In this document: piece by piece, positions 1-64,000 of the stretch
How positions within the stretch are numbered: the stretch's first letter is position 1
Layout of the letters: each line of letters starts with the position of its first letter
Assembly (NCBI GenBank): GCA_040757625.1
Contig: JBFLWU010000008.1
Coordinates: forward strand, 7,865 to 71,864
Length of the DNA: 64,000 nucleotides
Source: Thermodesulfobacteriota bacterium
GTDB taxonomy: Bacteria > Desulfobacterota > Desulfobacteria > Desulfobacterales > JARGFK01
Direction of reading: 5' to 3'
Notes under the pieces: model-generated
Told to the model about the DNA's origin: nothing
What the model saw: the letters and a program-made list of their open reading frames with translations, nothing else
Database searches by the model: none
Made by a program: the position numbers and the translations under genes

Positions 1-1
1 C

Positions 2-208
2 AAGCATTACTTCCGGGCCGCGGTCAGCTTCCAGTTCCCCCCGGGAAAAGTGGACCCGGCTCAAGAAGAAAGCCGGGCCAAGCTGGCGGAAGAAGCCCAA
101 AAGCTGAATGAGAAAATCAGCCCCTGGACCTTTGTCATCTCCAAGTGGGTCTACGAGAGCTTCATCACCGATCCCAAAACTTTCATTGAGAAAGCTGAAA
201 AAAAATAA
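2..208 (+). CDS. 3' end of an unidentified protein (last 68 aa; gene starts upstream of the window)
   Basis: Frame 2 is open from the window edge to TAA at 206-208 (...KISPWTFVISKWVYESFITDPKTFIEKAEKK*). It is absent from the ORF track because it has no start. No family recognised. Confidence 0.4.
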   Translation, partial: KHYFRAAVSFQFPPGKVDPAQEESRAKLAEEAQKLNEKISPWTFVISKWVYESFITDPKTFIEKAEKK

Positions 209-274
209 ATTCTGATCGGGGATTTATTTCCAAAATCGCTTAAAATTAAACGGGGCGTCGAAGCTACTGCGATT

Positions 275-1090
275 TTATACCGCCAGCGGTCCGTAATGCC
301 CCGGCTGCCGGTCCTTGATGAGATCATTGAGGGGGTTGATGGCCTTGTCCCTAGTCTTTGCCGGGATGACGGCGGCCTCCAGAATTTCGTCGCCTTCGGC
401 AGCGGCGGTTTTTAGCTCCCGGCCGTTGAATCCGAAGATTGCCGATCGTCCCGTAAACGCCAGTTCTTCGCCGCTTCTGTTTTCCCGTCCGGCCCGGTTG
501 GCCACGGCGATATATACCTTGTTTTCAACGGCCCGGGCCACCATCACCGGATGCCAGAGATCCGTCACCAGGTTCGACGGGCACACGATCACATCGGCGC
601 CCTGCAGGGCCAGGATGCGGGCGGCTTCCGGAAAGCGAAAGTCATAACAGATCATCGGCCCCAACCGCAGGTCCCGGGTTGTATCCTCAATTACAAAGAA
701 CCCCCGGTCCCCCGGGTCAAAGCAGAATTTTTCCTTATAAAACAGGTGTGTTTTCCGGTAAATCCGGGCAGGCGCCTGCGGCCGGGCTATCAGGCAGGCG
801 TTAAACAGCCTGTCGCCGTCGCGTTCGGCAAACCCGGCCGCCACAACGGCGTTGCGGCTTTCGGCCATATCCTGGAAGAACCGGGCGGTCGGGCCGTCCG
901 CCGGTTCGGCCGCCCGGGCCGCTTCCTCCCTGGAAAGAAAGAAATAGCCGGTGGTGCAAAGCTCCGGCAAGACAATGATGTCCGCCGCCAGCCCCTCGGT
1001 CAGACGCGCGATGCGGTCGAGGTTTTTTTGCTTCTGGTCGAATTCAGGACTGAACTGAACGACCGCCAGTTTAAGTTGTTTCTTTTCCAC
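275..1090 (-). CDS. carbon-nitrogen hydrolase (nitrilase/amidohydrolase superfamily)
   Basis: 271-aa ORF with Glu-Lys-Cys triad contexts: IVLPELCTTGY, YRKTHLF, GPMICYDFRFPE. Confidence 0.85.
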   Translation of the reverse strand: MEKKQLKLAVVQFSPEFDQKQKNLDRIARLTEGLAADIIVLPELCTTGYFFLSREEAARAAEPADGPTARFFQDMAESRNAVVAAGFAERDGDRLFNACLIARPQAPARIYRKTHLFYKEKFCFDPGDRGFFVIEDTTRDLRLGPMICYDFRFPEAARILALQGADVIVCPSNLVTDLWHPVMVARAVENKVYIAVANRAGRENRSGEELAFTGRSAIFGFNGRELKTAAAEGDEILEAAVIPAKTRDKAINPLNDLIKDRQPGHYGPLAV

Positions 1091-1189
1091 TTGGCGATAT
1101 CCAACGGTGCTTTAATAGGGCATCATTATATTTTTTACCGCCCATTCGCTTTGCTCATTCCAGACCCAGCGTTTGCAGAGAAGTATTTC

Positions 1190-1221
1190 TTTTGCCCATC
1201 GGGAGACGTCGATGGGCAAAA
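1190..1221. repeat. perfect hairpin palindrome (12-bp stem, 8-nt loop)
   Basis: ttttgcccatcg-ggagacgt-cgatgggcaaaa in the spacer between acnA and the CN-hydrolase gene. The A/T runs are part of the stem, so it is not a classical terminator on either strand. Confidence 0.6.
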
Positions 1222-1300
1222 AAGTTTCTCGTTTTGGAGCCCTCTTTTTTGTCACAGGCATTGACACTGCGTAAATTGATACTGCCTACAGGGCGAAAGT

Positions 1301-1334
1301 TTTATCAGAACCGGTATCTCCCGGTTCTGATAAA
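1301..1334. repeat. perfect hairpin palindrome (14-bp stem, 6-nt loop), possible acnA 3' stem-loop
   Basis: tttatcagaaccgg-tatctc-ccggttctgataaa, about 60 nt downstream of the acnA stop on the minus strand. No clean U-tract follows. Confidence 0.5.
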
Positions 1335-1393
1335 TCATTTTCCTCTCTGCGTTCTCCGCGTCCCTGCGGTGAATCTTTGAAATCCCGAACGAA

Positions 1394-4153
1394 TCAGGAA
1401 CGTCTCTTATTATTACTCATCAGCTTTCTCAACACATACGGCAGAATCCCGCCGTTCAAAAAATATTCGATGTCCACTTCGGTATCCAGCCTGGCAATCA
1501 CGTCGAATTTGGTTTCACTGCCGTCAGGTTTGACCGCCTTTACCTGCAGCACCTTGCGGGGGGTCATGTTGTTGACCCCGCTGATGGAATACGTTTCTGA
1601 CCCCTGCAGCCCCAGCTTTTCCCAGCTTTGGCCCGGTTTGAACTGCAGCGGCAGGAGACCCATGCCCAAGAGGTTGCTGCGGTGAATCCGCTCGAAAGAT
1701 TCGGCGATGATCGCCTTTACGCCCAGCAGGTTGGGGCCTTTGGCGGCCCAGTCCCTGGAAGATCCGCCGCCATATTCCCGGCCGCCCAGGACCACCAGCG
1801 GAATCCCCTCCTTCGCGTACTTCACGGCGGCATCGTAAACGAACATCTCTTCTTTTTCGGGAAACTTGAGGGTGTAGCCGCCTTCCGTGGGATGCACCAG
1901 TTTGTTTTTAATCCGGATATTGGCAAAGGCTCCCCGCATCATGACCTCGTGATTGCCCCGCCGGGAGCCGTAGGAATTGAAATCGGCCGGCGCCACCTTC
2001 TTTCCTTTAAGATAACTGCCGGCCGGATACTTTTCGGAAAACGCCCCGGCTGGGGAGATATGGTCCGTGGTGATGGAATCACCCAGCAGCAGCAGCGCCC
2101 GGGCCTTGCCGATATCGGCGGCCGCTGCGGGGTCCAGGCCGACGCCGTCAAAAAACGGAGGCCTTTTGATATAGGTTGATGCCGGGTCCCAGCTGTAAGT
2201 CGTGCTCTCCCTGACCGACAGCTTGTGCCAGAGATCGTCCCCGTCAAATATGCGGCCGTATTCGAGTTTAAAAAATTTCCGGCGGACATGCTGCCGGATC
2301 AGCTTTCTGATCTCTTCGGACTTGGGCCAGAGCTCCGCCAGATACACCGGGGTGCCGTTGGGGTCCAGGGCCACCGGCTCAACGGTCATATCCACATCGA
2401 TTCTGCCGGCCAACGCAAAGGCCACCACCAGCATCGGCGATGCCAGGAAATTGGCCTTGACGCTCTGGTGAATCCGGGCCTCAAAATTGCGGTTTCCCGA
2501 AAGAATCGCCGCCACGGTCAGATCGTTCTCCTTGACCACCCGTTCAATTTCCTGATGCAGGGGGCCGCTGTTGCCGATACAGGTGGTGCAGCCGAACCCG
2601 GCCGCATGAAATCCCAGCGCTTCCAGATACGGCATCAGCCCGGCGTCGGTCAGATACTGGATCACAACCTTTGAGCCGGGGGCCAGAGACGTTTTGACGC
2701 ACGGCGGCACCCGCAGGCCTCTTTCAACGGCATTTTTAGCGATCAGTCCGGCCCCGATCATGACATGGGGGTTTGATGTATTGGTGCAGGAGGTAATGGC
2801 GGCGATGACGATGCTGCCGTCCCCGATCTTTTCTTCGTTGCCGCTGATAGTGACTTCATAGAGCCGCGGATTGATGGGTTTGCAGGTGTCGGCCCGAACG
2901 GTCCGGCTGCCGGACTCGTGAATGAAAGTGGAAAGCTGCCCCACGCTGGTGTCGCGTTCATATTCGCATCCCAAAATATGGGCAAAGGTTCCCTTCAGAT
3001 CCTTCAGGGCGATCCGGTCCTGGGGCCGGGAGGGACCGGCCACGCAGGGCTCAACCGAGCCCAGATCGAGTTCCAGTACCTGGGTGTATTCCGGTTCGAC
3101 CGCATCGCTGTAGAAAAGCCCCTGGGCTTTTAAGTACCTTGCCGCAAGGGCCGCTCGATTTTCACGGTTGGTGAGTTTCAGGTAGTCGATGGTCTGTTCG
3201 TCCACCGGAAAAAATCCGAGCGTGGCGCCGTATTCCGGCGTCATGTTGGCCACCGTGGCCCGGTCCGGAACAGTCAGGTTTTTGATGCCCGGACCGAAAT
3301 ACTCCACATATTTTTCAACCACCTTGTGCTTTCGCAGCATCTGGGTAACCGTCAGGACCAGATCGGTGGCGGTGACGCCTTCTTTCAGGCTGCCTGTCAG
3401 CCGGACCCCGATCACTTCGGGAATCGCCATGTAATAGGGTTGGCCCAGCATCACCGCTTCGGCCTCGATGCCGCCGACCCCCACCCCGATGACGCCGATC
3501 CCGTTTATCATGGGGGTGTGGGAATCGCTGCAGATCATCGTATCCGGGTAGAGAACCGACTTTCTTTTAACCGTCTCGCTGATGACCACCCTGCCCAGAT
3601 ATTCCAGATTGACCTGATGGCAGATGCCCGCTTTGGGGGGTACGACCTTGAAATTGTTAAAGCTCTTCTGGGCCCATTTCAGGAGGGCATAGCGTTCGCC
3701 GTTGCGTTGATATTCTTTTTCGACATTTTTATCCAGCGCATCGACGGTGCCGTAGTGATCGATCTGAATGGAGTGGTCCACGATGAATTCAACCGGTATC
3801 AGCGGATTGACGATTTTGGGATCGCCGCCCAGCTCCTTGACGGCATCCCGCATGGCCGCCAGGTCCACGATGGCCGGTCCGCCGGTATAATCGTGCATCA
3901 TCACCCGGGCTGGGTGAAACGGAATTTCCACCGGTTCGCTATATGTCTTTTGCCAGCGGGCGATGTTGACCAGATCCTCCTCCCGGACGATCCGGCCGTC
4001 CAGCTTTCGCAGCAGGTTCTCCACCAGGATTTTTATGGTAAACGGCAGCCGGCTGACATCGGCGATCCCTTTCTTGCGAAGCGCCTTGATATCGAAGAAC
4101 TGGTGTTTTCTGGATTTTACCGTAATCTCTTTCACAAAGTCCTGCGCTTTCAT
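1394..4153 (-). CDS. acnA: aconitate hydratase (AcnA-type, about 919 aa)
   Basis: Long ORF with an aconitase/IRP-type N-terminus (LPFTIKILVENLLR), Fe-S ligand regions (CSDSHT, ITSCTNTSNP, CTTCIGNSG) and a swivel domain. Start set at MKAQDF (4153), which has the RBS aggggagg. The 13 extra codons in the ORF track (to 4192) lie inside a repeat element. Confidence 0.9.
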   Translation of the reverse strand: MKAQDFVKEITVKSRKHQFFDIKALRKKGIADVSRLPFTIKILVENLLRKLDGRIVREEDLVNIARWQKTYSEPVEIPFHPARVMMHDYTGGPAIVDLAAMRDAVKELGGDPKIVNPLIPVEFIVDHSIQIDHYGTVDALDKNVEKEYQRNGERYALLKWAQKSFNNFKVVPPKAGICHQVNLEYLGRVVISETVKRKSVLYPDTMICSDSHTPMINGIGVIGVGVGGIEAEAVMLGQPYYMAIPEVIGVRLTGSLKEGVTATDLVLTVTQMLRKHKVVEKYVEYFGPGIKNLTVPDRATVANMTPEYGATLGFFPVDEQTIDYLKLTNRENRAALAARYLKAQGLFYSDAVEPEYTQVLELDLGSVEPCVAGPSRPQDRIALKDLKGTFAHILGCEYERDTSVGQLSTFIHESGSRTVRADTCKPINPRLYEVTISGNEEKIGDGSIVIAAITSCTNTSNPHVMIGAGLIAKNAVERGLRVPPCVKTSLAPGSKVVIQYLTDAGLMPYLEALGFHAAGFGCTTCIGNSGPLHQEIERVVKENDLTVAAILSGNRNFEARIHQSVKANFLASPMLVVAFALAGRIDVDMTVEPVALDPNGTPVYLAELWPKSEEIRKLIRQHVRRKFFKLEYGRIFDGDDLWHKLSVRESTTYSWDPASTYIKRPPFFDGVGLDPAAAADIGKARALLLLGDSITTDHISPAGAFSEKYPAGSYLKGKKVAPADFNSYGSRRGNHEVMMRGAFANIRIKNKLVHPTEGGYTLKFPEKEEMFVYDAAVKYAKEGIPLVVLGGREYGGGSSRDWAAKGPNLLGVKAIIAESFERIHRSNLLGMGLLPLQFKPGQSWEKLGLQGSETYSISGVNNMTPRKVLQVKAVKPDGSETKFDVIARLDTEVDIEYFLNGGILPYVLRKLMSNNKRRS

Positions 4154-4172
4154 CCTGTTCCTCCCCTTGTTT

Positions 4173-4272
4173 TCCGATTCGAATCCAGGCACCTTGGCAC
4201 CATCAGGTTCATGCCGGCCGGACCCAAAATATGCCCGTCTCTGTTAGAGATTATTTTCGGGACGCGTTATTG
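4173..4272. repeat. half copy of palindromic repeat family C
   Basis: ccgattcgaatccaggcaccttggcaccatcaggttcatgccggccggacccaaaatatgcccg...ttattttcgggacgcg aligns by eye with the right arm of the 12725-12986 element (ccgattcgaatccggacaccggggtaccatagggttcataccggccgtatccaaaatgtggccg...ttatttccgggacgca). Confidence 0.7.
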
Positions 4273-4302
4273 GAAGTTATCTCAAAAAAAATATAAGATG
4301 CT

Positions 4303-4322
4303 TCTCCCAAGTAGTTGGGAGA
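4303..4322 (-). terminator. candidate hemY terminator hairpin
   Basis: tctcccaa-gtag-ttgggaga is a perfect 8-bp stem about 35 nt after the hemY stop on the minus strand. A T-run on that strand (plus-strand A8 at 4284-4291) follows after an 11-nt gap, so the geometry is imperfect. Confidence 0.35.
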
Positions 4323-4356
4323 TGATTCAATTTTTTTGAGACGACTTCAATGGTGT

Positions 4357-5751
4357 TTATCGCAATTCCGTTTCGATAAAATCTTTTATTTTCAAATAAA
4401 CTGCTTCAGAATTTTTAATGCAGTCCCCCACCGAAATGCCGCCGCGGTAGTTCCCGCTTAAAAAAATCCCGGGATGGTCCCCTTCAAATGTTTCAAAATA
4501 GCGCTCATGCGCCACATAACCGATGGTATATTGGGGGATCGCCCGCGGCCACATTTTCTCCTGTGTAAAGACCGGCTTTTCATTTATTCCCATGATTTCC
4601 TGAAATTCAGCGCTGACGGCCTGGTTCAGCAGCAGCGGATCGCCCTCAAAGCGTTCGGGGGATCTGGCCCCGCCGACAAACAGGGTAAATGCCGCCATGT
4701 CGTCCCGGCTCCTTTCCGGGAATATGGTCGAACTCCAGATTGCGCCTAAAAAGGTTTTCTTCTCCTTTTCCGGAATCAGGAATCCAAATCCGTCCAGGGG
4801 CTGCCGGATCGCCGCCTTGCGGTAGCCCAGGTACAACATTTTGACGGGGGGATAATAGACCTCCTTTAAATGACCGGCCAGCTGCGGGTCCATTTCGGCA
4901 AAAACAGCCGCCGCGCCATAGGCCGGGATCGCCGCCAGGACGATATCGGCCTCTATCTCCTCTGTTTTTCCCTGTCTGCTGTACTGAACCGCGAACCGGT
5001 CCCGGCGCCGGATGACTTTTTCCGCCTTGCACTCATACTGAAAGCGGATACCGGGCCTGGCCGCGATCGCCCTGGGAAATGCCTGCATGCCGTTTCTGAA
5101 GGAAAACATCCGGGCGCTCTGCTTGGACGTTTCGGCCCGTTTATTTCGTTCTTTGGCGCCTTTGATAAATCCTTTAATCAATCCGCCGTACACTTCTTCC
5201 AGGCGGTACAGTTTCGGAAAGGCCGATTTTACGCTCAGGTCTTCCGGTCTTCCGGCAAAAACCCCGGCCACAAAAGGATTAATGGCGTAATCCAGAAATT
5301 CGCGCCCCAGCCGTCTTTCGACAAATTGAGCAACGCTCTGATAGTAACCGTCAGGCGACTTCCCGACAAAGGGTTCAAAGAGGAGCCGCAGTTTTGCCCG
5401 GAAAGAAAACAGGTCCGTCATGATAAATGCCAGCGGGTTTGTCGGCAGCGCATGGAGGCGCTGGTTTTTTAGAATGTAACGCTTATTGCCGATTGCGCTG
5501 GCATAAACAATCTCCCCGGTCAGGCCCAATTCCGCCGCCATTTGGGCGATCAGGGGGGTCGTGTCCAGCCCGCTGTTGGGGCCGTAATCGATCAGAAATC
5601 CTTCCTCGCGCCGGCTGATCATTGAGCCGCCCGGTTCGCGCTCGGCCTCTAAAAGGGTTATATCCCAGCCATCTTTTTGCAGCCAGTATGCCGCCGCCAG
5701 CCCGGATATGCCGGCCCCCAGAATCGCGATTTTGATTTTACTTTTATTCAT
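4357..5751 (-). CDS. hemY: protoporphyrinogen/coproporphyrinogen oxidase, FAD-dependent (HemY type)
   Basis: N-terminal FAD fold KIAILGAGISGLAAAYWL, about 464 aa, amine-oxidase-like length, sits in the hem cluster. Start chosen at MNKSK. The longer track ORF (to 5829) runs into repeat element A. Confidence 0.75.
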   Translation of the reverse strand: MNKSKIKIAILGAGISGLAAAYWLQKDGWDITLLEAEREPGGSMISRREEGFLIDYGPNSGLDTTPLIAQMAAELGLTGEIVYASAIGNKRYILKNQRLHALPTNPLAFIMTDLFSFRAKLRLLFEPFVGKSPDGYYQSVAQFVERRLGREFLDYAINPFVAGVFAGRPEDLSVKSAFPKLYRLEEVYGGLIKGFIKGAKERNKRAETSKQSARMFSFRNGMQAFPRAIAARPGIRFQYECKAEKVIRRRDRFAVQYSRQGKTEEIEADIVLAAIPAYGAAAVFAEMDPQLAGHLKEVYYPPVKMLYLGYRKAAIRQPLDGFGFLIPEKEKKTFLGAIWSSTIFPERSRDDMAAFTLFVGGARSPERFEGDPLLLNQAVSAEFQEIMGINEKPVFTQEKMWPRAIPQYTIGYVAHERYFETFEGDHPGIFLSGNYRGGISVGDCIKNSEAVYLKIKDFIETELR

Positions 5752-5795
5752 TTGCCATATTTTTATGCAACTGCAGGGAGTACCCTGTTGTTGCA

Positions 5796-5894
5796 AAAGC
5801 CGAGGATACCCCAGGTCCAAGGCGTCCAAGGGCGAAGCCGTAATATTTTACTGCGAGCCCTTGGCAACGCAGGAGATGGGGTGTCCTCGGCTTT
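5796..5894. repeat. palindromic intergenic repeat, family A (short copy)
   Basis: Outer arms aaagccgaggatacccc / ggggtgtcctcggcttt, inner stem ccaagggc / gcccttgg. Shares the flanking motifs aaggcg ... caacgcag with the 7008-7143 copy. Confidence 0.65.
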
Positions 5895-6022
5895 CCCCCA
5901 GGGTAAAAAAACATGGCAAATTTTTTCTTTGTTTCAAATATCATCCCAAAACCAATTCGAATAACAGTTCCAACCGTTTTCAAATCCCTTGCTATTATTA
6001 TTTCCAGGCTTTGCCATGTTTT

Positions 6023-6991
6023 TTATGCAGCTGCAGGGTAAAGGGCCTGTAACGTTATATCCTTCAACGCCGAAACAAACAGCCCCGAATCGTTTAATCC
6101 CTGCATGACCACGTAGTTTTCAATGCCGGCGTTTACGGCGGTTTCTCGATATTCAATCCCCAGTTCAAATAAGGTCTCGATATGATCGCTGACAAAACTG
6201 ATGGGGACCACCAGTATCTGCTTTATATTTTTATCCGCCAGGTCGGCAAGGGTTTCCCGGGTCGAAGGCTTGAGCCATTGAAGCGGACCGACTTTGCTTT
6301 GAAAACAGAGATGATGGGGATGGTCGAACTCCCGCTTTGCCATGACCCGTTCAACCGTTTTCCTGATCTGGCCGCTGTAGGGATCGCCCTGATTCACCAG
6401 CCGCTGGGGGGTGCCGTGAGCGCTGAAAACGATCTGAATATCATCCCTGACCGGTTCCGGAAAACGCAACACGGCTTCATCGATCCGCTGATTGACCGCT
6501 GCAATATACATTTCATTATCGCAATAATGATCAATCTGTGCCAGCCGATCGGGGGGGCCGGTGTAAGCCCGTTGCCATTCCTTGAAAGCGGAGCCTGTCG
6601 TTGTGATCGAATACTGCGGATAAAGGGGCAGCAATACGATTTTCGAGGCATCGGCTTCCGAAAGTCTTGCAGCCGCGTCTTTGATGGCGGGCCGCCAGTA
6701 GCGCATGCCGACATGGACGTCGATCTCCCGGCCTTCGGCTACAAATGCGCGTTCGAGCTTTTTTGCCTGGAGTTCCGTCCACGCATTGATCGGAGATCTG
6801 CCTCCGATTCGGGCATATCGTTCCCTGACCTTGGGGGTGCGCAATTTCGCAATCAGCGCCGCAAAAATCTTTTGACCGAAAGGGATCCTGAAAATATCAT
6901 GGTCGCCGAATAAGTTTCTTAAAAAAGGTTCGACCGCATCCGGCGAATCAGGCCCTCCGAGGTTCAGCAAGACGACAGCGTGTCGTGACAT
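6023..6991 (-). CDS. hemH: ferrochelatase
   Basis: 322 aa. N-terminus VVLLNLGGPDSPDAVEPFLRNLF, plus LPLYPQYS and VFSAHGTP, all typical of ferrochelatase. Confidence 0.9.
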   Translation of the reverse strand: MSRHAVVLLNLGGPDSPDAVEPFLRNLFGDHDIFRIPFGQKIFAALIAKLRTPKVRERYARIGGRSPINAWTELQAKKLERAFVAEGREIDVHVGMRYWRPAIKDAAARLSEADASKIVLLPLYPQYSITTTGSAFKEWQRAYTGPPDRLAQIDHYCDNEMYIAAVNQRIDEAVLRFPEPVRDDIQIVFSAHGTPQRLVNQGDPYSGQIRKTVERVMAKREFDHPHHLCFQSKVGPLQWLKPSTRETLADLADKNIKQILVVPISFVSDHIETLFELGIEYRETAVNAGIENYVVMQGLNDSGLFVSALKDITLQALYPAAA

Positions 6992-7007
6992 CAGATCCTT
7001 TCAAGAA

Positions 7008-7143
7008 GTCGTTTCAAAACCCCGGATCAGGTCTGAGAGCAAGGCGCAAGCCGATGAAAAAGCCAGCATACACGGCAGCATGTGAGCATTTTGAAGAGGC
7101 TTGCAACGCAGCTATCAGGCCTCAGATGGGGTTTTGAAATGAC
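7008..7143. repeat. palindromic intergenic repeat, family A
   Basis: Fills the whole hemH-hemN spacer. About 33-bp terminal inverted arms (gtcgtttcaaaaccccggatcaggtctgagagc / gctatcaggcctcagatggggttttgaaatgac) and the core gcaaggcgcaagcc...catgtgagcatttt...ggcttgcaacgcagc. Confidence 0.75.
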
Positions 7144-7145
7144 TT

Positions 7146-8552
7146 CTACACTGTTCTGGAATAACGCGCCTGATCCTCCTGGCGTTCCAGGTATCCGTCA
7201 AAATTCATCGCAATATTTCGGATCAGCAACCGGCCCATTTCGGTAACCCGGAGCTTTTTGTCTTTAATGATTATCAGCCGGTCGTCGCGCATTTGTCTTA
7301 AATTCCCTAGCCCCCACCTGAAGTAGGATTCAAAGTCGATGTTAAATTCGTCCTCGACGGCCCTGAAATCCAGTTCGAAATCGCACATGAGCCGGGTGAT
7401 CACCTTGCGCCGCAGGATATCATCGGCATTGAGGCGGCAGCCCTTTGCCGTCGGCAGGGTCCCCTTGTCCAGGGCGGCGAAGTATGCCTTTTCGCCTTTT
7501 TCATTCTGGGCGTAAATTTGCCCGAATTGACTGATACTGGTAATGCCCATGGCATAAAGATCGGCGCCTGCATGGGTGCTGTATCCCTGAAAATTTCGAT
7601 AAAGCCTTTTCTCATTTTGCGCCGCCGCCAGTTCGTCATCCGGTTTGGCAAAATGATCCATCCCGATAAATACATAGCCGGCGCCGGTCAGTTTCTCCAC
7701 CGACATTTTCAGGATACGTAATTTCTCTTCGGGTGACGGCAGATCTTCCTGGTGAATCCGCTTCTGGTGTTTTTTCATCCACGGGACGTAAGCAAAATTA
7801 AACAATGCAATTCGATCCGGATGAATATCGATAATCGTATCAACGGTCTTTTCAAAGTTATCCGCCGTCTGAAATGGAAGTCCGTATATCAAATCGACAT
7901 TCAGGCTTTCAAACCCCGATTCACGGACCCAGGCCGCCACCTGCCGGGTCAGCGCTTCCGGCTGGATCCGGTTTACCGCTTTCTGGACTTTCGCATTGAC
8001 ATCCTGAACCCCCATGCTGATCCGGTTGAATCCGCCGGATCTTAGCGCTGCCAGGTGGTCTCTGGTCAACTCCCGGGGGTCGATTTCGCAGCTGATTTCG
8101 GCGCCAGGCGCGATTTCAAAACGTTTCGTAATATAGGCAATCAAATCCGCAATCTCATCGGGGCTCAGATGGGTGGGGGTGCCGCCCCCCCAGTGCAGCT
8201 GAATGGCTTTTCGATCTTCCGCGATCAGGCCGCGGAGGTGATCGAGCTCCTTTTTCAAGTATTTCAGATAACGGCGAATCCTGTCCCGGTTATGGGTGAC
8301 AATCATATTGCAGCCGCAGAAAAAACACAGGGTGTCGCAAAACGGCAGGTGAAAATATAATGACAGCTCCGCACGGTTTTTACCCCGATTGGTCCGGATG
8401 ATTTCACTTTTAAAATCCTCATGGGTAAACGCAGGGCTGAATTGCGGCGCAGTAGGATAGCTGGTATACCGCGGCCCCGGCTTGTCATATTTCCTGATTA
8501 AATCAACATCGATGCTGAGCAATTTTTTTACCCTTGTTTTAATCGAAGTCAT
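7146..8552 (-). CDS. hemN: oxygen-independent coproporphyrinogen III oxidase (radical SAM)
   Basis: 468 aa. PRYTSYPTA N-terminal motif, radical-SAM CxxxCxxC (CDTLCFFCGC), GGGTPT. Confidence 0.9.
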   Translation of the reverse strand: MTSIKTRVKKLLSIDVDLIRKYDKPGPRYTSYPTAPQFSPAFTHEDFKSEIIRTNRGKNRAELSLYFHLPFCDTLCFFCGCNMIVTHNRDRIRRYLKYLKKELDHLRGLIAEDRKAIQLHWGGGTPTHLSPDEIADLIAYITKRFEIAPGAEISCEIDPRELTRDHLAALRSGGFNRISMGVQDVNAKVQKAVNRIQPEALTRQVAAWVRESGFESLNVDLIYGLPFQTADNFEKTVDTIIDIHPDRIALFNFAYVPWMKKHQKRIHQEDLPSPEEKLRILKMSVEKLTGAGYVFIGMDHFAKPDDELAAAQNEKRLYRNFQGYSTHAGADLYAMGITSISQFGQIYAQNEKGEKAYFAALDKGTLPTAKGCRLNADDILRRKVITRLMCDFELDFRAVEDEFNIDFESYFRWGLGNLRQMRDDRLIIIKDKKLRVTEMGRLLIRNIAMNFDGYLERQEDQARYSRTV

Positions 8553-8580
8553 CCCAAAAAAAATTATACTCTAGCAGGCT

Positions 8581-8643
8581 GCTAAATGATTGAGCCGCCG
8601 TTTCTTCACCGTTTGCCAGCGGTCCGACCCGGGTTCACGCGCC
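8581..8643. repeat. intergenic repeat, family B
   Basis: gctaaatgattgagccgccgtttcttcaccgtttgccagcggtccgacccggg matches 13011-13068 (gctaaatgcatgagctgtcgccacttaaccgtttgccggcggtccgtccgggg) at roughly 80% by eye. Confidence 0.6.
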
Positions 8644-8694
8644 TTCAGGTGCCGCCTATCGGAATGGCGGCGGGCATGCGCCTGCCCGGCAGCC

Positions 8695-9780
8695 TCAGAT
8701 ATCCAATCGTTCGCCGGCCCGTTTTCTCTCCCGCCCGTGGAAAACAGCGCTTTTTTCTTTGACGAAGTCGACCAGAAATTTCAGGTTGTCGGGGGAGACG
8801 TCCGGCAGGATCCCGTGACCGAGATTAAAAATATGGCCGTCATGAGGACCGTATGATTCTAAAACCTTCCAGGCCTGTCGGGCGATATTTTCATGATGCA
8901 TATAGAGCACCGTGGGATCCAGGTTCCCCTGCAGCGCGACCTGGCGGCCGACCATTTTTCGGACCTCGCCGATGTCCATGGTCCAGTCAAGGCCCAATAC
9001 ATCCGCACCGCAGCCGGCCAGCCTGTTCAATCGGAAATGGACCCCCTTGGCAAATACGATAACCGGTTCATCCGCGCGCCTGATCTGAGAGATGGTCCTT
9101 TCAATGTATCTCAAGGAAAACGCTTCAAAATCATCCGGTGAAAGGATGCCCCCCCAGGTGTCGAAAATCTGAACCGCGTTGACGCCCGCCTCGATTTTTG
9201 CACTCAGGTACGCGGAAGCGGTATCGGCGATCATCTCCAACAGGCGATGGGCCGCCCGGGGATAATTGTAGACAAAATATTTAACTTTTGAAAAATTTTT
9301 TGAGCCCTGCCCCTCGACCATGTAGGTCAGCAGCGTCCAGGGAGAGCCGCTGAAACCGATCAGCGGAACCCTGCCGGCCAATTGCTTTTTAGCCAGCGTT
9401 ACCGCATCAAGCACGTATCTTAAATCTTCCGTGGGGTCAATGGTCCTGATCCGGCTGATATCATCTTCGCTTCGAATCGGATTCGGAAAGACCGGCCCTC
9501 TGCCTTCATACATCTCCAGTTGCATTCCCATCGCTTCTGGAATCACCAGAATATCGGAAAAAATTATGGCGGCATCTACACCGATGATATCAACCGGCTG
9601 AATGGTCACCTCGGCGGCCAGTTCCGGCGTTTTGCACATGGTCATGAAGTCAGCCTGTTCGCGAATGACCCGATACTCAGGCAAATACCGCCCGGCCTGG
9701 CGCATGACCCATATGGGGGTGCGTTCAACCGGCAGCCGCCTGCACGCGCGTAAGAACAGATCATTTTTCAGCAAAGCCAC
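8695..9780 (-). CDS. hemE: uroporphyrinogen decarboxylase
   Basis: 361 aa. TPIWVMRQAGRYLPEYR signature. GTG start. Confidence 0.92.
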   Translation of the reverse strand: MALLKNDLFLRACRRLPVERTPIWVMRQAGRYLPEYRVIREQADFMTMCKTPELAAEVTIQPVDIIGVDAAIIFSDILVIPEAMGMQLEMYEGRGPVFPNPIRSEDDISRIRTIDPTEDLRYVLDAVTLAKKQLAGRVPLIGFSGSPWTLLTYMVEGQGSKNFSKVKYFVYNYPRAAHRLLEMIADTASAYLSAKIEAGVNAVQIFDTWGGILSPDDFEAFSLRYIERTISQIRRADEPVIVFAKGVHFRLNRLAGCGADVLGLDWTMDIGEVRKMVGRQVALQGNLDPTVLYMHHENIARQAWKVLESYGPHDGHIFNLGHGILPDVSPDNLKFLVDFVKEKSAVFHGRERKRAGERLDI

Positions 9781-10044
9781 TGTTTTCTCCCGTAAAAATG
9801 GTCCCGGTACGGAGCGTGTTCTGTTCCGGCTGATATGTTATTGCCGCATGGATGCCCTATCTATAATGACAACTTGCAGAATCTTACTGATAATTTAAGA
9901 TATTAATCCGTTTTTGTAAATGGGAAACAGAAAGGTTATCACCAATTGAACATAAGGTAATCGAATCGACGGCGGATGATTTCCGCAAAAGGCATGAAAA
10001 ACGCTGATCAAACTGACCGTTGAGCCGAACAGAAACCCGACAGG

Positions 10045-10752
10045 TCAAAACCGTCTATATTTCCCCTTAATCCGTTTGATGGTTTTCGGAATAAAGAAAG
10101 AAAATATGAACAGCGCTACCGAAAAGAAAACTTTAAGCGACACCAGACGGCTCCAGTCGCCCGAGGCCCAGACGTCCACAGCCGTCCCGATAAAAAACGT
10201 AAAAATAAAAGTGCCGACAATAATCCCGAGGCCGGTGCCGAAAAAATAATCCCCGAATCCGACCCTGGTCAACCCCATGCCGAAATTCATGGGGGTAAAG
10301 GGAAAATAGACCAGCCGCAGATAGAGTACGGTCGCAAATCCGTTGCGCGCGACGGCATCGTCATATTTTTGCAACTTTTCACCGATCAGGGAGGCAGCGA
10401 ACTCTCTTCCCATGGTGCGACCGATATAAAAGGCCGCGCTGGCGCCCGCCATAGCGCCGATCCATACGTAAACAAAGCCCCGGTACGGTCCGAAAATGGC
10501 CGCACCCAATCCGGTCAGCAGCGTCCCCGGTATAAAGAGGCACACCCCTAGAGCATACACCAGTATAAAAATCAGCGGCGCCCACAGACCGGCCATGTCC
10601 AGAAAACGGCCCAGCGTATCTGCGGTCAGATAGCTCTTGACCGGCGTAAATCTCACCAGCAAAACGGCCGTCACTATAAAAATAAACAGCCCCGCAGCTT
10701 TTATGATACTTTTGGTGCGGTTCGGATTCGGCGGTTGCCGGACAGGCTCCAT
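10045..10752 (-). CDS. TVP38/TMEM64 (DedA-related, VTT domain) membrane protein
   Basis: 235 aa, multi-pass hydrophobic profile. Family-like motifs LGVCLFIPGTLLTGLGAAIFGP and AASLIGEKL. Confidence 0.7.
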   Translation of the reverse strand: MEPVRQPPNPNRTKSIIKAAGLFIFIVTAVLLVRFTPVKSYLTADTLGRFLDMAGLWAPLIFILVYALGVCLFIPGTLLTGLGAAIFGPYRGFVYVWIGAMAGASAAFYIGRTMGREFAASLIGEKLQKYDDAVARNGFATVLYLRLVYFPFTPMNFGMGLTRVGFGDYFFGTGLGIIVGTFIFTFFIGTAVDVWASGDWSRLVSLKVFFSVALFIFSFFIPKTIKRIKGKYRRF

Positions 10753-11121
10753 GCGCCATCTCCCCTCGAAGAGGTCAAGTCAAAGCCTTTATGTTTCGGG
10801 AACACATCCGTTGCCCGATAAATCTTCAAACAGAATGGATAGAACTTTTGCCAAACCTTTTATCCATTGTAATTTCTAAGCGTCTCTCTTGAACCCCTGG
10901 ACCCTTGGCCCCCCGGACCCTTTCCAGATTCAACGAATCTGGAGATGATCTTTACTTTATGCCATTTCTCATAATAATCAAGCCCATATTGCTCCCGGCA
11001 TTTCAGCTATCTTGTTTTTATTGCTATTGATACGGATTTAATTTAAGGTGGGCAAATTTAAAGAAATCCCTGTTGGGATTGCACTTTAAGAGAGGTTCCG
11101 TACATCGTTTTTTAAACTGAA

Positions 11122-11757
11122 ATGAATTCAGCTGAAAAATCAATTGATTATCTTATTTCGCGCAGCGGCTTCGTCGGCCGGCAGCTATTAAAACTGGCCC
11201 GCTGGTTGCTCATGAACAACGGCACTGCGGTAAAATCCTCCCACGGCCTGACCGGTTTCTGGCAGCAGCAGATCCGCCACAACCGCCTGCGGATCATTCG
11301 CGCCTTGAGCGGTTTCATGATCGTTTTCTATACCTATTACATCGGAGGATCATTGACCCGCAGCGACCAGCAGACCTTTGCCAAACTTAACGGCATGGAT
11401 GGAAATGCCTACCGGTTGACGCTCTATAACGCCTGCTTTTGCGGGATCCCCACCGCCATGGGTTACTTTTTGCTGGGCGAAGGTTTCAGCCTGCTGAAAG
11501 GCCTCCATTCCCTGGCGGAGCTCCCTTCTCTGATTGCCCAGCAAACCTCACTGGGCATGGGCATTCTGAGTCTGGCCGTTGATATATTTCGCATGATCGA
11601 TTCCGCCTGGCATCGCCGCTGCTGGGCCCCCCTGGGAATGTTCCCCCTTCTCATCAACCTGCCCACCTATCTGAAACTGATATGGACCCGGGTCGCCTCC
11701 TCGGCGAAAGCGTCGCCCCCCTGGTATCGGGAACGCAAGTCAAACGGCCAGGAATAA
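11122..11757 (+). CDS. hypothetical membrane protein
   Basis: 211-aa ORF with several hydrophobic segments. No family recognised. Confidence 0.5.
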   Translation: MNSAEKSIDYLISRSGFVGRQLLKLARWLLMNNGTAVKSSHGLTGFWQQQIRHNRLRIIRALSGFMIVFYTYYIGGSLTRSDQQTFAKLNGMDGNAYRLTLYNACFCGIPTAMGYFLLGEGFSLLKGLHSLAELPSLIAQQTSLGMGILSLAVDIFRMIDSAWHRRCWAPLGMFPLLINLPTYLKLIWTRVASSAKASPPWYRERKSNGQE

Positions 11758-11779
11758 AGGTCTCGTAAGGAGAACATTT

Positions 11780-12727
11780 ATGACTGCTTTATCCTTCCAT
11801 TTCATTTGTTCCAGACTTCGTCCGGCATTATCATTGGCAGCCGCTATGGGGCTGCTGATCGCCGTAATCTCATGCGCTGCATCGAACCAGATCAGCGAAC
11901 CTGAATTTACGCGCAAGTCCGGAGTTGAATTTGCCAAGGAGAGCCAGAAGCTCGATGTGCCCTATGTGGTGACCCATCAGGCCGTCGTCAGGGCCATGCT
12001 GGATCTGGCTGCCGTCCGGCCGGAAGACTATCTGATCGACCTCGGTTCCGGCGACGGCCGCATCAATATTATTGCTGCAAAAAGTTACGGCGCCCGGGGC
12101 TTTGGCGTTGACTTGAACGCCAAGCTGGTAGAATTAAGCCGGCAGTACGCTTTACAGGCCGGCATCGCCGACCGCGTCGCTTTTTATGTAAAAGACCTGT
12201 TTCTGACAGATATCGGCGCGGCCGATGTGGTAACGATGTATCTGCTGCCGGAAGTCAATTTAAAACTGCGGCCCAAACTGCTCAAAGAGCTCAAGCCGGG
12301 CGCCCGCGTGGTGTCTCAGGACTTTCACATGGAAGCCTGGCGCCCGGACGACATCCGCATCGTAAAAGATGAAAAGGGCGAAGACCGATTCCTTTACCTG
12401 TGGTTCGTTCCTGCCGCTGTCGGCGGCCGGTGGCAATGGCAAATCCCCATCTTGAGCGACGATCAGTCCTTTGTTTTAGAAATTAATCAGGATTTCCAGA
12501 ATATCGGAGGAACCGCACTGAATCAGAATATTCAATGGCGCATCTTTAACGCGTCCCTTACCGGCGATCAAATCCGGTTTTCCGTGATCAGTGAAGCGGA
12601 TGACCGCATGGTTCGACAGGACTACCAGGGACGCGTAAAGGGGAATATCATTGAAGGAACGGTTCGACTGGGCGGAACCATTGCCCCGGAAGTTCTGAAA
12701 TGGCAGGCGGAACGCTTGAACGGCTAG
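11780..12727 (+). CDS. class I SAM-dependent methyltransferase with lipoprotein signal peptide
   Basis: Signal peptide plus lipobox (LLIAVISC), SAM motif I YLIDLGSGDGRINIIAA, beta-rich C-terminal domain of unknown type. Confidence 0.75.
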   Translation: MTALSFHFICSRLRPALSLAAAMGLLIAVISCAASNQISEPEFTRKSGVEFAKESQKLDVPYVVTHQAVVRAMLDLAAVRPEDYLIDLGSGDGRINIIAAKSYGARGFGVDLNAKLVELSRQYALQAGIADRVAFYVKDLFLTDIGAADVVTMYLLPEVNLKLRPKLLKELKPGARVVSQDFHMEAWRPDDIRIVKDEKGEDRFLYLWFVPAAVGGRWQWQIPILSDDQSFVLEINQDFQNIGGTALNQNIQWRIFNASLTGDQIRFSVISEADDRMVRQDYQGRVKGNIIEGTVRLGGTIAPEVLKWQAERLNG

Positions 12728-12986
12728 TGTCGTGCCCCGGAAATAGATTCAATTTTTATTTGCCGCTCATAAAGGAAAGCGGGCATATTTTGGAGAAGGC
12801 CGGCATGCGTTTCAGTCAGCAAGATCTAGGCCGATGACCAGGATTCGAATCGGATAATGGCAAACAATCATTCAGCAAATTTTTTGTCATGCCGATTCGA
12901 ATCCGGACACCGGGGTACCATAGGGTTCATACCGGCCGTATCCAAAATGTGGCCGTTTTATAAGTTATTTCCGGGACGCAACACTA
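12725..12986. repeat. about 260-bp imperfect palindrome, repeat family C (full copy; MITE/REP-like)
   Basis: Left arm tagtgtcgtgccccggaaata...gggcatattttggagaaggccggcatg...ccaggattcgaatcgg mirrors right arm ccgattcgaatccgg...cataccggccgtatccaaaatgtggcc...tatttccgggacgcaacacta. Starts on the stop codon of the upstream gene. Confidence 0.75.
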
Positions 12987-13010
12987 GACGCCATCTCAAT
13001 CAAACGATTC

Positions 13011-13068
13011 GCTAAATGCATGAGCTGTCGCCACTTAACCGTTTGCCGGCGGTCCGTCCGGGGATAGC
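13011..13068. repeat. intergenic repeat, family B (second copy)
   Basis: See 8581-8643. Lies about 25 nt after the family C palindrome. Confidence 0.6.
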
Positions 13069-13176
13069 TTATAGTCAAAATGCATTCAGATCGATGCTGC
13101 ACAATCAGGTGTTTCAAAATTTCTTTTTTTGTGATATTCTTCAGCCATCAAAAACGCAGCTTAAAAGGAGGAAACG

Positions 13177-13473
13177 ATGGCGGTAAAAGTTCTCATCAAA
13201 CGAACAGTCCCCCAGGACAAGGCCAGAGAAATCATCCCCCTTTTCCGGCAGATGCGAAGCCAGGCAAACAATCAGCCGGGTTATATTTCCGGTGAAACTT
13301 TAAAAAGTCTGGACCGGCCCGATACCTTTCTGGTTATCAGCACCTGGCAGTCATCCAATGACTGGCACAAATGGCTGTCAAGCAGGGAAAGGCAGGAAGT
13401 TCAGAAAAAAATCGACGCCGTACTGGGTGGAAAAACCGAATACGAAATATTTCATTACGGCTTTTCGGAATAA
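13177..13473 (+). CDS. antibiotic-biosynthesis-monooxygenase (ABM) domain protein
   Basis: 98 aa with a ferredoxin-like ABM pattern (PGYISGETLKS...FLVISTWQSSNDWHKW). RBS aaaggagg. Confidence 0.75.
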   Translation: MAVKVLIKRTVPQDKAREIIPLFRQMRSQANNQPGYISGETLKSLDRPDTFLVISTWQSSNDWHKWLSSRERQEVQKKIDAVLGGKTEYEIFHYGFSE

Positions 13474-13609
13474 CCGGGATTTGATGCTTCCAGAACCCCA
13501 TCTGAAAAAAACATATGGCGCCCGGGGGCTGTGATATTTGCCGATACAAAATGCTCACGTCCTAGCGTGCATGCTCCGCTTTCTCATCGGCAGCTGTCTT
13601 GCCTGAAAC

Positions 13610-13639
13610 AAAAGGCCCCGCCATGTGGCGGGGCCTTTT
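13610..13639. terminator. bidirectional rho-independent terminator
   Basis: aaaaggccccgcc-atgt-ggcggggcctttt is a perfect 13-bp GC-rich stem flanked by A/T runs, between the convergent ABM and AOR genes. Confidence 0.8.
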
Positions 13640-13662
13640 GTTATCTCATCTATGGTATTATT

Positions 13663-15825
13663 TTACGCACTTAACACGCGCTTTCGCGCTGCCCGGACGA
13701 TATCAAAATATTCCTTTGCATCAAATCCCAGGCGAATCAGGGTTTCATCCAGGGGGATGCCGTTGAGATCGAACCCCTTTTCCAGATAAACCACATCAGC
13801 TAATTTTTCGTATTGATCATTCCGGTATTTCTGCAGCGCGCTCAGCATGTCCGCATCGTTCATGCCGCTCACATTGATCTCCGCCACGTCAATCAGATAT
13901 TGCTGATAATAGGTTTTGCGCGACAGAAATTCATTCATGTAAACCGGCGCTTTGGCCCGCAGGGGAATACCATCATACATGCGGGTCCCGAACCCCTGGC
14001 GCAGATTGATCAACTTGTGCAACAGATAGCTTCGCTCCGACTCCGTCAGAAGATCATCCAGGGTTTTTCGGGTCCCGAGGGTACCGTTTACCAGACCGAG
14101 ATAATACGCGATAGTCGGCAGGTTCTTGGCGGGATCGTCCGTGTTTTTTGCCTCGGGATGGCGCACGTCAATCCACGGCAGCTTGCACAGGCCGACAATG
14201 TTGAACCATGTGCGAAACAGTGGAAACCACCGTAACGCCGAAGCCTTTTTTTCAAAGGTGGGCAGCTCTTTTTTGATCTGATCCAGTGCGATGAGCCAGG
14301 CTTCATCGTGCTGCGGCCCTTTCAGGGCAAAGCCATAGCCGCCCTGCTGGGCCAGCGACTCCTTGGTGATATACATCGAAAATTCCAGGCCCTTGCTTTC
14401 CATGGCAAATTGCTCAAGTTCGGCCATGATCTCTTCCGGCGGTCGTCCGCTGCGCGAAGCCGCAAGGTTTGCAATATATCGCTTCATGTGGCGCACGCCT
14501 TTGCCGGCCTCCCCGACCAGCCCCTTTTCACCGGAAGCCATGCGATGCAGCAAATCTAAAACCGTATCGACTTTTCCCCATTCCAGTTTGAGACCGCCGG
14601 TGTCCTCCGGCGCCAGAAAATTGCGCTCAAAGGCTTCAAACAGGAACGACATCACCACGCCGGCGCTGATCGTATCCAGGCCGTACTCATCGCAGTACCA
14701 GGCATATTCGAGCATGCCGTCGACATCAAAAATTCCCAGGTTGGTGACCGCCGCCGCCGTCTCGTACTCCGGTCCGTCCACCGCAACGGTCCTGCCGGCG
14801 CAGGGTCCGGTCTTGAGGGTATATTCCTCGCAGCCCTTGGTACAGGCCAGGTTGCAGCCGGCAAAACAGCCGTCGGGTCTTCGCTGTGCAAAAATCCTGC
14901 TTTCAAATATCTTGCCGGACACGTTCCTGGCGCGTTCATCGCTGCCGTATTGATAATTATTTACCGGCAGCAGATGATTCGGGTTCATCATGTCTATCAG
15001 GGATGTCGTCCCCTGAGTGCCCAGACTCATGTAGCCCGGGTCCACTTCGCGGATGACGTTGCGGATGTTTTTGCCGGCTTCCCGCAACTGCTCGCGGTCG
15101 GCCGGATGATTTGAAATTCCGGTGGATATATCGCATTTTACAATAATGCCCCGCAGTCCCTTGGCGCGCATGATCGTGCCCAGGCCGCCGCGGCCGGCCT
15201 GTTTTGCCCGGCAGCGTTTTCGCCTGACATCGTAGTAGACGCTGTTGATACAGCCGAAAAACGTATGTCTGGCCCCCCGGCCGGCACACACGAAGGCCAC
15301 CCCGGCAGGACTCCCCTCGCCTTTGAACCGGTCAATCGTCTGTTCCGCTTCGAGGAGGGAAAATTCAGCTTCAGGCGCGTCGACGATACCGATCCTGCCG
15401 GCGTCGCCGTCAATAACCACCATGACGTCTTTGGCCGATTTTCCGGTGACCGCGATGGCGTCAAATCCCGCCTGTTTGACCAGGGGGAAAAAATAACCGC
15501 CGACATTGGAATCGCAAAAGGTCCGGGTCAGGGGTGAAATCGATCCCACGATAAATTTGCCGGTGCCGGCAAACCCGCTTTCCCCGCAAAACGGTCCCCC
15601 GGCAAGGGCCAGCACATTTTCCGGGCTGTCATAGGTCGTATCCTTATGGGTGCCGTCATAGACAAGTTTCAGGCAGTAGCCGCGGCCGCCCACAAACATG
15701 CTGCGCATTTTGTCCGGAATCTTTTCAACAATGATTTTGCCGCTGCTCAGATCAACCCGCAGCAGCCGGTCGGTGTACCCTCGTTCCACCGCTGCCCTGG
15801 AATATTCGATCGATTTGTTTGGCAT
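13663..15825 (-). CDS. aldehyde:ferredoxin oxidoreductase (AOR) family tungstopterin enzyme, long form (about 720 aa)
   Basis: AOR N-terminal domain (GYTDRLLRVDLSSGKI...GGRGY), central and C-terminal AOR domains, Cys-rich cluster region (DGCFAGCNLACTKGC). Start taken at MPNKS. Confidence 0.85.
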   Translation of the reverse strand: MPNKSIEYSRAAVERGYTDRLLRVDLSSGKIIVEKIPDKMRSMFVGGRGYCLKLVYDGTHKDTTYDSPENVLALAGGPFCGESGFAGTGKFIVGSISPLTRTFCDSNVGGYFFPLVKQAGFDAIAVTGKSAKDVMVVIDGDAGRIGIVDAPEAEFSLLEAEQTIDRFKGEGSPAGVAFVCAGRGARHTFFGCINSVYYDVRRKRCRAKQAGRGGLGTIMRAKGLRGIIVKCDISTGISNHPADREQLREAGKNIRNVIREVDPGYMSLGTQGTTSLIDMMNPNHLLPVNNYQYGSDERARNVSGKIFESRIFAQRRPDGCFAGCNLACTKGCEEYTLKTGPCAGRTVAVDGPEYETAAAVTNLGIFDVDGMLEYAWYCDEYGLDTISAGVVMSFLFEAFERNFLAPEDTGGLKLEWGKVDTVLDLLHRMASGEKGLVGEAGKGVRHMKRYIANLAASRSGRPPEEIMAELEQFAMESKGLEFSMYITKESLAQQGGYGFALKGPQHDEAWLIALDQIKKELPTFEKKASALRWFPLFRTWFNIVGLCKLPWIDVRHPEAKNTDDPAKNLPTIAYYLGLVNGTLGTRKTLDDLLTESERSYLLHKLINLRQGFGTRMYDGIPLRAKAPVYMNEFLSRKTYYQQYLIDVAEINVSGMNDADMLSALQKYRNDQYEKLADVVYLEKGFDLNGIPLDETLIRLGFDAKEYFDIVRAARKRVLSA

Positions 15826-15917
15826 ATTCCGCTCCTCTTGGAAAATCAACGTTAGAAGAAGCTATATAGTAAGATCGTGTTTAGCTGTCAAGTTAAAGAC
15901 TTACATTGCGCCTAATT

Positions 15918-15990
15918 CCCGGTGCACCCTGCCCGCAAAAGGCCGCCAAAGCGCTGGGGATGGCGGCCCGACACGTCTGGCGCAACCGGG
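15918..15990 (-). other. GC-rich nested-helix element in the putative AOR 5' leader
   Basis: cccggtgc (15918-15925) pairs with gcaaccggg (15982-15990), and ggccgcc (15941-15947) pairs with ggcggcc (15962-15968). It is an island of GC in an otherwise AT-rich divergent region. No known riboswitch consensus recognised. Confidence 0.3.
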
Positions 15991-16087
15991 TCGATTCATT
16001 TTTAAACCCTCAATCTAAATATATGTGGTTATTATTAGTTATTATAAGTAATATAAAGAAATTTATTACCATATTAAAAAAATTATA

Positions 16088-16116
16088 TTGACTTATAATA
16101 ACTTAGAAATTATGTA
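16088..16116 (+). promoter_or_regulatory. candidate sigma-70 promoter for tunR-like/tupABC
   Basis: TTGACT - 17 nt - TATGTA, about 100 nt upstream of the 16217 ATG, inside a very AT-rich divergent control region (16010-16130). Confidence 0.4.
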
Positions 16117-16216
16117 ATCGTGACTTTTAACCCTAAAAGCCCTGAGCGGGTGTTTACATCGCTCGTTCGGAAAATTTAAGCATAACGCAACCGGATCCAA
16201 CCGCCGGGAGAATCAA

Positions 16217-17152
16217 ATGAGAAACCTGATGACAACCAAGGAAGTCGCTCAATTTCTGGAAGTCAATGAAAAAATGGTTTACACTCTGGTGGCTGAAAAA
16301 GGCCTGCCGGCCACCAAGGTCACCGGCAAGTGGCTCTTTCCGCGCCATCTGGTGGAGCAGTGGATCGAAGTGCACACCAGCAATTACCCCCGGCAGACTG
16401 CCCACCTGCCACCTTATGAGGGGATTTTGATCATCACCGGCAGCAACGACCCCCTGCTGGACCGGTCGATTTCTCTTTTTAACACGCTATATCCCGATCA
16501 TATCGCCGTTTTCGGAAACCTGGGAAGCATGGGGGGGCTGAGGGCCCTGCGGCAGAACCGCTGCCATATCGCCTCCAGTCATCTGCTGCAGGAAGATGAA
16601 GCTGAATACAATTTTGCCTTTGCCGCCAGGGAACTGGGAGCCCTGCCGGCCGTCATCAACTTCTGCCGGCGCGAACAGGGCATTCTGGTTCAACGGGGAA
16701 ATCCTAAAAAGATTGCCGCCGTCGCCGACCTGGGAGCAGCCGGCATCCGGATCGTCAACCGCCCCCTGGGCACCGGCACCCGCCTGCTGCTGGACCGGGA
16801 ACTGGTCAAGGCTGGCGTGGACGGCAGCGCCGTGAAGGGCTATCAGCATGAAGTCGGCCGTCACCTGGATGTGGGCCTTGAGATTTTATCCGGCCGCGCC
16901 GATGCCGGACCGGGAATCCGCGCGGTGGCCGGATTGCTCGATCTTGATTTTATTCCGCTGCGCTGGGAACGCTTTGACCTGCTGGTTTCCAAGGACAGAT
17001 TCTTTGATGAGGGCGTCCAGCTGTTTTTAGGCCTGCTGGTGGAAAAGACCTTTAAAGAAACTGCAGCCCAGTACACCGGTTATGACGTGGAGTTCTCCGG
17101 AAAGATGGTTTACCCTAGGGGACCAGAAAAAAATAATGCGTATATCGGTTGA
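16217..17152 (+). CDS. HTH (excisionase/MerR-type) plus periplasmic-binding-protein-like domain regulator, TunR-like tungstate/molybdate-responsive candidate
   Basis: N-terminus TTKEVAQFLEVNEKMVYTLVAEKGLPATKVTGKWLFPRHLVEQWI is the excisionase-type HTH. The remaining roughly 250 aa look like a PBP-like oxyanion-binding fold. Sits directly upstream of tupABC and divergent from a W enzyme. Confidence 0.65.
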   Translation: MRNLMTTKEVAQFLEVNEKMVYTLVAEKGLPATKVTGKWLFPRHLVEQWIEVHTSNYPRQTAHLPPYEGILIITGSNDPLLDRSISLFNTLYPDHIAVFGNLGSMGGLRALRQNRCHIASSHLLQEDEAEYNFAFAARELGALPAVINFCRREQGILVQRGNPKKIAAVADLGAAGIRIVNRPLGTGTRLLLDRELVKAGVDGSAVKGYQHEVGRHLDVGLEILSGRADAGPGIRAVAGLLDLDFIPLRWERFDLLVSKDRFFDEGVQLFLGLLVEKTFKETAAQYTGYDVEFSGKMVYPRGPEKNNAYIG

Positions 17153-17194
17153 TGAAAACGCGGCCGCCATATTAATCGAAAAGGTGTAAAGGCA

Positions 17195-18091
17195 ATGAAA
17201 AAATGTTCGTTAGGTTTATTGGTGATCCTGTTGACTCTCTTTATCGCTGCTGCAACCGCAACTGCCCTGGACAAGACGCTTAAAATGTCCACCACCACCA
17301 GCACCGAGGCATCGGGGCTGCTGGATGTCCTTTTGCCGGCGCTGGAAAAGGGCACCGGCATTCAGGTGAAAGTCTTTGCCAAGGGAACCGGCGCCGCCAT
17401 CCGTGACGGCATGGACGGCAACGTGGACGTCATCTTTGTACATGACCGCGAAAGAGAAGACCAGTTTGTGGCTGAAGGTTATGGCACCAAACGCTATGCC
17501 GTTATGCACAACGATTTTGTCATCACCGGACCTCCCAAAGATCCGGCCGGCATCAAGGGGCTGAAAGACGCCGCCGCAGCCCTGAAAAAAATCGCCGCAG
17601 CCAAAGTGCTGTTTATCTCCCGCGGGGACGACAGCGGCACCCACGGCAAGGAGCAGGCCCTGTGGAAATCCAGCGGCGTTCCCACTAACACCCAGCGCGT
17701 TGAAGTGATCAGCGGCGGCAAGAAACAAACCATCAGCTTCATCGTCCCCCAGGGATCCGAAAAATGGTACCTTTCCATCGGGCAGGGGATGGGCAAGACC
17801 ATCACTTTCGCCGACGAAAAGCAGGCTTACACCCTGGCCGACCGGGGCACTTACATCAGCTCCAAATACGGCAAGGACGCCAAGCTCGAACTTGAAATCC
17901 TGTGCGAAGGCGGCGATGACCTGGCCAATCCCTATGGCGTTGTTCCGGTCAACCCCAAAAAGTTCCCCCATGTGAAATACGACCTGGCGGAACAATTCGC
18001 CCAGTGGCTTGTGTCCGCAAAGGGCCAGTCCGTGATAGCAGGTTACCAGGTGCTGGGAAAGCAGCTGTTTTTTCCGGACGCCGTAAAGTAA
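17195..18091 (+). CDS. tupA: tungstate ABC transporter substrate-binding protein
   Basis: Signal peptide, TTTS motif (LKMSTTTSTEASGLLDVLLP), SRGDDSGTH. Followed by permease and ATPase genes. Confidence 0.85.
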   Translation: MKKCSLGLLVILLTLFIAAATATALDKTLKMSTTTSTEASGLLDVLLPALEKGTGIQVKVFAKGTGAAIRDGMDGNVDVIFVHDREREDQFVAEGYGTKRYAVMHNDFVITGPPKDPAGIKGLKDAAAALKKIAAAKVLFISRGDDSGTHGKEQALWKSSGVPTNTQRVEVISGGKKQTISFIVPQGSEKWYLSIGQGMGKTITFADEKQAYTLADRGTYISSKYGKDAKLELEILCEGGDDLANPYGVVPVNPKKFPHVKYDLAEQFAQWLVSAKGQSVIAGYQVLGKQLFFPDAVK

Positions 18092-18093
18092 AT

Positions 18094-18789
18094 ATGAACC
18101 TTATCGTCGACAGCTTTCTTTCCGCAATCAACCTGATCCTGTCGCTGGATGCGGAAATGATCAAAATCGTTGAGGTTTCGCTGAGTGTCAGCGCGGCATC
18201 CACGCTGTTTGCAGGTGTGATCGGCATCCCCCTCGGCTTCTTCGTGGCGTTTGAGTCCTTTCCGGGGAAACGGCTCGTCATCACCCTGCTCAACACCCTG
18301 CTGGCGCTTCCAACCGTTGTCATCGGACTTTTTGTCTACGCCTTTATCTCCCGCAGGGGCATCTTTGGCGCTCTGGACCTGCTCTACACCCAGAAGGCCA
18401 TGGTCATCGGCCAAGTCATCCTGGTCCTGCCGATCGTGGCGACCTTTACCATCGCCGCCATCAGCAGGATCGACGAGCGCTACCGCAAGACCGCCATGAC
18501 CCTGGGCGCCGACCGCCTCCAGACCGCCAGTGTCATTTTCAGAGAAGCCCGCTTCGGGATTGTCGCCGCCCTGGTGGCGTCCTTCGGCAGGGTCATCGCC
18601 GAAGTGGGGATCAGCATGATGCTGGGGGGAAACGCCCGGGGTTTTACCCGCACCATGACCACCGCCATGGCGCTGGAATACGACAAGGGGCAGTTTGTTT
18701 TGGCAGTGGCGCTGGGAATCATTCTACTCGGCATCAGTTTTGGATTAAATCTGCTGTTTAATTTCTTTCAGGGGAGATACGACCGGTGA
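18094..18789 (+). CDS. tupB: tungstate ABC transporter permease
   Basis: About 231 aa, multi-pass. Start MNLIVDSF lies 3 nt after the tupA stop. The track ORF start (18004) overlaps tupA and is rejected. Confidence 0.85.
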   Translation: MNLIVDSFLSAINLILSLDAEMIKIVEVSLSVSAASTLFAGVIGIPLGFFVAFESFPGKRLVITLLNTLLALPTVVIGLFVYAFISRRGIFGALDLLYTQKAMVIGQVILVLPIVATFTIAAISRIDERYRKTAMTLGADRLQTASVIFREARFGIVAALVASFGRVIAEVGISMMLGGNARGFTRTMTTAMALEYDKGQFVLAVALGIILLGISFGLNLLFNFFQGRYDR

Positions 18790-19496
18790 CCCTGTATCGG
18801 CTCTCGCAGCTCACAAAAACATATAACGACCGGACGGTTCTCGACATTCCCTTTCTGGAAATCGAAGGGGGAAAGATTTATGCCCTCATGGGTCCCAACG
18901 GCGCCGGCAAGACCACCCTGCTCAACATTCTCGCTTTTCTGGACGTCCCCACCGGCGGCAGCCTTTATTTCAATTCACGGCCGGTTCAGTTTTCAGATGC
19001 CGCCCTTCAACCCCTTCGCAAGGAAGTGGCCATGGTGGATCAGCACCCCATTCTCTTCACCACAACGGTTTATAAAAATCTGGAGTTCGGATTAAAGGTC
19101 AGAAAAATTGCCAGGGGAGAGCGGGAACGCATGATCAATGAGGCGCTGGAAATGGTCGGGATGCAGGAGTTCGCCCAGGCCCCGGCCCACCGCCTCTCCG
19201 GGGGAGAGACCCAGCGGGTGGCCCTGGCACGCGCCTTTGCGGTGGCCCCCAAGGTCTTATTGTGCGACGAGCCCACCGCCAATGTCGATGAGGAAAATCA
19301 GGCCATCATCCTCCGCATCTTAAAGCAGATCAACGAACTTAAAGGGATCAGCATCCTGTTTACCACCCACGACCGCTCCCAGGCATTGTCCCTGGCGCAG
19401 GAAATCCTGCTGTTGAACCGCGGCCGGATCGTCACGGCAGCGAACCTGGACTGTGAAGCTCCCCGCCGCAAACTGGCGGGTAATCCGGCAGGCTGA
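18786..19496 (+). CDS. tupC: tungstate ABC transporter ATP-binding protein
   Basis: Walker A GPNGAGKTT, signature LSGGETQRV, Walker B LLCDEP. 4-nt overlap with tupB. Confidence 0.85.
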   Translation: MTLYRLSQLTKTYNDRTVLDIPFLEIEGGKIYALMGPNGAGKTTLLNILAFLDVPTGGSLYFNSRPVQFSDAALQPLRKEVAMVDQHPILFTTTVYKNLEFGLKVRKIARGERERMINEALEMVGMQEFAQAPAHRLSGGETQRVALARAFAVAPKVLLCDEPTANVDEENQAIILRILKQINELKGISILFTTHDRSQALSLAQEILLLNRGRIVTAANLDCEAPRRKLAGNPAG

Positions 19497-19618
19497 TCAC
19501 CTAAGCCTCATTGCGAGGATTTTTACCGTTTTTGCATGAAAGCGCTTCGGGGGAGTTTCCAGTTCAAAGGAATGAAAGTATTTTGCGGAATCTTTGCCGA
19601 TAAGCCGCCCGTTAGGTT

Positions 19619-20257
19619 CTAATCAGGCTTTTGTGACAAAACACAATAATGCTCGCTTTTCTTATCCGCCTTAACATCGACGATGTCAAAACCGGAGAAG
19701 ACATCCTTCAGCTCGTCTTCGGCAAAAAAGTAATGCACTATTCCTTTTTCAGTTCCTTCCGTCGGAGCATACAGGTGATGGTCCAGCCGGACAAATTTTC
19801 CTTTTTTCCAGTCTTTGGCCGGTGGAAATTTTTTGACCACGACGAAAAAATAGCCGGCGGGATGAACGACGCGGTTTACTTCCCTGATAATTTTTCGAAC
19901 AGGTTCCAGCCGATTGTGTTCAATAACCTGGACTGAAATCACGGCATCAAAATAATTATCCGGCCACGGCAGCCGCTCTATGTCTTTGCAGTGAAGCTCC
20001 GCCGCCAGTCCTTCTTCGGCCAGCCACTTTCGCGATAAACTGATCGCTTCCGGCGACACATCGATGCCGCAGACGTCATAGCCCTGCTTTGCGAAAAATA
20101 CCAGATGGCGGCCGCTGCCGCACCCCAGGTCCAGGATTTTTTTTACTTTTTCGTTTCGAAATAAATCATGCAGCGCAGCGACTTCTTCCTGGGGCGCCTT
20201 TTTTTCTGCCTGCCGTTCTTTTGTCACCGCGTTCCAGAGATCAACTTTGGATTTCAT
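19619..20257 (-). CDS. class I SAM-dependent methyltransferase
   Basis: Motif I ILDLGCGSGRH, 212 aa. Confidence 0.8.
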   Translation of the reverse strand: MKSKVDLWNAVTKERQAEKKAPQEEVAALHDLFRNEKVKKILDLGCGSGRHLVFFAKQGYDVCGIDVSPEAISLSRKWLAEEGLAAELHCKDIERLPWPDNYFDAVISVQVIEHNRLEPVRKIIREVNRVVHPAGYFFVVVKKFPPAKDWKKGKFVRLDHHLYAPTEGTEKGIVHYFFAEDELKDVFSGFDIVDVKADKKSEHYCVLSQKPD

Positions 20258-20403
20258 AAACCAACCTCCCTAAAAAAGGTTGCAACGGAAAATCCTTGGG
20301 ATCTGTCCGCAGTCGCGTTCACCGGAGGTACCCAGGCGAACAGGGGCGGCGCTGCACCGGCGGGGGGGTACGGGTCTGCTGCCGTTATAAGACGGCCGGG
20401 CGC

Positions 20404-20880
20404 TCAGATCCCTCCCGCCATCATCTTCTCCGGCACCTGCACCGCCACCACCTCTCCCCGGGCGCAGACCTCGCCGTTTGCCGACAGGGTGGATTCCACA
20501 ACCACCTTGCGGCCCTTGACCTCCTTTATGCGGCCCCGCAGTTTCAGCGGCACGCCCATGGGGGTCGGCCTCAGGTAATCCACCTTTAAGGATGCCGTTA
20601 CAAACCGGAAGGGGGGGGCCGATCCCAGTTCGCGGCCGGCGGCGCGATAGGAAGCCGCCGCCGCGCTGCCGGTGCTGTGGCAGTCGATCAGGGAAGCGAT
20701 CAGGCCGCCGTACACAAAACCGGGCATGGCCATGTGATAGGGGTGGGGGGTAAAATCCGCGACGGTCTCGTCGCCGTCCCAGTAGCTTTTAATCTGGTGC
20801 CCGCGGATGTTCAGGCGGCCGCAGCCGTAGCAGTGACTGTAGTCGTCCGGGTAGTAGTCCTGAAAAGCCTTTTTATCCAT
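20404..20880 (-). CDS. PaaI-family hotdog-fold thioesterase
   Basis: 158 aa. HCYGCG N-terminal motif, GFVYGGLIASLIDCHS core. Confidence 0.8.
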   Translation of the reverse strand: MDKKAFQDYYPDDYSHCYGCGRLNIRGHQIKSYWDGDETVADFTPHPYHMAMPGFVYGGLIASLIDCHSTGSAAAASYRAAGRELGSAPPFRFVTASLKVDYLRPTPMGVPLKLRGRIKEVKGRKVVVESTLSANGEVCARGEVVAVQVPEKMMAGGI

Positions 20881-20930
20881 AAAAACAAACTCCTCTCTTT
20901 AACGCCGCCAAATGATTGGTTTCCGCGATC

Positions 20931-21542
20931 TCAGGCCTGGGATTCGAGGCATCCGCGGCATACCCACTTGCCATCGACTTCAGTCATTCGGGTCGCCATG
21001 GCCGGCTCGCCGCACCGGTCGCAGATTTTGGACGCCATAATGCGGGCTTTTTCCGGCACGGGCACGTCCACTGCCTTGATGCTGAAAAGCTGTTCCAGGG
21101 GTTTGGTTAACACATCACAGGTCCGTTGAAAATGAAGTTTTTTAAATTCGGCCTGTTCCTTTTCGTCGGCACGGCCCTCCCTGACCCGCCGTGCCAGGGC
21201 CTGATGTTTTTCATCCGGCTCGAAAGCGCCGGCCTTTAAAACCACCCGAAAGCCTTTACCGGTATTTCGGCTGAAAAAGGTAAACGCATGTTTGCCGTAT
21301 TCCTTATAAATAAAATTGCCTTTGCCGAAGGTGCAGCCGGTAAGCACCTGGACGGCATCCGCATCGCAAGCGTCCGTCTCCACAATCGTCACGAGCTCTT
21401 CGTCCGGGGACCTGCTCTCCTTGAGAAGTTCCAGGCCGGCCTTGGCCGCCCGGTAGCCGAGAGCTACCCCCGGGCAGGTGTGTCCGTGAAACTCAATGCA
21501 TTTTTTCCAGTCCCGGCTTTTTAAAATTTTTTCAACGTTCAT
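20931..21542 (-). CDS. FmdE/FwdE-family protein with C-terminal zinc ribbon
   Basis: FHGHTCPGVALGYRAAKAGLE signature. C-terminus CDRCGEP...WVCRGC. 4-nt overlap with the upstream gene. Confidence 0.8.
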   Translation of the reverse strand: MNVEKILKSRDWKKCIEFHGHTCPGVALGYRAAKAGLELLKESRSPDEELVTIVETDACDADAVQVLTGCTFGKGNFIYKEYGKHAFTFFSRNTGKGFRVVLKAGAFEPDEKHQALARRVREGRADEKEQAEFKKLHFQRTCDVLTKPLEQLFSIKAVDVPVPEKARIMASKICDRCGEPAMATRMTEVDGKWVCRGCLESQA

Positions 21543-22105
21543 TTTTTCTCTCCTGAAAAATGGATCAAATCGAGCAGGGTAAACCGAAACCGGTCCGCCG
21601 CCTGGGCCGGCAAGACCGTAAAATGAAACAGGGTATACTCCTGCTCATAATCCGTTTTGGCGGTCATGCCGTCAATGGGAATAACGACGATGTAATCAAG
21701 CTCCCGGGTGGCCCTGGTGGCGGTGTTCAATACCGAGACGTTGGAGCGGTACCCGGTAATGATGAGCGTATCGACCGCAAAGAGATTCAGGTAAGACTGC
21801 AGCTCACCGCCGGTAAACTTGTCAAAACCGTCCGGATAGATGACGGGTTCGTTCGGCTTTCGGTTCAAACCGGTATAGACCGCTCCTTCCGGGGTGCCTT
21901 TGTTCCGGAATGAAACCGTATAAATGATCGGCAGGCCCGACTCCCGAGCCCGATCCAGAAATTTCGGTACGGCCGGTATGAGGCGGTTGCAAGGCAGCTC
22001 GGGATTGCCCCAGCGCTGGCTTCCGTCCAAAACCAGTACAGCGGTTTTGTTGACATCCACGGCGACAGGTTCCGGCTTCGGCAGGTGCGGTTTTTGCTGG
22101 TTCAT
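21539..22105 (-). CDS. isochorismatase-family (cysteine-hydrolase-like) protein
   Basis: 188 aa. AVLVLDGS, DKFTG, LIITGYRSNVSVLNTA. The usual nucleophile Cys position reads Ser. Confidence 0.7.
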   Translation of the reverse strand: MNQQKPHLPKPEPVAVDVNKTAVLVLDGSQRWGNPELPCNRLIPAVPKFLDRARESGLPIIYTVSFRNKGTPEGAVYTGLNRKPNEPVIYPDGFDKFTGGELQSYLNLFAVDTLIITGYRSNVSVLNTATRATRELDYIVVIPIDGMTAKTDYEQEYTLFHFTVLPAQAADRFRFTLLDLIHFSGEKK

Positions 22106-22244
22106 GCCTCCTCCATTATATCAGATAGGGTCAGAAGCTGTCTCAAAAAAATATAATTGTTTCAGGAGGCGGGGAGTATTGACATGGTCTCCGCTCCGAC
22201 CTCTCCATTTAACGTATCGTGTTTTTGATATGGCTTCTAGCTTC

Positions 22245-23096
22245 TTAAAAATTGATACTCAAACCGACATGGGAAAACTGGAAAATATCATTAAATTCCT
22301 GTTTGATGCGGGTGATCGCCGCCAGGCCGGTGCAATGGGACGGCACCAGGTGCTGAATGTCATAGGCCTTAAGGGCCTTGATGCTTTCGCTGAGCTGGAC
22401 TTCGCCGGAAAAACCGATGTGCGTTCCCCCGACAATTCCGTAAATCCTGTCGACGCCCGAATTTTCGATAATATGATCAAGGGTATTGATGATGCCCGCA
22501 TGGGCGCATCCCAGGACGATCATCAACCCTTTTTCGGTATGAATGGCCATGGATTGATCATCCTGGATGATGTCCGGAACAACTTTGCCTCCGTCCAGTC
22601 TTACAAAACGACCGGCCATGTCCCCCCCTTCAAAAGGGGTCATCCGCGGCACTTCTCCTGTCAGAAAGATACCGTCTTCGATTTCCAAATACTTTTCATT
22701 AATAATAAAATGAGCGCCCATTTTCTCCAGGTAGCCCCGGGTGAATGGAATACCGCCGTAGCTTTCTTTCCCGTTTTTTTCACGATACTTATACGCAAAG
22801 ACATGCGGATGGGCATAAACATCGATCTTTTTTTTGCCCTGGAGGCGAAGCACATCCGGCAGGCCGCCGGTATGGTCACCGTGGCCGTGACTGAGTACGA
22901 CCTTGTTGATGGCAGCCAATTCCTTATTCAAGACCAGGGCATTATGAATGATTGTCTTCCCTTTGCCGGTGTCAAAAAGAAAATTCCCTTTCCCCGTTTC
23001 GATATACGCGCTGAATCCATGCTCACCGATCGCTTCGCTGCGTCCCGGAACCACATTGTCCGTAAGAATTGTTACCCGGCCATTGACTGTTTTCAT
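22245..23096 (-). CDS. MBL-fold metallo-hydrolase (COG1237/MptB-like family)
   Basis: 283 aa. HGFSAYIE, VVLSHGHGDHTGGL, GCAHAG. Confidence 0.8.
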   Translation of the reverse strand: MKTVNGRVTILTDNVVPGRSEAIGEHGFSAYIETGKGNFLFDTGKGKTIIHNALVLNKELAAINKVVLSHGHGDHTGGLPDVLRLQGKKKIDVYAHPHVFAYKYREKNGKESYGGIPFTRGYLEKMGAHFIINEKYLEIEDGIFLTGEVPRMTPFEGGDMAGRFVRLDGGKVVPDIIQDDQSMAIHTEKGLMIVLGCAHAGIINTLDHIIENSGVDRIYGIVGGTHIGFSGEVQLSESIKALKAYDIQHLVPSHCTGLAAITRIKQEFNDIFQFSHVGLSINF

Positions 23097-23205
23097 GTTC
23101 GCTTTCTCCTTTACTTGGTCGGATCGAGCCTCTGACAGCTTTTATTTTATCTGAATCCGAAAATCTGACTCCCTTGTGTGAAATGATTCCTGCTTAATCA
23201 AGCTT

Positions 23206-23538
23206 TTAATGATCGCAGACATTGGCTCCGATTTCAAGGGTATTGTCAAGATAACTTTTCACAAGAGTTTCCGGTTCCAGGGCCGGCGCGCCGACAACCA
23301 CCTTGATGCCGTTCTGGGCGAACAGACTGACGGCGCGCTGTCCCATTCCTCCGGCGATTATGATATCGGCACCCAGGTTATGAAGCCATTTGGGCAAGAC
23401 GCCGGGTTCATGGGGTGGCGGCACCAGCAGTTGTTTGTTTTTAATCTCTGCATCCTGCACCTCGATCAGCGCAAATTCCTGGCTGTGACCGAAATGGGCG
23501 GTCAGTTTGCCCTCGGCTAGCGGTATCGCAATCTTCAT
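23206..23538 (-). CDS. NifX/NifB-C-terminal-like (COG1433) cluster-binding protein, HFGH subtype, copy 1
   Basis: 110 aa from MKIAIPLAEGKLTAHFGHSQEF...PPPHEPGVLPKWL...CDH. The longer track ORF (to 23694) overlaps cooS and is rejected. Confidence 0.8.
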   Translation of the reverse strand: MKIAIPLAEGKLTAHFGHSQEFALIEVQDAEIKNKQLLVPPPHEPGVLPKWLHNLGADIIIAGGMGQRAVSLFAQNGIKVVVGAPALEPETLVKSYLDNTLEIGANVCDH

Positions 23539-23641
23539 TTTCTTCCTCCTGTCTGTCATGCAAAAATTATTAACTGTAAACTTCAATTCCAAGAAACCCG
23601 AATGAATCAGGTTCAATCCGTATGAATTCAAAATAAAACGA

Positions 23642-25672
23642 CTAGGCACTTTCAAGTTCGCGGCGTGTCGCCATATCCACCAGTATCCTCTCACGGGTTC
23701 TATCGATGCCCAGATCTTGCCGTTTCTTGTCGATATGGGCGATCATTTTTCTGGCGTGTTTGACAGGATCGGCTTCCAAATCCCACATCCCACCGTACAT
23801 CTTCTCCAGTTCCTCAAATAGATATTTCTGAAATACCGGTGCCCCGGATATCGGCAACGTCACTCCGAACACGGTATAAACGCCCGAAACGACAAAATAT
23901 TGTCCGATGCTGATGGCTTTTTCGCTCATCCATTCCGGTGCGCTTCCGGCGACCGGCAGATCACTGATGTCGTTGCCCAGTCCCCCGGCCTCAACTACTT
24001 TTGTGGCAGCAAGCAGTATGCGGCTGTTATCGACACACGAACCCATATGTAATACTGGCGGGATGCCGACGGTTTCACAAACCTCGGCCAAGCCCGGACC
24101 GCAGAAGACCGCTGCAGTTTCCGGGGTCAAAAGCCCTTCCATGGCGCAGGCAATACCGTTGCACCCGGTGGTCAGGACAATCACGTCGTTTTTAATCAGT
24201 TCCTTGACTACGGCGATATGGCCTTCGTTGTGACGGGTTCTGGCGTTGTTGCACCCGACCACGCCGGCAATGCCCCGAATACGGCCGTTGATGATGTTGT
24301 CATTGAGGGTATAATAAGAACCGCGAAAGATCCCGCCCAGATGGTATTCGATCGACTCTACCCCAAACCCGGCAACCTGAACGTGCTTGTGTTTGGGGAT
24401 CATCACTTCAGCACCCCGGTTTTTGAAATTATCGATGGCCATTTTAACGATGCGTTTGGCATCTTCAATGGCATGATGTTCGTCAAATTCGATGTGAATG
24501 ACATTTTCCTGTTCCATTTTTGCGATCGGATGGGTGGTAATGAGTTTGGTGTGGAAGCAGGCCGCCACGTTGGCGATATTTTGCATGATACACTGAATAT
24601 CCACCACCATTGCATCGCAGGCGCCGGTGATAATCGCCAGTTCCTGCTGCAAAAACGTTCCGCACAGCGGCACCCCGTGGCGCTGCAGTATTTCATTGGC
24701 CGTACAGCAGATCCCTGAAAGCTGAATGCCTTTAGCCCCCTTTGAATTCGCATATGCGATCATCTCAGGGGTTTGAACGGCGGCAACGATCATCTCGGAA
24801 AGGACCGGTTCGTGACCGTGGATGACGATGTTGACATGATCTTCCTTCAGAACACCGAGGTTTGCCTCGGATTGGAGGGGGTAAGGAGTTCCAAAGAGCA
24901 CATCCTGAAGATCGGTCGCCAGCATGGAACCACCCCATCCGTCTGCAATGGCCGCCCGGGTGCCTTGTTTAACCAAATTTTTATAATTTTGATCGACACC
25001 CATGTGGGTCCGGTGCATGATCTCGACGATTTCCCGATCGATATTTCGGGGAAGTACACTGTTTTTTTTCCATTTTTCATACAAAGGGGCCGGGGCGCGC
25101 TTCAAATACGCAAGTTCTCCCTCGGATTTTCCCCATTCATTGAGGGCTTTTTCTGCAACCTCAATCGCGATTTCATTAATATCCCGGTCCAGTTGCTTTC
25201 CATCAACTTCGACCGTAGTAACCACGTCAAAATAGGGCGCAATGGATAAAAGTTTTTCGACATCCTTTATCCGGTAGGCCTCGCTCTCCTTTCTGGCAGC
25301 CGTCATGAAGACTTCAGCCACACATCGGCCGTGATCGGAATGGGCGGCAGCGCCGCCGGCAATCATGCGGATAAAATTACGCGCCGCAATGGTATTGGGG
25401 GCCGCACCGCAAAGACCCCTGCGGTCGTCTTTGCCCTCGATCCCAGATTTGGGAAGCGGCAGGCGGCACGGCCCCATAGCGCAGTTCTTACAACAGGTTC
25501 CCTGGATACCGATATTGCAGGCTTTCATCGTGACCGCCCGGTCAAACACCGTCTCGATACCTAGCGCATGGGCGCGTTGAATCATCAGTTGGCTGGCTTC
25601 GTCAATTGTTGCTTCCACGGGATTCGCTAATTTCTTTGCCTCCAGCACTCTGGTTTCTTTTTTGTCCCCCAT
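23642..25672 (-). CDS. cooS: anaerobic Ni,Fe carbon monoxide dehydrogenase catalytic subunit
   Basis: 676 aa. D/B-cluster cysteines (KACNIGIQGTCCKNCAMGPCR, GLCGA). C-cluster ligand contexts VIHGHEP, GICCTANE, VVGCNNAR, HMGSCVDNSR. Confidence 0.93.
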   Translation of the reverse strand: MGDKKETRVLEAKKLANPVEATIDEASQLMIQRAHALGIETVFDRAVTMKACNIGIQGTCCKNCAMGPCRLPLPKSGIEGKDDRRGLCGAAPNTIAARNFIRMIAGGAAAHSDHGRCVAEVFMTAARKESEAYRIKDVEKLLSIAPYFDVVTTVEVDGKQLDRDINEIAIEVAEKALNEWGKSEGELAYLKRAPAPLYEKWKKNSVLPRNIDREIVEIMHRTHMGVDQNYKNLVKQGTRAAIADGWGGSMLATDLQDVLFGTPYPLQSEANLGVLKEDHVNIVIHGHEPVLSEMIVAAVQTPEMIAYANSKGAKGIQLSGICCTANEILQRHGVPLCGTFLQQELAIITGACDAMVVDIQCIMQNIANVAACFHTKLITTHPIAKMEQENVIHIEFDEHHAIEDAKRIVKMAIDNFKNRGAEVMIPKHKHVQVAGFGVESIEYHLGGIFRGSYYTLNDNIINGRIRGIAGVVGCNNARTRHNEGHIAVVKELIKNDVIVLTTGCNGIACAMEGLLTPETAAVFCGPGLAEVCETVGIPPVLHMGSCVDNSRILLAATKVVEAGGLGNDISDLPVAGSAPEWMSEKAISIGQYFVVSGVYTVFGVTLPISGAPVFQKYLFEELEKMYGGMWDLEADPVKHARKMIAHIDKKRQDLGIDRTRERILVDMATRRELESA

Positions 25673-25822
25673 CTAATAGCCCCCCCTTCACTTATCATTC
25701 AAGATTAGCGTTTAATTATGACTTGAAACGAAATTAACGTCGGGCAGCGTGCCCTTTAAGGTGACAAATGCAAAAAGGTTTCCTGTCCTTTCCATTAATG
25801 CTTTAAGTACGTTGCAAAAAAT

Positions 25823-26155
25823 TTAATGATCACAAAGATTGGCGCCGGTTTCGAGCGTATTTTCAAGATATCCCTTTATGAGCAATTCCGGTTCCAGCGA
25901 GGGGGCACCGGTAACAACTTTAATCCCGTTCTGGACAAACAGGCCTACGGCACGCTGACCCATTCCCCCTGCGATAATAACATCGGCACCCAGCTCATGC
26001 AGCCATTTCGGAAGCACACCGGGTTCATGGGGCGGGGGTATCAGCAGTTGTTTGCTTTTAATTTCTGTGCCCTGCACTTCGACCAGCGCGAATTCTTGGC
26101 AGTGCCCGAAATGAGCGGTTAATTTTCCCTCGACTAACGGTATTGCAAATTTCAT
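25823..26155 (-). CDS. NifX/NifB-C-terminal-like protein, HFGH subtype, copy 2
   Basis: 110 aa, about 90 of 110 residues identical to the 23206-23538 product by eye (MKFAIPLVEGKLTAHFGHCQEF...). Confidence 0.8.
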   Translation of the reverse strand: MKFAIPLVEGKLTAHFGHCQEFALVEVQGTEIKSKQLLIPPPHEPGVLPKWLHELGADVIIAGGMGQRAVGLFVQNGIKVVTGAPSLEPELLIKGYLENTLETGANLCDH

Positions 26156-26235
26156 CTTCTTCCTCCTGGCTGCTAAATTTTAAATATTTCTTATATCGGC
26201 ATGACCTTACAGCCATACCCCCGCCCATATGCGGT

Positions 26236-27111
26236 CTATACGGTTGTTGATTTAAGTCCCGCCGACACTTTACTCCAGATATCCTTTACTGCCTGTCCTG
26301 TTTTTGAGTCTGAACTGTATTCAAATATGGTTTGGCCCTGAACCATGGATTTAATAAATATGGGGTCAAAGGGAATGCGCCCCACTATCGGGAGGCCCTT
26401 ATCACGAGAAAACCTTTCAATATCCCGGGTAGCGTCTAAATTGATATCGAACTTGTTAACGCAAACCATTGCCGGGACTTTAAAATGCGCGGCCAAATCG
26501 ACCACGCGCATCATGTCGTGTTTTCCGGACACGCTGGGCTCGGTCACGATGAGAACCCCGTCGGCCCCACCGATGGAGGCAATGACCGGACAGCCGATTC
26601 CAGGCGGTCCGTCGGTTAAAATAAGATCCGGTCCGTTTTCTTGCGCAAGCTTTTGGGCTTGTCTCCGCACCAAGGAAACCAGCTTGCCGGAATTCTCCTC
26701 GGCAATGCCGAGCCGGGCATGCACCATGGGGCCGAAGCGGGTATCGGAAATAAACCAGTTGCCGCATGACTTTATCGGAAAGCCGATGGCTTTTTCAGGG
26801 CAGAAATAGACACAAACACCACAACCTTCGCACGCCACCGGATCCACAATGAATTCTTCGGATATGGCCCCCCAGCGGCACATTTCGCGGCAAAGCCCGC
26901 ATTCGGTGCATGTTTCCTTGCGGATCATCGCTTCATTTCCCGATAGAAATTCATGATGCTCCCGGATTTCGGGATTCATGATCAAGTGTAGGTCGGCGGC
27001 ATCCACGTCCGCATCACACAAGACCAAATTTTTTGCGAGGGCTGCAAAGGCCGCCAGCAGGCTGGTCTTACCGGTGCCGCCTTTACCGCTGATAACGATC
27101 AATTCTTTCAT
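26236..27111 (-). CDS. MinD/ParA-type P-loop ATPase with inserted 2x[4Fe-4S] ferredoxin domain (COG1149 type)
   Basis: ISGKGGTGKTS P-loop. CTECGLCREMC and CEGCGVCVYFCP motifs inserted after the P-loop. Confidence 0.85.
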   Translation of the reverse strand: MKELIVISGKGGTGKTSLLAAFAALAKNLVLCDADVDAADLHLIMNPEIREHHEFLSGNEAMIRKETCTECGLCREMCRWGAISEEFIVDPVACEGCGVCVYFCPEKAIGFPIKSCGNWFISDTRFGPMVHARLGIAEENSGKLVSLVRRQAQKLAQENGPDLILTDGPPGIGCPVIASIGGADGVLIVTEPSVSGKHDMMRVVDLAAHFKVPAMVCVNKFDINLDATRDIERFSRDKGLPIVGRIPFDPIFIKSMVQGQTIFEYSSDSKTGQAVKDIWSKVSAGLKSTTV

Positions 27112-27962
27112 TTAATTCGCTCCGACCCAATGACCATCGCTTGAATATCGTCGAATAATCGGATAAATTCTTCTTTCCATGCGGGCATTGCGTCGATCAT
27201 CATCTTTCCCCGGGAATAGGTTTCGGCAATGCTCCGATCAAACGGTATCTCCATCAAAACGGGCAGTTTTTCTTTTTGTGCATATTCCCTTACACGAGTG
27301 TCGCCCATATCGCTGCGGTTGATCACCAAACCGCAGGGAATATCAAGGATTTTCACCGCGCCCACCGCAAGTTCCAAATCATGCAGGCCAAATGGCGTGG
27401 GTTCGGCTACCAGCAGGATGAAATCCGCCCCTTTCATGGAAGCGATCACCGGACAGGAGGTCCCCGGAGGGGCATCGATAATGGTTACCTGCTGCGGATC
27501 GGTAACACTGCGGACCTTTCGGATCAAGGGAGGCGACATGGCTTCGCCTACCCTCAATATTCCATGGGTGAAATCGATCCCATTGCAGACCCCCTTCTGA
27601 ACAATACCCAACTCCCGTCCTTTTTCCGTAATGGCGTTCTCCGGACATACCGCTATGCAACCGCCACAGCTGTGGCACAATTCCGGAAAGGTCAATACGA
27701 TATCCCTGACCACTATAATGGCCTTGTACCGACAGATTTCGTCGCATTTGCCGCAATGGTTACACATTTCCTTGTCAACCTCAGGCACCGGGGTAAAGAC
27801 CGTTTCGGTTTCTTTGAATGACGGATGCATAAAAAGATGCGCGTTGGGCGCTTCAACATCACAATCCAGCAATTGAACATTTCGGCCGACGGCCTTAGCC
27901 AGGTTGGTGGCGACGGTTGTTTTGCCGGTACCGCCCTTACCGCTGGCAACACTGATAATCAA
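27108..27962 (-). CDS. MinD/ParA-type P-loop ATPase with inserted ferredoxin domain (second paralogue)
   Basis: ASGKGGTGKTT, CNHCGKCDEIC, CHSCGGCIAVCP. 4-nt overlap with the downstream paralogue. Confidence 0.85.
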   Translation of the reverse strand: MIISVASGKGGTGKTTVATNLAKAVGRNVQLLDCDVEAPNAHLFMHPSFKETETVFTPVPEVDKEMCNHCGKCDEICRYKAIIVVRDIVLTFPELCHSCGGCIAVCPENAITEKGRELGIVQKGVCNGIDFTHGILRVGEAMSPPLIRKVRSVTDPQQVTIIDAPPGTSCPVIASMKGADFILLVAEPTPFGLHDLELAVGAVKILDIPCGLVINRSDMGDTRVREYAQKEKLPVLMEIPFDRSIAETYSRGKMMIDAMPAWKEEFIRLFDDIQAMVIGSERIK

Positions 27963-27964
27963 TT

Positions 27965-28525
27965 TTAAACTCCTTTTTCTGCATTCCGACCATTACGAAT
28001 TGTTTCGGGTTTACGGCTGCCGCCCTGAACAGAGACGTCCTTCTGATTGAGTGCCTTCTTCTCATCTTCTTCGGCTACGGTGTCTTTATCTTTACGAATC
28101 TGCCTGATCATGTATTTATCAACGGCACTGTGAACGGTTGCCGCCGCAAGAAAAGCGCAATGCTCTACTTCCTGGGGCAGCCTGCCGATTGCATTAACAA
28201 TCGTTTCGGCGCTGATTTCTAAAAGTTCTTCGGGACTCTTTCCGATAGACAGTTCGGCCGCATATGACCCGCAGACAATACTGGGGGCGCAACCGTCCGT
28301 TTGAAAAGAGGCTTTTTCGACTGAGCCTTTCCTAAACTTTAATGAAATACAAATCGTGTCGCCGCAGGCCCCTTTCATGGATGTAGAGACGTCCGCACCC
28401 TCCAATACCCCCATGTACAGGGGGTGTTGCCATCGCTGCAAAAATGCGTCCCCATAATTTTCGCGCGCCTGTTTGAGCATCTCTTCTTGAAATTTCTGGA
28501 TAAAGACATCTATATCGCCGCTCAT
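27965..28525 (-). CDS. NifU/IscU-N-terminal-like Fe-S scaffold protein
   Basis: Three scaffold Cys contexts (GACGD, DGCAPSI, EHCAFLAA). Charged low-complexity C-terminal tail. Confidence 0.78.
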   Translation of the reverse strand: MSGDIDVFIQKFQEEMLKQARENYGDAFLQRWQHPLYMGVLEGADVSTSMKGACGDTICISLKFRKGSVEKASFQTDGCAPSIVCGSYAAELSIGKSPEELLEISAETIVNAIGRLPQEVEHCAFLAAATVHSAVDKYMIRQIRKDKDTVAEEDEKKALNQKDVSVQGGSRKPETIRNGRNAEKGV

Positions 28526-28580
28526 GCCAACCGTGTCTCACTTTCATTTAAAATAAGTTTGCTTGCCGTAATGAACACAG

Positions 28581-28934
28581 TCAGTGTGCTGTGTCGGTTT
28601 TTTTACATCCCGGCATTAAAAATTTTGATTGATTGAGCGCACCCTTAAAATACGCCCCTAATATTTCTTCCACCGGTCCGGCTATTCCCGGAATAATATG
28701 AATACCCGACACCGCCAGCATATCTGAAAAAGTCCGCGAAACAGCCCCGCAAATGAGAACATCAATATTCAGCCGGCTGATCCGAAAACATCTTCGAGAT
28801 ATTTCAAGTTCGTCTAAAATGGCCTCCATTCGTTTGATTTCATTCTGGTTATGCGTTTCAACAATCAACAGTTTTGCGGCAGTATCCAGTACCGGGGAAA
28901 CTTTATCCTCCCAGATCGGAACAGCGATTTTCAT
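28581..28934 (-). CDS. NifX/NifB-like (COG1433) protein, third subtype
   Basis: MKIAVPIWEDKVSPVLDTA...VLICGAVS...GIHIIPGIAG. Start moved to MKIAVP. Confidence 0.68.
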   Translation of the reverse strand: MKIAVPIWEDKVSPVLDTAAKLLIVETHNQNEIKRMEAILDELEISRRCFRISRLNIDVLICGAVSRTFSDMLAVSGIHIIPGIAGPVEEILGAYFKGALNQSKFLMPGCKKTDTAH

Positions 28935-28987
28935 GGCCGATTTCCTTCCAACCAAATTTGTTCCATATGTTTAGAATGTCTTTAGGC

Positions 28988-29515
28988 CTATGATTTGCCT
29001 CTTCCAAAACCCTTGTTGCTGCCGCCACCCATGCCTCTGCCGCCACCCATGCCTCTGCCGCCGCCCATGCCTCTGCCGACGCCCATGCCGCGACCCATCC
29101 CCATGCCCCCACCGCCGGCCTGCGATCGAACACTCCCATTAGACCCGACACTGCCAATTCCATAAAACTCAGAGACGGGGGCCGTCTTTGTTTCCTCTAG
29201 TTCTCCTTGCTTAAACCGTGTGACGGCATGGTTAATGGTCCCGTCTTGACCGGTAATTAATTTAATTCCGGCAGCCGAAAGCGTATTAATCGCATTGGGT
29301 CCACAGTTTCCGGTGATCACAACCTTGGCCCCTTTTGCGGCCACAAACTGGGCCGATTGGATCCCGGCTCCACCGCCCAAGCCGGCGCTTTCATTTTCAA
29401 AGGCCTCAATACTCATATCGTCCGTCTCTACGATGGCAAAATAAGCGCACCTGCCGAAGCGTTGATCGATCAGTGAATCCAAATTTTTCCCGGTGGAGCT
29501 GACAGCAATTTTCAT
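28988..29515 (-). CDS. NifX/NifB-like (COG1433) protein with C-terminal Gly-Arg-Gly-Met repeat tail
   Basis: N-terminal 115 aa are paralogous to the 33070-33432 product (MKIAVSSTG...FGRCAYFAIVE...ITGNCGPNA). The tail reads GGGGMGMGRGMGVGRGMGGGRGMGGGRGMGGG. Confidence 0.8.
   Translation of the reverse strand: MKIAVSSTGKNLDSLIDQRFGRCAYFAIVETDDMSIEAFENESAGLGGGAGIQSAQFVAAKGAKVVITGNCGPNAINTLSAAGIKLITGQDGTINHAVTRFKQGELEETKTAPVSEFYGIGSVGSNGSVRSQAGGGGMGMGRGMGVGRGMGGGRGMGGGRGMGGGSNKGFGRGKS
29024..29113. repeat. 18-bp tandem coding repeat (about 5 units) encoding the (GRGMGG)n tail
   Basis: gccacccatgcctctgcc x2, then gccgcccatgcctctgcc, then two degenerate units. Lies in frame within the 28988-29515 CDS. 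Confidence 0.8.
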
Positions 29516-29530
29516 TATGAATCCCCTTTA

Positions 29531-29773
29531 TTATTTACGCAGACATCCGGCTTGCGTTGAACAGGGAGCTGTTTCGCAGCGTTCCTCCCGGCCGCAACAC
29601 GTATGCCCCCGAGTTGGTTTCCACTCCGAGCGCAAAACAGTTGCAGCCGACAAAATCCGTACCACACCCGGACTGCCGCAATGCCTGCATGTAATTGTTT
29701 CGCCTTGCTCCGGGCCCAACAAGTACTCTGATATCGTCCCGCAATGTCTGCATCTAAATTCGTAAATCGGCAT
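29531..29773 (-). CDS. FmdB-family zinc-ribbon protein
   Basis: MPIYEFRCRHCG...TCRHCGS (CxxC...CxxC) is the hallmark N-terminus. Cys-rich tail. Confidence 0.75.
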   Translation of the reverse strand: MPIYEFRCRHCGTISEYLLGPEQGETITCRHCGSPGVVRILSAATVLRSEWKPTRGHTCCGREERCETAPCSTQAGCLRK

Positions 29774-29830
29774 TTAAAACCGCCTATCACATTTTTTAAT
29801 GAAATAACCGTCTATGATATTTCCTTTCTT

Positions 29831-29850
29831 CCCTCCCCCCGGGGGGAGGG
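29831..29850. other. perfect 20-bp GC palindrome in the predicted 5' leader of the minus-strand operon
   Basis: ccctccccccggggggaggg, located between the sigma-54 promoter candidate (29916-29930) and the first start codon (29773). Confidence 0.7.
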
Positions 29851-29915
29851 AAGCGGCAAAGGAGGTATCAGGGATCTGGCGAACCAAAACCCCAGCCAGT
29901 CATTTACACAGAGAA

Positions 29916-29930
29916 GCATTTTCCATGCCA
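29916..29930 (-). promoter_or_regulatory. sigma-54 (-24/-12) promoter candidate for the zinc-ribbon to NifX-like/cooS operon
   Basis: The minus strand reads TGGCATGGAAAATGC (GG-N10-GC spacing correct), about 143 nt upstream of the 29773 start. A sigma-54 activator gene is adjacent. Confidence 0.55.
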
Positions 29931-30272
29931 GCCATTCTCGGGTAAAGTCTACCGCTGCGAGGTCTGCTGATAGGGTTCAAGACGGTGCAAACATAACTGG
30001 ACGGGCGCTGTAATACCGGCGAGAAATAAAAGGGGCAACAGGCGGAACGCCCCTCGCCAGCACGTCGAGGGGTGTTCAACTTTAAAAGGAGTTAAATCTG
30101 AGCGGCTGCGGTCGTCAGCCGGACTGAATCCGAAATCCAGAAGTCCAAGAAAAGAATTAAACACCCGGATTCCGGCTCTGTGGCCGGAAAGACATGTTAC
30201 TAAGCGACACCATAAAATTGCTTTGTTTAGAGGCGGGCGGTTTTCATCATCTTCCGCCAGGCCGCGGCATTA

Positions 30273-30317
30273 TTGCAAAAATGCAACTATCTGCAAAATA
30301 ATTTTGCAATCGTGCAA
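30273..30317. promoter_or_regulatory. array of TGCA-based palindromes (candidate enhancer/UAS for the adjacent sigma-54 activator)
   Basis: TTGCAaaaaTGCAA (30273-30286), TGCAAAATaATTTTGCA (30292-30308, perfect 17-bp palindrome), TTGCAatcgTGCAA (30304-30317). The outer sites are 31 bp apart. Confidence 0.45.
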
Positions 30318-30363
30318 TCATTTCAGCCTGACGGGCTGATGAAAAACAAGAATCGGGCGTCAG

Positions 30364-30437
30364 TCAAGGCGCGCGCTGATTCGACAGGCGCAGCCTGTTG
30401 GGCATATGTGAGCATTGGCGAGAACCGCGCCGCTGCA
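30364..30437. repeat. intergenic repeat, family A (divergent copy)
   Basis: tcaaggcgcgcgc...catatgtgagcattgg...gaaccgcgccgctgca. Same order of conserved blocks as the 7037-7112 core, with a compensatory GC stem. Confidence 0.5.
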
Positions 30438-30470
30438 TGACGGCCTTAAACGCAGTTTTTAAAAAGCCTG

Positions 30471-31859
30471 CTAAAAATTTTTTCCCAGCATGGCGCCTTG
30501 TCGGGGCGTTTCAATGTTCAACCGTTTGATTTTTCGCCAGAGTGTCGAGGCATGGACACCCATCTGCTTTGCGGTAGCGGCTTTATTCCAGTTGTTTTGC
30601 CGTAAAGATTCATAGATAAATCTTCGTTCAATTTCATTCCATGAATTGACCGCACCCTTCAGGCCTTCCGTTTCATTTTTCACCTTCATGCTCTCCGCCT
30701 TATGGATTACTTCCGGCAGGTGTTCAATTCCGATCAGACCATTTTTACACACCACGGTGCTGTATTCGATAATATTTTCCAATTCTCGAACATTGCCGGG
30801 GTAATCATACATCATCAAGACGGTTATGGCTTCCGGGGATATCCCTTGGATTTCCCTCCCGTTTAAGCGGTTGAACTTGCGGATAAAATGATCCGTCAGC
30901 AGCGGAATATCCTCCTTGCGTTCTCTTAATGGCGGCAGACAAAGTCTCACCACGTTGATTCGGTAATACAGGTCGTCGCGAAACACTCCCGTTTTTACCA
31001 GCAAATCCAAATTCTTGTTTGTGGCGGTCACGATGCGGACATTTGCTTTTTCCGTGCGGGTCCCCCCGAGCGGTTCATATGATTTTTCCTGCAAAACGCG
31101 CAGCAGCCTGACCTGCAGCATCGGCGAGATGTCGCCGATTTCATCTAGGAACAGGGTGCCGCCTTCGGCAAGGGCCAGACGTCCGGGTTTGTCTCTTTTG
31201 GCATCGGTAAAAGCGCCGGCTTTATATCCGAACAGCTCCGATTCAAGCAGGGTGTCAGGCAAAGAGACGCAATTAACGGTGATTAACGGACCCTTCTTAC
31301 GATGGCTGAGAGAATGGATGGCTTTGGCAAAAAGTTCTTTTCCGGTTCCGCTCTCTCCTTCCAGTAGAACAGTGGTGTCATTTTCGGATATCAATTCCAG
31401 CATTCCGAACAAATCGAGCATTTCTTTATTTTTACTGATGATATCCAGAAACGAATGCTGACCGGTTAACTCTTTACGCAATGCCTCCACCACGCTTAAA
31501 TCCCGAAAGGTTTCCACCCCCCCGATAACAGCGTCATTTTCGGCTTTTAAGATGGCGGTTGAAATGCTCACCGGCAGACGATTTCCCTCGGAATTTAAAA
31601 TATATATGGATTGATTCACAATGGGCCGGCGGGTTTCAATCGTCTGACGCAGGGCGCATCGCTGCTCACAGATGCTGGCTTTAAAAACCTCCCAGCAGTG
31701 TCGTTTCAGGGCTTCCTTTTTGCTGATTCCGGTTATTTTTTCAGCGGCCCTGTTAAAAGAGGTAATCCGCCAGTCCGCATCCACGGTAAATACCCCGTCG
31801 GCAATACTGTCCAGAATGACCTGGGTGGGCGTTTCAACCAGATGATGCATCTTTTCCAT
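30471..31859 (-). CDS. sigma-54-dependent transcriptional activator (PAS - AAA+ - Fis HTH)
   Basis: Cys-containing PAS (HCWEVFKASICEQRCAL), GESGTGKE Walker A, GAFTDA (GAFTGA variant), ELENII, C-terminal HTH AAKQMGVHASTLWRKIKRL. Confidence 0.9.
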   Translation of the reverse strand: MEKMHHLVETPTQVILDSIADGVFTVDADWRITSFNRAAEKITGISKKEALKRHCWEVFKASICEQRCALRQTIETRRPIVNQSIYILNSEGNRLPVSISTAILKAENDAVIGGVETFRDLSVVEALRKELTGQHSFLDIISKNKEMLDLFGMLELISENDTTVLLEGESGTGKELFAKAIHSLSHRKKGPLITVNCVSLPDTLLESELFGYKAGAFTDAKRDKPGRLALAEGGTLFLDEIGDISPMLQVRLLRVLQEKSYEPLGGTRTEKANVRIVTATNKNLDLLVKTGVFRDDLYYRINVVRLCLPPLRERKEDIPLLTDHFIRKFNRLNGREIQGISPEAITVLMMYDYPGNVRELENIIEYSTVVCKNGLIGIEHLPEVIHKAESMKVKNETEGLKGAVNSWNEIERRFIYESLRQNNWNKAATAKQMGVHASTLWRKIKRLNIETPRQGAMLGKNF

Positions 31860-31924
31860 TTTTAATGTTATATTTAAAAAATATTACGCCGGTGAACAGA
31901 TCATTATATGGCCGGCCGGCCCGA

Positions 31925-32827
31925 TCAGAAAGCCGACGTATTCATCGCGTCTTTAGGTGATGTGGCCGCTTCATTCCCTTTGGCTATTTTTCCGGCTATA
32001 TCGGTAAAGGCCACCGAGGTCGGGGAGTTCCCGTACTTTTCCTGAAATGATTCACCACTATCGCCGCAGGATACCAACTTTGGGTCAAAGGGGATTTTCC
32101 CGATAAAATTTATTCCGGCCGCCCGGGCGGTCCTTTCCCCTCCACCCGAACCGAACAGGTCGACCTCTTTACCGCAGTGGGGACAAATAAAACCGCTCAT
32201 ATTTTCAATGAGTCCCAGAATTTTCATTTTTACCGCCCGGCAAAAATTAATCGACTTTCTGACGTCGGCCAGGGAAACCTCCTGGGGCGTCGTCACGATA
32301 ATGGCCTTGGCGTCGGGAATCGTCTGGGCAACGGTCAGGGGTTCGTCGCCGGTCCCCGGCGGAGAATCGATAATCAGATAATCAAGTTCGCCCCAGTCCA
32401 CTTCGCCGACAAACTGCTTGATAGCCGAATATTTCAAGGGCCCCCGCCAGATGATGGCATCGTCCTTGTTGACGATCAAGGATTCGATGGAAACCGCCCG
32501 CAGATTTTCCGAATAGTGCATCGGGCTCAACTTGTTGTTTTTCCCGACATCCAACATGCCGCTTAACCCGAGCATCCTCGGTACATCCGGTCCGTGAATA
32601 TCCACATCCATCAGCCCCACCCGGTATCCCTTGTTGGCAAGCGCGATGGATAAATTGACGGACACGCTGGTTTTGCCGACCCCTCCTTTACCGCTCATTA
32701 CCAGAAATTTGTTTTTTATTTTTTCCAGTGATTTTTTGACGGATTTGTCCATCTCGGCTTGAGCGACGGATCTTTCCATCTCAGATTTGGATTGAATCTG
32801 AACCGTTCCTTTCCCACGAGCTTCCAT
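31925..32827 (-). CDS. Mrp/NBP35/ApbC-family Fe-S cluster carrier ATPase
   Basis: MSGKGGVGKTSVS P-loop, DSPPGTGDE, CPHCG motif. The exact start is uncertain because there are several in-frame Met codons. Confidence 0.87.
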   Translation of the reverse strand: MEARGKGTVQIQSKSEMERSVAQAEMDKSVKKSLEKIKNKFLVMSGKGGVGKTSVSVNLSIALANKGYRVGLMDVDIHGPDVPRMLGLSGMLDVGKNNKLSPMHYSENLRAVSIESLIVNKDDAIIWRGPLKYSAIKQFVGEVDWGELDYLIIDSPPGTGDEPLTVAQTIPDAKAIIVTTPQEVSLADVRKSINFCRAVKMKILGLIENMSGFICPHCGKEVDLFGSGGGERTARAAGINFIGKIPFDPKLVSCGDSGESFQEKYGNSPTSVAFTDIAGKIAKGNEAATSPKDAMNTSAF

Positions 32828-33069
32828 ATGAACCCTCTCCTCCTTATGTGAAAAATAATCTCAACAAATTAGTTCCAACCGGTCAATTCAAACCGTTTTC
32901 CCGTCCCGCCGGGATAAAGTGCCGGGACTCAGAGTAAATGTTGAAAATCGGATTCCCGCCGCAGTTTATCACCCCTTTTTAAACGGGTCGAGACCGAAAA
33001 AATCTAAACGCCGACTATATAGAACAAAGATCGTTCATGCAAGCAGGTAAAATATTCCCGGTTTCCTTC

Positions 33070-33432
33070 CTAAATCCAGTGCCCTTCCACATTGGGGTTT
33101 TCCGCCGGTTTTAACTTCCCGTCTTTATATTGCATAACAGCATCTTTCACACTGCCGCTGGCACCGGTGACTATTTCTACGCCGGCGTTCTGCAATAACT
33201 GAAACGCCTTGGGGCCGCAATTTCCGGTTATCAATACATCCACCTTGTTCTTGACGATGGTTTGTCCCGCCTGAATGCCCGCACCCTGGGGCAGGTTTAA
33301 GCTCTGGCTATTGTTCACAATGCTATACGCCATTGTTTCCGAATCCACCACAATAAAATATGGCGCCCGTCCGAAGCGCGGATCAATTTTTGCCCCCAAA
33401 TCATTACCTGTTGATGTTACCGCCAGTTTCAT
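33070..33432 (-). CDS. NifX/NifB-like (COG1433) protein, orange-protein-like size and type
   Basis: 120 aa. MKLAVTSTG...FGRAPYFIVVD...ITGNCGPKAFQLL. RBS gggag. Confidence 0.78.
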   Translation of the reverse strand: MKLAVTSTGNDLGAKIDPRFGRAPYFIVVDSETMAYSIVNNSQSLNLPQGAGIQAGQTIVKNKVDVLITGNCGPKAFQLLQNAGVEIVTGASGSVKDAVMQYKDGKLKPAENPNVEGHWI

Positions 33433-33469
33433 TGATCATCTCCCTGTTTGTTTTTCAAACAATTGTTCA

Positions 33470-33484
33470 GCAAAATTCATGCCA
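33470..33484 (-). promoter_or_regulatory. sigma-54 promoter candidate for the NifX-like/Mrp unit
   Basis: The minus strand reads TGGCATGAATTTTGC (GG-N10-GC), with the -12 element about 38 nt upstream of the 33432 ATG. Confidence 0.6.
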
Positions 33485-33535
33485 TTGACACTTGATAGAA
33501 TTATAAAGTATGTAGCACCCTAAGGGGATGTTCCT

Positions 33536-34702
33536 ATGACCGCTCTATCTGAATGGAAAATCGTGTTGGTGGATGATGAAGCGGATATCCGTGAAGTCAT
33601 GGCCATCGCTCTGGCTGATGCCGGATATGATGTCCACACGGCCTCCGATGGAAATGCCGGTATCCGTCTGTGCAAAACGGTTGCCCCCCAGATCGTCATC
33701 ACGGATATCCGCATGCCCGGGATGAACGGCATCCAGGTCCTGGAAACGATCAAAAAACAACATCCGGATATTGAGGTGATCGTTTTTACCGCTTTTGGTG
33801 AAATGGACCTGGCCATCCGGGCGCTTCAGCTGGATGCCTCTGATTTCATCACCAAGCCGGTCAACGACGACGCACTGCACATGGCATTGAAGCGTGCCCG
33901 GGACCGTTACAGCGCCCGCAAACAGCTCAAGGATTATACGGCCCTGCTTGAAAGAGAATATGCCGACCAAGCCCGCATCCTGCATCAGGACAAAATGATC
34001 TCCCTGGGAAGGCTGGCAGCCAGCGTGGTCCACGAGATCAACAACCCGCTTTCCGGGATCCTGAATTATGTCCGTCTGATGATTCGCATTCTCAACCGGG
34101 GACCGCTGAACCAAGAGCATCGGCAAAAATTCGGGCAGTACCTGAAGCTGGTTGAAACCGAAACGGGTCGTTGCTCCCAAATCGTTTCAAGTCTTCTGAC
34201 ATTTTCCCGCAAATCACCCCTGACCTTTGAGAGCGTATCCGTCCCCGATCTGATTGAACGCTGCATCCTTCTAAGCCAGCATAAACTTCAATTGCAGCAC
34301 ATCAGCCTGGAAACGCGGATCGATTCGAACATTCCGCCGGTTGAAGGGGACTTTAACCAGCTGCAGCAGTGTGTCATCAATCTGATTTTTAACGCCATCG
34401 ATGCCATGCCGGAAGGGGGAACCTTGACAATTGCGGGACACCATGAACCTGCCTCTTCACACGTCATCATTACAGTCACGGATACCGGGACCGGTATTTC
34501 CGAGGCGGATCTCCCGCATATTTTTGAACCGTTCTTCACCACTAAAAAGGAAGGCTACGGCGTGGGCCTGGGGCTTTCGACGGTCTACGGCATCATGGAG
34601 CGGCATAAGGGGACCGTTTCCGTGGAAAGCCAGCCGGGTAAAGGCAGCACGTTCAAACTTGAGCTGCCGGAAAAAATCAAGGATGTCGAAAAAGCGGGGT
34701 AG
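33536..34702 (+). CDS. hybrid receiver-histidine kinase (REC - HisKA - HATPase)
   Basis: REC (VLVDDEADIRE, VITDIRMPGMNG, DFITKP). H-box VVHEINNPLS. N/G boxes NLIFNAIDAM, DTGTGIS, GVGLGLS. Confidence 0.88.
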   Translation: MTALSEWKIVLVDDEADIREVMAIALADAGYDVHTASDGNAGIRLCKTVAPQIVITDIRMPGMNGIQVLETIKKQHPDIEVIVFTAFGEMDLAIRALQLDASDFITKPVNDDALHMALKRARDRYSARKQLKDYTALLEREYADQARILHQDKMISLGRLAASVVHEINNPLSGILNYVRLMIRILNRGPLNQEHRQKFGQYLKLVETETGRCSQIVSSLLTFSRKSPLTFESVSVPDLIERCILLSQHKLQLQHISLETRIDSNIPPVEGDFNQLQQCVINLIFNAIDAMPEGGTLTIAGHHEPASSHVIITVTDTGTGISEADLPHIFEPFFTTKKEGYGVGLGLSTVYGIMERHKGTVSVESQPGKGSTFKLELPEKIKDVEKAG

Positions 34703-34721
34703 AAATTCATTGCGGGATGAC

Positions 34722-36107
34722 TTAATACGTCAATTTCCCCTGGGCCAATTCCACCTTAAATCGTTTCATCTGGTTCCATACGGTCACACGGGAGACCCCC
34801 AAAAGCTCTGCTGCCAGGGATTGATTGCCGTTGGATTTCTCAAGCGCTTCTATCAGACGACGTTTTTTCATTTCACCCCTGTTCAGGGGGATTTTCTTGT
34901 CCTTTTTCTCCGATTTATTCTCCCCATAAATATTGGGCGGCAGGTGATACGGTTGAATGACCGAATCCTGACAGGTAACAAAGGCGTATTCAAAGGTGCT
35001 TCTTAACTCCCGCACGTTTCCCGGCCAGGAATATGCCATCAATATCCGCATGGCATCATTGCTGATCCCGTTGATTTTTTTATCGGTTTTAAGGCGGATT
35101 CTTCTGAAAAACGCCTCGGCCAAGATGGGGATATCTTCAATCCTCGCCCGCAAGGGGGGAACATGGATCGGTATCACATTGATCCGGTAAAAGAGATCTT
35201 CCCTGAAAAGTCCTTGCTCTACCTGCTCCTTCAGGTCTTTGTTGGTGGCGGATATAATCCGGACATTAACATGAATGGGTTGATTATCCCCCACGCGCTC
35301 GACAACTTTTTCTTCCAGAACCCGCAGCAGTTTCACCTGGGTTAAAACAGGCAAATCGCCGATCTCATCAAGAAAAATGCTCCCTTTCTGAGCAGCCTCA
35401 AATCTTCCGGCACGATTGCGAATGGCACCGGTATAGGCACCTTTGACATGCCCGAAGAGTTCGCTCTCGAGCAGCGCTTCATTTAATGACGCACAATTGA
35501 CTTTCACGTATGGATTGGAGTGGCGCTGACTGTTATCATGAATCGCTTTGGCCACCAGTTCCTTGCCGGTGCCGCTTTCACCAAAAATAATCACGGGCGC
35601 ATCCGATTGAGCCGCGTTGGCTATCAAATCAAACACCTGTTGCATGGGCCCGGAAACCCCCAGGATACCGTGAAAGCCGTTTTCCGATTGAAGTTCGCGG
35701 CGAAACGCCGCAATCTGATTGTCCTTTTCGACGATTTCGGTGATGTCCGTAACCGTTTCCACTGCGCCCATCACTTCGCCGGCGGAATCATACAAAAGAG
35801 AGGCATTCTTTAAAACGTGAATCAACCGGCCGCTTTTTTGAACAAACGTGCATCTGCGCATGTCCATGGAACCGGTCTTAAATAAAACACACCAGTGCTC
35901 CCCCTTATCGCGACGGGCAAATTCGAATATATTACAATTCAATATGGAGCAGGGCTTTCCCAGCATCTCATCTTTTGAATAACCGGTTATTCTTTCAATG
36001 GCCTTATTGACCGAGACAATGCATCCGCCCTTATCAACGATCATGACTCCGTCCTGGATCGTATCCACCACTTTCTTCCAATAGAGGTTCAACTCCTGTT
36101 CAAACAT
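34722..36107 (-). CDS. sigma-54-dependent transcriptional activator (PAS - AAA+ - Fis HTH)
   Basis: Cys-containing PAS, GESGTGKE, GAYTGA, C-terminal HTH AAELLGVSRVTVWNQMKRF. Divergent from the Hdr-like operon. Confidence 0.9.
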   Translation of the reverse strand: MFEQELNLYWKKVVDTIQDGVMIVDKGGCIVSVNKAIERITGYSKDEMLGKPCSILNCNIFEFARRDKGEHWCVLFKTGSMDMRRCTFVQKSGRLIHVLKNASLLYDSAGEVMGAVETVTDITEIVEKDNQIAAFRRELQSENGFHGILGVSGPMQQVFDLIANAAQSDAPVIIFGESGTGKELVAKAIHDNSQRHSNPYVKVNCASLNEALLESELFGHVKGAYTGAIRNRAGRFEAAQKGSIFLDEIGDLPVLTQVKLLRVLEEKVVERVGDNQPIHVNVRIISATNKDLKEQVEQGLFREDLFYRINVIPIHVPPLRARIEDIPILAEAFFRRIRLKTDKKINGISNDAMRILMAYSWPGNVRELRSTFEYAFVTCQDSVIQPYHLPPNIYGENKSEKKDKKIPLNRGEMKKRRLIEALEKSNGNQSLAAELLGVSRVTVWNQMKRFKVELAQGKLTY

Positions 36108-36118
36108 TAAATTTCTCC

Positions 36119-36135
36119 TGTTAAAAAATTTAACA
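36119..36135. promoter_or_regulatory. 17-bp perfect palindrome TGTTAAA-N3-TTTAACA
   Basis: Lies 12 nt upstream of the activator start codon, at the edge of an AT-rich tract with four TTAACA copies (36119-36200). It is about 250 bp from the sigma-54 promoter at 36383. Confidence 0.35.
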
Positions 36136-36382
36136 ATAATTAAATTTTATTTTTTAACATCTTAACATAAAAATGCAACAAAAAAATTAACACCCAGAAA
36201 AATGAGATCCTCCGGACAGACGCATTGAACACCGATGACGATGATTGTTTTTTTTCAAACCTGATTTTGCAACCGGCCTTATTAGAGCTGATTTGCCCAT
36301 GCCTAGGGTTTGATCCCGACTTCCGCGGCCAGACATCCCTGAATACCTGGAAAACTGCCCTCCCGCCGCTTCCTGTTTGAGC

Positions 36383-36398
36383 TGGCATCCGCTTTGCA
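36383..36398 (+). promoter_or_regulatory. sigma-54 promoter for the Hdr-like operon
   Basis: TGGCATCCGCTTTGCA is a near-consensus TGGCAC-N5-TTGCA. It sits about 47 nt upstream of the first start codon and has a divergent sigma-54 activator gene. Confidence 0.7.
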
Positions 36399-36444
36399 GT
36401 AACCGGGTCGGTAAAGTATCTAAAACCTATTGATGGAATGACCC

Positions 36445-36696
36445 GTGTTGAAAAATAAACCGGATCATATTCTCGATTTAAGAGGGGCGATTCCTCCCAT
36501 TACCTTGCTGAAAGTAAGCCAGGTTTTCAGAGAAATGAAGCCGCATGAAATTTTGGAAATTCTTTTCCGGGATCCCGATACGCGAACCGACCTCTTCAAG
36601 GTTCTGCCGCCTTTTTCCTACGAACTGATGATGATGGAAGAGCTTGAGGAGGAATCTTCATTTCGGGTTCGGATGAAAAAAAGCCGGAATTTCTAA
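36445..36696 (+). CDS. TusA/SirA-fold small protein lacking the CPxP cysteine
   Basis: 83 aa. LDLRGAIPPITLLK aligns to the TusA LDxRGLxCPxPxLK motif, but no Cys is present anywhere in the protein. GTG start with a weak RBS. Confidence 0.55.
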   Translation: MLKNKPDHILDLRGAIPPITLLKVSQVFREMKPHEILEILFRDPDTRTDLFKVLPPFSYELMMMEELEEESSFRVRMKKSRNF

Positions 36697-36804
36697 ACCT
36701 TGCTCTAAACGAGAGGGTACCCCGGCCATGAATAAAACAAGTAAGCAACAGACAGCAAAAGGGCTCATCGCGTTCTTTTTCATGCAGAAATCAGGAGGGT
36801 GTTC

Positions 36805-39800
36805 ATGTCCATAAAAATTGGGTTCTTTATTTGTCACTGCGGCATCAACATCGCTTATAGAGTACGGGTGGAGGAGGTGGCGGCCTTCGCCCGCAAACTC
36901 CCCAACGTGGTGGTTGCCAGGGACTACAAGTTCATGTGTTCGGACCCCGGCCAGGAACTGATCGAAAAAGATATTCGGGAATACGGTCTGAACCGGGTCG
37001 TGGTGGCCTCCTGCTCACCCCGACTCCATGAGAAAACCTTTCGCGGGGCCTGCGAACGCGCCGGTCTCAACCCCTATATGTTCCAGATGGCCTCTGTTCG
37101 CGAGCAAGTCTCCTGGGTCACGCCGGATGAAGAGGAGGCCACCCGTAAGGCAAAAACCCTTGCGGCCGCCGCCATTAACCGGGTCAACTACCATCACAGC
37201 CTCGAAACCCGTGAAGTCGATGTGCATCCGGACGTCTTGGTGGTGGGGGGCGGCATCGCCGGCATGCAGGCGGCCCTGGACGTCGGCAATTCCGGTCACA
37301 AGGTTTACCTGGTTGAAAAACAGACAACCATCGGCGGTCATATGCTGCAGTTCGACAAAACCTTCCCGACCCTTGACTGCGCTGCCTGTATCGGCACGCC
37401 CAAAATGGTCGAAGTGGCCCAAAATTCTAATATTGAACTCTTCTCCTACAGTGAGGTCAAGGAGGTGTCCGGGTACATCGGCAATTATACGGTAAAGATT
37501 CACCGCAAACCTCGGTACGTCAAGGAGAGCGTCTGTACGGGCTGCGGAGAATGCGCCGGTGTCTGCCCGGTATCTCTCCCCAGTGAATGGGATGAAGCAC
37601 TGGGAAACCGAAAGGCCGTTTACCGCTCTTTTCCCCAGGCCGTCCCCATCACCTTCTGCATCGACAAAAAGGACCGGGCCCCCTGTGTGACGACCTGCCC
37701 GGCGGGAATCAACGTTCAGGGGTATGTCCAGCTGATCGGTCAGGGTAAATACAAGGAGGCTGTCGCGCTGATCATGGAAAAGCTTCCTCTGCCGGGGGTG
37801 TTGGGACGCGTGTGTCCGCACCCCTGTGAAAAACAGTGTCGCCGCCAGGAAGCCGATGAAGCCGTCGCCATCCGGGAATTAAAGCGTTTCGCCGCCGACC
37901 AGGTTGGCCCGGCGGATTTACCGCCGCCTGAAATCGAGGACCGCAGCGAAAAAGTGGCAGTGGTGGGCTCCGGGCCGGCCGGCTTGACGGCCGCCTATTA
38001 CCTGCGGTTGAAAGGTTATGCGGTAACGATTTTCGAGGCCCTTCCAAAGCCGGGCGGCATGCTCCGCGTCGGTATTCCCGATTACCGCCTGCCCCCGGAA
38101 GTACTCGACAAGGAGATTGGCTATATTCTCCGGCTGGGGATTTCCATTGAAACGAACAAACGTTTGGGGCGGGATTTTACCCTGGAAAGTCTCAAATCCG
38201 AGGGGTTCAGCGCCATATTTCTGGCAATCGGTGCCCACAAGAGTCTGAATATCAATATTCCGGGTGAAAACGACTTCAAGGGCGTTTTCAATGCCGTGGA
38301 CTTCTTGAGGGAAATTAACCTGGGAGGCCGTAACCGTCCAGGCAAGGATGTTGCCGTTATCGGCGGCGGCAACGTCGCCATTGACGCCGCTCGCATCGCC
38401 AAGCGCCTGGGCTGCGATTCCGTGACGGTGGTTTACCGTCGCACCCGCAATGAAATGCCGGCCTATCCCGAGGAAATTAGAGACGCCCTGGCGGAAGGAA
38501 TCCAAATTCACTACCTGACAGCGCCGGTGGGGATCGTTGGTGATAACGGCGTCGTCTCCGGCCTGAAATGCATCAAAACCGAACTGGGGGCGCCCGACGC
38601 CAGTGGACGCCGCCGTCCGGTGCCGGTGGAAGGTTCGGAGTTCTTGATCGAATGTGACGCGATTATCGGCGCCACCGGGCAGCGGATTGACGGTGACTGG
38701 ATCGCGGCGGAGAAAGGTCCGGATTTAACCCGGCGGGGCACGATTGCGGTAGATCCGCACACCATGCAAACATCCCTTGCGCACATATTTGCTGCCGGCG
38801 ATGCGGTCACCGGTCCGGCATCGGTGGTTGAAGCCGTTGCCGCCGGGCGCAAAGCGGTGGAAGCCATTGATCGGTATCTCAATGATGAAAATCTGGAGGA
38901 ATACGCTCAAATATTGGCGGCCGAGGAGGCTCCGGGTCAGGACTGGCAGGAAATACCCGAAAACACATACAGACGCAAACGGTCACAGCCCGCCCACCTG
39001 GCGGCGGCACATAGATCCACCAGTTTTGACGAGGTAAACGGCGGCTTTTCGGAAGAGCAGGCCCGCCAGGAGGCCGATCGGTGCCTGAATTGCGGCATCT
39101 GTTCCGAATGCATGGAATGTGTCAGGGTCTGCGAAGCCAATGCCATTGACCACAGCATGAAAGCCGAAGAAATCGAAGTCAAAGTGGGCAGCATCATTGT
39201 CGCAACAGGGTATGACCTCATGGACCCCACCCCCCTGAAACAATTCGGGTATGGCTCCTATCCCAACGTGTTTACCAGCCTTGAGTTCGAACGCCTCAGC
39301 AATGCCACCGGACCGACCGGGGGCAAAATTCTGATCCGGGATGAAAACGGCGAATTTACCAAGTCCCCTGCCAGCGTGGCGATTCTGCACTGCATCGGCA
39401 GCCGCGATGTGAATTATCACGAATACTGCTCCCGTGTCTGCTGCATGTATGCATTGAAATATTCCCATCTGATCAAGGAAAAGGTGGGTCACGATACGGC
39501 CGTCTACGATTTCTATATCGATCAGCGCTGTTACGGCAAAGGCTATGAAGAGTTTTATAAAAGATGCCAGGAGGAAGGCACCACCTTCATCAGGGGGAAG
39601 GTCGCTGAAATTACAGACCGCGCCGTCAAACCCGAAGAAGCGGGCAAGCTCATCGCCGTTGCCGAAGACACCCTTCTGGGGAGTGTTCTGCGCGTGCCGG
39701 TGGACATGGTGGTCCTGTGTTCCGCCATCGAAGCACGCCGGGATGCCAATGAGGTCGGTCGCATATTCGGAGTCAACCTGGGTGCGGACGGATTTTTTCT

Positions 39801-40215
39801 GGAGGAGCACCCCAAGCTGGGCCCGTTGAACACCGCCACGGACGGCGTGTTTCTAGCGGGCGCCTGCCAGTCTCCCAAAGACATTCCGGATACCGTCGCC
39901 CAGGCCTCGGGGGCTGCTGCCAAGGCCCTTTCCCTGGCAACCCGAGGGGTCGTGCAGATACCGTCGACCATCTCCTGGATCGATCCGGATGTCTGCGCCG
40001 GCTGTCAGACCTGTATCGGTTTGTGTCCGTATACGGCGATTGAGTTTGATGAGCGCCGGAGGATTTCGGTGGTCAATGAAGCGCTGTGCAAAGGCTGCGG
40101 CAGTTGCGCCGGATTTTGTCCCAGCGGCGCCGCCCAGGTAAAGCATTTCAACAAGCGCCAGATATTTGCGGAGTTTGACGGCATTATCGATGCCTTACAC
40201 TCGGTGGGAATGTAG
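36805..40215 (+). CDS. HdrA-like flavoprotein with inserted GltD/NfnB-like NAD(P)H module (HdrL-type fusion, about 1136 aa)
   Basis: HdrA N-domain (FFICHCGINIA...ASCSPRLHE), FAD fold VVGGGIAGMQAALD, CTGCGECAGVCP. GltD-type CPAGINVQGY / VCPHPCEKQCRR, VAVVGSGPAGLTAA, VAVIGGGNVAIDAAR. The HdrA fold then resumes (TSLEFERL, HCIGSRD, CSRVCCMYALK) and ends with 2x CxxCxxCxxxCP. Start at ATG 36805 behind aggaggg. Confidence 0.87.
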   Translation: MSIKIGFFICHCGINIAYRVRVEEVAAFARKLPNVVVARDYKFMCSDPGQELIEKDIREYGLNRVVVASCSPRLHEKTFRGACERAGLNPYMFQMASVREQVSWVTPDEEEATRKAKTLAAAAINRVNYHHSLETREVDVHPDVLVVGGGIAGMQAALDVGNSGHKVYLVEKQTTIGGHMLQFDKTFPTLDCAACIGTPKMVEVAQNSNIELFSYSEVKEVSGYIGNYTVKIHRKPRYVKESVCTGCGECAGVCPVSLPSEWDEALGNRKAVYRSFPQAVPITFCIDKKDRAPCVTTCPAGINVQGYVQLIGQGKYKEAVALIMEKLPLPGVLGRVCPHPCEKQCRRQEADEAVAIRELKRFAADQVGPADLPPPEIEDRSEKVAVVGSGPAGLTAAYYLRLKGYAVTIFEALPKPGGMLRVGIPDYRLPPEVLDKEIGYILRLGISIETNKRLGRDFTLESLKSEGFSAIFLAIGAHKSLNINIPGENDFKGVFNAVDFLREINLGGRNRPGKDVAVIGGGNVAIDAARIAKRLGCDSVTVVYRRTRNEMPAYPEEIRDALAEGIQIHYLTAPVGIVGDNGVVSGLKCIKTELGAPDASGRRRPVPVEGSEFLIECDAIIGATGQRIDGDWIAAEKGPDLTRRGTIAVDPHTMQTSLAHIFAAGDAVTGPASVVEAVAAGRKAVEAIDRYLNDENLEEYAQILAAEEAPGQDWQEIPENTYRRKRSQPAHLAAAHRSTSFDEVNGGFSEEQARQEADRCLNCGICSECMECVRVCEANAIDHSMKAEEIEVKVGSIIVATGYDLMDPTPLKQFGYGSYPNVFTSLEFERLSNATGPTGGKILIRDENGEFTKSPASVAILHCIGSRDVNYHEYCSRVCCMYALKYSHLIKEKVGHDTAVYDFYIDQRCYGKGYEEFYKRCQEEGTTFIRGKVAEITDRAVKPEEAGKLIAVAEDTLLGSVLRVPVDMVVLCSAIEARRDANEVGRIFGVNLGADGFFLEEHPKLGPLNTATDGVFLAGACQSPKDIPDTVAQASGAAAKALSLATRGVVQIPSTISWIDPDVCAGCQTCIGLCPYTAIEFDERRRISVVNEALCKGCGSCAGFCPSGAAQVKHFNKRQIFAEFDGIIDALHSVGM

Positions 40216-40393
40216 CCGGGCCAGGGGCCGGCATTCAGGGTCGGGTGCCAGGCAAAACAGATCTTGAAAACTAAAAGTCCTCATAATTTTGAAATTCGCT
40301 GAAACGATTATGACTCAAAAAGGAACGACATGAAAGCGTTTGCCCCTGAATACCAATTACCGGAAACGAGTTTAAAATATTTTGGAGGCAACG

Positions 40394-40816
40394 ATGGAAG
40401 ATTTTGAACCGAGTATCATCGCCTTTGTCTGTAACTGGTGCACCTACACTGCAGCCGACCTGGCCGGAACGTCGCGCTTGACATATCCCAAAAACGTCCG
40501 GTTGATTCGGGTCATGTGCACGGGGATGGTCGATCCCCAATATGTCATCAAAGCCTTTCTGGAAGGCGCCGACGGCGTGCTTGTCAGCGGCTGCCATCCG
40601 GGCGATTGCCATTATATCAATGGAAACTTTAAAGCCCGGCGGCGGATCAAACTGTTAAAGGAAATCCTGCCGCAATTCGGATTTGAACCCGAAAGACTCC
40701 GGTTGACCTGGATCGGCGCCAGTGACGGCATCCAGTTCGCCGAAATCATGCAGCAACTGGTATCGCAAATCAAAAACCTGGGACCGAACCAGGCCAAACT
40801 GAAAATGGTGATTTAA
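40394..40816 (+). CDS. MvhD-like (methyl-viologen-reducing hydrogenase delta subunit family) [2Fe-2S] protein
   Basis: IIAFVCNWCTYTAADLAG...VMCTGMVDP...VSGCHPGDCHY hallmark. Start ATG 40394 behind ggagg. Confidence 0.87.
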   Translation: MEDFEPSIIAFVCNWCTYTAADLAGTSRLTYPKNVRLIRVMCTGMVDPQYVIKAFLEGADGVLVSGCHPGDCHYINGNFKARRRIKLLKEILPQFGFEPERLRLTWIGASDGIQFAEIMQQLVSQIKNLGPNQAKLKMVI

Positions 40817-40885
40817 ACGCTGAGAACCGGTGTCGGCGCGACATTACCTTGAATATCGGTTGACACGCTATTTTGGAGGAAAGAG

Positions 40886-42031
40886 ATGGCTACAACGTGG
40901 AAGTTTGAAACTAAAGATCAGGCGCTTTTGGAATCGCTGCAGGAACTGTTACGGTCCGTTCTGGAAATGGAAGATATCAGCGCCGTTCTAGTCCCCCGGC
41001 GTCTTCCCATGAAAAATATGGTGATGCCGACGCTGGTGAGCGACCCGGAAAAGCTCGACGGGATCGATCCGCTCTCCCCGGCATTTCCCATGAACGCAGC
41101 CAAGATCGTATCCAGGCTCACCCGCAAATCCATGGGGGGCAAAGTGGTGGCGGTTTTGCGTCCCTGTGAAATCCGGGCATTCATCGAATTGGTCAAACTC
41201 AAGCAGGGGCAAACGGATGAACTCGTCATCATGGCCATCGACTGCCTGGGCGCCTACCGGAATTCGGATTATTTTAAATTTGTCGAAAAAGATTTCGAAG
41301 CAGCAGCCCGGCGCTTTTATCAGAGCGTGCTTTCCGGCCGCGGCGCCGCCGTGGACAACGTCGATCTGGCAGAGGCCTGCAAGGTCTGTGAATATCCGGT
41401 TGCAACCCATGCCGATATTCTGATCGGCCTTTACGGCGTTCCCACCGATGACCACTTCATCGTTCAGGGGCTGACCCCTGCGGGTGAAGCGGTTTTGAAT
41501 CCGCTCAGCCTTGCCAAGGCACAGGAGCCGCCGGAGCGCCAAAAAACAGTTGACGAGCTGATCGCCGCCAGAACGGCCTATCGCGATCAAATGTTTGCGC
41601 GTACCGCCGAAGCCACCGCCAGCCTGGAAAAATTGACGACCTATCTGGCCAATTGCGTCAACTGTTACAACTGCCGGGTCGCCTGTCCGGTCTGCTACTG
41701 CAAGGAATGCGTATTCGTCACGGATGTGTTCAACCATGAACCGGCTCAATATCTGAGGTGGGCGGCCCGCAAGGGCGTCATCAAAATGCCCACTGATACC
41801 GTTTTTTATCATATTACCCGGCTGGCCCATATGAGTACGGCCTGCGTCGGTTGCGGCCAGTGCTCCAACGCCTGTCCCAACGACATCCCGGTAATGGAGC
41901 TCTTTCGCACCGTGGCGGCGCACACGCAGAGGGGATTCAACTACGAGGCCGGACGCAGCCTGGAAGAAAAACCGCCCCTGTCTGAATTTCGTGAAAATGA
42001 ATTCAACGAGGTGGTAGGGATGTCCGCATAA
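40886..42031 (+). CDS. FrhB/FdhB-like iron-sulfur protein (2x[4Fe-4S] plus FrhB-type domains)
   Basis: 381 aa. VLRPCEIRAF...AIDCLG, CVNCYNCRVACPVCYC, CVGCGQCSNACP. The family call is from the overall pattern only. Confidence 0.6.
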   Translation: MATTWKFETKDQALLESLQELLRSVLEMEDISAVLVPRRLPMKNMVMPTLVSDPEKLDGIDPLSPAFPMNAAKIVSRLTRKSMGGKVVAVLRPCEIRAFIELVKLKQGQTDELVIMAIDCLGAYRNSDYFKFVEKDFEAAARRFYQSVLSGRGAAVDNVDLAEACKVCEYPVATHADILIGLYGVPTDDHFIVQGLTPAGEAVLNPLSLAKAQEPPERQKTVDELIAARTAYRDQMFARTAEATASLEKLTTYLANCVNCYNCRVACPVCYCKECVFVTDVFNHEPAQYLRWAARKGVIKMPTDTVFYHITRLAHMSTACVGCGQCSNACPNDIPVMELFRTVAAHTQRGFNYEAGRSLEEKPPLSEFRENEFNEVVGMSA

Positions 42032-42051
42032 AAACTGGAGAGGTGTTAACG

Positions 42052-43359
42052 ATGACAACTGCAGCAGTCAAACTCGGAAAGAAGAAAGCGAGCCTATTTA
42101 TCGATAAAGTCAAAGAGCTTCTGCCGGAAGGCGGAAATTTGAACCTGTGCCTCACCTGCGGCGCGTGCACTTCCGGCTGCCCGGCGTCGGGACTGGAGGA
42201 GATGGATCCACGCAAGTTTCTGCGCATGGCGGCGCTGGGATTGGACGAAGAGATCACTGCAACGCCCTGGGTCTGGATGTGTACCATGTGTAAGCGCTGT
42301 ATTTACGTTTGCCCGATGCAGATCGATATCCCCCAGTTGGTGTATCACGCCCGCAACGCCTGGCCGCGTGAAACCCGACCCAAGGGTATCCTGGGCTCCT
42401 GTGATATGGCCCTGCGCAATGACAGCTGCAGCGCCATGGGGGCTTCCCCCGAGGATTTCCAGTTCGTGGTGGAAGACGTACTGGAGGAATACCGCGAAGC
42501 CCAGCCTGAATTTAAAGACATGCAGGCGCCCATCGACAAGCAGGGGGCCTATTTCTTTGTGAATCAAAACTCCCGCGAGCCGGTAACCGAACCGGACGAG
42601 ATGGTGCCCCTCTGGAAAATCCTGCATCTGGCGGGCGCCGACTGGACTTACGGCAGCAAGGGCTGGGGGGGAGAAAATTACTGCATGTTCCTTGCTGATG
42701 ACCAGGCCTGGGAGCACATCGCCCGGACCGCCGCCAAGCAGGCCGATGTACTCGGCTGCAAGGTCTTTCTCAACACCGAGTGAGGGCACATTACCTTTGC
42801 AGTCCGGGCCGGACTGAAAAAATTCAATATCGAACATAAGTTTGAGGTTGCCAGCATCTACCAATACTACGCCAAATGGGTCCGGGAGGGAAAATTGAAA
42901 ATCAACGCCGACTGGAACAAGGATTTGAAGATCAAGTTTACCGTTCAGGATCCCTGCCAGATCGTGCGCAAAAGCTTCGGAGATCCGGTGGCGGATGATT
43001 TGCGTTTTGTGGTCAAAACGTTGGTGGGCGAAGAAAATTTCATCGAGATGCATCCCAACAAAAGCAACAATTACTGCTGCGGCGGCGGCGGCGGCTTTCT
43101 GCAGTCCGGTTATGTCGAGGCCCGCCGTAAATACGGCGAGCTGAAACTCAACCAGATCTTGGCCACCCGGGCGGATTACTGCATTACGGCCTGCCACAAC
43201 TGTCACGCCCAGATTCACGATTTGGCCGAACACACGAACGCAAAGTATCATACGGTTCACTTGTGGACCCTGATCTGCCTGTCCCTGGGAATTCTGGGGG
43301 AAAACGAACGCGAATATCTGGGGCCGGATTTGAAAGAGGTGGCCGTTTATGGCGCTTAA
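42052..43359 (+). CDS. HdrD/DsrK/GlpC-like CCG-domain Fe-S oxidoreductase, predicted selenoprotein (UGA at 42781-42783 read as Sec)
   Basis: Track ORFs 42043-42783 and 42895-43359 are in the same frame, and the 111 nt between them contain no stop. Joined product: CLTCGACTSGCP, CTMCKRCIYVCP, then KVFLNTE-U-GH...FTVQDPC...YCCGGGGG...CHNCHAQ, which is one intact CCG domain. Confidence 0.75.
42800..42816 (+). promoter_or_regulatory. candidate bacterial SECIS hairpin
   Basis: cagtcc-gggcc-ggactg stem-loop starting 17 nt after the in-frame UGA. Confidence 0.5.
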
Positions 43360-43360
43360 T

Positions 43361-43444
43361 GGGGTCAGGGGTCGGGTTTCAGAGGTCAGGAGTCATAGGT
43401 TCTTTTCCTTGCTCCCGACACCTGAGCCCTGATACCTGAAACCC
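43361..43444. repeat. imperfect inverted repeat in the hdrD-like/hdrA intercistronic spacer
   Basis: gggtttcagaggtcaggagtca... mirrors ...tgagccctgatacctgaaaccc. It is preceded by direct ggtcagg-like repeats. Confidence 0.45.
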
Positions 43445-43496
43445 ATAAATCGGAATACGAGGTTAATACACGACAGATTATCAAAGAGGCTTTATC

Positions 43497-46400
43497 ATGA
43501 AAAAAAAGGTGGGCACGGCTTTGGTGGTGGGTGCAGGAATCAGCGGGATCCGGGCGGCTCTGGATTTGGCTGAAAATGGATACGGGGTGAAACTGATCGA
43601 CCGATCCCCCCATCTGGGCGGAATTCTGACCCAGCTCGACTACCAGTTTCCCACGAACCGCTGCGGGATGTGCAAAATGCTGCCGCTGGTGGACCGGGAT
43701 GCGTCCTCGCAATACTGCCTGCGCAAGGGGCTCTTCCATGAAAACATTGAAATTTTAACGTCCACCGAACTTGTCTCGGTGGCGGGCGAATCGGGGAATT
43801 ACCGCGTAAAACTCCGTCAGAAGCCCAGCTGGGTGGACCCGGAACTGTGCGTCGGCTGCGGCGCCTGCGTACCGGTCTGTCCGGTGGAAGTTCCGGATGC
43901 GTTTAATGCCGCCTTGGCACGGCGCAAGGCCATCTACTTGCCGGTACCCCACGCCATCCCCAATCCTTTCGCCATCGACGTGACGGCCTGTACGCGGTGC
44001 GGCGCCTGTGAAGCGGTCTGCCCCACCGGCGCCATTCGACTGTCCGACCAGGAAAGAAAAATGTTTCGCATTCTCGTGGTGGACGATGAACTGATTGTGC
44101 GCGATTCGCTCAAGGCCTGGCTGGATGATGAAGAAGGGTTTATGGTGGATACGGCCGAATCCGGACCGGACGCCTTGGACAAGTTAACCAAGAACTCGTA
44201 TCAATTAATGCTGCTGGATATCAAGATGCCGGAAATGGACGGCGTGGAGGTTCTCCGAAAAACCAAAGATATCCTGCCCGATATCCAAGTGGTGATGATG
44301 ACCGCCTACGCTACCGTCGAGACGTCCGTCGAAGCCATGAAGATCGGTGCGCTGGATTACCTGATTAAACCCTTCGACCCGGAAACACTCGTACCTAAAA
44401 TTCTGCAGCTTTATGAAGATCTTGAGACTTCCCGGGCCAGGGAGGTGGAAGTGGGGGCGCTGGTCCTCTGCGGCGGCAGCAGCTATTATAATCCGGCGGA
44501 TGGAAAAAACACCTTCGGCTATAAGAACCTTCCCGGGGTTATCACCAGCCTGGAGTTTGAACGCCTCATCAGCGGCACCGGCCCATGTCAGGGCCGCCTG
44601 ACGCGTCCCGAAGACGGCAAACCCATCCGTAAAATCGCCTGGATTCAGTGTGTCGGATCCCGGGACCTGCAAAGCAGCGCCGATTTTTGTTCAAATGTCT
44701 GCTGCATGATCGCCGTCAAAGAGGCCCTGCTGGCCAGGGAAAAATTCGGCGAAGCAGTGGAAACCACCGTCTTTTATATGGACATGCGCACCTTCGGCAA
44801 ATCGTATCAGCGCTATCGCAACGCGGCTGAAAAGACTCACGGCGTTCACTTCGAACGGGGCCGGGTGCACTCGGTCATCAGGGACGGCACCACCGATCAA
44901 AACGGGGAAGATCTGTCCGTCCGCTACGCGGACGCCGGCGGTGCCATCCGGGATGAACGTTTTGATATGGTGGTCCTGGCCGTCGGCCAGCGTCCGGTGG
45001 CGGGGACGATTGAATTGTCGAAACAGCTGGATATTCCCCTGAATCCCTGGGGATATTGTCAGACCGAACCATTTTCCATGACAAAAACCGGAAAAGACGG
45101 AATCGTCGTCGGCGGCGCTTATTCCGGCCTCAAAGACATCAGCGAATCCGTGATTCAGGCATCGGCCGCGGCCTTATCCGCATCCCGGGCGATTCACAGT
45201 GTCGGCGGCAGTCTGGCATTGGAAACCGAGCCCGCCCCTGAACAGGCCGGTCTGGCGAGGGAATTACCCCGGACACTGGTAGCTATCTGTACCTGCGGCG
45301 ATGCGCTTTCGGAATTTGCCAGATCTCTGGAATTGTCGGCACGACTTCAAAGCGATCCGGCCGTAAGCGCAGTGGAATTTGTTGATCGAATCTGTACCGC
45401 CGCCGGGTGGGAAACCTTGCTGCAGGTTGTGGAAAAGCATCGGCCCAACCGGATTCTGATCGGCGCCTGCCTGCCCTGCGTCTATGCACCGAAAATCAAG
45501 GCGCTCGCCGGCCGCGCCGGCCTGAACCCGTCGCTGACGGACGTGGTGGATATCCGCTCCCCGGCATTTGAAACCCTCGATCCTGAAAAACCGGCCGACA
45601 CGAAGCATATTATCGCCATGATGGCAAGCGCCCTCTTGACCGGTTTGGCCAGGCTGAAACGGGTGGACCCCTCACCCGTAGCCACCATCAAGGTCCAGCA
45701 GCAGGCCCTGATTGTCGGCGGAGGCATTGCCGGAATGACGGCGGCGCTGGCAATTGCTGATCATGGATTTCATGTCGACCTGATCGAAAAGGAAGACCGG
45801 CCGGGCGGAAATCTGACCTGGCTCCGGGGCACCCTGGAGGGTCAGGCTGTCAAACCCTTATTGGATGGGACCCTTGCGAAGGTTGAAAAACACCCGCTGA
45901 TCGAAGTTCGCACCCAAACCCATGTGGTAGGCGCTTATGGTCAAGTGGGTAATTTTTTCACAACCATCGAAAACCAGGACGGTCGGACCGATACTCTCCG
46001 GCACGGCGTCATTATTCTGGCCACCGGCGGCGCCGAAGCGATCCCCAGCGCCTATCATTACGGGGAGAGCGACGTGATTATCACCCAGAAGGAACTTGAA
46101 CAAAAACTGGACCGAAACGAAATCGATCCTTTGAAGCTGGAATCGGTGGTCATGATCCAGTGTGTCGAATCGCGCGAAGAACCGCGCAACTATTGCAGCC
46201 GAATCTGCTGTTCATCAGCCTTGAAACACGCCCTGGCGTTAAAGCAGATAAACCCTGAAATCGAAATATTCATCTATTATCGCGACATGATGTCCTATGG
46301 ATTCATGGAGACCTATTTTACCCGCGCCCGACAGGCGGGGGTAATCTTCATCCAGTATGATCCCATGCAAAAACCGGAGGTCATCCCGGCAACCGAGGCT

Positions 46401-46970
46401 GCCGGCGGCAGCCCTGTCAGCGTCAAAGGCTATGATCCCATCCTGGGGCGTCCCGTGGAAATCGAGGCCGATCTGGTGGTCCTTTCCATGGGGGTGGTGC
46501 CCGGCCTGCCGGCGGACTTGGCGGCGTCCCTGGGAACTTGTCTGGATCAAGACGGTTTTTTTCAGGAGGCTGAGGCCAAATGGCGACCGGTCGACGCCAT
46601 CAAGGAAGGCATATTCGCCTGCGGGCTGGCGCACTCGCCCCGTTCCATCGCCGAGGCGGTTACCACCGCTGAAGCGGCGGCCCAGCGCACCCTTCGGATT
46701 CTGTCGCAAAAATTTCTACCGGCCGGAAAAATTGTGGCCGGGGTCCATCATGCCCTGTGCAGCCTGTGCCAACGCTGTATCGATGCCTGCCCCTACGGCG
46801 CTCGCACCCTGGATGAGGACGTGGAAAAAGTCTTGGTAAACCCCGTGATGTGCCAGGGCTGCGGTTCCTGCGCCGCTGTTTGTCCCAACAGCGCATCGTT
46901 TTTGGAGGGATTTCATGAAGAACAGATGTTTGAGACGATCGACGCCGCCTTGGAGGGAACTTTCGGATAG
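43497..46970 (+). CDS. tandem HdrA-like flavoprotein with embedded response-regulator receiver domain (1157 aa)
   Basis: FAD fold VVGAGISGIRAALD, 2x CxxCxxCxxxCP, REC at aa about 189-306 (RILVVDDE, LMLLDIKMPEMDG, VVMMTAY, DYLIKPF), then TSLEFERL / IQCVGSRD / CSNVCCM. A second HdrA module follows (ICTCG, GACLPC, IVGGGIAGMTAALA, QCVESRE, CSRICCSSALK, terminal 2x[4Fe-4S]). Confidence 0.87.
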   Translation: MKKKVGTALVVGAGISGIRAALDLAENGYGVKLIDRSPHLGGILTQLDYQFPTNRCGMCKMLPLVDRDASSQYCLRKGLFHENIEILTSTELVSVAGESGNYRVKLRQKPSWVDPELCVGCGACVPVCPVEVPDAFNAALARRKAIYLPVPHAIPNPFAIDVTACTRCGACEAVCPTGAIRLSDQERKMFRILVVDDELIVRDSLKAWLDDEEGFMVDTAESGPDALDKLTKNSYQLMLLDIKMPEMDGVEVLRKTKDILPDIQVVMMTAYATVETSVEAMKIGALDYLIKPFDPETLVPKILQLYEDLETSRAREVEVGALVLCGGSSYYNPADGKNTFGYKNLPGVITSLEFERLISGTGPCQGRLTRPEDGKPIRKIAWIQCVGSRDLQSSADFCSNVCCMIAVKEALLAREKFGEAVETTVFYMDMRTFGKSYQRYRNAAEKTHGVHFERGRVHSVIRDGTTDQNGEDLSVRYADAGGAIRDERFDMVVLAVGQRPVAGTIELSKQLDIPLNPWGYCQTEPFSMTKTGKDGIVVGGAYSGLKDISESVIQASAAALSASRAIHSVGGSLALETEPAPEQAGLARELPRTLVAICTCGDALSEFARSLELSARLQSDPAVSAVEFVDRICTAAGWETLLQVVEKHRPNRILIGACLPCVYAPKIKALAGRAGLNPSLTDVVDIRSPAFETLDPEKPADTKHIIAMMASALLTGLARLKRVDPSPVATIKVQQQALIVGGGIAGMTAALAIADHGFHVDLIEKEDRPGGNLTWLRGTLEGQAVKPLLDGTLAKVEKHPLIEVRTQTHVVGAYGQVGNFFTTIENQDGRTDTLRHGVIILATGGAEAIPSAYHYGESDVIITQKELEQKLDRNEIDPLKLESVVMIQCVESREEPRNYCSRICCSSALKHALALKQINPEIEIFIYYRDMMSYGFMETYFTRARQAGVIFIQYDPMQKPEVIPATEAAGGSPVSVKGYDPILGRPVEIEADLVVLSMGVVPGLPADLAASLGTCLDQDGFFQEAEAKWRPVDAIKEGIFACGLAHSPRSIAEAVTTAEAAAQRTLRILSQKFLPAGKIVAGVHHALCSLCQRCIDACPYGARTLDEDVEKVLVNPVMCQGCGSCAAVCPNSASFLEGFHEEQMFETIDAALEGTFG

Positions 46971-47002
46971 AAGCCATCCTAAAAATAGCCGATGACGTTT
47001 AA

Positions 47003-47102
47003 GGGCAAGGCGCAAGCGGCTCAACCGAGCTTATCGCAGGCCGACGAAAAAGCGCAGCATACCCGAAAATATGGGAGCATTTCCAGGAGGTTTGCAGCGC
47101 AG
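47003..47102. repeat. intergenic repeat, family A, inside the Hdr operon
   Basis: gggcaaggcgcaagcgg...gacgaaaaagcgcagcatac...atatgggagcatttcc...gtttgcagcgcag is collinear with the 7037-7112 core. Lies in the hdrA-REC/hdrC spacer. Confidence 0.65.
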
Positions 47103-47167
47103 ATATGGAGCGTTGAAATAGCTTCCAATAAAAATTGCGACATTTTATTCATCACTGAGGATTGACC

Positions 47168-47740
47168 ATGAATCAACCGGAGCTTAAGCAAAAAGAAAAC
47201 ACACCGAATTCTCTGCCGGATCCGCTGGTATCGGTCCAGAATATGATCAAAGCCTGTATCCAGTGCGGTACCTGTACGGGTTCCTGTCCCAATGCCTTTG
47301 CCATGGATCCGACCCCGCGCCAGTTGTGGCGCAGGGTCCTGCTGGGGCAAACGGACGAAATATTCAGGAGCCAGACATTCACGCTGTGTTCAGCCTGTTA
47401 TTATTGCACCCTGCGGTGCCCCCGGGGCCTGCCGTTGACCGAGGCCATGGGTGCGCTCAAGCAGATCGCCGTCCGCGATGACCTGAAACGATACAAAAAG
47501 AGTATTCGGTTCTACAAAAGCTTTCTCAGCAGCGTTCGCCGCCATGGTCGCGTGCATGAGATGGAGTTTATGACTCTTTATTTCCTGTCCATGAAAAGTC
47601 CGTTTCTGCCGCTTAAGTTTACCCCCCTTGGACTGCGCCTGATGGGTAAAAGAAAAGTCGGCGTCGAAATCCCGTCCCGGAAACCGAATCCTTTGGACGC
47701 CATTTTCCGCAAGGTCGAAGAGATGGAGGAGCGCTCATGA
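47168..47740 (+). CDS. hdrC: heterodisulfide reductase subunit C-like (2x[4Fe-4S])
   Basis: CIQCGTCTGSCP and CSACYYCTLRCP with HdrC-type spacing. ATG 47168 behind gagga. Confidence 0.85.
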   Translation: MNQPELKQKENTPNSLPDPLVSVQNMIKACIQCGTCTGSCPNAFAMDPTPRQLWRRVLLGQTDEIFRSQTFTLCSACYYCTLRCPRGLPLTEAMGALKQIAVRDDLKRYKKSIRFYKSFLSSVRRHGRVHEMEFMTLYFLSMKSPFLPLKFTPLGLRLMGKRKVGVEIPSRKPNPLDAIFRKVEEMEERS

Positions 47741-48666
47741 AATATCTCTACTATCCTGGTTGTTCACTGGAAGGAACCGCCCTGGAGTACAATGAATCCA
47801 CCAAGGCATTCATGCGGGCCGTGGGCGCGGAACTGATCGAACTGGATGACTGGACCTGCTGCGGCGCCACCGCCGTCGAATCGGTCAGCCGCCTGTTGGC
47901 CCTGGCGCTGCCCGCCAGAAATATCGCGTTGGCGGAAAAAATGGATGATTCCAAAGATATCCTCGTCCCGTGCAGCGCCTGCTACCTGAACCTGAAAAAA
48001 GTAGAAGAAAAAACCCGCAAGGAACCCGAACTTCAAAAAAAACTGAACGAAATTTTAAGCATAGAACAACTGCGACTGCAAGGCAAAGTCCGGGTCCGGC
48101 ATCTTCTGGACGTGGTTGCCAATGACCTGGATCCCACGGTCCTTCGGAGCCGGGTTCAACAATCCTTTTCCGGATTTAAGATTGCGCCGTATTACGGCTG
48201 TCAGTGCCTTCGCCCTTACCGGGTTTTTGACGATCCGGAAGACCCGCGTTCCATGGAACCGCTGATTGAAGCAACCGGGGCGGAAGTATTTTCCTGGGAC
48301 ATGGGAGGCAGGTGCTGCGGCGCCTCCCATATGAATACCAAAATGGAGGTGGGGCTCAGCCTGGTAGCCGCCATATTGAAACAGGCCAAAGGGGCTGATG
48401 CCGTCATTACGGTCTGTCCCATGTGCCAGATGAACCTGGAGGCATATCAGCGCAGGGCTGCAAAACAATTAAATGAAGATCTGGACATCACCATACTCTA
48501 TCTGCCGCAGCTCTTGGGACTGGCCATTGGCTTGTCGGAAAAGGACCTGCGCCTCGACTTGAACCTGTCACTAAAAAAGCAGTTTCGTGAAAAGCTGAAC
48601 GATAGACCTGTTCTTCCGGAAAACGCAGCCGAAAGCAGCCGGCAGACCGTTTTAACCAACGCCTGA
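47737..48666 (+). CDS. hdrB: heterodisulfide reductase subunit B-like (two CCG domains)
   Basis: YYPGCSLEG...WTCCGAT...PCSACYLN and YYGCQCLRP...RCCGASH...VCPMCQMN. ATGA overlap with hdrC. Confidence 0.88.
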   Translation: MKYLYYPGCSLEGTALEYNESTKAFMRAVGAELIELDDWTCCGATAVESVSRLLALALPARNIALAEKMDDSKDILVPCSACYLNLKKVEEKTRKEPELQKKLNEILSIEQLRLQGKVRVRHLLDVVANDLDPTVLRSRVQQSFSGFKIAPYYGCQCLRPYRVFDDPEDPRSMEPLIEATGAEVFSWDMGGRCCGASHMNTKMEVGLSLVAAILKQAKGADAVITVCPMCQMNLEAYQRRAAKQLNEDLDITILYLPQLLGLAIGLSEKDLRLDLNLSLKKQFREKLNDRPVLPENAAESSRQTVLTNA

Positions 48667-48693
48667 AAAAGAGGTTATGTCGGGGACCCTCTA

Positions 48694-50982
48694 ATGAAAG
48701 GTGCTTTCACGTCGTTTAATAATTTGCGCCACAGCCTGGGATTTAAGCTGATTTTAACCGTCGGCGTCACCCTGCTGCTGTCCATCGGGATCTGGGCTTT
48801 CTTTAACATCAAGTACCAGCAGGCGAAGCTCATATATCATATCGTTGCCGATGCCGACCGGTTGAGCCACACCATCATCCTTGGCACGCACGATGCCATG
48901 CTGCACGACTCAAGAGGCGATATCGCCCGGATCATCGAAAACATCGGTCGGCAAAAAGAACTTCGCGCCTTACGAATCTACAATAAAGACGGGGTGGTAA
49001 AGTATTCGAGCCGGCCGGCCGAGATTGACCAAGCCGTTGATATCCAGGCAAGAGTCTGTTCGGTATGTCATCTCTCGAGTCCGCCGCTGTCTCAGGTTGA
49101 TTTGGCAAAACGGGCCTGGTTTACCACCACGCCGAAAGGGTCGCGCCAGATGGAGATCGTTACGCCGATCCGGAACGAACCCCGGTGCACCTCCGGTCCT
49201 TGCCATATCCATTCGGGTGAAAAAAAATTTTTAGGCGCATTGAACTTAATTTTTTCCCTTGAGCAGACTGAAAAAGAGATCCTCCATCTTGAAAAAGGAA
49301 TCATTGCGCTGGCGGGTTTCGTTTTTCTGGTAACCTCCACGATTATTTTTGTTTTCGTGATGAGATTCGTCAATCTCCCCATCAAGAAGCTGATCATCGG
49401 CACCCACCGGATTGCCAAAGGAAATTATCTCGGCCAGGTGGACATTTCCGGGCCAGACGAAATGGGGCAATTGGCAGCCGCCATAAACAAAATGGGTCAA
49501 GAAATCTGGGAAAATCAGGCGGAGCTCAACCGTCAACGAAACGAATACCAATCGCTCTTTGACCATGTCCCCTGCCTGATTACCGTGCAGGACAAAGACT
49601 ACCGTCTGATCGGGGTTAACCGCGAATTTTCTGAAAAGTTCAGGCCGACCCTGGGCGAATACTGCTACCAGGTCTACAAGGGACGCAGCAGTAAGTGCAG
49701 TGAGTGTCCGGTCGAACAGACCTTTAAAGACGGAATGTCACATTATGCGGAAGAAACCGGTTCAGATAAGGATGGAACGGTGACCCACTGGATCGTAAAA
49801 ACAGCGCCCATTCGCAATATCAACGGAGAGATTGTCGCCGCCATGGAAATGAGCGTGGACATCACACACAGCCGGATGCTTGAAGAAAAACTGGAAGAGT
49901 CGGAAAGGAAATATCATGAAATTTTCAATAATATGCCCAATCCAGCCTTTGTTCTGGATGGGCATAAGCTGCAAATTTTAGACTGCAACCAGCGTGTAAA
50001 AAATATTTACGGCTTCAGCAGGGAAGAGTTGATTCAAACCTCATTTCTCGATCTCTTTAAGGATAAAGAAATGGGAGCGAATACCTTAAAAATCAGAAAC
50101 TCCAGCGTACTGCATCAGGCGACGCACCTGAGAAAGACCGGTGAGACCATTTATGTGGATATCTGGATCTCGCCGCTGATATACGAAGGACAATTGGTAT
50201 TTCTGGTGACCACCAGCGATATCACCCAGCGGCTTGAAACCGAACAGCAGCTCATCCAGGCCGGTAAAATGGCCACCCTTGGCGAAATGGCCACCGGTGT
50301 GGCCCATGAGCTGAACCAGCCCCTTTCGGTTATCAAAACCGCCAGCAGCTTTTGCATCAAAAAGATTCAAAAAAACGAAGAAATAGCCGATAAAACCCTC
50401 TTCACCATGCTGAATAAAATAGACGGCAATGTCGACCGGGCTACCAAAATTATCACGCATATGCGACAATTCGCCAGAAAGACTGATATGAACCTGGTGA
50501 AAGTGCAGATCAACGACATCCTGCAGCGGGCCTTCGAGATTTTCAGCCAGCAGTTGAAGCTGAGAGGAATTGAAGTCGCCTGGCATTTGGCGCCGGATCT
50601 ACCGCTCGTCACAGGTGACCCCGACCGGCTGGAGCAGGTATTTATCAACCTGATCTTAAACGCCAGAGAGGCCATGGAGGAAAAATCAGCCTCCATGGCC
50701 GCAGAAAGCATTGAGAAAAGAATAACGCTTAAAACAGCCGCAAATGGGGAAAAGGTTACCGCTGAAGTCTGTGACACGGGAATCGGAATCCCCAAGGCGG
50801 TTGCGGACAAAATTTTCGAACCGTTCTTCACCACCAAAGAAGTGGGGAAAGGGACCGGGCTGGGGCTCTCTATTAGTTATGGTATCGTTAAAGACTGCGG
50901 CGGAACCATTCGGGTCAAATCAGAAAGCGGCCAGGGAGCGTGTTTTATCATAACGTTTCCTCTGCCAAACAAGGCGCAATGA
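48694..50982 (+). CDS. sensor histidine kinase: TM - periplasmic heme-c-type domain - TM - HAMP - PAS(Cys4) - PAS - HisKA - HATPase
   Basis: Two TM helices flank about 165 aa carrying CSVCH (CxxCH) and CTSGPCH (CX4CH). HAMP follows, then PAS with VPCLITVQD...CYQVY...CSECP. H-box VAHELNQPLS, then NLILNAREAM, DTGIGIP, GTGLGLS. Confidence 0.88.
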   Translation: MKGAFTSFNNLRHSLGFKLILTVGVTLLLSIGIWAFFNIKYQQAKLIYHIVADADRLSHTIILGTHDAMLHDSRGDIARIIENIGRQKELRALRIYNKDGVVKYSSRPAEIDQAVDIQARVCSVCHLSSPPLSQVDLAKRAWFTTTPKGSRQMEIVTPIRNEPRCTSGPCHIHSGEKKFLGALNLIFSLEQTEKEILHLEKGIIALAGFVFLVTSTIIFVFVMRFVNLPIKKLIIGTHRIAKGNYLGQVDISGPDEMGQLAAAINKMGQEIWENQAELNRQRNEYQSLFDHVPCLITVQDKDYRLIGVNREFSEKFRPTLGEYCYQVYKGRSSKCSECPVEQTFKDGMSHYAEETGSDKDGTVTHWIVKTAPIRNINGEIVAAMEMSVDITHSRMLEEKLEESERKYHEIFNNMPNPAFVLDGHKLQILDCNQRVKNIYGFSREELIQTSFLDLFKDKEMGANTLKIRNSSVLHQATHLRKTGETIYVDIWISPLIYEGQLVFLVTTSDITQRLETEQQLIQAGKMATLGEMATGVAHELNQPLSVIKTASSFCIKKIQKNEEIADKTLFTMLNKIDGNVDRATKIITHMRQFARKTDMNLVKVQINDILQRAFEIFSQQLKLRGIEVAWHLAPDLPLVTGDPDRLEQVFINLILNAREAMEEKSASMAAESIEKRITLKTAANGEKVTAEVCDTGIGIPKAVADKIFEPFFTTKEVGKGTGLGLSISYGIVKDCGGTIRVKSESGQGACFIITFPLPNKAQ

Positions 50983-52148
50983 ACCAAAATCAAAAAAAAG
51001 CTCCGGTTTTACTGGTAGATGATGAAGAAGATATCCGTGACGTTTTGGGGATATCCTTATCAGATTGCGGCTATGATATCATCATGGCTGAAAATGGCGA
51101 AACAGGCTTGCGCCTGTTCCGGGAAATTAATCCGCAGATTGTCCTGACAGACATTAAAATGCCCGGCATGGACGGAATTGAGCTGCTGCGAAGGATCAAA
51201 TTCGAAAATCAGGACACGGAAGTCATCATGATCACTGGTCATGGAGACATGGATCTGGCCATTGAAAGCCTTAAACATGAAGCCACCGATTTTATCACCA
51301 AACCGATCAATGTGAATGCCCTAGAAATTTCGCTGAAACGGGCCCACGACAAGATTCGTATGCGGGAGCAATTGCGAGAATATACCCAAAACCTTGAACA
51401 GCTGGTGCGCGAAAAGACCGAGTTGCAGGATCACCTGTCATCTCTGGGTCTGATGATCAGCTCCATTTCGCACGGCATCAAGGGGCTCTTAACCGGCCTG
51501 GACGGCGGGATGTATCTGCTCGATTCGGGTTTCGCCAAGCAAAAACAGGATCAAATCCAGGAAGGCCTCGATGTTGTTAAGATCATGGCTGAACGCATCC
51601 GCAAGATGGTCATGGATATTCTCTATTACGCCAAGGAGCGCAACCTGTCCTGGGAGCGCGTCAACGTCTTAAGCTTTGCAAATGAGGTCACCCAGACGGT
51701 GGCACCGAAATTCAAGAAGCAGGGTATCAAACTGGTCTGTGAATTCGATCCTTCGTTGGATGAGTTTGAGATCGATCCCGGTTCGGTCCATGCGGCCCTG
51801 ATCAACATCCTGGACAACGCTGTGGATGCCTGTGTCAACGACAAATCCAAAGAGGCTCACCAAGTCCGCTTTAACGTCAAAGATGATAAAGATCACATTG
51901 TATTCTTCATATCCGACAACGGTATCGGTATGGATGCCGAGACCCGTGAAAAAATCTTTACGCTTTTTTTCTCGTCCAAAGGGAAGAAGGGAACGGGATT
52001 GGGCTTGTTTATTTCCGATCGGATCATCAAGCAGCACGGCGGAACAATTGAGGTCAGTTCGACTCCCGGAAAAGGATCCAAATTCAGTATTAATATTCCA
52101 AAAATAATCCCCAAGGCCGTGAGGCGACCCCATAATTCAGGCGCTTAA
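50979..52148 (+). CDS. hybrid receiver-histidine kinase (REC - HisKA-like - HATPase)
   Basis: Start MNQNQKK with ATGA overlap onto the upstream kinase. REC (LLVDDEEDIRD, VLTDIKMPGMDG, DFITKP). H-region SISHGIKGLLTG, then NILDNAVDAC, DNGIGMD, GTGLGLF. Confidence 0.88.
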   Translation: MNQNQKKAPVLLVDDEEDIRDVLGISLSDCGYDIIMAENGETGLRLFREINPQIVLTDIKMPGMDGIELLRRIKFENQDTEVIMITGHGDMDLAIESLKHEATDFITKPINVNALEISLKRAHDKIRMREQLREYTQNLEQLVREKTELQDHLSSLGLMISSISHGIKGLLTGLDGGMYLLDSGFAKQKQDQIQEGLDVVKIMAERIRKMVMDILYYAKERNLSWERVNVLSFANEVTQTVAPKFKKQGIKLVCEFDPSLDEFEIDPGSVHAALINILDNAVDACVNDKSKEAHQVRFNVKDDKDHIVFFISDNGIGMDAETREKIFTLFFSSKGKKGTGLGLFISDRIIKQHGGTIEVSSTPGKGSKFSINIPKIIPKAVRRPHNSGA

Positions 52149-52159
52149 AAATGAACTCT

Positions 52160-52179
52160 CCCCGCAGCAAGTTGCGGGG
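52160..52179 (+). terminator. stem-loop after the operon end (terminator-like, no U-tract)
   Basis: ccccgcag-caag-ttgcgggg begins 12 nt after the stop at 52148. A related ccccgc.gcaag motif recurs at about 52235 and about 55902. Confidence 0.4.
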
Positions 52180-52317
52180 TACCACGTCGGTTCAAAATAG
52201 TTTAGCCGATAGTAAGGAAATTTTTCTTTGTTTTATCCATCCCCGCTGCAAGCAATAAGGAATTCCAAGTTAAACAGAAATAGCCGCCTTTTTTCATTCC
52301 GATTTCCAATTTCGTTA

Positions 52318-52390
52318 TTATGATCATATGAGCATATTATCTCTTGACAGTTTGATTCATAATATTTATATTATGCTCAAATGATCATAA
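52318..52390 (+). promoter_or_regulatory. sigma-70-type promoter bracketed by a 19-bp inverted repeat (operator candidate)
   Basis: ttatgatcatatgagcata (52318-52336) and tatgctcaaatgatcataa (52372-52390) match 18/19 as an inverted repeat. Between them lies TTGACA (52344-52349) - 17 nt - TATATT (52367-52372). Confidence 0.55.
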
Positions 52391-52405
52391 CAAAGGAATT
52401 CGCTT

Positions 52406-52732
52406 GTGCCCAGACCCAAAAAAACCAGATTTGTATCAGCCTATCCGGTCATTGCGGCCTTTGTCCCCCACGGCATGCCCATCACCGGTGAAGTTTCCAT
52501 GTCCATCGAGGAGCTAGAAGCTGTCCGGCTCAGTGATTTTGAGAACCTGGACCAAGAAACCGCTGCCGGCATGATGGAGGTCTCCCGCCATACCTTCGGC
52601 CGAATTCTATCAGATGCACGCAAAACCATCGCCGAAGCCCTGGTTACCGGAAAGGCACTGAAAATAGCGGGGGGTGTCTATGAACTCCGGGGTATGGGAA
52701 GGCGCCGCCGCAGAAGGGGGCGAGGATGGTAG
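52406..52732 (+). CDS. DUF134 (UPF0251) family HTH protein
   Basis: MPRPKKTRFV N-terminus, EELEAVRLSDFENLDQETAAGMMEVSRHTFGRIL (sigma-70 region-4-like HTH). GTG start. Confidence 0.8.
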   Translation: MPRPKKTRFVSAYPVIAAFVPHGMPITGEVSMSIEELEAVRLSDFENLDQETAAGMMEVSRHTFGRILSDARKTIAEALVTGKALKIAGGVYELRGMGRRRRRRGRGW

Positions 52733-52827
52733 CGTATAGAGGCTAAATAAGATTAAAATTTTTAAGCGGACGCCATGTTTCTCTATTCCAACCCGGACAA
52801 TAAACAAAAAACAAGGAGGTGGAAGAG

Positions 52828-53112
52828 ATGCCCAAAAAAGACGGAACCGGACCCCAGGGCCGGTGTTCCAAGACAGGAAGAGGCCTGGGTCGATGCAATT
52901 CAACAGGCCAGGCATCCGTCCGGCCGGGACAAGGCGGCATGGGGCCTGGTCGAGGAGCCGGCCGGGGTCGGGGACAAGCAACCGGGCAGGGCGCCGGTCG
53001 CGGCCAAGGAAAAGGCTGTGGCAGGCAGCAATACACACTTAACCAAAGGATAGAGGAGGTGATACAATGCCAGGATTTAACAGAACAGGACCTGTGGGGG
53101 CCGGCCCTATGA
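52828..53112 (+). CDS. DUF5320-like Gly/Arg-rich small protein (short form)
   Basis: MPKKDGTGPQGR..TGRGLGRC matches the DUF5320 N-terminal pattern. Strong RBS aaggagg. The G/R-rich tail is low complexity, so the 3' end is uncertain. It overlaps the next gene by 46 nt. Confidence 0.55.
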   Translation: MPKKDGTGPQGRCSKTGRGLGRCNSTGQASVRPGQGGMGPGRGAGRGRGQATGQGAGRGQGKGCGRQQYTLNQRIEEVIQCQDLTEQDLWGPAL

Positions 53113-53429
53113 CCGGTGGACGTAGAGGCTTTTGTAATCCTGCAACAGTCGGATTTTTACCGTTTTACGGCGGCTATGGCTATGGTCGCGGTCTTGCGAT
53201 GAGAAGAGGCTTCAGGGGCGGTTACGGAACCGGCCCGGGGCGTGGGTTTGGCCGTGGATATGGGTGGTATCCTCCCACTGCCGCTCCGTTTTATCCACCG
53301 GTTTATCCGATGGGCGCAACCAGCGAAATCGACAGGCTCAAGGAGCAGGCCAACTATATGAAAGACTCGCTAGATGAGATCAATCGCCGGATTGACGCAC
53401 TGGAAAAAGGTTCGGCTGCGCCATCTTAG
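53067..53429 (+). CDS. DUF5320 family protein
   Basis: MPGFNRTGPVGAGPMTGGRRGFC, a G/R/Y-rich middle, and a C-terminal coiled coil (IDRLKEQANYMKDSLDEINRRIDALEK). RBS agaggagg. Confidence 0.78.
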   Translation: MPGFNRTGPVGAGPMTGGRRGFCNPATVGFLPFYGGYGYGRGLAMRRGFRGGYGTGPGRGFGRGYGWYPPTAAPFYPPVYPMGATSEIDRLKEQANYMKDSLDEINRRIDALEKGSAAPS

Positions 53430-53501
53430 CATATCGATTGTGGGGCAGGGGCAGATAACTTTCGGGGTGGTCAAATCGCCACTTCCCATTTATATAAAAG
53501 G

Positions 53502-53753
53502 ATGAACAGCATGAAAAACCAGGACAAGGCCCTGACGGATATTGAAAAATTATCGATTTTACTGCCGCACTGGCTTCACCATAATAATGACCATATCCGC
53601 GACCAGGAAAAATGGGTCAAGGCGGCCGAAGATGCCGGGTTTACTAAAGTGGCCGATGAACTGCGCCGGGCGATCGGGTTTTTCAAAAGGGCAAACCGGC
53701 ACCTTGAGAAGGCCGATTTGTGCTTGAAAGTCAAAATCGCTGACGCCCCATAG
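53502..53753 (+). CDS. hypothetical small helical His-rich protein
   Basis: 83-aa ORF containing LPHWLHHNNDHIRD. No family recognised. Confidence 0.45.
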   Translation: MNSMKNQDKALTDIEKLSILLPHWLHHNNDHIRDQEKWVKAAEDAGFTKVADELRRAIGFFKRANRHLEKADLCLKVKIADAP

Positions 53754-53932
53754 TGCAAACCGAAAAGGGCTACATTGCAAATAAAGCGGCGGGTATCTTT
53801 GCAACTTGATGAATCTAGTCCCTTTTGGCTCCATTCTTACCACATTGTGTGACATCCGATTGACCTGCATTTATATTTAAGGTATTTTAATAGACGGTTG
53901 CCGGATTCCGGCGGCAACTTATTCTCTTAAAA

Positions 53933-55813
53933 ATGCAAACAGACGGTGAACCGATGTCAACCACGTTTCAAGCAATTCGACAAAGCCTCGTTTCCAAATT
54001 TGTCATCTCGATGGGGCTCACCCTGATTGTCAGTATTTCCGCGTGGACCTACCTGAATTATGTCTACATGGAAAAAATCGCCGGCCAGGTCGGTCTTCTT
54101 CGTGAAGTGCTTCTGTTCGAAAAATGGCTGCTGGCGCTGGCCATTCTTATTTTCGTTTTAACCGCCGCCGTTATCTTATTCTTTGTATACCGGTTTGTTT
54201 ACCGCCCCATCAAACTTCTGATCAGAGGCACCCGGCTCATTGCCAAGGGGGATTATTCGAACCGGATTCAAATCAATCAAAAGGATGAAATGGGTCAGCT
54301 GGCGGCGGCCATCAATCAGATGGGCAAAGAAATCCGTGAAAAGCAGACGGAACTCAACAAACAGCGGGCGGAATATCAAACCCTGTTTGAACTGGTTCCC
54401 TGCATTATCACCGTACAGGACCGAAGCTACAAGCTGGTTCGCTACAACCGGGAATTTGCCGAAAAATTTGACCCCAAACCCGGCGATTACTGCTATTACG
54501 CCTACAAGGGCCGCAGCGAAAAATGCCCGGTCTGCCCGGTGGAAAAAACTTTTGAAGACGGCAAGTCCCATTACAGCGAGGAAACCGGTTTTAATAAAGA
54601 CGGCAGCGCGGCGCACTGGATCGTCAATACATCGCCCATCAAAAACGATAAAGGTGAAATTGTTGCCGTCATTGAAATGAACCTTGACATCACCCATCGC
54701 AAGCTGCTGGAGGAAAAACTGGAAAAATCCGAAAAAAAATACTACGCGATTTTCAACAACATCCCCAATCCGGTCTTTGTCCTGGATGTTGACACCCTGG
54801 AGATACTGGACTGCAACGAAAGCGTCAAGTTCGTTTACGGTTATCCAAAATCCGAAATCATCAGAAAATCCTTTCTGGAGCTCTTTTCGGAAGAAGAAAA
54901 AGAGACGTATGCCGAAAAGATCAAGACATCTGCCTTCATCAACCGGGTCAAGCATCTGGATAACAAGGGCCGGACGTTGTATGTGCATATCCGCGTGTCG
55001 CCTTCGGAATATCCGGGCCAAAAGGTGCTCCTGGTTACCACCAGCGATATTACCAAGATTTTTGAAGCGGAGCGGCAACTGATTCATGCCAGTAAAATGG
55101 CAACCCTGGGAGAAATGTCAACCGGTGTGGCCCATGAACTCAATCAGCCCCTGTCAGTCATTAAAACCGCCAGCAATTATTTTATGCGAAAAATAGGCAA
55201 AAATGAAAAAATTGATGACGAAACCCTTTTTACCATGGCAAAGGAAATCGACGGCTACGTTGATCGCGCGACAAACATTATCAATCATATGCGACAGTTC
55301 GGCCGCAAGTCGGATTTGACCATGGAGCCGGTTCAGGTTAATGACCTGCTGAAAAACGCCTTTCAGATTTTCAGCCAGCAGTTGAAACTGAGGGAAATCG
55401 AAGTGGTCTGGACGATTGAAAAGGACCTGCCGGAAATAATGGCGGACCCGGGCCGCCTGGAACAGGTGTTTATCAACTTGTTGATCAATGCCCGGGATGC
55501 CATTGAGGATCGATGGCAAAATCAAAAAGCCGGCCAAGATGACAAACGCATCACCCTCAAAACAGTGTCTGAGGGCAAGACCGTAATCATAGAGGTTCGT
55601 GATACCGGCACGGGAATTCCCGAAGCCATTTCCGACAAAATATTTGAGCCTTTTTTCACTACCAAAAAGGTAGGCCAGGGTACCGGATTGGGCCTTTCCA
55701 TCAGCTACGGAATTATCAAGGATTGCGGCGGCACCATTCAGGCCCTGTCCGGCAAGGAAGGCGGGGCTCGCTTTATCATCAAGTTCCCGATACCCGACCC
55801 GTTAACCCGTTGA
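53933..55813 (+). CDS. sensor histidine kinase, paralogue of 48694-50982 without the periplasmic heme domain
   Basis: Two TM helices with only a short loop between them, HAMP, PAS(Cys4: VPCIITVQD...CYYAY...CPVCP), PAS, VAHELNQPLS, HATPase boxes. Roughly 60% identical to the first kinase over the cytoplasmic part, by eye. Confidence 0.88.
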   Translation: MQTDGEPMSTTFQAIRQSLVSKFVISMGLTLIVSISAWTYLNYVYMEKIAGQVGLLREVLLFEKWLLALAILIFVLTAAVILFFVYRFVYRPIKLLIRGTRLIAKGDYSNRIQINQKDEMGQLAAAINQMGKEIREKQTELNKQRAEYQTLFELVPCIITVQDRSYKLVRYNREFAEKFDPKPGDYCYYAYKGRSEKCPVCPVEKTFEDGKSHYSEETGFNKDGSAAHWIVNTSPIKNDKGEIVAVIEMNLDITHRKLLEEKLEKSEKKYYAIFNNIPNPVFVLDVDTLEILDCNESVKFVYGYPKSEIIRKSFLELFSEEEKETYAEKIKTSAFINRVKHLDNKGRTLYVHIRVSPSEYPGQKVLLVTTSDITKIFEAERQLIHASKMATLGEMSTGVAHELNQPLSVIKTASNYFMRKIGKNEKIDDETLFTMAKEIDGYVDRATNIINHMRQFGRKSDLTMEPVQVNDLLKNAFQIFSQQLKLREIEVVWTIEKDLPEIMADPGRLEQVFINLLINARDAIEDRWQNQKAGQDDKRITLKTVSEGKTVIIEVRDTGTGIPEAISDKIFEPFFTTKKVGQGTGLGLSISYGIIKDCGGTIQALSGKEGGARFIIKFPIPDPLTR

Positions 55814-55989
55814 CCCCAACTTCCCGCTGAAAATATAAACCCCTTCAGCCGGAAACGGATTTATCCGCCGGTTGTAGCGGAACCTAAGTTTTAATGATGC
55901 TCCCCGCCGCAAGCGGCCGGTGTATAAAAATCAAAACAACTAGAACCCGCCTTCTTTGGAATTGATTTCCACCTAAACATAAATTTCCC

Positions 55990-56018
55990 TTGACAGGCCT
56001 TTTTTCTTTCTGCATAAT
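55990..56018 (+). promoter_or_regulatory. sigma-70-type promoter for the Rrf2 gene
   Basis: TTGACA - 17 nt - CATAAT, about 60 nt upstream of the 56077 ATG. Confidence 0.5.
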
Positions 56019-56035
56019 TCATACTAAAATGATAT

Positions 56036-56050
56036 AGATTAAAATAATCT
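56036..56050. promoter_or_regulatory. 15-bp palindrome between the -10 element and the start codon (possible Rrf2 autoregulatory operator)
   Basis: AGATTAaaaTAATCT is a perfect inverted repeat. Confidence 0.3.
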
Positions 56051-56076
56051 GATAAAAATGCTTTAACGAGGATATT

Positions 56077-56538
56077 ATGAAGCTATCGACCCGGAGCCGT
56101 TACGGCGCCAGAATTTTGGTGGACTTGGCAAACCACCAGAACCAGGGGCCGGTGCAAATCGGCGAAATTTCCAAGCGCCAAGGTATTTCCGTAAAGTACC
56201 TGGAGCAGCTCATTCGTCCTTTGAAGGAAGCCAAGCTGGTCACCAGTGTCAGGGGGCCCAAAGGCGGCCATATCATGGCCAGGAAACCGAAAGACGTCAC
56301 CCTGGGGCAAATCGTACGCCTGTTCGAAGGTCAGGCCGAACTGGTGGAATGTATCAGCTGCCCTGAAAAATGTCCCATGTCCGATGATTGCCGGGTTCGC
56401 CTAGCCTGGATGGATGCGACCCAGGCCCTTTATAACAGGCTGGACGCAACCACTATTGCGGATCTGTTAAAAGCCGATACCCATACAAACGGCGGCAATG
56501 AGGCATGCCGCCCGGGCCGCAAACCCAAAACGTCATAA
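56077..56538 (+). CDS. Rrf2-family transcriptional regulator with Cys cluster
   Basis: MKLSTRSRYGARILVDLA, wHTH ISKRQGISVKYLEQL, Cys motif CISCPEKCPMSDDC. Confidence 0.88.
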   Translation: MKLSTRSRYGARILVDLANHQNQGPVQIGEISKRQGISVKYLEQLIRPLKEAKLVTSVRGPKGGHIMARKPKDVTLGQIVRLFEGQAELVECISCPEKCPMSDDCRVRLAWMDATQALYNRLDATTIADLLKADTHTNGGNEACRPGRKPKTS

Positions 56539-56709
56539 CCGCATTTTTCAAATTGAAATGAGCGGCACTACCATTAAAAATAAAAGTTTTCCCGGCTGGG
56601 AGGGCGACCATCCACCATCACAGCTATCGGAACATTTGAAAAAAGTTTCGGGGCAGCGCCCCTAAACCCTTTTGCCTAAGTGGCTCAAAAAAACATACAG
56701 GAGGTATTC

Positions 56710-57951
56710 ATGAAAAAAGTAGTAATTTTAGGTTCAGGCGCCGGCGGCACCATTGTTGCCAGCAAACTGCGTAAGGAATTGAGCGAGGCTGAATGGCAGA
56801 TCACCATCATCGACAACGATGAAATCCATCACTACCAGCCGGGATGGCTGTTCATCCCCTTCGGCATTTACACTGCCCGGGATTGCCAGAAGCCTAAAAG
56901 AGATTTCATCCCCAAGGGGGTTAATTTCGTGTTCGATGAAATCGTCGGCGTCAACCCGGACAAGCGCCAGGTGTCGGGGAAAAAGGCAACCTATAACTAC
57001 GACTGGCTCGTCATAGCCACGGGCTGCCGGATTGCTCCGGAGGAAGTCGACGGGATGATGGATGACTGGCACGGCAATATTCACGATTTTTATACCCTTG
57101 AAGGCGCACTCGCGCTTCGTAAGAAAATGAAATATTTCAATTCCGGGCGTGTCGTCCTGAACATTGCGGAACTCCCCTATAAATGCCCCGTCGCCCCCCT
57201 TGAATTCATTTTTATGGCCGACTGGTTCTTCAAGCAAAACGGTTGTCGCGACAAAATTGAAATCGAGCTGGCGACGCCGCTTGCCGGGGCTTTTTCCAAA
57301 CCGATTGCATCTAAAATTCTGGGCGAAACAGCCGTTCTGAAAAACATTATCGTCACTCCCAACTTTGATCTTGCCCAGGTCAATGCCGAGGAAAAAACGA
57401 TTGAATCCCACAAAGGGAAAAAAATTCCTTATGACCTGCTGATATCCATACCGCCCAATTTCGGCGCTAAATATATTGAAGATTCCGGTATGGGCGATCC
57501 CATGTGCTATGTGGATACCGATCACAACACTCTTAAGGCCAAAAACTATGATCACATTTATGTTGTCGGCGATGCCACCAACGTTCCGGCTTCAAAAGCC
57601 GGCGCCGTCGCCCACTATGAGTCCGAAACCGTAGTGGAGAACCTTGTGCGCGAAATCGAGGGCCAGGAGCCCAAACCGACTTTTGACGGACATGCCACCT
57701 GCTTTATCTGTTCGGGGTACGAAAAAGCGATTCTGATCGATTTCAACTACAAGGTCGAACCGCTTCCCGGCAAATTCCCCTTCCCCGGCCTTGGTCCCTT
57801 CTCACTGCTGGGAGACAGCAATTTCAACTACTGGGGGAAAATGATGTTCAAGTGGGTCTACTGGAACATGATGCTCAAGGGCATTGACCTGCCCCTGGAA
57901 GAGCAGATGATGATGGCCGGCAAGATGCGGCCCAGTCTGGCAACACAATAA
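56710..57951 (+). CDS. FAD-dependent pyridine nucleotide-disulfide oxidoreductase, sulfide:quinone oxidoreductase-like
   Basis: MKKVVILGSGAGGT, YQPGW, KCPVAPLEF, GDATNVPASKAG, ATCFICSG. Start moved to MKKVV. Confidence 0.78.
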   Translation: MKKVVILGSGAGGTIVASKLRKELSEAEWQITIIDNDEIHHYQPGWLFIPFGIYTARDCQKPKRDFIPKGVNFVFDEIVGVNPDKRQVSGKKATYNYDWLVIATGCRIAPEEVDGMMDDWHGNIHDFYTLEGALALRKKMKYFNSGRVVLNIAELPYKCPVAPLEFIFMADWFFKQNGCRDKIEIELATPLAGAFSKPIASKILGETAVLKNIIVTPNFDLAQVNAEEKTIESHKGKKIPYDLLISIPPNFGAKYIEDSGMGDPMCYVDTDHNTLKAKNYDHIYVVGDATNVPASKAGAVAHYESETVVENLVREIEGQEPKPTFDGHATCFICSGYEKAILIDFNYKVEPLPGKFPFPGLGPFSLLGDSNFNYWGKMMFKWVYWNMMLKGIDLPLEEQMMMAGKMRPSLATQ

Positions 57952-57963
57952 GGAGGCGCCGCC

Positions 57964-58662
57964 ATGACAAACGAAGAATTGATTTTAGAGCGACTGGATC
58001 GAATTGAAAACCAGATCGCTCCGCTGGCCCAAACGGCACGGGGAGTGGCCGAACTTAAGGATGACTTGATGCCGTTGGGCCATCAGGCCGTCAAAATGTT
58101 GATTAGCGAGCTGCAGGATGTCGAATCCAGTTTCCAGATGGAAGACCTGCTGGAACTGTTCAAACGGATGCTTCGCAGCGTCAAGGATATCACCTATGCG
58201 CTGAATCAGCTGCAAAGTATTATCGATTTTATCACCACCCTGGAACCGCTGCTGAAATCATCTGTACCCAAACTGATTCATTACCTGGACGATCTCGAAC
58301 AAAAAGGCGTTCTGCGCGTCATCCAGGCCATGCTGGATGTGCGCGCCAAAGTCGCGGATGCCTACTCGCCCGAAGATATCGACCAGATCGGGGATGTCTT
58401 TGTTGCCCTGCTCGGTTTGGCCAAGAAGCTTTCCGATCCTCAAGCAATGGCCTTCCTGGAAAGGGCGGCTGAAATTCCCTCCCGGCTGGACCTGGTCAAT
58501 TGCAAGGATGTCGGCCCCTTTGGTCTGATTTCGGCGAGCGCCACCACGGAAGTCAAACAGGGGCTGGGGGTATTGATGGAGCTGACCCGCGCACTGGGCA
58601 GGCTGAAAATGCCCAGCGAAGCCGACACGCCCCGACATGAGGCCTCCGGCGTCGCCGCATAA
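57964..58662 (+). CDS. DUF1641-like helical protein
   Basis: 232 aa, helical. Its position immediately after an SQR-like flavoprotein is typical for DUF1641. The assignment is from pattern and context only. Confidence 0.45.
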   Translation: MTNEELILERLDRIENQIAPLAQTARGVAELKDDLMPLGHQAVKMLISELQDVESSFQMEDLLELFKRMLRSVKDITYALNQLQSIIDFITTLEPLLKSSVPKLIHYLDDLEQKGVLRVIQAMLDVRAKVADAYSPEDIDQIGDVFVALLGLAKKLSDPQAMAFLERAAEIPSRLDLVNCKDVGPFGLISASATTEVKQGLGVLMELTRALGRLKMPSEADTPRHEASGVAA

Positions 58663-58806
58663 CGAGCATCCGTTAGGACTTAAACAGCTCCGGAAATAAA
58701 ATATTCCCGGCGGTTTTTCAAGGCGGCTTCGTCTTTGAGAATCCGATCTGAATGCCGCCGGGGACAAACTTTTAACCCGGTTTTTAAAGATGCTTTCGGA
58801 CAGTTT

Positions 58807-60759
58807 ATGACGGCAGAAAAAATTTTACTGGTAGATGACGAAGAGGGCATCCGCAAGGTTTTAGGAATTTCGCTGGCTGATATCGGATATGATGTCCGCA
58901 CGGCCGAAAACGGCGAAAACGCCTTGCGCATTTTTAAAGAGTTTCAGCCCCCGGTGGTCTTAACCGACATCAAAATGCCCGGAATGGACGGAATCGAACT
59001 GCTGCGCAAAATCAAGACGGAGAACCCGGAAGCGGAAGTCATCATGATAACCGGCCATGGCGACATGAACCTGGCCATCAAGAGCTTGAAATATGAAGCA
59101 ACCGATTTCATCACCAAACCCATCAACCAGGATGTGCTGGAAATCGCACTGAAGCGGGCGCACGAAAAGATATCCATGCGCCGCCAGATCAAGGATTATA
59201 CCGAAAACCTTGAACAGCTGGTTCGTGAAAAGTCAGCTAAAATCGTCGAGCTGGAAAGACAAACGGCTGTCGGGCAAACCGTGGAAGGCCTGACATCCGC
59301 CATCCGCAACATTGCCGGCGACCTTGAAGACGGCATCACCTATTCCCACGAGATGCCGTGCTTTGTTTCGATTCATGACCGTGATCTCAAAGTTGTGGCA
59401 ACCAACCAGCTTTATACCCAGCGCCTGGGAAATTTTGTGGGCGATGGCTGCTGGAAAATCTATTGCGGGGAAACTGCCCGCCCGGACACATGCCCGACAG
59501 CCGAAACCATCCGGTCCGGAACCGGTCTGCGCCGCAAAGAAACTATCCGTTATTTAAACGGTACGGAAGCGCCGGTTATCGTCCATACCGCACCCATTAA
59601 AAACAGAGACGGAAAACTGGATCTCGTTGTGGAAATATCCGTGGATATTACCGAGGTCAGGCGTCTGCAGGAGGAGTTGCGCACCACTCAGCAACGCTAT
59701 CAGGAGCTTTTTGACGAAGTCCCCTGCTATATTTCAGTACAGGACAAAGCTCTAAAAATCACGGCGGCAAACCGGCGTTTCAAGGAGGACTTCGGTCATG
59801 ATATCGGCAGGTTCTGTTTCGAAATTTATCAGCACCAGGATCAGGCCTGCCTTAATTGTCCGGTCCAGAAAACTTTTGAGGATGGAAACTCCCACCAGGC
59901 TGAAATGATGGTAACGTCCCAAACCGGTGAAAAATACAATGTGCTTGTCTGGACCGCCCCTATCCGAAACGCCAGGGGCGAAATCACCCAGGTGATGGAG
60001 ATGTCCACCAACATCACCCAGATTCGGCAGCTCCAGGACCATCTGTCGTCATTGGGCCTACTGATCGGTTCCATCTCCCACGGCATAAAAGGCCTGCTGA
60101 CCGGCCTTGACGGCGGCATGTATCTGCTGAACACCGGTTTTGCCAAGGCGAATCAAGTCCAGGTTGCCGAGGGCTGGGAAATCGTCAAGCTGATGATCGG
60201 GCGCATCCGCTCCATGGTTCTGGATATCCTCTATTACGCCAAAGAAAGAGAATTGAAATGGGAACTGATCGATGTCTTAAGCTTTGTAAAAGATATCGCC
60301 TTTACCTTCGGCCCCAAGATTCAAAGCCAGCGCATCGATTTCGCCTGCGATTTTGACGAGACTGTCGGCAGGTTCGAGGTGGACCCGGGCATTGTCCGCT
60401 CGGCCCTGATCAACCTTCTGGAAAACGCCCTGGAAGCCTGCCTGGCCGACCCGTCCAAGCCCATACACCGGATTGCATTCGGCGTCAGACAGGATTCGAC
60501 CCATATCATCTTCGATGTGATCGACAATGGAATCGGCATGGATGAAGCGACTAGAAAAAACATATTTACACTGTTCTTTTCTTCCAAGGGCGACCGGGGA
60601 ACCGGGCTGGGGCTGTTTATTTCCAACAAAATCATCCGGCAGCACGGCGGCACCATTGAAGTGGATTCAAAACCGGGAGAAGGAACCCGCATGGGCATCA
60701 AAATTCCCAAAATGATCCCGGATTCCCTGAAAAAGCCTGCGGATCAGGCGGCGGTCTGA
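58807..60759 (+). CDS. receiver - PAS(Cys) - PAS(Cys4) - histidine kinase
   Basis: Start MTAEKILLVDDEEGIRK. The REC and kinase core are paralogous to 50979-52148 (SISHGIKGLLTG, NLLENALEAC, DNGIGMD, GTGLGLF). Two Cys-bearing PAS domains are inserted between them. Confidence 0.88.
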   Translation: MTAEKILLVDDEEGIRKVLGISLADIGYDVRTAENGENALRIFKEFQPPVVLTDIKMPGMDGIELLRKIKTENPEAEVIMITGHGDMNLAIKSLKYEATDFITKPINQDVLEIALKRAHEKISMRRQIKDYTENLEQLVREKSAKIVELERQTAVGQTVEGLTSAIRNIAGDLEDGITYSHEMPCFVSIHDRDLKVVATNQLYTQRLGNFVGDGCWKIYCGETARPDTCPTAETIRSGTGLRRKETIRYLNGTEAPVIVHTAPIKNRDGKLDLVVEISVDITEVRRLQEELRTTQQRYQELFDEVPCYISVQDKALKITAANRRFKEDFGHDIGRFCFEIYQHQDQACLNCPVQKTFEDGNSHQAEMMVTSQTGEKYNVLVWTAPIRNARGEITQVMEMSTNITQIRQLQDHLSSLGLLIGSISHGIKGLLTGLDGGMYLLNTGFAKANQVQVAEGWEIVKLMIGRIRSMVLDILYYAKERELKWELIDVLSFVKDIAFTFGPKIQSQRIDFACDFDETVGRFEVDPGIVRSALINLLENALEACLADPSKPIHRIAFGVRQDSTHIIFDVIDNGIGMDEATRKNIFTLFFSSKGDRGTGLGLFISNKIIRQHGGTIEVDSKPGEGTRMGIKIPKMIPDSLKKPADQAAV

Positions 60760-60790
60760 GAAGACACCTTTGATAACCTTTTTGCCCGCG

Positions 60791-61285
60791 TCAGGACTGA
60801 ATAAGTGAAAACGGGTTGCCGCAAACCTTCCAGCGACCGTCTTCCTTTACCACGGTCATCCGTTCATCGACAGGATACGTTTCCCCGATCAGAAACAATT
60901 TAGCAACCAGGGCATACAGCGGGTTTATGGAAACCCTTCTTTTAGCGGTTAATTTAACCTCTGCGGTGGTGTCGTCGATCCGGTGGGTTTCGGTTTCAAT
61001 GTGGTAAAGCATGTATTTCATATTATTCAGGCCGATCCCACGGCTCCCGGCTTCGCGGGTCATGCCCTGGATATGTTTTTCAACGACCTTGCCCTCATCT
61101 GTTTCCATAACTTTATTGCACAGAAAAGACGACATCGCGGGATCGATCCGGTAAAACGCCTTGGCGAATTCAACCGCCGCCCCGCCCGGGGTCTGGGTAC
61201 GGTCAGCCAGAATCAATACTCCCTGCAACAAAACGCCGATCAGAATCGCCACTACAATGGGTAAGTAAGATTTGACCTGCTCCAC
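60791..61285 (-). CDS. hypothetical N-terminally anchored protein
   Basis: 164 aa with a single N-terminal TM helix (LPIVVAILIGVLLQGVLIL). GTG start behind aaaggagg. Confidence 0.55.
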   Translation of the reverse strand: MEQVKSYLPIVVAILIGVLLQGVLILADRTQTPGGAAVEFAKAFYRIDPAMSSFLCNKVMETDEGKVVEKHIQGMTREAGSRGIGLNNMKYMLYHIETETHRIDDTTAEVKLTAKRRVSINPLYALVAKLFLIGETYPVDERMTVVKEDGRWKVCGNPFSLIQS

Positions 61286-61328
61286 TTATCGTACCTCCTT
61301 TAGAATGCACACGCTGTTATCGATACTC

Positions 61329-61344
61329 TGCATTTTTCTTGCCT
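61329..61344 (-). promoter_or_regulatory. sigma-54 promoter candidate
   Basis: The minus strand reads AGGCAAGAAAAATGCA (GG-N10-GC spacing correct, -12 TGCA), about 44 nt upstream of the GTG at 61285. It is less consensus-like than the other three. Confidence 0.4.
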
Positions 61345-61615
61345 GGCACTGGTCTATACAAAACAGCGCCGTGCCAGCACATTTGCCCTGTTTTGCTAAC
61401 ATGGAACGGTATATAAGACAATATTTTTTCGAAAAAATCTTAACCCGTTAAAATTGCATCCAAAATCACAAAAACAGCGCCGCTTCTCCGCCAATAATAC
61501 AAATTCCCCTTGAATTTAATTTATAATATGTAATAGATTTCGTTTAATTTTTCAAAAAGTCGGGTTTTTGCGATCAATAAGCTTTTCAGCATGAGCGACA
61601 AGAGGAGAGAATACC

Positions 61616-62893
61616 ATGCCTAATTCGAACAGCTGGGATTGGAATATCGGCAAACGGGTGATTGCCGATATCAGCGAGTGGAAAAAAAATTACGAATACA
61701 TGGAAGAGCTGCAGGTCAGCCCGGATGGCGAAAAGGTTGCGGCCATCATTAAAAACGAATCGGCTGAATTCAGTATTTGTGAAAACGGCACGCTCTGGGA
61801 AAACACCTTTGACAAGATCTGGCAGGCGCGCTTTACACCGGACTGTCGCCTAACCGCCCTGGTTTCCGATACGGGGGAGTGGACGGTTGCCGTGGACGGC
61901 GAGCCTTGGGAAAATCGGTTTGAATTCGTATGGGACACCCAGTTCGGGCCTGACGGCAACGATATCATTGTATCGTGCCAGAAAGAAAGAAGATATTTTG
62001 CAGCCGCCAACGACATGCCCTGGAAAGAGAACTTCCTTTCCATGACCAACCTGACGGTCAGTCAGGACGGCAAGGGGCTAGCGGCCGTGGTCCAGACGGT
62101 TCCCTTCAGTGAAGCCGACATTTCCAAATATCAGGAGGGGTGTTATTCGGTGGCGGTTGACGGAAAAGCCTGGAACAGGAATTTTGTAAACGTCTGGGAA
62201 CTTTCCTTCAGCAAAGACCGCCGGAAGGTTGCCGCCGAAGTCCGCACGTCGCTTTATGACTATACCATTGCCGTTGACGGCGTCTGCTGGAATCAGAGTT
62301 ATCCCACCGTCTGGAAGCCCGTGTTCAGCCCGGCCGACGGCAGCGTCACCGCCCCGGTAAAAACACCGGGGGGATGGGCCCTGGCCAGAGACGCAAAGCC
62401 CCTGTGGAGTCGGAGCTTTGTTCAATTGTGGCATCACATGTACAGCGCGGACGGGAAAAACATTGCTGCGGTAGTAGCGCCCAAATTCGGACGCTGGACC
62501 GTTGCGGTCAACGAAAATCCGTGGACCCTGACCTTCGGCGATCTTGCCACCGACGCAGTTTTCAGCCCGGACGGCAGCCGGGTCGCCTCTCTGGGCAAAG
62601 AAAACGGACACTGGGCGGTGGTCGTTGACGGCAACGCCTGGAACGAAAAATTTGATATGGCCTGGCAGCCGGTTTTCAGTCCCGACGGCCGCCATGTGGC
62701 TGCAAAAGTTGAAAAAAACGGCCGCCATCTTATTCTGGTCGACGGACGTGCCCTTAAATCCCAATTCAGCCAGGTCTGGGACCCCTTCTTCAGCCCGGAC
62801 GGAAGCAAACTGCTGGTGCGGGGTATCGGCGGCGATGAAGAGCAAGGGAAATATTACCGGCAGGTATTGCCGCTAACGGATATAATCGGCTAA
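61616..62893 (+). CDS. PD40/TolB-like beta-propeller repeat protein (about 10 repeats), no signal peptide
   Basis: Period of about 42-47 aa: W.N.F..VW.P.FSPDG..VAA.V......WT.AVDG. Ten FSPDG-like units counted. Confidence 0.65.
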   Translation: MPNSNSWDWNIGKRVIADISEWKKNYEYMEELQVSPDGEKVAAIIKNESAEFSICENGTLWENTFDKIWQARFTPDCRLTALVSDTGEWTVAVDGEPWENRFEFVWDTQFGPDGNDIIVSCQKERRYFAAANDMPWKENFLSMTNLTVSQDGKGLAAVVQTVPFSEADISKYQEGCYSVAVDGKAWNRNFVNVWELSFSKDRRKVAAEVRTSLYDYTIAVDGVCWNQSYPTVWKPVFSPADGSVTAPVKTPGGWALARDAKPLWSRSFVQLWHHMYSADGKNIAAVVAPKFGRWTVAVNENPWTLTFGDLATDAVFSPDGSRVASLGKENGHWAVVVDGNAWNEKFDMAWQPVFSPDGRHVAAKVEKNGRHLILVDGRALKSQFSQVWDPFFSPDGSKLLVRGIGGDEEQGKYYRQVLPLTDIIG

Positions 62894-62907
62894 AAGGAGA
62901 AGAATCC

Positions 62908-63567
62908 ATGCACACAATATACAATATTGTCAGCGGCCCGCTGGTCTGGGTTGCCTTCCTTGTTTTTATCGTCGGAAGTATTTACCGATTGGTCTCCATG
63001 GCGCTGCTGGCTAAGAAAAAAGATCCGATGGTGTATGCCTACATGCATCCAAAATACGCCCTGCGATCGATCTTTCACTGGATTATCCCGTTTGCCAGTG
63101 TCAATTCCCGGAAAAACCCGATTTTAACGATTGTAACCTTTTTATTTCATATCGGCCTTATCTTTATGCCGATTTTTCTGTTTGCACATATCATTCTTTT
63201 TAAAGAATCGTGGAACATCGGCTGGTGGTTTATGCCCGACGGCGCCGCCGACTTCATGACGCTGATTGTTATCGCGGCGTGCATTTTTTTCACGGTTCGC
63301 CGCCTAACGCAGCCGGAAGTCAAGTTTCTGACGTCGCCATCCGACTTTGTCATCCTGATCGTTATTGCCTCCCCGTTTGTTACCGGCTTCTGGGCCCATC
63401 ATCAGTGGGCCGGGCATCAATGGATGGCGGTGCTTCACATGCTTTCCGGCGAGATCATGCTGGCGACCATCCCCTTTACCCGTTTGAGCCACATGTTGTT
63501 CTTTCCGTTCACGCGCGGGTACATGGGTTCTGAATTCGGCGCCATCAGAAACGTCAAGGACTGGTGA
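62908..63567 (+). CDS. NarI/DsrM/HdrE-like membrane cytochrome b
   Basis: 219 aa, 5-6 TM helices with conserved His in the helices (FHWIIPF, LFHIGLIF, HMLSGEIM, LSHMLFFP). Immediately followed by a DsrK-like gene. Confidence 0.68.
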   Translation: MHTIYNIVSGPLVWVAFLVFIVGSIYRLVSMALLAKKKDPMVYAYMHPKYALRSIFHWIIPFASVNSRKNPILTIVTFLFHIGLIFMPIFLFAHIILFKESWNIGWWFMPDGAADFMTLIVIAACIFFTVRRLTQPEVKFLTSPSDFVILIVIASPFVTGFWAHHQWAGHQWMAVLHMLSGEIMLATIPFTRLSHMLFFPFTRGYMGSEFGAIRNVKDW

Positions 63568-63602
63568 TAAAGATTTATTCTTCTATATAAGGAGTGACAA
63601 TT

Positions 63603-64000
63603 ATGGGTGAACCTGCGATTAAAACCGAAACCAAGACGTTTGACAAAGGCATCGAACAGGGCGCGGCCAAGCTGACCCCTGAAAAAATTGAACAGGTTAT
63701 CAACAAGGTTTTAAGCGGGGAGACCGGTGCGCGCCTTAAAACCTATGTGGATACTTGCGTGCATTGCGGCCTGTGTTCCGAAGCCTGTCATTTTTATCTT
63801 TCCCATGACAATGACCCCAGATTTTCACCTGCGGGCAAGGTCAAGCAGACCATTTGGGAAGTATTGAAAAAAAAGGGGAAAGTCTCGCCCGAATTTATTA
63901 AACGCGCCTGTGAAATCGCCTCGACCGAATGCAACCTATGCCGTCGCTGCGCCATGTACTGTCCCTTTGGAATCGATGTGGCCTACCTGATGCTGGTCAT
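63603..64000 (+). CDS. DsrK/HmeD/HdrD-like Fe-S oxidoreductase, N-terminal part (runs off the window)
   Basis: ATG 63603 behind aaggag. CVHCGLCSEACHF and CNLCRRCAMYCPFGIDV ferredoxin-like motifs. Not in the ORF track because it is truncated by the window end. Confidence 0.72.
   Translation, partial: MGEPAIKTETKTFDKGIEQGAAKLTPEKIEQVINKVLSGETGARLKTYVDTCVHCGLCSEACHFYLSHDNDPRFSPAGKVKQTIWEVLKKKGKVSPEFIKRACEIASTECNLCRRCAMYCPFGIDVAYLMLV

Follow-up and report, generated by a model that had tools for sequence, protein, structure and literature searches.

The window, by which we mean the whole 64-kb stretch of DNA analysed here, carries a run of genes, all on the minus strand, in which a gene for a carbon monoxide dehydrogenase (CODH), cooS, lies embedded among genes of orp type. 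Families were assigned with Pfam and NCBIfam profiles; these establish the gene identities and place every gene of a preliminary description of this DNA on the strand and in the family given there.

The run begins with NifX_A (33070..33432; 120 aa; PF02579, 89.5 bits), an orthologue of the orange protein (ORP/Orp8) whose best solved-structure match, over its full length, is D. gigas ORP (2WFB, E 2e-25). It is followed by a gene for an Mrp/NBP35 Fe–S carrier ATPase (31925..32827; PF10609, 324.6 bits), the translation of which shows GKGGVGKT and CPHC motifs and has Cfd1 and ApbC as its best PDB matches, and by one for an OrpR-type sigma-54 activator with PAS, AAA+ and HTH_8 domains in Pfam (30471..31859). 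Since orpR begins 65 nt after Mrp and in line with it, orpR probably belongs to a NifX_A–Mrp–OrpR string, a small correction to the two minus-strand units proposed earlier. 

The second, longer unit opens with an FmdB-type zinc-ribbon protein (29531..29773; PF09723, 43.2 bits) and NifX_B (28988..29515; PF02579, 91.1 bits), an IssA/IssX-like protein of NifX fold whose tail of 70 aa is cationic (9 Arg/Lys; pI 11.4) and rich in Gly (28 residues). There follow NifX_C (28581..28955, likely start at the ATG at 28934), a divergent NifX-fold protein (PF02579, 26.5 bits; cut-off 26.3), and a NifU_N/IscU-like Fe–S scaffold (27965..28525; PF01592, 78.9 bits) that scores under the equivalog cut-offs for NifU and IscU. 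COG1149a (27108..27962; CbiA, ParA and Fer4 families), a MinD-like ATPase with an inserted 2×[4Fe-4S] ferredoxin domain (Orp3/Orp4 type), has archaeal MinD proteins as its best PDB matches, CooC being unmatched at E ≤ 0.01, and overlaps by 4 nt the gene for a second MinD-ferredoxin ATPase, COG1149b (26236..27111; Pfam). NifX_D (25823..26155) is a stand-alone MrpORP 'Di-Nase' domain (NF041136 profile positions 265–365, 131.8 bits), and beyond it lie cooS (23642..25672), encoding a clade-E Ni-CODH catalytic subunit of 676 aa (TIGR01702, 594.8 bits; cut-off 478), and NifX_E (23206..23538), a second Di-Nase-type copy with 81% amino acid and 78% DNA identity to NifX_D. A 162-aa ORF from 23694, overlapping cooS, is an artefact, the true NifX_E ATG being at 23538. 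Downstream, family matches and synteny identify a metallo-beta-lactamase-fold (MBL) protein (22245..23096), an isochorismatase-family protein (21539..22105) and an FmdE-domain protein with a C4 zinc finger (20931..21542) as syntenic members of the cluster.

The cluster is genuinely of orp type, as the preliminary description had proposed from a Desulfovibrio vulgaris parts list that agrees with the literature. The activator carries C55-x-E57-x6-C64-x3-C68 and GAFTDA, matching C52/E54/C61/C65 and GAFTDA of DVU2106 (OrpR; PMC8359166, PMC4641369), a proven redox sensor (PMC8359166). Mrp scores 385.9 bits against the MrpORP profile NF041136 (positions 1–259 of 365), under the cut-off of 450 because the C-terminal domain is missing; it is the counterpart of the MrpORP (Orp9) P-loop domain, and jointly with NifX_D/E spans the profile. 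NifX_D has the HFGHCQE, PPPHEPGVLP and C-terminal CDH motifs described for MrpORP, a protein that moves Fe–S clusters and whose Di-Nase domain holds a [3Fe-4S] cluster (PMC6345978). The locus in the window shares with the orp locus of D. vulgaris Hildenborough (DVU2103–DVU2109) its sigma-54 promoters, an activator with GAFTDA and the Fe–S cysteine motif in its PAS domain, a pair of COG1149 MinD-ferredoxin ATPases, an Mrp-type carrier placed after an ORP orthologue, and further small NifX-fold proteins. It differs in that all its genes run in one direction, whereas the D. vulgaris locus consists of two divergent operons, in that the parts of MrpORP are encoded apart, by an Mrp gene and by stand-alone Di-Nase genes, and in its IssA-like, NifU-like, FmdB, MBL, isochorismatase-like and FmdE extras. 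NifX_B shares the IPR003731/PF02579 domain and the Gly-rich tail with Pyrococcus furiosus IssA and the uncharacterised 'IssX', but its tail is Met-rich and aromatic-poor, unlike that of the thioferrate storage protein IssA, an Fe–S store that rebuilds [4Fe-4S] clusters (PMC5524996).

Promoters and regulatory sites

Reading of the sequence and a pattern scan place sigma-54 promoters on the minus strand upstream of NifX_A (P1, 33469..33484, TGGCATGAATTTTGCT; 33484–33470 reads TGGCATGAATTTTGC) and of the long unit (P2, 29915..29930, TGGCATGGAAAATGCT; 29930–29916 reads TGGCATGGAAAATGC), exactly where they had first been noted (33470–33484 and 29916–29930). The pattern TGGCAY-N5-WTGCW occurs four times in the 64-kb window against 0.37 expected, a count reached in none of 100 shuffles. 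Both promoters are kept in related loci: P1 as TGGCATGAATCTTGCT in L084/L085 and TGGCATTTATTTTGCA in L162, P2 as an identical 16-mer in L055 and in related form in L084/L085. Two palindromes, TTGCAAAATTATTTTGCA and TTGCATTTTTGCAA (30273..30309, just past the orpR stop codon), are candidate OrpR binding sites; this TTGCA-N4-TGCAA pair lies at −356/−387, and in 11 related orp loci such pairs, at 5.4 times background, lie at about −111/−134 of sigma-54 promoters. The upstream site of the D. vulgaris orp locus, in contrast, is GGGCGYRTTTTGCGCCC. The 5′ leader of unit 2 contains a GC-rich perfect palindrome (29828..29853, minus strand) and folds with −52 kcal/mol (z −2.84); L084, L085 and L162 have hairpins of different sequence at the same place.

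We found no convincing promoter or terminator for cooS itself, a weak sigma-54-like motif (AGGAAACCTTTTTGCA) lying 112 nt upstream of it. Since neither is recognisable, cooS is most likely read through from P2, and its co-transcription with unit 2 is likewise suggested by gene spacing and the absence of terminators.

The CooS protein

CooS is a canonical clade-E Ni-CODH. Its best PDB matches are 6t7j, 6ytt and 6b6v, and the ligands of its B-, C- and D-clusters are all invariant across 81 relatives. It is 80–85% identical to the acsA products of Desulfobacterales CODH/ACS operons (cdhD-acsA-acsB-acsC-acsE) and nests within their radiation, but unlike these operons the window has no acs genes (tblastn). 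Nor does it contain cooC (probed with three Desulfobacterales CooC proteins and a D. vulgaris-type CooC), and cooF, cooA and rcoM were absent from the Pfam results for about 45 ORFs scanned in the window, so that the absences first listed for this DNA hold at that scope. A canonical Ni-CODH subunit with all cluster ligands is also encoded by the CooA/CooS/CooC and cooFSCTJ-type loci of D. vulgaris and Rhodospirillum rubrum; the window differs from these in having no CO-sensing regulator, CooC/CooT/CooJ or CooF nearby, and its cooS is expected to be expressed through sigma-54 and a redox sensor instead of in response to CO. In D. vulgaris, cooS (DVU2098) is not embedded in the orp locus but forms a separate CooA–CooS–CooC unit four locus tags from it, and a 91%-identical relative has no orp genes within 10 kb.

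Linkage of cooS and orp-type genes

We found no published description of a cooS within an orp cluster in the literature. A survey of species-representative genomes, covering the 80 cooS loci closest to that of the window (29 CODH/ACS operons, 51 not), establishes that the association recurs in dozens of related species, with gene order shuffled from lineage to lineage. Orp-type genes lie near 36 of 56 non-ACS but only 1 of 29 ACS loci (Fisher p 2e-8) or, where at least 3 kb flank both sides, 29 of 36 and 1 of 16. When the neighbours are clustered without bias, the OrpR-type activator comes out first (29 of 55 loci), followed by NifX (22), COG1149 (20) and NifX_C (20). Two genomes contain both kinds of cooS (L022 with L070, L039 with L076). 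The preliminary description would have abandoned the link had cooS its own promoter and the association no conservation; the association is conserved, and cooS lacks a convincing promoter.

The regulatory features recur as well. About 20 non-ACS cooS loci have near-consensus sigma-54 promoters 65–275 nt upstream of cooS, whereas ACS-type loci have none there; the OrpR Cys motif is present in 22 activators adjoining cooS, and a TTGCA-N4-TGCAA upstream site is common to several loci. It may be that cooS has repeatedly come under the control of sigma-54 and OrpR because CODH, being oxygen-sensitive, is of use only when the redox potential is very low, and that CODH and the orp proteins share a switch and no biochemical relationship. 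We consider this rather unlikely, even though the near-universal trait of non-ACS cooS loci is the sigma-54 promoter and not a fixed orp gene set, and OrpR has a proven redox-sensing role. Moreover, in some lineages (L029, L163) close CooS relatives are governed by sigma-54 activators of response-regulator type and have no orp genes around them, and the locus can do without cooS, and likewise without the COG1149 pair. Shared regulation, however, does not need linkage as tight as that of the NifX-fold gene that in 20 loci immediately adjoins cooS and shares its strand, upstream in some and downstream in others (the NifX_C type being the commonest immediate neighbour in other loci), nor the compact IssA-like NifX_B, NifX_C, cooS unit behind one promoter in one well-supported clade, nor the Mrp, NifU and NifX genes attached to the ACS operon of L066, the only ACS-type copy with orp neighbours. 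An FmdB-type gene lies directly upstream of cooS in L045 and L154.

Seen from the orp side, the link is real and recurrent, yet one-sided. In a reciprocal scan with COG1149b as query, cooS was present in only 4 of the 80 closest loci; of the 26 with a length of 10 kb or more, 3 contained it. The five closest relatives (L082–L086; 80–85% amino acid identity, same gene order) lack both cooS and NifX_E and have the MBL gene directly after NifX_D, its product being 81–85% identical and in the same position; no FmdB-type gene was detected in L084/L085. L162 keeps cooS in the same position, with the COG1149 pair reduced to a 55-aa remnant. The orp machinery is not dedicated to CODH, since cooS is missing from most orp-type loci, among them the five closest relatives.

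These observations bear on the earlier suggestion that the orp set replaces CooC, its ATPases and NifX-fold carriers building and inserting the Ni–Fe–S C-cluster so that CODH needs no CooC, CooT or CooJ. That suggestion is weakly supported, and we regard it as improbable. NifX-fold proteins do carry preformed complex clusters in nitrogenase maturation (PMC5524996). Neither the window nor the 10 kb to either side of any non-ACS cooS contains a cooC, in contrast to the CooA–CooS–CooC arrangement of D. vulgaris-type loci, and Mrp matches PDB 3vx3 (E 1.3e-28), which we take to be an Mrp/MinD-family ATPase reported as a Ni chaperone for archaeal hydrogenase. However, 26 of 29 ACS-type loci also have no nearby cooC, so that the cooC of these genomes normally lies elsewhere; such paralogues must still receive Ni, and local absence of cooC therefore proves little. 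Against the proposal, too, COG1149 proteins do not match CooC1 whereas true CooC does, L162 keeps cooS after losing the COG1149 pair, most orp loci have no cooS, and the proteins of the cluster showed neither a His-rich nor a CxC Ni-binding motif of the kind usual in Ni chaperones.

Quite improbable, in our view, is that CODH, through CO oxidation or CO2 reduction, trades low-potential electrons with the COG1149 2×[4Fe-4S] or Di-Nase [3Fe-4S] clusters and so powers reductive cluster assembly by the orp complex. COG1149a and COG1149b hold the only ferredoxin-like modules of the operon, the midpoint potential of the Di-Nase [3Fe-4S] cluster is −445 mV, and no CooF, FNOR or hydrogenase partner lies beside this cooS or among its recurrent neighbours; but in L162 and in the clade around L031 cooS has no COG1149 pair nearby, most orp loci work without cooS, and free ferredoxin could be the acceptor. 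CO sensing by CODH on behalf of the orp machinery, also raised earlier, found no support.

Discussion

We favour, at about even confidence, an orp-type Fe–S/metallocluster locus with an optional cooS cassette read from P2, in which the orp proteins supply Fe–S clusters to CODH. The locus would serve iron–sulfur/metallocluster storage and delivery, switched on by sigma-54 and the OrpR-type activator, which would sense very low redox potential via its PAS-domain Fe–S cluster. The cassette, a monofunctional clade-E cooS (an acsA paralogue) with NifX_E, lies between NifX_D and the MBL-fold gene and is optional, and cooS is best read as belonging, optionally, to the low-redox regulon of OrpR; given read-through from P2, CODH would be made only under strongly reducing conditions, alongside the IssA-like store, the NifU-like scaffold, Mrp, the two MinD-ferredoxin ATPases and the NifX-fold carriers. 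CooS is thus a likely Fe–S client of these proteins, which could feed the five Fe–S-based clusters of the CODH dimer, and we infer that Ni insertion would still proceed via CooC encoded elsewhere in the genome.

As in the NifB/NifX/NafY systems of nitrogenase cofactor-precursor carriers, genes of the PF02579 fold family here lie beside the gene for a complex metallocluster enzyme, but the window has no nitrogenase, NifEN or radical-SAM NifB domain and the putative client is a Ni–Fe–S enzyme, for which we know of no preformed-cluster carrier. Since the pairing recurs in many Desulfobacterales genomes but is optional, it is a lead and not proof of a new maturation pathway; as such, it offers a testable approach to both the CODH and the orp systems.

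Gene content and identity of the orp locus

Judged by its predicted proteins, the locus is an orp-type cluster in the strict sense, and it also carries cooS, the gene for a carbon monoxide dehydrogenase (CODH). Every gene named in the preliminary description was found, on the minus strand and with the family stated there (ORF list, Pfam, NCBIfam). The run opens with NifX_A (33432–33070, 120 aa; ORF list, Pfam, NCBIfam), one of five NifX-fold genes named NifX_A to NifX_E, followed by the gene for the Mrp/NBP35 Fe–S carrier Mrp (32827–31925; Pfam, NCBIfam) and that for a PAS-AAA+-HTH sigma-54 activator of the OrpR type (31859–30471; Pfam). A longer unit comprises the genes for an FmdB zinc ribbon (29773–29531), NifX_B with its Gly/Arg tail (29515–28988), NifX_C (28955–28581) and a NifU_N protein (28525–27965; all Pfam), the two MinD-ferredoxin ATPases COG1149a (27962–27108) and COG1149b (27111–26236), recognized by their CbiA/ParA and Fer4 families (Pfam), NifX_D (26155–25823; Pfam, NCBIfam), cooS (25672–23642; Pfam, NCBIfam TIGR01702) and NifX_E (23538–23206; Pfam, NCBIfam). 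Past NifX_E the same-strand run continues with MBL-fold (metallo-beta-lactamase-fold), isochorismatase-family, FmdE and thioesterase genes (ORF list, Pfam); all genes between 33432 and 19619 in the ORF list of the window lie on the minus strand.

The best solved-structure match of NifX_A is the D. gigas orange protein ORP (PDB 2WFB, E 2e-25, residues 2–114 against 6–119), and NifX_A is followed by Mrp just as, in D. vulgaris orp8–orp9, the ORP gene is followed by that of an Mrp-type carrier. COG1149a and COG1149b, each with two CxxCxxCxxxC motifs in its translation, correspond to Orp3 and Orp4 of the D. vulgaris orp cluster. No fused MrpORP (NCBIfam NF041136) is encoded in the window, where the two domains belong to separate genes; since Mrp matches NF041136 over profile positions 1–259 only (385.9 bits, cut-off 450) and NifX_D and NifX_E match positions 265–365 (131.8 and 134 bits), MrpORP is present in split form. 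In MrpORP the 'Di-Nase' domain, which binds a [3Fe-4S] cluster, is marked by the motifs HFGH(C/S)xE, PPPHxPGxxP and a C-terminal CDH, and both NifX_D and NifX_E contain them; the MrpORP fusion itself has undergone many gains and losses in evolution (PMC6345978). The activator carries C55, E57, C64 and C68 (C-x-[DE]-x6-C-x3-C, in the PAS domain) and a GAFTDA loop; OrpR (DVU2106), which senses redox potential via a PAS [4Fe-4S] cluster, has the same Cys motif and GAFTDA (PMC8359166, PMC4641369).

The locus also departs from that of D. vulgaris, whose orp parts list lacks the NifU_N scaffold and NifX_B added here. Two divergent operons flank orpR in D. vulgaris, whereas the genes here run in a single direction, and the OrpR palindrome GGGCGYRTTTTGCGCCC, upstream of both D. 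vulgaris operons, is absent, with zero matches near the locus at ≤3 mismatches. In NifX_B a PF02579/IPR003731 domain is joined to a tail of 70 aa with 28 Gly (40%), 9 Arg/Lys (6 Arg) and 6 Met (pI 11.4). This tail resembles the thioferrate-binding tail of IssA, an Fe–S storage protein, and of the uncharacterised 'IssX' proteins related to it (PMC5524996). It is cationic like that of IssA, but rich in Met and poor in aromatics, and it may bind anionic Fe–S (or thiometallate) polymers. GMGRGMG-type repeats make up the tail (28988–29200).

Just downstream of the orp run and near the FmdE-domain gene (region 13663–21542) lie a molybdate/tungstate-type ABC transporter (17195–19496), a PBP_like+HTH (ModE-like) regulator (16217–17152) and the gene for aldehyde:ferredoxin oxidoreductase (13663–15849), a tungsten enzyme. 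This neighbourhood deserves mention in view of the Mo-Cu-S cluster bound by the orange protein.

The CODH of the locus

The CooS encoded here is, by sequence and clade assignment, a canonical clade-E Ni,Fe-CODH catalytic subunit. It scores 594.8 against TIGR01702 (the equivalog for the anaerobic CODH catalytic subunit; cut-off 478), and across 81 sequences there is no variation at the C-cluster His and five Cys, the B-/D-cluster Cys or the catalytic His and Lys. Its top PDB matches, from which the clade is taken, are CODHs of Thermococcus AM4, C. autoethanogenum and D. vulgaris; the first and last belong to clade E, as does one C. autoethanogenum isoform, left unnamed (PMC13056359).

The nearest relatives of this CooS (80–92% identity) are all from Desulfobacterales, and its D. 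magnum homologue is acsA within a cdhD-acsA-acsB-acsC-acsE operon. No CODH/ACS operon gene (acsB/cdhC, cdhD, acsC, acsE) was detected in the window by tblastn with the four D. magnum proteins, in keeping with the earlier remark that acs genes are missing. Two genomes carry both an ACS-type cooS, situated in a CODH/ACS operon, and an orp-linked copy (L022 with L070, L039 with L076), which makes the orp-linked gene a paralogue. In a neighbour-joining tree with a D. vulgaris-type root, CooS proteins encoded outside such operons (non-ACS) nest inside the ACS-type radiation with backbone bootstrap values ≤46%, and one compact clade, with OrpR, an IssA-like NifX_B, NifX_C and cooS, has 100% support. 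A single origin of orp-linked CooS was considered and set aside, one and several origins being indistinguishable in these distance-based trees, with their weak backbone (bootstrap ≤46).

Neighbourhoods of cooS in Desulfobacterales

The 80 closest cooS loci were sampled from species-representative genomes; many of the contigs are short, and because neighbours were assigned by tblastn using protein queries from the window itself, divergent orp genes can escape classification. Of these loci 29 are CODH/ACS operons and 51 are not. A survey of cooS neighbourhoods had been proposed in the preliminary description, and in it orp-type genes (NifX-fold, COG1149, Mrp, NifU-like) recur beside non-ACS cooS: with the window and four individually fetched loci (L162–L165) also counted, they occur at 36/56 non-ACS loci versus 1/29 ACS-type loci (Fisher p 2e-8), and where at least 3 kb of flank is present on both sides, at 29/36 versus 1/16. 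The sole ACS-type locus with such neighbours (L066:16955–19175) has a CODH/ACS operon and then Mrp, NifU-like and NifX-like genes on the same strand.

A same-strand NifX-fold gene abuts cooS at 20 loci, upstream in some and downstream in others, and gene order around orp-linked cooS varies widely between lineages, which favours selection over inherited synteny. When the neighbours within 6 kb were clustered without recourse to annotation (55 loci), the commonest were an OrpR-type activator (29 loci), NifX (22), COG1149 (20) and NifX_C (20); no CooC, CooF, FNOR or hydrogenase family was found among them. As a separate reading, electron coupling, in which CODH would exchange electrons with the ferredoxin or [3Fe-4S] modules, appears quite unlikely.

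Other arrangements occur. In L163, whose CooS is 88% identical to that of the window, and similarly in the L029 group, cooS is accompanied by genes for a histidine kinase and for a sigma-54 activator of the response-regulator type, and orp genes are absent. At L163:7114–14582 histidine kinase, response-regulator sigma-54 activator, USP and receiver genes precede cooS and AprB-/AprA-like genes directly follow it, so that the CODH there adjoins APS-reductase-like genes. A radical-SAM protein (~313 aa) is encoded downstream of cooS in 11 non-ACS loci (e.g. L029:12935–13921), mostly of the response-regulator-type activator group. The position of D. vulgaris cooS (DVU2098) four genes from orp (DVU2103) was considered as an ancient link and is treated as coincidence. 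The contig of one D. vulgaris-type locus (L164) stops short of orp. In L165, a 91%-identical relative, efflux genes come after CooA-CooS-CooC and the 10 kb around contain no orp.

The reverse comparison, with COG1149b as query against metagenome contigs and the 80 closest loci kept, found cooS in only 4/80 loci, and in 3/26 among those of at least 10 kb. The cooS–orp link is thus one-sided: cooS usually has orp, but orp clusters usually lack cooS, which makes the orp set a general system with CODH as an optional partner. The five closest relatives (L082–L086) share with the window, at 80–85% identity and in unchanged order, NifX_A, Mrp, OrpR, NifX_B, NifX_C, NifU, COG1149a/b, NifX_D, MBL, isochorismatase and FmdE, and in them the MBL gene directly follows NifX_D, with neither cooS nor NifX_E. 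NifX_D and NifX_E are 78% identical as DNA, and each has 81–84% protein identity to the single gene of L082–L086. A more distant relative with cooS (L162, CooS 87% identical) has cooS in the same position and shares wider synteny, including the TusA/Hdr side; its COG1149 pair is down to a 55-aa remnant (L162:9374–9541), and a DUF4213/DUF364 gene (12053–12775) follows cooS where the window has NifX_E. The orp set had been put forward as a possible maturation machine for CODH; that it is dedicated to this task is made less likely by the one-sidedness just described and by L162, where COG1149 has been lost. As to the direction of the cooS indel, gain and loss are not separable, cooS being present in the window and distant L162 and absent from the closer L082–L086. 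In L082 (2665–3408) and eight other orp loci the same DUF364 ('putative heavy-metal chelation') gene separates the MBL gene from the isochorismatase gene; it is missing from the window.

CooC

In the window, four CooC probes at E ≤1–10 picked up nothing beyond the COG1149 and Mrp genes, whose P-loop similarity to them is weak. This bears out the earlier statement that cooC is absent there; nor was a CooC found in non-ACS cooS loci (the D. vulgaris type set apart) or among the 80 orp loci. D. vulgaris-type cooS loci, in contrast, read CooA-CooS-CooC, and the CooC probe of that type matches CooC1 in the PDB, which confirms its identity. Local absence nevertheless carries little weight, because 26/29 ACS-type loci likewise have no cooC nearby; the Ni chaperone is probably encoded elsewhere in these genomes. 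Replacement of CooC by orp genes, the possibility raised in the preliminary description, seems quite unlikely. COG1149 was also considered as a CooC homologue and rejected, being archaeal-MinD-like with no CooC1 match in PDB and BLAST comparisons.

Promoters and candidate regulatory sites

Putative sigma-54 (−24/−12) promoter motifs lie at 33469–33484 (P1, before NifX_A) and 29915–29930 (P2, before the long unit), exactly where they had been placed before, and both are kept in the closest relatives of the locus; TGGCAY-N5-WTGCW has 4 matches in the window against 0.37 expected (pattern scan). In the gaps flanking cooS no sigma-70-like match, terminator or stable hairpin was found. A cooS-specific promoter was rejected, the sole candidate being a sigma-54-like motif at −112, which is weak and falls in a short segment just past the NifX gene; a similar CAGGAA...TTT occurs in NifX_E and L083, with poor alignment. 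Given gaps that hold neither promoter nor terminator, and only this weak motif, we infer that cooS is most likely transcribed by read-through from P2.

Near-consensus candidate sigma-54 promoters stand 65–275 nt upstream of cooS in about 20 non-ACS loci versus none of the ACS-type loci, and the OrpR cysteine motif is found in 22 activators adjacent to cooS. Pure co-regulation of cooS and the orp genes, under which the two would share control and nothing else, is possible but rather doubtful, since the tight NifX–cooS adjacency speaks against it. Paired TTGCA-N4-TGCAA palindromes occur at about −111/−134 from sigma-54 promoters in 11 orp loci, at 5.4 times background density. In the window the candidate sites (30273–30309) directly follow the stop codon of orpR; relative to P2 they are at −356 and −387, and there are none before P1. 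In relatives the palindromes are ~110–190 nt upstream of the promoter as against ~356–387 in the window, which therefore has ~190–245 extra bases between enhancer and promoter; further inverted repeats (30045–30077) fall within these.

The 5' leader of the long unit (29774–29915) contains a perfect 26-bp GC-rich palindrome (29828–29853; fold −52 kcal/mol, z −2.84), and L084/L085 and L162 have leader hairpins in the same place, of a sequence unlike that of the window. Since position is kept though sequence differs, the seemingly conserved structure suggests a leader RNA element; no Rfam family was found in the whole window.

A second sigma-54 unit (34722–42031) has TGGCATCCGCTTTGCA at 36383–36398 (+) before genes for TusA (36445–36696), a 1138-aa HdrA-like flavoprotein, MvhD and a Fer4 protein; a divergent PAS-type activator (GAYTGA; 34722–36107) stands beside it, and L162 has this arrangement next to its orp locus as well. 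An unusual receiver–Hdr fusion of 1157 aa (43497–46970) combines ferredoxin, response-regulator receiver and HdrA-like flavoprotein, with HdrC- and HdrB-like genes after it (47162–48666). Between the two Hdr-like units lies a 388-aa ORF (42094–43260, minus) with no Pfam match at E ≤1e-5.

Discussion

The orp-type neighbourhood described here is a genomic context of clade-E cooS that is widespread in Desulfobacterales and has not been listed before. CODH neighbourhood surveys list WLP, ECH, FNOR, ABC-transporter, regulator and 'standalone' contexts and make no mention of NifX-fold, Mrp, COG1149 or orp genes (PMC6344411, PMC13056359, PMC13240472), orp papers make none of CODH, and we found no paper describing a link of orp, orange protein, NifX, Mrp, COG1433 or COG1149 with CODH; it is on these grounds that we count the context as unlisted. 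The sigma-54/OrpR and NifX-fold genes supply a genomic context missing from those surveys, in which orp-linked cooS loci may have been filed under 'standalone' or a generic 'FeS'.

We consider it about an even chance that an OrpR/sigma-54 low-redox regulon has taken up cooS as an optional cassette and that the co-produced orp proteins supply Fe–S to the CODH. Such a regulon would comprise an IssA-like Fe–S store, a NifU-like scaffold, the Mrp carrier, the COG1149 ATPases and the NifX-fold carriers. Through recruitment of cooS the oxygen-sensitive CODH would be made only under strongly reducing conditions, together with proteins able to supply its five clusters, and Ni insertion would probably be left to a CooC encoded elsewhere.

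A more specific proposal, which we regard as unlikely, is that the NifX-fold carriers, acting with the Mrp/COG1149 ATPases, the NifU-like scaffold and the IssA-like store, build or deliver a preformed Fe–S (or Ni–Fe–S) C-cluster precursor to the monofunctional CODH, independently or upstream of CooC. Such a route would be analogous to the carrier-based trafficking of NifB-co and FeMo-co and, if true, would make CODH the first physiological client of the orange-protein complex. To our knowledge, assembly of the Fe–S part of the CODH C-cluster is poorly understood. For the orange-protein complex itself a role in cell division is a hypothesis only (PMC8359166), and the recurrent, optional linkage to a canonical enzyme that can be assayed makes CODH metal content and activity a concrete read-out of orp function.

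Finally, the regulation of cooS outlined here as part of a low-redox regulon leads to the prediction that in many Desulfobacterales a second CODH, monofunctional, is produced only when the redox potential is very low, which would bear on CO cycling in sediments.

Follow-up and report, generated by a model that had tools for sequence, protein, structure and literature searches.

Ten co-directional genes stand in operon-like order downstream of a sigma-54 promoter at 36383 in the 64-kb stretch of DNA analysed here (the window). Do they encode one electron-bifurcating machine, what would it reduce, and how is it controlled? An earlier note, made from the letters alone, had proposed a single NAD(P)H-linked bifurcating or confurcating machine with two different disulfide- or persulfide-reducing sites, under sigma-54 and probably receiver-domain (REC) control. 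We find that the ten-gene operon-like cluster is real, and that it specifies a large iron-sulfur flavoenzyme system of heterodisulfide-reductase type, linked to NAD(P)H (Table 1). The synteny comparison that the note had suggested shows that more than 20 Desulfobacterota loci in other genomes share the core gene order, which is beyond chance; in L082 the full gene order is identical. Specifically, HdrL, MvhD, and the FdhB-like gene lie directly upstream of HdrA-REC-HdrA in 21 REC-bearing loci as well as in L082, and L085 has MvhD and the FdhB-like gene after a cut upstream gene.

Gene content and limits of the cluster

Domain calls drawn from Pfam, NCBIfam, and PDB matches recover all ten genes with the domains first assigned to them, including three HdrA flavin modules, two distinct CCG subunits, a selenocysteine (Sec), and a TusA-like protein without cysteine; the junctions, described as short or overlapping, measure -4 to 197 nt; and the cluster, as had been said, is without hydrogenase, FdhA, or NuoEF genes. 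No dsrC gene adjoins it. The true starts are likely to be the ATG at 36805 for HdrL, the ATG at 47168 for HdrC, and, for the REC-kinase, the ATG at 50979, which overlaps the sensor kinase stop codon. No plus-strand terminator-like sites were found in the intergenic gaps of the cluster, and the GC-rich hairpin at its far end likely marks where the unit ends; gaps of 137-197 nt, of which those of 137 and 197 nt border the HdrA-REC-HdrA gene on either side, could conceal internal promoters. A promoter scan also placed a strong sigma-70-like promoter at 52344, serving the next gene.

Table 1. Features of the cluster and its upstream control region
Feature	Position	Strand	Content or evidence
REC-histidine kinase hybrid	33536..34702	+	REC-HisKA-HATPase (Pfam); convergent with activator gene
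Sigma-54 enhancer-binding protein	34722..36107	-	PAS sensor, AAA+, Fis-type HTH; no REC
Array of five TGTTAA/TTAACA hexamers	36119..36192		Includes 11-nt perfect inverted repeat
Sigma-54 promoter	36383..36398	+	TGGCAT-N5-TTGCA; 62 nt upstream of first start codon
TusA-fold protein	36445..36696	+	No CPXP cysteine (DLRGAIPPI); Pfam TusA 1.1e-11
HdrL	36799..40215	+	Full HdrA plus NfnB/GltD-type FAD/NAD(P)H and 2x[4Fe-4S] module
MvhD-type [2Fe-2S] connector	40382..40816	+	Pfam FlpD 2.8e-55
FdhB/FrhB-like flavin/Fe-S protein	40886..42031	+	No FdhA partner
HdrD-like (HdrC-HdrB fusion) selenoprotein	42043..43359	+	Two [4Fe-4S] motifs
UGA (Sec) codon and SECIS-like hairpin	42781..42816	+	Hairpin 42800-42816
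HdrA-REC-HdrA fusion	43497..46970	+	PDB, Pfam, AF2 model
HdrC (2x[4Fe-4S])	47168..47740	+	Pfam; NCBIfam CoB_CoM_SS_C 3e-22
HdrB	47737..48666	+	Pfam CCG x2 at 1.4e-25; NCBIfam HdrB, SdhE
Sensor histidine kinase	48694..50982	+	TM, extracytoplasmic loop, TM, HAMP, two PAS, HisKA, HATPase
REC-histidine kinase hybrid	50979..52148	+	Pfam
GC-rich hairpin, no U tract	52160..52179	+	Starts 12 nt past final stop codon

In the TusA-like protein IPPI replaces CPXP, the sulfur-binding motif of TusA; the cysteine is missing in 8 of 8 aligned orthologues, and the NCBIfam TusA score falls far under the cutoff. HdrL matches HdrA (E 1e-209 to 1e-215), NfnA, StnC-type chains, and NfnB in the PDB, and Fer4_20 and Pyr_redox_2 in Pfam, which agrees with the earlier description of an HdrA with an inserted GltD/NfnB-type NAD(P)H module; the module (aa ~293-778) sits in the inserted-ferredoxin domain, with HdrA residues 5-291 and ~293-653 (5odc numbering) on either side. 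All three HdrA modules in the cluster retain the GxGxxG FAD motif and the C-x(9-13)-C-x3-CC cluster motif. MvhD matches VhuD and the C-terminal region of HdrA2 in NCBIfam. The FdhB-like protein aligns over its full length (residues 22-365) with 8rvu_E, 9t1s_M, and 7bkb_E (E 8.5e-26 to 2.5e-22), the FdhB of methanogen Fdh-Hdr complexes, but its gene has no such FdhA partner here.

The two CCG subunits differ. HdrB carries two complete CCG motifs, and the HdrD-like protein, by BLASTP against HdrB, has a degenerate first CCG domain bearing Sec and one complete CCG domain. The Sec call is borne out in relatives: the in-frame TGA (42781-42783) is TGA in 17 of 17 orthologues, and the SECIS-like hairpin (-14.1 kcal/mol) is conserved in the same number, with 98.9% of cells paired and one compensatory pair. 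The nearest named families are HmcF (NCBIfam 3.4e-47), TmcB (3e-44), and DsrK (1.3e-32), all under cutoffs, which together form the DsrC-reducing family. HdrA-REC-HdrA contains in its first flavin module an inserted ferredoxin domain, after which comes REC (aa 189-306, DNA 44061-44414); its second module has the N-terminal and C-terminal ferredoxin domains. An AF2 model predicts a canonical REC fold that starts ~8 residues past the last ferredoxin Cys motif and whose helix 5 continues straight into the flavin domain; the best 120 homologue clusters are all full length with PF00072.

Proposed sigma-54 control and the sensor kinases

The promoter at 36383-36398, which had been called near-consensus, matches the sigma-54 consensus better than any other site in 64 kb; the window has two strict matches where 0.25 would be expected, each of them in an intergenic stretch beside activator genes. 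The divergent gene, correctly taken for a sigma-54 activator, matches Pfam Sigma54_activat at 8.7e-71 as well as PAS and HTH_8. Beside its start are five copies of TGTTAA/TTAACA in 74 nt, compared with 0.33 per kb in the window, and L082 and at least 7 Desulfocapsaceae loci have the same array next to the start of the activator gene; these hexamers are presumed to be activator-binding sites. Equivalent -24/-12 boxes are found 55-62 nt upstream of the TusA-like start in L042, L048, L050, L054, L070, and L082. In eight Desulfocapsaceae loci an activator orthologue (57-63% identity) and a TusA-like gene are divergent, and L082-L084 likewise have TusA-like genes with divergent PAS/sigma-54 activator genes. 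Activator, TTAACA repeats, promoter, and TusA-like gene form a conserved cassette, and because the boxes are kept at a fixed distance and the repeats beside the activator gene, the case for sigma-54 control is stronger than when it was proposed.

The sensor kinase was described as a heme-c sensor, and heme-c-type motifs, CxxCH and Cx4CHxH, do occur in the loop that joins its two predicted membrane helices, both being invariant in 17 orthologues; Pfam finds Mcp40H-20_sensor at 1e-7. The REC-kinase follows it in L002, L009, L011, L015, L016, L020, L021, L024, and L082-L085. Orthologues of the second REC-kinase, at 33536..34702 (60-70% identity), adjoin the cluster in L004, L006, L012, L013, and L018, and L082 has the same convergent REC-kinase/activator pair.

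Proposed electron path and its alternatives

With moderate confidence, and reasoning from gene content and conservation, we favour a soluble multi-flavin heterodisulfide-reductase-type bifurcating or confurcating system of a sulfate-reducing member of the Desulfobacterota (Thermodesulfobacteriota), encoded by a cluster under sigma-54/PAS-activator control. Specifically, i) the PAS activator would turn on transcription at the conserved TTAACA sites; ii) NAD(P)H would enter or leave through the NfnB/GltD-type module of HdrL; iii) MvhD and the FdhB-like protein would act as Fe-S/flavin wires joining HdrL to HdrA-REC-HdrA; iv) electrons would pass to two thiol/disulfide-type active sites, the first a classical HdrC/HdrB pair with two non-cubane clusters, the second the DsrK/TmcB/HmcF-like protein with one CCG cluster and selenocysteine; v) the acceptor would most likely be DsrC (disulfide or trisulfide) or a similar protein-bound sulfur species, with ferredoxin as low-potential partner; and vi) phosphorylation of Asp241 in the REC, which in the first HdrA module separates the inserted ferredoxin domain from the flavin domain, would additionally tune enzyme activity, the phosphoryl group being supplied by a cascade from the co-encoded sensor kinase to the REC-kinase(s). 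We infer the single complex, the direction of electron flow, bifurcation, DsrC as acceptor, and phosphotransfer to the enzyme.

The cluster might instead encode two or three enzymes that share only location and regulation and form no supercomplex, among them an NAD(P)H-dependent reductase (HdrL, MvhD, FdhB-like, and Sec CCG protein) and an independent ferredoxin-dependent HdrA-REC-HdrA/HdrC/HdrB disulfide reductase, a possible reading to which we give less credence. HdrA-REC-HdrA/HdrC/HdrB stand by themselves in Desulfonema magnum, HdrL-MvhD pairs occur at further loci in Desulfobacterium autotrophicum, the TusA-like and Sec CCG proteins are found in MetF/MetV-type clusters of Desulfocapsaceae, CCG subunit content differs by locus (HdrCB, Sec protein, or a 765-aa double HdrD-like protein), and the 137- and 197-nt gaps lie on the two sides of the HdrA-REC-HdrA gene. 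Therefore one physical complex is not required, and the claim of one single machine was overstated. Nevertheless, the conserved placement of HdrL-MvhD-FdhB-like before HdrA-REC-HdrA, and the single MvhD and single FdhB-like connector for three HdrA modules, speak against separate enzymes; as the FdhB-like protein is without a catalytic partner of its own, an inter-module wire is the simplest reading of it. It is unlikely that the REC in HdrA is only a structural or pseudo-receiver insert, with the kinases signalling elsewhere, for example to a distant response regulator, and the enzyme not phospho-regulated. REC has lost Thr, Lys, and one acidic residue in L019 and L027 in a protein that is still retained, no kinase lies within 10 kb of the REC form in D. 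magnum, and the REC-less L029 retains a kinase orthologue; but all of 23 homologues (63-83% identity) have D196, D197, D241, T269, and K291, the catalytic residues are kept in 22 of 24 loci, and the two degenerate loci are precisely those without orthologous kinases. A kinase orthologue accompanies 12 of 18 REC-bearing but only 1 of 31 REC-less loci (Fisher 2e-6, ignoring kinship, the REC-bearing loci being also the closest relatives). The window contains only four REC domains, three in kinases and the fourth in HdrA, and no DNA-binding response regulator, its activators being without REC. Because intact REC co-occurs with the kinase pair, kinase loss tracks degenerate REC, and there is no other non-kinase receiver in the window, the REC control that had been thought probable gains support.

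A role in the Wood-Ljungdahl pathway, as electron supply for a MetFV-Hdr-type methylene-tetrahydrofolate reductase, is suggested by Desulfocapsaceae in which the activator, UAS, sigma-54 promoter, TusA-like gene, and Sec CCG protein (74-79% identical) lead clusters of MetF-like/HdrA-HdrA/MvhD/MetV/MetF genes; it is very improbable here, as neither MTHFR (MetF) nor MetV is encoded in the cluster or among the scanned ORFs of the window, and the genes called in L082-L085, loci of the same order, include neither. Less probable still is a Bam-type (class II benzoyl-CoA reductase), Flx-Hdr, or sulfur-oxidising sHdr system. Superficially, the HdrA-HdrA fusion, MvhD, and HdrD-like protein recall BamDEF, HdrABC with MvhD recalls Flx-Hdr, and the TusA-fold protein with two CCG subunits recalls sHdr; an AOR-family gene also lies 20 kb upstream. 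The defining features of each system, when tested, contradict these identities: AOR/BamB, BamC, and the NuoEFG-like BamGHI are missing from the cluster, as are FlxA, FlxB, and FlxC; LbpA and DsrE are missing too, the TusA-like protein lacks the essential cysteine, and the HdrA modules are full size compared with the 349-residue sHdrA-type protein of PDB 6tjr. The cluster is therefore neither of the systems, Bam-type and Flx-Hdr, whose composition the earlier note had thought it might turn out to share.

Comparison with known systems

The soluble heterodisulfide-reductase-type system that we favour can be set beside several known ones. In methanogen supercomplexes FdhB-MvhD-HdrA works as an electron wire, but the low-potential exit of methanogen HdrA is located where HdrL has its NfnB module wired in, so the methanogen electron path is not simply transferable. 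The orthologous HdrA of L083 and L084, with halves 86% and 81% identical, is divided in two exactly where HdrL has its insert, and NuoE-like, NuoF-like, and NuoG-N-terminal-like modules take the place of NfnB; this split variant pinpoints where the NfnB module was inserted, and the natural swap supports a pyridine-nucleotide port and strengthens the proposed NAD(P)H link. Units of nuoEFG-mvhD-hdrA have been reported in Desulfotignum (PMC4046663).

We found no description in the literature of a flavoprotein with a built-in phospho-receiver and its own sensor kinases. The composition itself is not as novel as was implied, and sulfate reducers are already known to have clusters of this type: in Syntrophobacter fumaroxidans the "HdrABC/HdrL" cluster consists of HdrL, MvhD, FdhB-like, and HdrABC (PMC5947623), and hdr locus VIII of D. 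autotrophicum, as far as its figure legend indicates, has the same arrangement (PMC2702500). The S. fumaroxidans proteins (Sfum_0819-0824) were detected in the proteome, and were abundant, only with sulfate (PMC5947623), and the same six genes, REC included, recur in a Syntrophobacter MAG (L012). These homologues, together with the proximity of the Sec protein to HmcF, TmcB, and DsrK, support a link between the cluster and sulfate respiration.

Layout of the cluster and its regulatory cassette

The ten co-directional genes that follow the promoter are joined by junctions of -4 to 197 nt, and no plus-strand terminator-like site was found between them; a GC-rich hairpin lies 12 nt past the last stop codon, and the next gene is preceded by a strong sigma-70-like promoter. 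The description of the promoter and ten genes in the earlier note is borne out throughout, that of the genes by Pfam, NCBIfam, and PDB sequence searches. A minus-strand ORF (42094-43260) opposite the HdrD-like gene was taken as spurious, like other long antisense ORFs.

Features of the cluster and its surroundings, in window positions
Feature	Position (strand)	Description
AOR-family (tungsten-type) gene, beside PBP-like/HTH regulator and periplasmic binding protein	13663-15849 (-), 16217-18091 (+)
Prismane/CO-dehydrogenase-family protein; FmdE-family protein	23642-25672 (-); 20931-21542 (-)	676 aa (prismane-family protein); upstream of Fe-S helper genes
NifU_N/NifX-like/NUBPL-type flanking genes	26236-29790, 31925-33432, 52406-53429	On both sides of the cluster
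Minus-strand unit	33070-33432, 31925-32827, 30471-31859 (-)	NifX-like (Nitro_FeMo-Co), NUBPL/Mrp-type P-loop ATPase, second PAS/sigma-54 activator
Second strict sigma-54 promoter	33469-33484 (-)	TGGCATGAATTTTGCT; heads the minus-strand unit
Activator	34722-36107 (-)	PAS/AAA+/HTH, without REC; divergent, upstream of the cluster; convergent with another REC-kinase
Hexamer array	Beside activator start codon	TGTTAA/TTAACA, 5 copies in 74 nt, with an 11-nt perfect inverted repeat among them
Putative sigma-54 promoter	36383-36398	TGGCAT-N5-TTGCA, within intergenic region 36108-36444
TusA-like	36445-36696	TusA fold (Pfam); DLRGAIPPI, i.e. IPPI where CPXP is expected
HdrL	36799-40215	Residues 6-291 and ~768-1133 align with methanogen HdrA over almost its full length (E down to 1e-214)
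MvhD	40382-40816
FdhB-like	40886-42031	Full length (22-365) aligns with FdhB of methanogen Fdh-MvhD-Hdr supercomplexes (8rvu_E, E 8.5e-26)
Sec CCG protein	42043-43359	Single reading frame with TGA at 42781-42783
HdrA-REC-HdrA	43497-46970	Residues 7-187 correspond to 5odc HdrA 145-314 (flavin-domain start and inserted ferredoxin domain)
REC in HdrA-REC-HdrA	Residues 189-306	Flavin domain resumes from residue 316
Sensor kinase	48694-50982	Two hydrophobic segments (predicted membrane helices) around a loop, then HAMP, two PAS, kinase core
REC-kinase hybrid	Last cluster gene	ATG overlaps sensor-kinase stop codon
Paralogous kinase	53933-55813	Kinase core 66% identical to that of the cluster pair
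Genes between the paralogous kinases	56077-58662	Rrf2 regulator, pyridine-nucleotide-disulfide oxidoreductase, DUF1641 protein
Paralogous REC-PAS-kinase	58735-60759	REC 75% identical to that of the cluster pair
NarI/DsrM-like membrane cytochrome b; DsrK/HmeD-like Fe-S N-terminus	62908-63567; 63603-64000 (+)	Second gene runs off the window end; the two resemble a membrane module of DsrMK/HdrDE type

The 64 kb contain two matches to a strict sigma-54 pattern, against 0.25 expected; both are intergenic, lie upstream of a gene, and adjoin an activator gene. When up to two mismatches were allowed, the search of the window gave 20 matches against 20.8 by chance, with 36383 as the single best, and no further site was found in the intergenic gaps of the cluster. 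The -24 GG and -12 GC boxes at correct spacing, the neighboring enhancer-binding protein, and the upstream hexamers (against a background of 0.33 per kb) together point to a sigma-54 promoter. The same hexamer array is found again in locus L082 from another genome and in 7-8 Desulfocapsaceae loci, where the remaining noncoding sequence has diverged; these loci also have a -24/-12 element 55-62 nt ahead of the TusA-like start. The second strict match heads a separate minus-strand unit.

The Desulfocapsaceae loci carry the activator, its upstream sites, and the promoter, along with the TusA-like gene and a Sec CCG protein of 74-79% identity, but behind this cassette lies an operon of MetF-like, REC-less HdrA-HdrA fusion, MvhD, MetV, and MetF genes (for example L054 5640-15030; likewise L042, L048, L050, L052, L062, L070, and L072), which judged by gene content is a MetFV-Hdr-type methylene-tetrahydrofolate reductase cluster. 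Since the same cassette heads two kinds of Hdr system, the TusA-like/Sec CCG pair and the activator form a portable unit, and the sharing of a regulatory cassette between the Sec CCG subunit and Wood-Ljungdahl MetF clusters hints at a common acceptor or signal. In related loci without the TusA-like gene and activator cassette, the strict sigma-54 pattern is mostly missing 5′ of HdrL, and extra genes precede HdrL, for example a 765-aa double HdrD-like protein or a PAS activator. A literature search on sigma-54 and Hdr returned nothing usable.

The Sec CCG protein has two ferredoxin-type Cys motifs and two CCG domains, of which the C-terminal one is complete and the first degenerate. GWGG in the degenerate domain stands opposite the RCCG of the second HdrB CCG motif, in a BLASTP alignment too weak to locate Sec with respect to the CxxC ligands; Sec lies 36 residues beyond GWGG. 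The TGA occupies the same codon in all 17 of 17 orthologues from two orders, and 19-35 nt after it stands a 7-bp hairpin (-14.1 kcal/mol; 98.9% of cells paired) with one compensatory pair, G-C to U-A, in three sequences. A conserved in-frame UGA with a hairpin shortly 3′ is the pattern of a bacterial selenoprotein, as which we would classify it; neither a whole-window Rfam scan nor a permissive scan around the UGA gave a match, so that the support for a SECIS element is comparative only. The best named NCBIfam families are HmcF, TmcB, and DsrK, at scores far below their cutoffs, and a PDB sequence search with the protein returned no DsrK-like chain. DsrK, TmcB, and HmcF belong to DsrC-reducing membrane complexes, of which they are the CCG subunits. 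The Sec CCG protein resembles them in its two [4Fe-4S] motifs and single complete CCG domain, but differs in being soluble, in having no membrane partner genes, and in carrying Sec in the degenerate first CCG domain.

The other CCG subunit, HdrB, has two complete CCG motifs, and HdrC two [4Fe-4S] motifs; together with the FAD and Fe-S motifs of HdrA, these place the proteins in the HdrABC family by Pfam and NCBIfam, at family level only, as NCBIfam equivalog scores for the HdrABC subunits all fall below cutoffs. No FdhA gene accompanies the FdhB-like gene in the cluster. The CPXP cysteine of TusA is the experimentally defined sulfur-binding residue (PMC11094781), and it is missing from the window protein and all eight aligned orthologues; the assignment to TusA is a fold-level Pfam match that does not extend to sulfur-carrier function.

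Genes on either side of the cluster encode NifU_N, two MinD/CbiA-ferredoxin fusions, several NifX-like proteins, NUBPL, DUF134, and DUF5320. Genes of this NifU_N/NifX-like/NUBPL type also adjoin orthologous clusters in other genomes (L010, L084, and L085), and may be Fe-S or cofactor maturation helpers.

HdrL and a probable pyridine-nucleotide port

HdrL is a complete HdrA split by a GltD/NfnB-type FAD/NAD(P)H module (residues 293-778, aligning with NfnA 9n5u, 8oh5_C, 4ylf_B, and 5jca_L), with mvhD following after 166 nt. The name, which the earlier note had given for HdrA-GltD fusions, is indeed found in the Desulfobacterium autotrophicum HRM2 paper, where HdrL was defined as an HdrA/glutamate-synthase fusion followed by mvhD (PMC2702500); the paper regards HdrL as found in that organism only, but it is widespread.

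Two loci from other genomes, L083 (on a 2.8-Mb contig) and L084, carry the rest of the cluster as in the window, in the order activator, TusA-like, ..., MvhD, FdhB-like, Sec protein, HdrA-REC-HdrA, HdrC, HdrB, kinase, and REC-kinase, but with four genes in place of HdrL (L083 1925-6988; L084 1206-6515). Specifically, i) the first gene encodes 277 aa that are 86% identical to HdrL residues 3-258; ii) the second and third encode NuoE-like and NuoF-like proteins; and iii) the fourth encodes 600 aa with a NuoG-like N-terminus (Fer2_4), residues 232-600 being 81% identical to HdrL 764-1138. Two unrelated NAD(P)H-oxidising modules, the NfnB insert and the NuoE/NuoF/NuoG-like proteins, thus occupy one insertion point in orthologous HdrA. 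This natural swap identifies what would be the pyridine-nucleotide port, with the HdrL insert serving as entry or exit, and is the strongest evidence obtainable here; the cluster would need no NuoEF genes because an NfnB-type module already occupies the port. Units of nuoEFG-mvhD-hdrA have been reported in Desulfotignum phosphitoxidans (PMC4046663).

HdrA-REC-HdrA was also used as query against GTDB species representatives, giving 594 confirmed loci; 80 were retained, and all window proteins were mapped onto these by tblastn. In this comparison of synteny across relatives, which the earlier note had called for, HdrL-MvhD-FdhB-like directly precedes HdrA-REC-HdrA in at least 21 REC-bearing loci (Desulfobacteraceae, Desulfosarcinaceae, Syntrophobacteraceae, and others), and L082 (4.6-Mb contig) has the exact window arrangement, including the activator and both REC-kinases, with a central protein 68% identical; the arrangement in L085 is similar to L082. 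The CCG partners are variable: HdrC-HdrB lies downstream in many loci, the Sec protein stands between FdhB-like and HdrA in L005, L009, and L021 but after HdrB in L006, and in L024 the double HdrD-like protein precedes HdrL. That protein (L024 2668-4965) has two ferredoxin dicluster regions and two CCG domains, and similar upstream matches occur in other loci without HdrC/HdrB. Of the earlier interpretation as one NAD(P)H-linked machine, the NAD(P)H link gains support from the module swap, but not the single machine, as the modules also occur apart, for example in Desulfonema magnum, where HdrA-REC-HdrA/HdrC/HdrB stands alone. The sequences partly support the reading of the system as an Hdr complex that is linked to NAD(P)H, bifurcates or confurcates electrons, and has two thiol/disulfide-type sites of different kinds; the acceptor is likely DsrC or a similar carrier.

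A receiver domain within HdrA

NCBI annotates the central flavoprotein, HdrA-REC-HdrA, as "response regulator" only. The GxGxxG and C...CxxxCC motifs are kept in all three HdrA modules of the cluster, and the second module of the fusion has both the N-terminal domain and the C-terminal ferredoxin domain. All 120 of the 120 best homologue clusters (63-83% identity, 99-100% coverage) contain the REC Pfam domain, so the fusion is a large family and not an assembly artefact. Residues D196, D197, D241, T269, and K291 are invariant in 23 homologues and conserved in 22 of 24 loci; with its acidic pair, acceptor Asp, Thr/Ser, and Lys, and a predicted (beta-alpha)5 fold, the domain is probably a phosphorylatable receiver. 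In the two most distant loci, L019 and L027, REC is degenerate, and the orthologous kinase and REC-kinase are absent; the changes there are DD to DP or AG, Thr to Gly or Ile, and Lys to His or Thr.

An AF2 model of the fusion (mean pLDDT 70, Fe-S segments poor) was used only for the REC fold and its junctions. The model contains a canonical (beta-alpha)5 receiver, with beta5 at low confidence, that starts ~8 residues past the last Cys motif of the inserted ferredoxin domain and whose helix 5 (295-311) continues into the first strand of the flavin domain; these junctions would place the signalling face (alpha4-beta5-alpha5) at the hinge between the ferredoxin-type clusters and FAD.

Of 18 REC-bearing loci, 12 have the orthologous kinase, and of 31 REC-less loci only 1 (Fisher p = 2e-6; at least 6 kb downstream; shared ancestry ignored), the REC flag being uncertain for L039 and L069. 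The window encodes five kinase cores and four REC domains, three at kinase N-termini and one in HdrA; the two sigma-54 activators have PAS in place of REC, and DNA-binding response regulators were not found in the window. With the HdrA REC as the sole non-kinase REC, the local kinases have no visible terminal acceptor other than the enzyme. The loop of the sensor kinase contains two Cys/His motifs, CSVCH and CTSGPCHIH, which 17 orthologues keep without change. A paralogous kinase and REC-PAS-kinase further downstream bracket a short group of redox and regulatory genes.

We can envisage that the membrane kinase, through the two heme-c-type motifs in its extracytoplasmic loop, senses periplasmic redox state or a gas; that the signal passes via one or two REC-kinase hybrids to phosphorylate Asp241 of the HdrA receiver; that phosphorylation moves the inserted ferredoxin domain or alters oligomerisation, and plausibly gates one electron path; and that the low-potential path of the Hdr complex could in this way be opened or closed within seconds, with sigma-54 control on top. 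It is possible, although we hold the view only tentatively, that a two-component phosphorelay here ends in an electron-bifurcating flavoenzyme instead of a transcription factor. HdrA with an intact receiver and dedicated kinases is widespread (at least 120 sequence clusters), and our literature search found no mention of a receiver domain in HdrA. If functional, the receiver would provide direct phospho-control of an electron-bifurcating enzyme, of which we know no earlier case.

Relation to known Hdr systems

Hdr-type bifurcating complexes are believed to determine how much energy sulfate reducers and syntrophs gain, and to our knowledge few bacterial acceptors or modes of regulation have been described for them. 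The locus and its relatives offer three handles: the module swap, the soluble Sec DsrK-like CCG subunit, and the receiver-bearing HdrA.

Several known assemblies share components with the cluster. A class II benzoyl-CoA reductase (BamBCDEFGHI) would require a tungsten AOR-type BamB (and BamC) along with NuoEFG-like BamGHI, but the cluster has neither AOR nor NuoEFG genes; the only AOR gene lies 20 kb away, behind unrelated genes and without Bam genes nearby. The Desulfovibrio FlxABCD-HdrABC complex, which Ramos et al. (2015, cited in PMC10553843) reportedly described as an NADH dehydrogenase/heterodisulfide reductase acting on DsrC, is closer in that it too is proposed to link pyridine nucleotide, ferredoxin, and DsrC via HdrABC and an MvhD-like connector, but its NAD(P)H module (FlxA/B/C) is not homologous to the NfnB insert, it lacks the HdrL, FdhB-like protein, Sec CCG subunit, and REC that are all present in the window, and no FlxA, FlxB, or FlxC domain was found among the ten genes or flanks. 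The earlier note had named Bam-type and Flx-Hdr complexes as alternatives to be checked; the cluster lacks the defining features of both. MetFV-HdrABC-MvhD clusters (Moorella type and the Desulfocapsaceae variant) share the orthologous cassette, the HdrA-HdrA fusion, and MvhD, but not HdrL, the FdhB-like protein, HdrCB, REC, or the kinase pair, and MetF and MetV are absent from the window. Nor is the cluster an NfnAB transhydrogenase, as the NfnB-like module occurs only as an insert and no NfnA-type gene is found in the cluster, or a sulfur-oxidising sHdr system, there being no LbpA, no DsrE, and a TusA-like protein with IPPI rather than CPXP (criterion of PMC11094781).

Methanogen Fdh/Mvh-MvhD-HdrABC supercomplexes (5odc, 7bkb, and 8rvu) have homologous HdrA, HdrB, HdrC, MvhD, and FdhB, and by analogy their logic (bifurcating HdrA FAD, CCG high-potential site, MvhD/FdhB wire) may be presumed for the window. 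Unlike them, the window has no hydrogenase and no FdhA but NAD(P)H modules grafted into HdrA; HdrA occurs three times, including a fused pseudo-dimer with REC insert; a second CCG subunit carries Sec; and CoM-S-S-CoB, the substrate of methanogen HdrABC, is not expected in this organism.

The closest described cluster is "HdrABC/HdrL" of Syntrophobacter fumaroxidans (Sfum_0819-0824: hdrABC, FdhB-like Fe-S protein, MvhD, and HdrL), a predicted complex known from genes and proteome, whose proteins are abundant only with sulfate and for which confurcation of electrons, possibly towards DsrC, has been proposed (PMC5947623). These six core genes occur in the same order (HdrL, MvhD, FdhB-like, HdrA, HdrC, HdrB) in the window, together with four more genes. 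Features of the window that S. fumaroxidans does not share are the TusA-like gene, the Sec CCG protein of DsrK-like type, and the cassette with the divergent activator. The paper makes no mention of a REC domain or kinases (PMC5947623), but a Syntrophobacter MAG (L012) has the six genes in order (proteins 54-71% identical), an intact REC, and kinases downstream. For D. autotrophicum HRM2, the figure legend gives locus VIII as a tandem hdrL/hdrA4 copy with fdhB, hdrD2, and an hdrACB-like operon, and names genes for response regulators and histidine kinases at the Hdr loci; the paper also describes HdrD paralogues with Sec (PMC2702500). From this published description alone, the locus appears orthologous to the cluster.

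We conclude that in composition the cluster is a known type with uncharacterised biochemistry, and as such not new; what is new is the exchange of NfnB and NuoEF modules, the sharing of the regulatory cassette, and the link between REC and the kinases.

Follow-up and report, generated by a model that had tools for sequence, protein, structure and literature searches.

A further GlpC-like selenoprotein gene: a soluble HdrD-like Fe-S protein with a probable selenocysteine codon in a Thermodesulfobacteriota bacterium

A selenoprotein family named "Fe-S oxidoreductase (GlpC)-like" was reportedly recognized by Kryukov & Gladyshev in 2004. Zhang et al. 2006 (PMC1794560) describe "Fe-S oxidoreductase (GlpC)-like" selenoproteins in Deltaproteobacteria, a recent review lists the family as PTHR43551 with the Sec motif UGH (PMC13188914), and hdrD4 of Desulfobacterium autotrophicum HRM2 is a related selenoprotein (PMC2702500). 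An earlier note on the DNA analyzed here had named GlpC/HdrD-like Fe-S oxidoreductases as a deltaproteobacterial selenoprotein family, and the passages of these three sources that treat the family (the first, "UGH" in the second, hdrD4 in the third) agree. The family has thus been known since 2004–2006, and the gene reported here, found in a 64-kb stretch of DNA ("the window"), is a further member rather than a new class of element.

The window protein carries the U-G-H motif given for the family in the review, as LNTE-U-GH, and shares with the family the di-ferredoxin plus CCG architecture and the linkage to hdrA and mvhD (frhD) described in the relevant sections of PMC1794560, as well as a Desulfobacterota host and a bacterial SECIS element (bSECIS) straight after the UGA. 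No essential difference was found; the window member comes from the metagenome-assembled genome (MAG) of an uncultured Thermodesulfobacteriota bacterium. Locus VIII of D. autotrophicum resembles the window order hdrL-mvhD-fdhB-like-hdrD-hdrA-hdrC-hdrB (Table 1). MvhD and both HdrA-like proteins of the window cluster are Cys forms, whereas several of these are also selenoproteins in S. fumaroxidans and D. autotrophicum. Assignment to GlpC proper was rejected, with scores of 42.5 and 35.7 bits against NCBIfam cut-offs of 278 and 280 and no glpAB nearby; "GlpC" is merely a COG-derived label.

The hdrL-like gene is a probable operon partner of hdrD(Sec). The order hdrL-mvhD-381aa-hdrD(Sec) was found again in seven loci (L019, L045, L055, L063, L067, L092, and L104), and the order RR-hdrA-hdrC-hdrB-hdrD(Sec) in five (L035, L082, L084, L086, and L090).

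Table 1. Predicted features of the hdrD(Sec) locus, in window positions
Feature	Coordinates	Strand	Basis
Predicted selenoprotein gene, soluble HdrD-like (HdrC+HdrB fusion) Fe-S protein	42052-43359	+	Translation, Pfam, 120 Cys homologues
UGA, probable selenocysteine codon 244	42781-42783	+	Cys column in homologues; TGA in at least 120 genomes; 110 TGA vs 8 TGY metagenome copies among the matches listed
Two CxxCxxCxxxC motifs, C33-C43 and C77-C87, HdrC-like, two predicted cubane [4Fe-4S]	42148-42312	+	Pfam Fer4, PDB HdrC match
T-E-U-G-H motif, codons 242-246	42775-42789	+	Alignment with T/GECGH of DsrK, HmcF, TmcB
CCG motif C302-X39-CC(342,343)-X37-C381-X2-C384, predicted non-cubane [4Fe-4S] site	42955-43203	+	PF02754, conservation, Foldseek
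bSECIS upper stem, 7 bp, GGC apical loop	42800-42816	+	Folding, covariation, third-position conservation, absence from Cys copies
Extended SECIS helix	42796-42820	+	Covarying pair 42799/42817 and U-A pairs with conserved A-run
hdrL-like: HdrA-type flavoprotein with GltD-type NAD(P)H-binding module, 1138 aa	36799-40215	+	Pfam, NCBIfam
mvhD (FlpD), 144 aa, Cys form	40382-40816	+	PF02662, E 2.8e-55
381-aa 4Fe-4S protein, weak FrhB/FdhB-like similarity, directly upstream of hdrD(Sec)	40886-42031	+	MEW6671201.1; syntenic, seven loci
Receiver-domain-HdrA fusion, downstream	43497-46970	+	Pfam, NCBIfam
hdrC, downstream	47162-47740	+	Pfam, NCBIfam
hdrB, two CCG domains, downstream	47737-48666	+	Pfam, NCBIfam

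The hdrD-like gene, with ATG 42052 as its likely start, comprises 435 codons interrupted by a single internal stop, the TGA at codon 244. As the earlier note had read them, the ORFs 42043-42783 and 42895-43359 lie in a common frame, the 111 nt past the TGA (42784-42894) are free of stops and translate as GHITFAVRAGLKKFNIEHKF..., and the product sizes of about 48 and 27 kDa agree with computed masses of 48.9 kDa for the full-length protein and 27.2 kDa for one ended at the TGA. Fifteen of the 34 other genes in the window terminate in TGA, indicating a standard genetic code, and a scan of the window for further genes split by TGA left the hdrD-like gene as the only credible case. No window-wide enrichment of the sigma-54 promoter pattern was detected.

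If the TGA were a true stop, the locus would yield two proteins, a di-ferredoxin of 243 aa and a CCG-domain protein of ∼154 aa translated from its own start. Many public assemblies annotate just such a split, their gene callers often producing fragments that end in ...NTE and C-terminal fragments that begin 3–13 residues later. A database look-up of truncated forms and of an X-containing version of the window protein returned no record. Against this reading, which we judge very improbable, the 37 codons that separate the TGA from the next in-frame start (TTG 42895) contain no ATG or GTG and are conserved at the protein level with third-position variation. In the orthologue alignment codon-periodic conservation runs across the TGA with the frame unchanged, and the N- and C-terminal halves are adjacent and in frame across it in those oriented genome loci whose flanks are long enough. 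Homologues with Cys at this position are continuous proteins of about 435 aa, not the pairs of separate genes that the earlier note had named as grounds for abandoning its proposal, and the hairpin described below is confined to TGA copies.

Alignment with Cys-containing orthologues, which the earlier note had suggested as a check, revealed a Cys/Sec pair at column 244: the residue is an invariant Cys (LNTE-C-GH) in all of the best 120 full-length homologues (66–77% identity) and in 37/37 distant ones. At least 120 species-level Desulfobacterota genomes, from Desulfobacterales, Desulfobulbales and relatives, have TGA at codon 244 and keep the two halves in one frame. Cultured carriers of the gene include Desulfoluna spongiiphila (L036/L046), Desulfoprunum benzoelyticum (L018) and Desulfocicer vacuolatum (L069). 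The genome scan queried TGA only, so that the codon is always TGA there by construction. The metagenome scan was codon-neutral, accepting TGA, TGC or TGT at codon 244, and among the matches listed 110 of 118 copies had TGA and 8 had TGY. In some genomes the Sec gene and a Cys paralogue stand side by side in tandem. P0183 was considered as a distant Sec subfamily but belongs to the present family, its assembly being frameshifted. This distribution bears on the suspicion that the TGA is a pseudogene mutation or assembly error, a TGC/TGT Cys codon having recently turned into a nonsense codon in this MAG. The source is indeed a metagenome-assembled genome and TGA is one base from TGC or TGT, but the same codon recurs in those other genomes and metagenome copies, the sequence flanking it is under purifying selection, and the SECIS hairpin of the window is intact, leaving almost no probability for such an error.

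A stem-loop had been noted 17 nt past the UGA, and CAGTCCG-GGC-CGGACTG indeed begins at the 17th nucleotide. According to the review (PMC13188914, including its Fig. 2 legend), bSECIS elements have an apical loop of 3–9 nt with G in the first two loop positions, an upper stem of 4–16 bp, a UGA-to-loop distance of 16–37 nt, and an MFE ≤ -7.5 kcal/mol. The window hairpin, with a 7-bp stem, a GGC loop (or G-GGC-C with a covarying closing pair), a UGA-to-loop distance of 22–23 nt, and an MFE of -14.1 kcal/mol for the 48-nt segment counted from the UGA, lies within all four published constraints, compared by rule rather than with the bSECISearch program. Rfam at gathering thresholds gave no match in the window. 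As a single sequence the fold only modestly beats shuffles (z = -2.0, with 9/200 shuffles equally stable); it is the comparative evidence that decides that the hairpin exceeds chance.

Across 110 distinct sequences, the stem covaries at pair 26-30 (GC 54, UA 46, GU 7) and pair 21-35 (AU 88, GU 15, UA 5, GC 2), paired cells reach 88.6% compared with 31–50% when the partners are slid, and the covariation score was matched by 0/500 shuffles. Below the upper stem, pair 19-37 (42799/42817) is U-A in 85 and G-C in 12 orthologues, the window itself having a G/A mismatch; pair 16-40 is UA in 110 sequences, 17-39 is UA in 85, and 18-38 is mostly unpaired. Third codon positions are conserved at 0.81–1.00 within the hairpin and at 0.33–0.65 at most positions outside it. 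The presence of the stem tracks the codon: among the metagenome matches listed, all seven pairs are complete in 103/110 TGA copies and six in the remaining 7, whereas none of the eight Cys copies has a complete stem and only 2–5 of the pairs form. Mean MFE is -11.2 kcal/mol in TGA copies versus -2.9 kcal/mol in Cys copies, and of the tandem Sec and Cys paralogues in locus L121 only the Sec copy has an intact hairpin (-13.1 versus -4.6 kcal/mol). In a second subfamily, which reads LPE-U-GH, the stem differs (CAACCCG/CGGGUUG) while its offset is unchanged.

The invariant Cys/Sec column, the at least 120 TGA-bearing genomes, and the covarying hairpin confined to TGA copies sustain the earlier prediction, and the in-frame UGA is very probably a genuine selenocysteine codon of a soluble heterodisulfide-reductase-like Fe-S protein. 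Reading through the UGA by near-cognate Cys or Trp insertion, or inserting Sec only conditionally with a Cys protein that works under selenium limitation, would also yield a full-length product. No selA, selB, selD or tRNA-Sec lies within the 64-kb window, where ARAGORN found no tRNA of any kind, and the tandem Cys paralogues of some genomes suggest that selenium supply matters. A conserved, covarying hairpin of bSECIS geometry, however, has no known near-cognate role in the parts of the review that concern such elements (PMC13188914), and the deltaproteobacterial lineage, from which the decoding capacity of the host is argued, is described in the pertinent sections of PMC1794560 and PMC2702500 as selenoprotein-rich and carrying selABCD; we give this alternative only a small chance. 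Nearly all of these selenoprotein identifications come from bioinformatics, as the 2026 review states in its treatment of them (PMC13188914), and no report of experimental selenium incorporation for the GlpC-like family was found in the portions of the literature available. By the comparative evidence, selenium would actually be inserted at codon 244.

Pfam places a ferredoxin dicluster at residues 30–92 and a single CCG domain (PF02754, E 4.9e-12) at residues 297–388. PDB HdrC chains match the N-terminus (E 1.9e-14), the cubane-motif cysteines are invariant, the five cysteines of the CCG motif are invariant in the close family, and C302 and C343 are kept in 37/37 distant relatives. The earlier note had put the UGA exactly at the first Cys of the CCG domain, which proved incorrect: that cysteine is C302, in the "DPC" that the note itself had placed downstream. 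U244 is instead an additional conserved Cys position, the sixth, which precedes the CCG motif by 58 residues and lies in a degenerate N-terminal lobe, where by Cys inventory the cluster ligands have been lost except for residue 244. Compared alone with protein families, including the Pfam CCG model, the N-lobe had no match even at E ≤ 10, and hhalign of this lobe against the C-lobe or the window HdrB gave only a weak "NYC" match and a low-confidence alignment. By secondary-structure register, taken from the AF2 model (pLDDT 82.5) and the literature, U244 would occupy the fourth Cys position (first of CxxC) of a CCG repeat without a cluster. It is probably not a cluster ligand.

Foldseek matched the model to EtfD and to whole HdrB chains. 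Methanogen HdrB/HdrC (PDB 5ODC, 7BKB, 8RVU) and HdrD resemble the window protein in its HdrC-like N-terminus, and HdrB also in its two-lobed fold (TMt 0.6–0.66 over about 300 columns). HdrB and HdrD differ in having two CCG motifs and two non-cubane clusters; assignment to canonical HdrB/HdrD was rejected because two complete CX(31-39)CCX(35-36)CXXC motifs are required and only the C-terminal one is present. The best structural match was EtfD of Mycobacterium smegmatis (9ojn; E 7.1e-10, TMq 0.65, 449 aligned columns), which differs in being a membrane-anchored chain of 742 residues with 16% identity and no selenoprotein.

The best NCBIfam models for the window protein were HmcF, TmcB and DsrK (aligned residues 72–407), but orthology to DsrK, HmcF or TmcB was rejected, the scores of 113, 161 and 151 bits comparing with equivalog cut-offs of 400, 750 and 735. 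The likeness lies in two cubane-cluster motifs, one complete CCG motif, and an extra conserved Cys followed by Gly-His at column 244. In the alignment of distant relatives TE-U-GH aligns with GECGH of P0198 and P0245, both above the NCBIfam cut-off for DsrK, and with TECGH of P0233, above that for HmcF. The window protein is nevertheless only 27–33% identical to these proteins, its neighbors are of soluble HdrA/MvhD type with no membrane cytochrome b or NrfD-type partner adjacent, its final CCG cysteine, C384, is present at a position that is Asp in many DsrK, and the predicted catalytic Cys is replaced by Sec. Judged from sequence, it is a separate soluble branch beside DsrK, HmcF and TmcB.

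The T/GECGH motif is described in PMC10861901, and in the cryo-EM structure of DsrK its cysteine, Cys329, is non-ligating and is positioned with the substrate cysteine on one side and the lone non-cubane cluster on the other (PMC10861901; bioRxiv 10.64898/2026.08.25.746951). Cys329 is the counterpart of U244 in our alignment. The earlier proposal that a selenolate sits at or beside the catalytic cluster thus finds support in homology with the GECGH/TECGH Cys of DsrK and HmcF, short of direct proof; by this homology Sec244 would adjoin the CCG cluster, a placement taken from the preprint structure of a 27–32% identical relative. A link between the UGH Sec and the DsrK cysteine appears to be absent from the available text of PMC10861901, bioRxiv 10.64898/2026.08.25.746951, and the selenoprotein reviews.

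We consider it highly probable that 42052-43359 encodes one 48.9-kDa cytoplasmic HdrD-type Fe-S protein with UGA 244 decoded as Sec. In this product an HdrC-like di-ferredoxin and a two-lobed HdrB-like domain would form one chain. By analogy with the mechanism established in bacteria, SelB carrying Sec-tRNA(Sec) would be recruited to the ribosome at the UGA by the hairpin at 42800-42816, which lies within the coding part of the mRNA. For the position of residue 244 relative to the cluster, its chemistry and its substrate, we infer that the selenolate may act as a nucleophile or sulfur relay, attacking a disulfide or polysulfide to give a selenenyl-sulfide or perselenide-type adduct, which the adjoining non-cubane cluster would reduce in one-electron steps. 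The electrons for this reduction would come from MvhD and the HdrA-like flavoproteins encoded alongside and would pass through the two cubane clusters, NAD(P)H being a likely donor via the HdrL module.

Whether Sec rather than Cys is the predominant natural variant in the soluble HdrA/MvhD-linked branch, as 110/118 environmental copies among those listed would have it, we regard as an even proposition. If true, nature has already run the Cys-to-Sec substitution for the DsrK/HmcF/TmcB/HdrD-like single-cluster class, and such a substitution would speak for a redox-active nucleophile that forms selenenyl-sulfide or perselenide intermediates, and against a cluster ligand. The alignment of the UGH Sec with the T/GECGH Cys offers independent evolutionary support for a catalytic nucleophile beside a lone non-cubane cluster. 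For annotation, gene callers routinely report the gene as two pieces, a "ferredoxin" of 243 aa and a CCG fragment, and with the Sec codon recognized many genomes of sulfate reducers would regain a catalytic subunit of 435 aa.

The earlier note had read an in-frame UGA in hdrD(Sec), a gene for an HdrD-like Fe-S protein, as selenocysteine, and the sequence facts behind it all proved correct. ORF analysis of the window placed 42043–42783 and 42895–43359 in one common frame, and translation of 42052–43359, with the ATG at 42052 as probable start, gave 435 codons with a single internal stop. The 111 nt 3' of the TGA contain no stop and no ATG or GTG, TTG at 42895 being the next in-frame start candidate. 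The hairpin described 17 nt past the UGA was located, and the computed masses of 48.9 kDa (full-length) and 27.2 kDa (truncated) agree with the expected ∼48 and 27 kDa. Because TGA terminates 15 of the 34 other window genes, the genetic code here is standard.

A search with the joined protein returned 2,621 homologues, of which the best 120 are full-length Desulfobacterota proteins (about 435 aa, 66–77% identity). Column 244 is Cys in all 120 (motif LNTE-C-GH), giving the Cys/Sec pair that alignment with Cys-containing orthologues had been expected to reveal. When genomes were scanned with a back-translated pattern that required TGA at codon 244, at least 120 species-level genomes matched; the hosts listed all belong to Desulfobacterales, Desulfobulbales, and relatives, and include isolates of Desulfoluna, Desulfoprunum, Desulfocicer, and Desulfobacter latus. 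At every TGA locus with sufficient flank, the N-terminal 243 and C-terminal ∼190 codons lie in one frame around the TGA, so orthologues do not end there as two separate genes. The same pattern applied to metagenome contigs, with codon 244 as TGA, TGC, or TGT, gave 110 TGA and 8 TGY among 118 usable copies listed; among these matches TGA is thus the commoner form. Codon periodicity of conservation persists across the TGA (positions 1 and 2 fixed, position 3 free), and translation appears to carry on beyond it.

Many 50%-identity cluster representatives in databases are fragments with a C-terminal end exactly at ...NTE (P0123, P0137, P0146, P0155, P0165, P0177, P0187, P0196, P0199, and P0250), and partner C-terminal fragments begin a few residues past these ends, so the Sec gene is systematically split by automatic gene calling.

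In the window alone, the hairpin has just a modest folding advantage over shuffled sequence (−14.1 kcal/mol, z = −2.0; 9/200 shuffles fold equally well). Comparison across sequences makes a decisive case for selenocysteine over chance. Third codon positions are 0.81–1.00 conserved within the hairpin, compared with 0.33–0.65 for most in flanking codons, which points to RNA-level constraint. Across 110 distinct sequences, helix pairing reached 88.6% of cells, compared with 31–50% when the 3' partners were slid by 1–3 columns, and the observed covariation score was matched by 0/500 column shuffles. Several helix pairs show substitutions on both sides; counts are G-C 54, U-A 46, and G-U 7 for the closing pair, U-A 85 and G-C 12 for pair 19–37, and A-U 88, G-U 15, U-A 5, and G-C 2 for pair 21–35. 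A distant subfamily (…LLLPE-U-GHAYYATRSGL) has another stem, CAACCCG-GUC-CGGGUUG, at the equal 17-nt offset, adding two further double changes. The hairpin geometry (7-bp upper stem, loop G-GGC-C with a covarying N1-N2 pair, UGA-loop distance 22–23 nt) agrees with all four published bSECIS constraints, including MFE ≤ −7.5 kcal/mol (PMC13188914, Fig. 2 legend).

Among the metagenome copies listed, all 7 stem pairs form in 103 of the 110 TGA copies and 6 of them in each of the remaining 7, whereas the 8 Cys copies have just 2–5; mean MFE is −11.2 and −2.9 kcal/mol, respectively, and the hairpin appears confined to TGA copies. Tandem paralogues at locus L121 (Ca. Magnetomoraceae bacterium gMMP-15, CBDFNU010000095.1) offer a natural control for the hairpin–TGA link: their peptides are almost identical (SVRAGL vs SVRAGI), and the stem is intact in the Sec copy and ruined by synonymous changes in the Cys copy only (−13.1 vs −4.6 kcal/mol). 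This Cys paralogue may be a backup under selenium limitation. The window hairpin is accordingly a predicted SECIS element and, given the Cys/Sec pair, the at least 120 TGA genomes, and the covarying, TGA-specific hairpin, codon 244 very probably encodes selenocysteine.

Coordinates of the features (window positions unless a locus or residues are named)
Feature	Position	Strand	Remark
Aconitase	1394–4192		adjoins haem cluster
Haem-biosynthesis cluster	4357–9780	−	
Aldehyde:ferredoxin oxidoreductase	13663–15849	−	adjoins HTH/PBP-like regulator and ABC transporter
PBP-permease-ATPase ABC transporter and HTH/PBP-like regulator	16217–19496	+	
Anaerobic CO dehydrogenase catalytic subunit	23642–25672	−	
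PAS-sigma-54 activator	34722–36107	−	divergent
Sigma-54-type −24/−12 match	36383–36398	+	one mismatch
hdrL	36799–40215		HdrA with GltD-type NAD(P)H module
mvhD	40382–40816		
Fe-S protein, 381 aa	40886–42031		
hdrD(Sec)	42052–43359	+	3' of 381-aa Fe-S protein gene
TGA, codon 244	42781–42783	+	from translation
Palindrome CAGTCCG-GGC-CGGACTG	42800–42816	+	begins 17th nt past UGA
Receiver-domain-HdrA fusion, 1157 aa	43497–46970	+	
hdrC, hdrB			3' of the fusion, before the kinases
Two histidine kinases	48694–50982; 50940–52148		after hdrB
HdrC-like di-ferredoxin	residues 30–92		Pfam
CCG domain, single	residues 297–388		Pfam
Tandem hdrD-like paralogues	L121 3924–5246; 5701–7023		Sec (TGA); Cys (TGT)
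Distant LPE-U-GHAY subfamily	L124 343–1093; L125 43–1064		TGA at same column

The protein matches PDB sequences of HdrC chains (E 1.9e-14) and, weakly, HdrB chains. The top NCBIfam models, HmcF (161 bits), TmcB (151 bits), and DsrK (113 bits), each give one unbroken alignment over residues 72–407, at scores far under their equivalog cut-offs. For P0001, the nearest homologue with Cys, the AF2 model (pLDDT 82.5, pTM 0.84) gave structural matches both to EtfD of M. smegmatis (9ojn; E 7.1e-10, TMq 0.65) and to HdrB chains over their whole length (TMt 0.6–0.66). Together with the Pfam domains, these matches argue for a soluble HdrD-type HdrC/HdrB fusion. GlpC proper, at only 36–43 bits in NCBIfam, was rejected.

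Conserved C33, C36, C39, and C43 with C77, C80, C83, and C87 form two cubane-cluster motifs, the sole intact CCG motif is C302-X39-C342C343-X37-C381-X2-C384, and position 244 is a further conserved Cys site. The UGA had been taken for the first Cys of the CCG domain, which is instead C302 (DPC); U244 lies 58 residues upstream, in an N-terminal lobe with no Pfam family match even at E ≤ 10. In the AF2 model, strand 238–241, residue 244, and helix 245–257 parallel strand 376–379, C381, and helix 382–395, so U244 would correspond to the fourth Cys, where CxxC begins, in a degenerate CCG repeat, whose first-Cys equivalent falls within an invariant N-S-R (residues 173–175).

Relatives of 27–38% identity have Cys at column 244 in 37/37 cases and His at column 246 in 31/37, with the motif [T/G/S/P]-E-C-G-H; P0198 and P0245 (DsrK) and P0233 (HmcF) pass curated cut-offs. 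In A. fulgidus DsrK, Cys329 lies within a conserved GECGH motif (T/GECGH in HmcF and TmcB) and was described as the sole surviving ligand of an absent second non-cubane cluster (PMC10861901). A cryo-EM preprint on DsrK, which does not mention selenocysteine, finds Cys329 persulfidated and not a cluster ligand, with the substrate cysteine of DsrC on one side of it and the lone non-cubane cluster on the other, and proposes His331 as proton relay (bioRxiv 10.64898/2026.08.25.746951). U244 is the probable counterpart of this cysteine and would lie near the cluster without ligating it. The proposal that a selenolate is placed at the catalytic cluster or beside it thus holds by homology, while the reason offered for it, replacement of the first-Cys ligand, falls away.

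The order hdrL-mvhD-381-aa-hdrD(Sec) is repeated in seven loci, and other loci have hdrA-hdrC-hdrB-hdrD(Sec), hdrA-mvhD-hdrD(Sec), or hdrD(Sec)-x-hdrA-mvhD; these orders match D. autotrophicum locus VIII (PMC2702500) and the glpC-hdrA-frhD clusters that Zhang et al. described in 2006 (PMC1794560). From this neighbourhood and likeness we infer that the protein is the thiol/disulfide-active component of a soluble complex of the HdrA/MvhD type, possibly with a link to NAD(P)H. The 64-kb window holds no Sec-machinery genes, no tRNA, and no further genes split by TGA. Source-record proteins run from MEW6671167 to MEW6671205, with exactly one accession, MEW6671202.1, between the two flanking genes and no truncated forms of hdrD(Sec) in the public record, consistent with the locus already being handled there as a single CDS.

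The 1157-aa HdrA-like flavoprotein, named 'response regulator' by NCBI, carries two ferredoxin motifs and a receiver domain (PF00072, residues 192–301, E 1.6e-29). Its long relatives (56–63% identity) adjoin Sec-hdrD in loci L035, L063, L067, L084, and L104, near full-length in the first four, and it could be a phosphorylation-controlled Hdr enzyme. The sigma-54-type match, TGGCATCCGCTTTGCA, lies in the 690-nt gap 5' of hdrL and adjoins the PAS-sigma-54 activator gene; the window-wide count of this pattern is not above chance.

Elsewhere in the window, 13663–19496 resembles a pairing of a tungstoenzyme with an uptake system for tungstate or molybdate. The CO dehydrogenase gene opens a metallocluster maturation neighbourhood (23642–32827, −) with two CooC/ParA-like NTPases, NifU-N-like and NifX-like (FeMo-cofactor-binding domain) proteins, a sigma-54 activator, and an Mrp/NUBPL-type NTPase. 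The haem cluster encodes an amine-oxidase-type protoporphyrinogen-oxidase-like flavoprotein, ferrochelatase, a radical-SAM protein, and uroporphyrinogen decarboxylase.

That GlpC/HdrD-like oxidoreductases are reported deltaproteobacterial selenoproteins is borne out by the literature: a 2006 table of 25 bacterial selenoprotein families includes 'Fe-S oxidoreductase (GlpC)', represented in Syntrophobacter, Desulfotalea, and Desulfovibrio (PMC1794560), hdrD4 of D. autotrophicum carries a selenoprotein annotation (PMC2702500), and a 2026 review lists an 'Fe-S oxidoreductase-like protein, PTHR43551, motif UGH' (PMC13188914). The window gene appears to be a further member of this known family, to which our analysis adds that the selenocysteine would be the equivalent of DsrK Cys329 and that, among the matches listed, the Sec form predominates.
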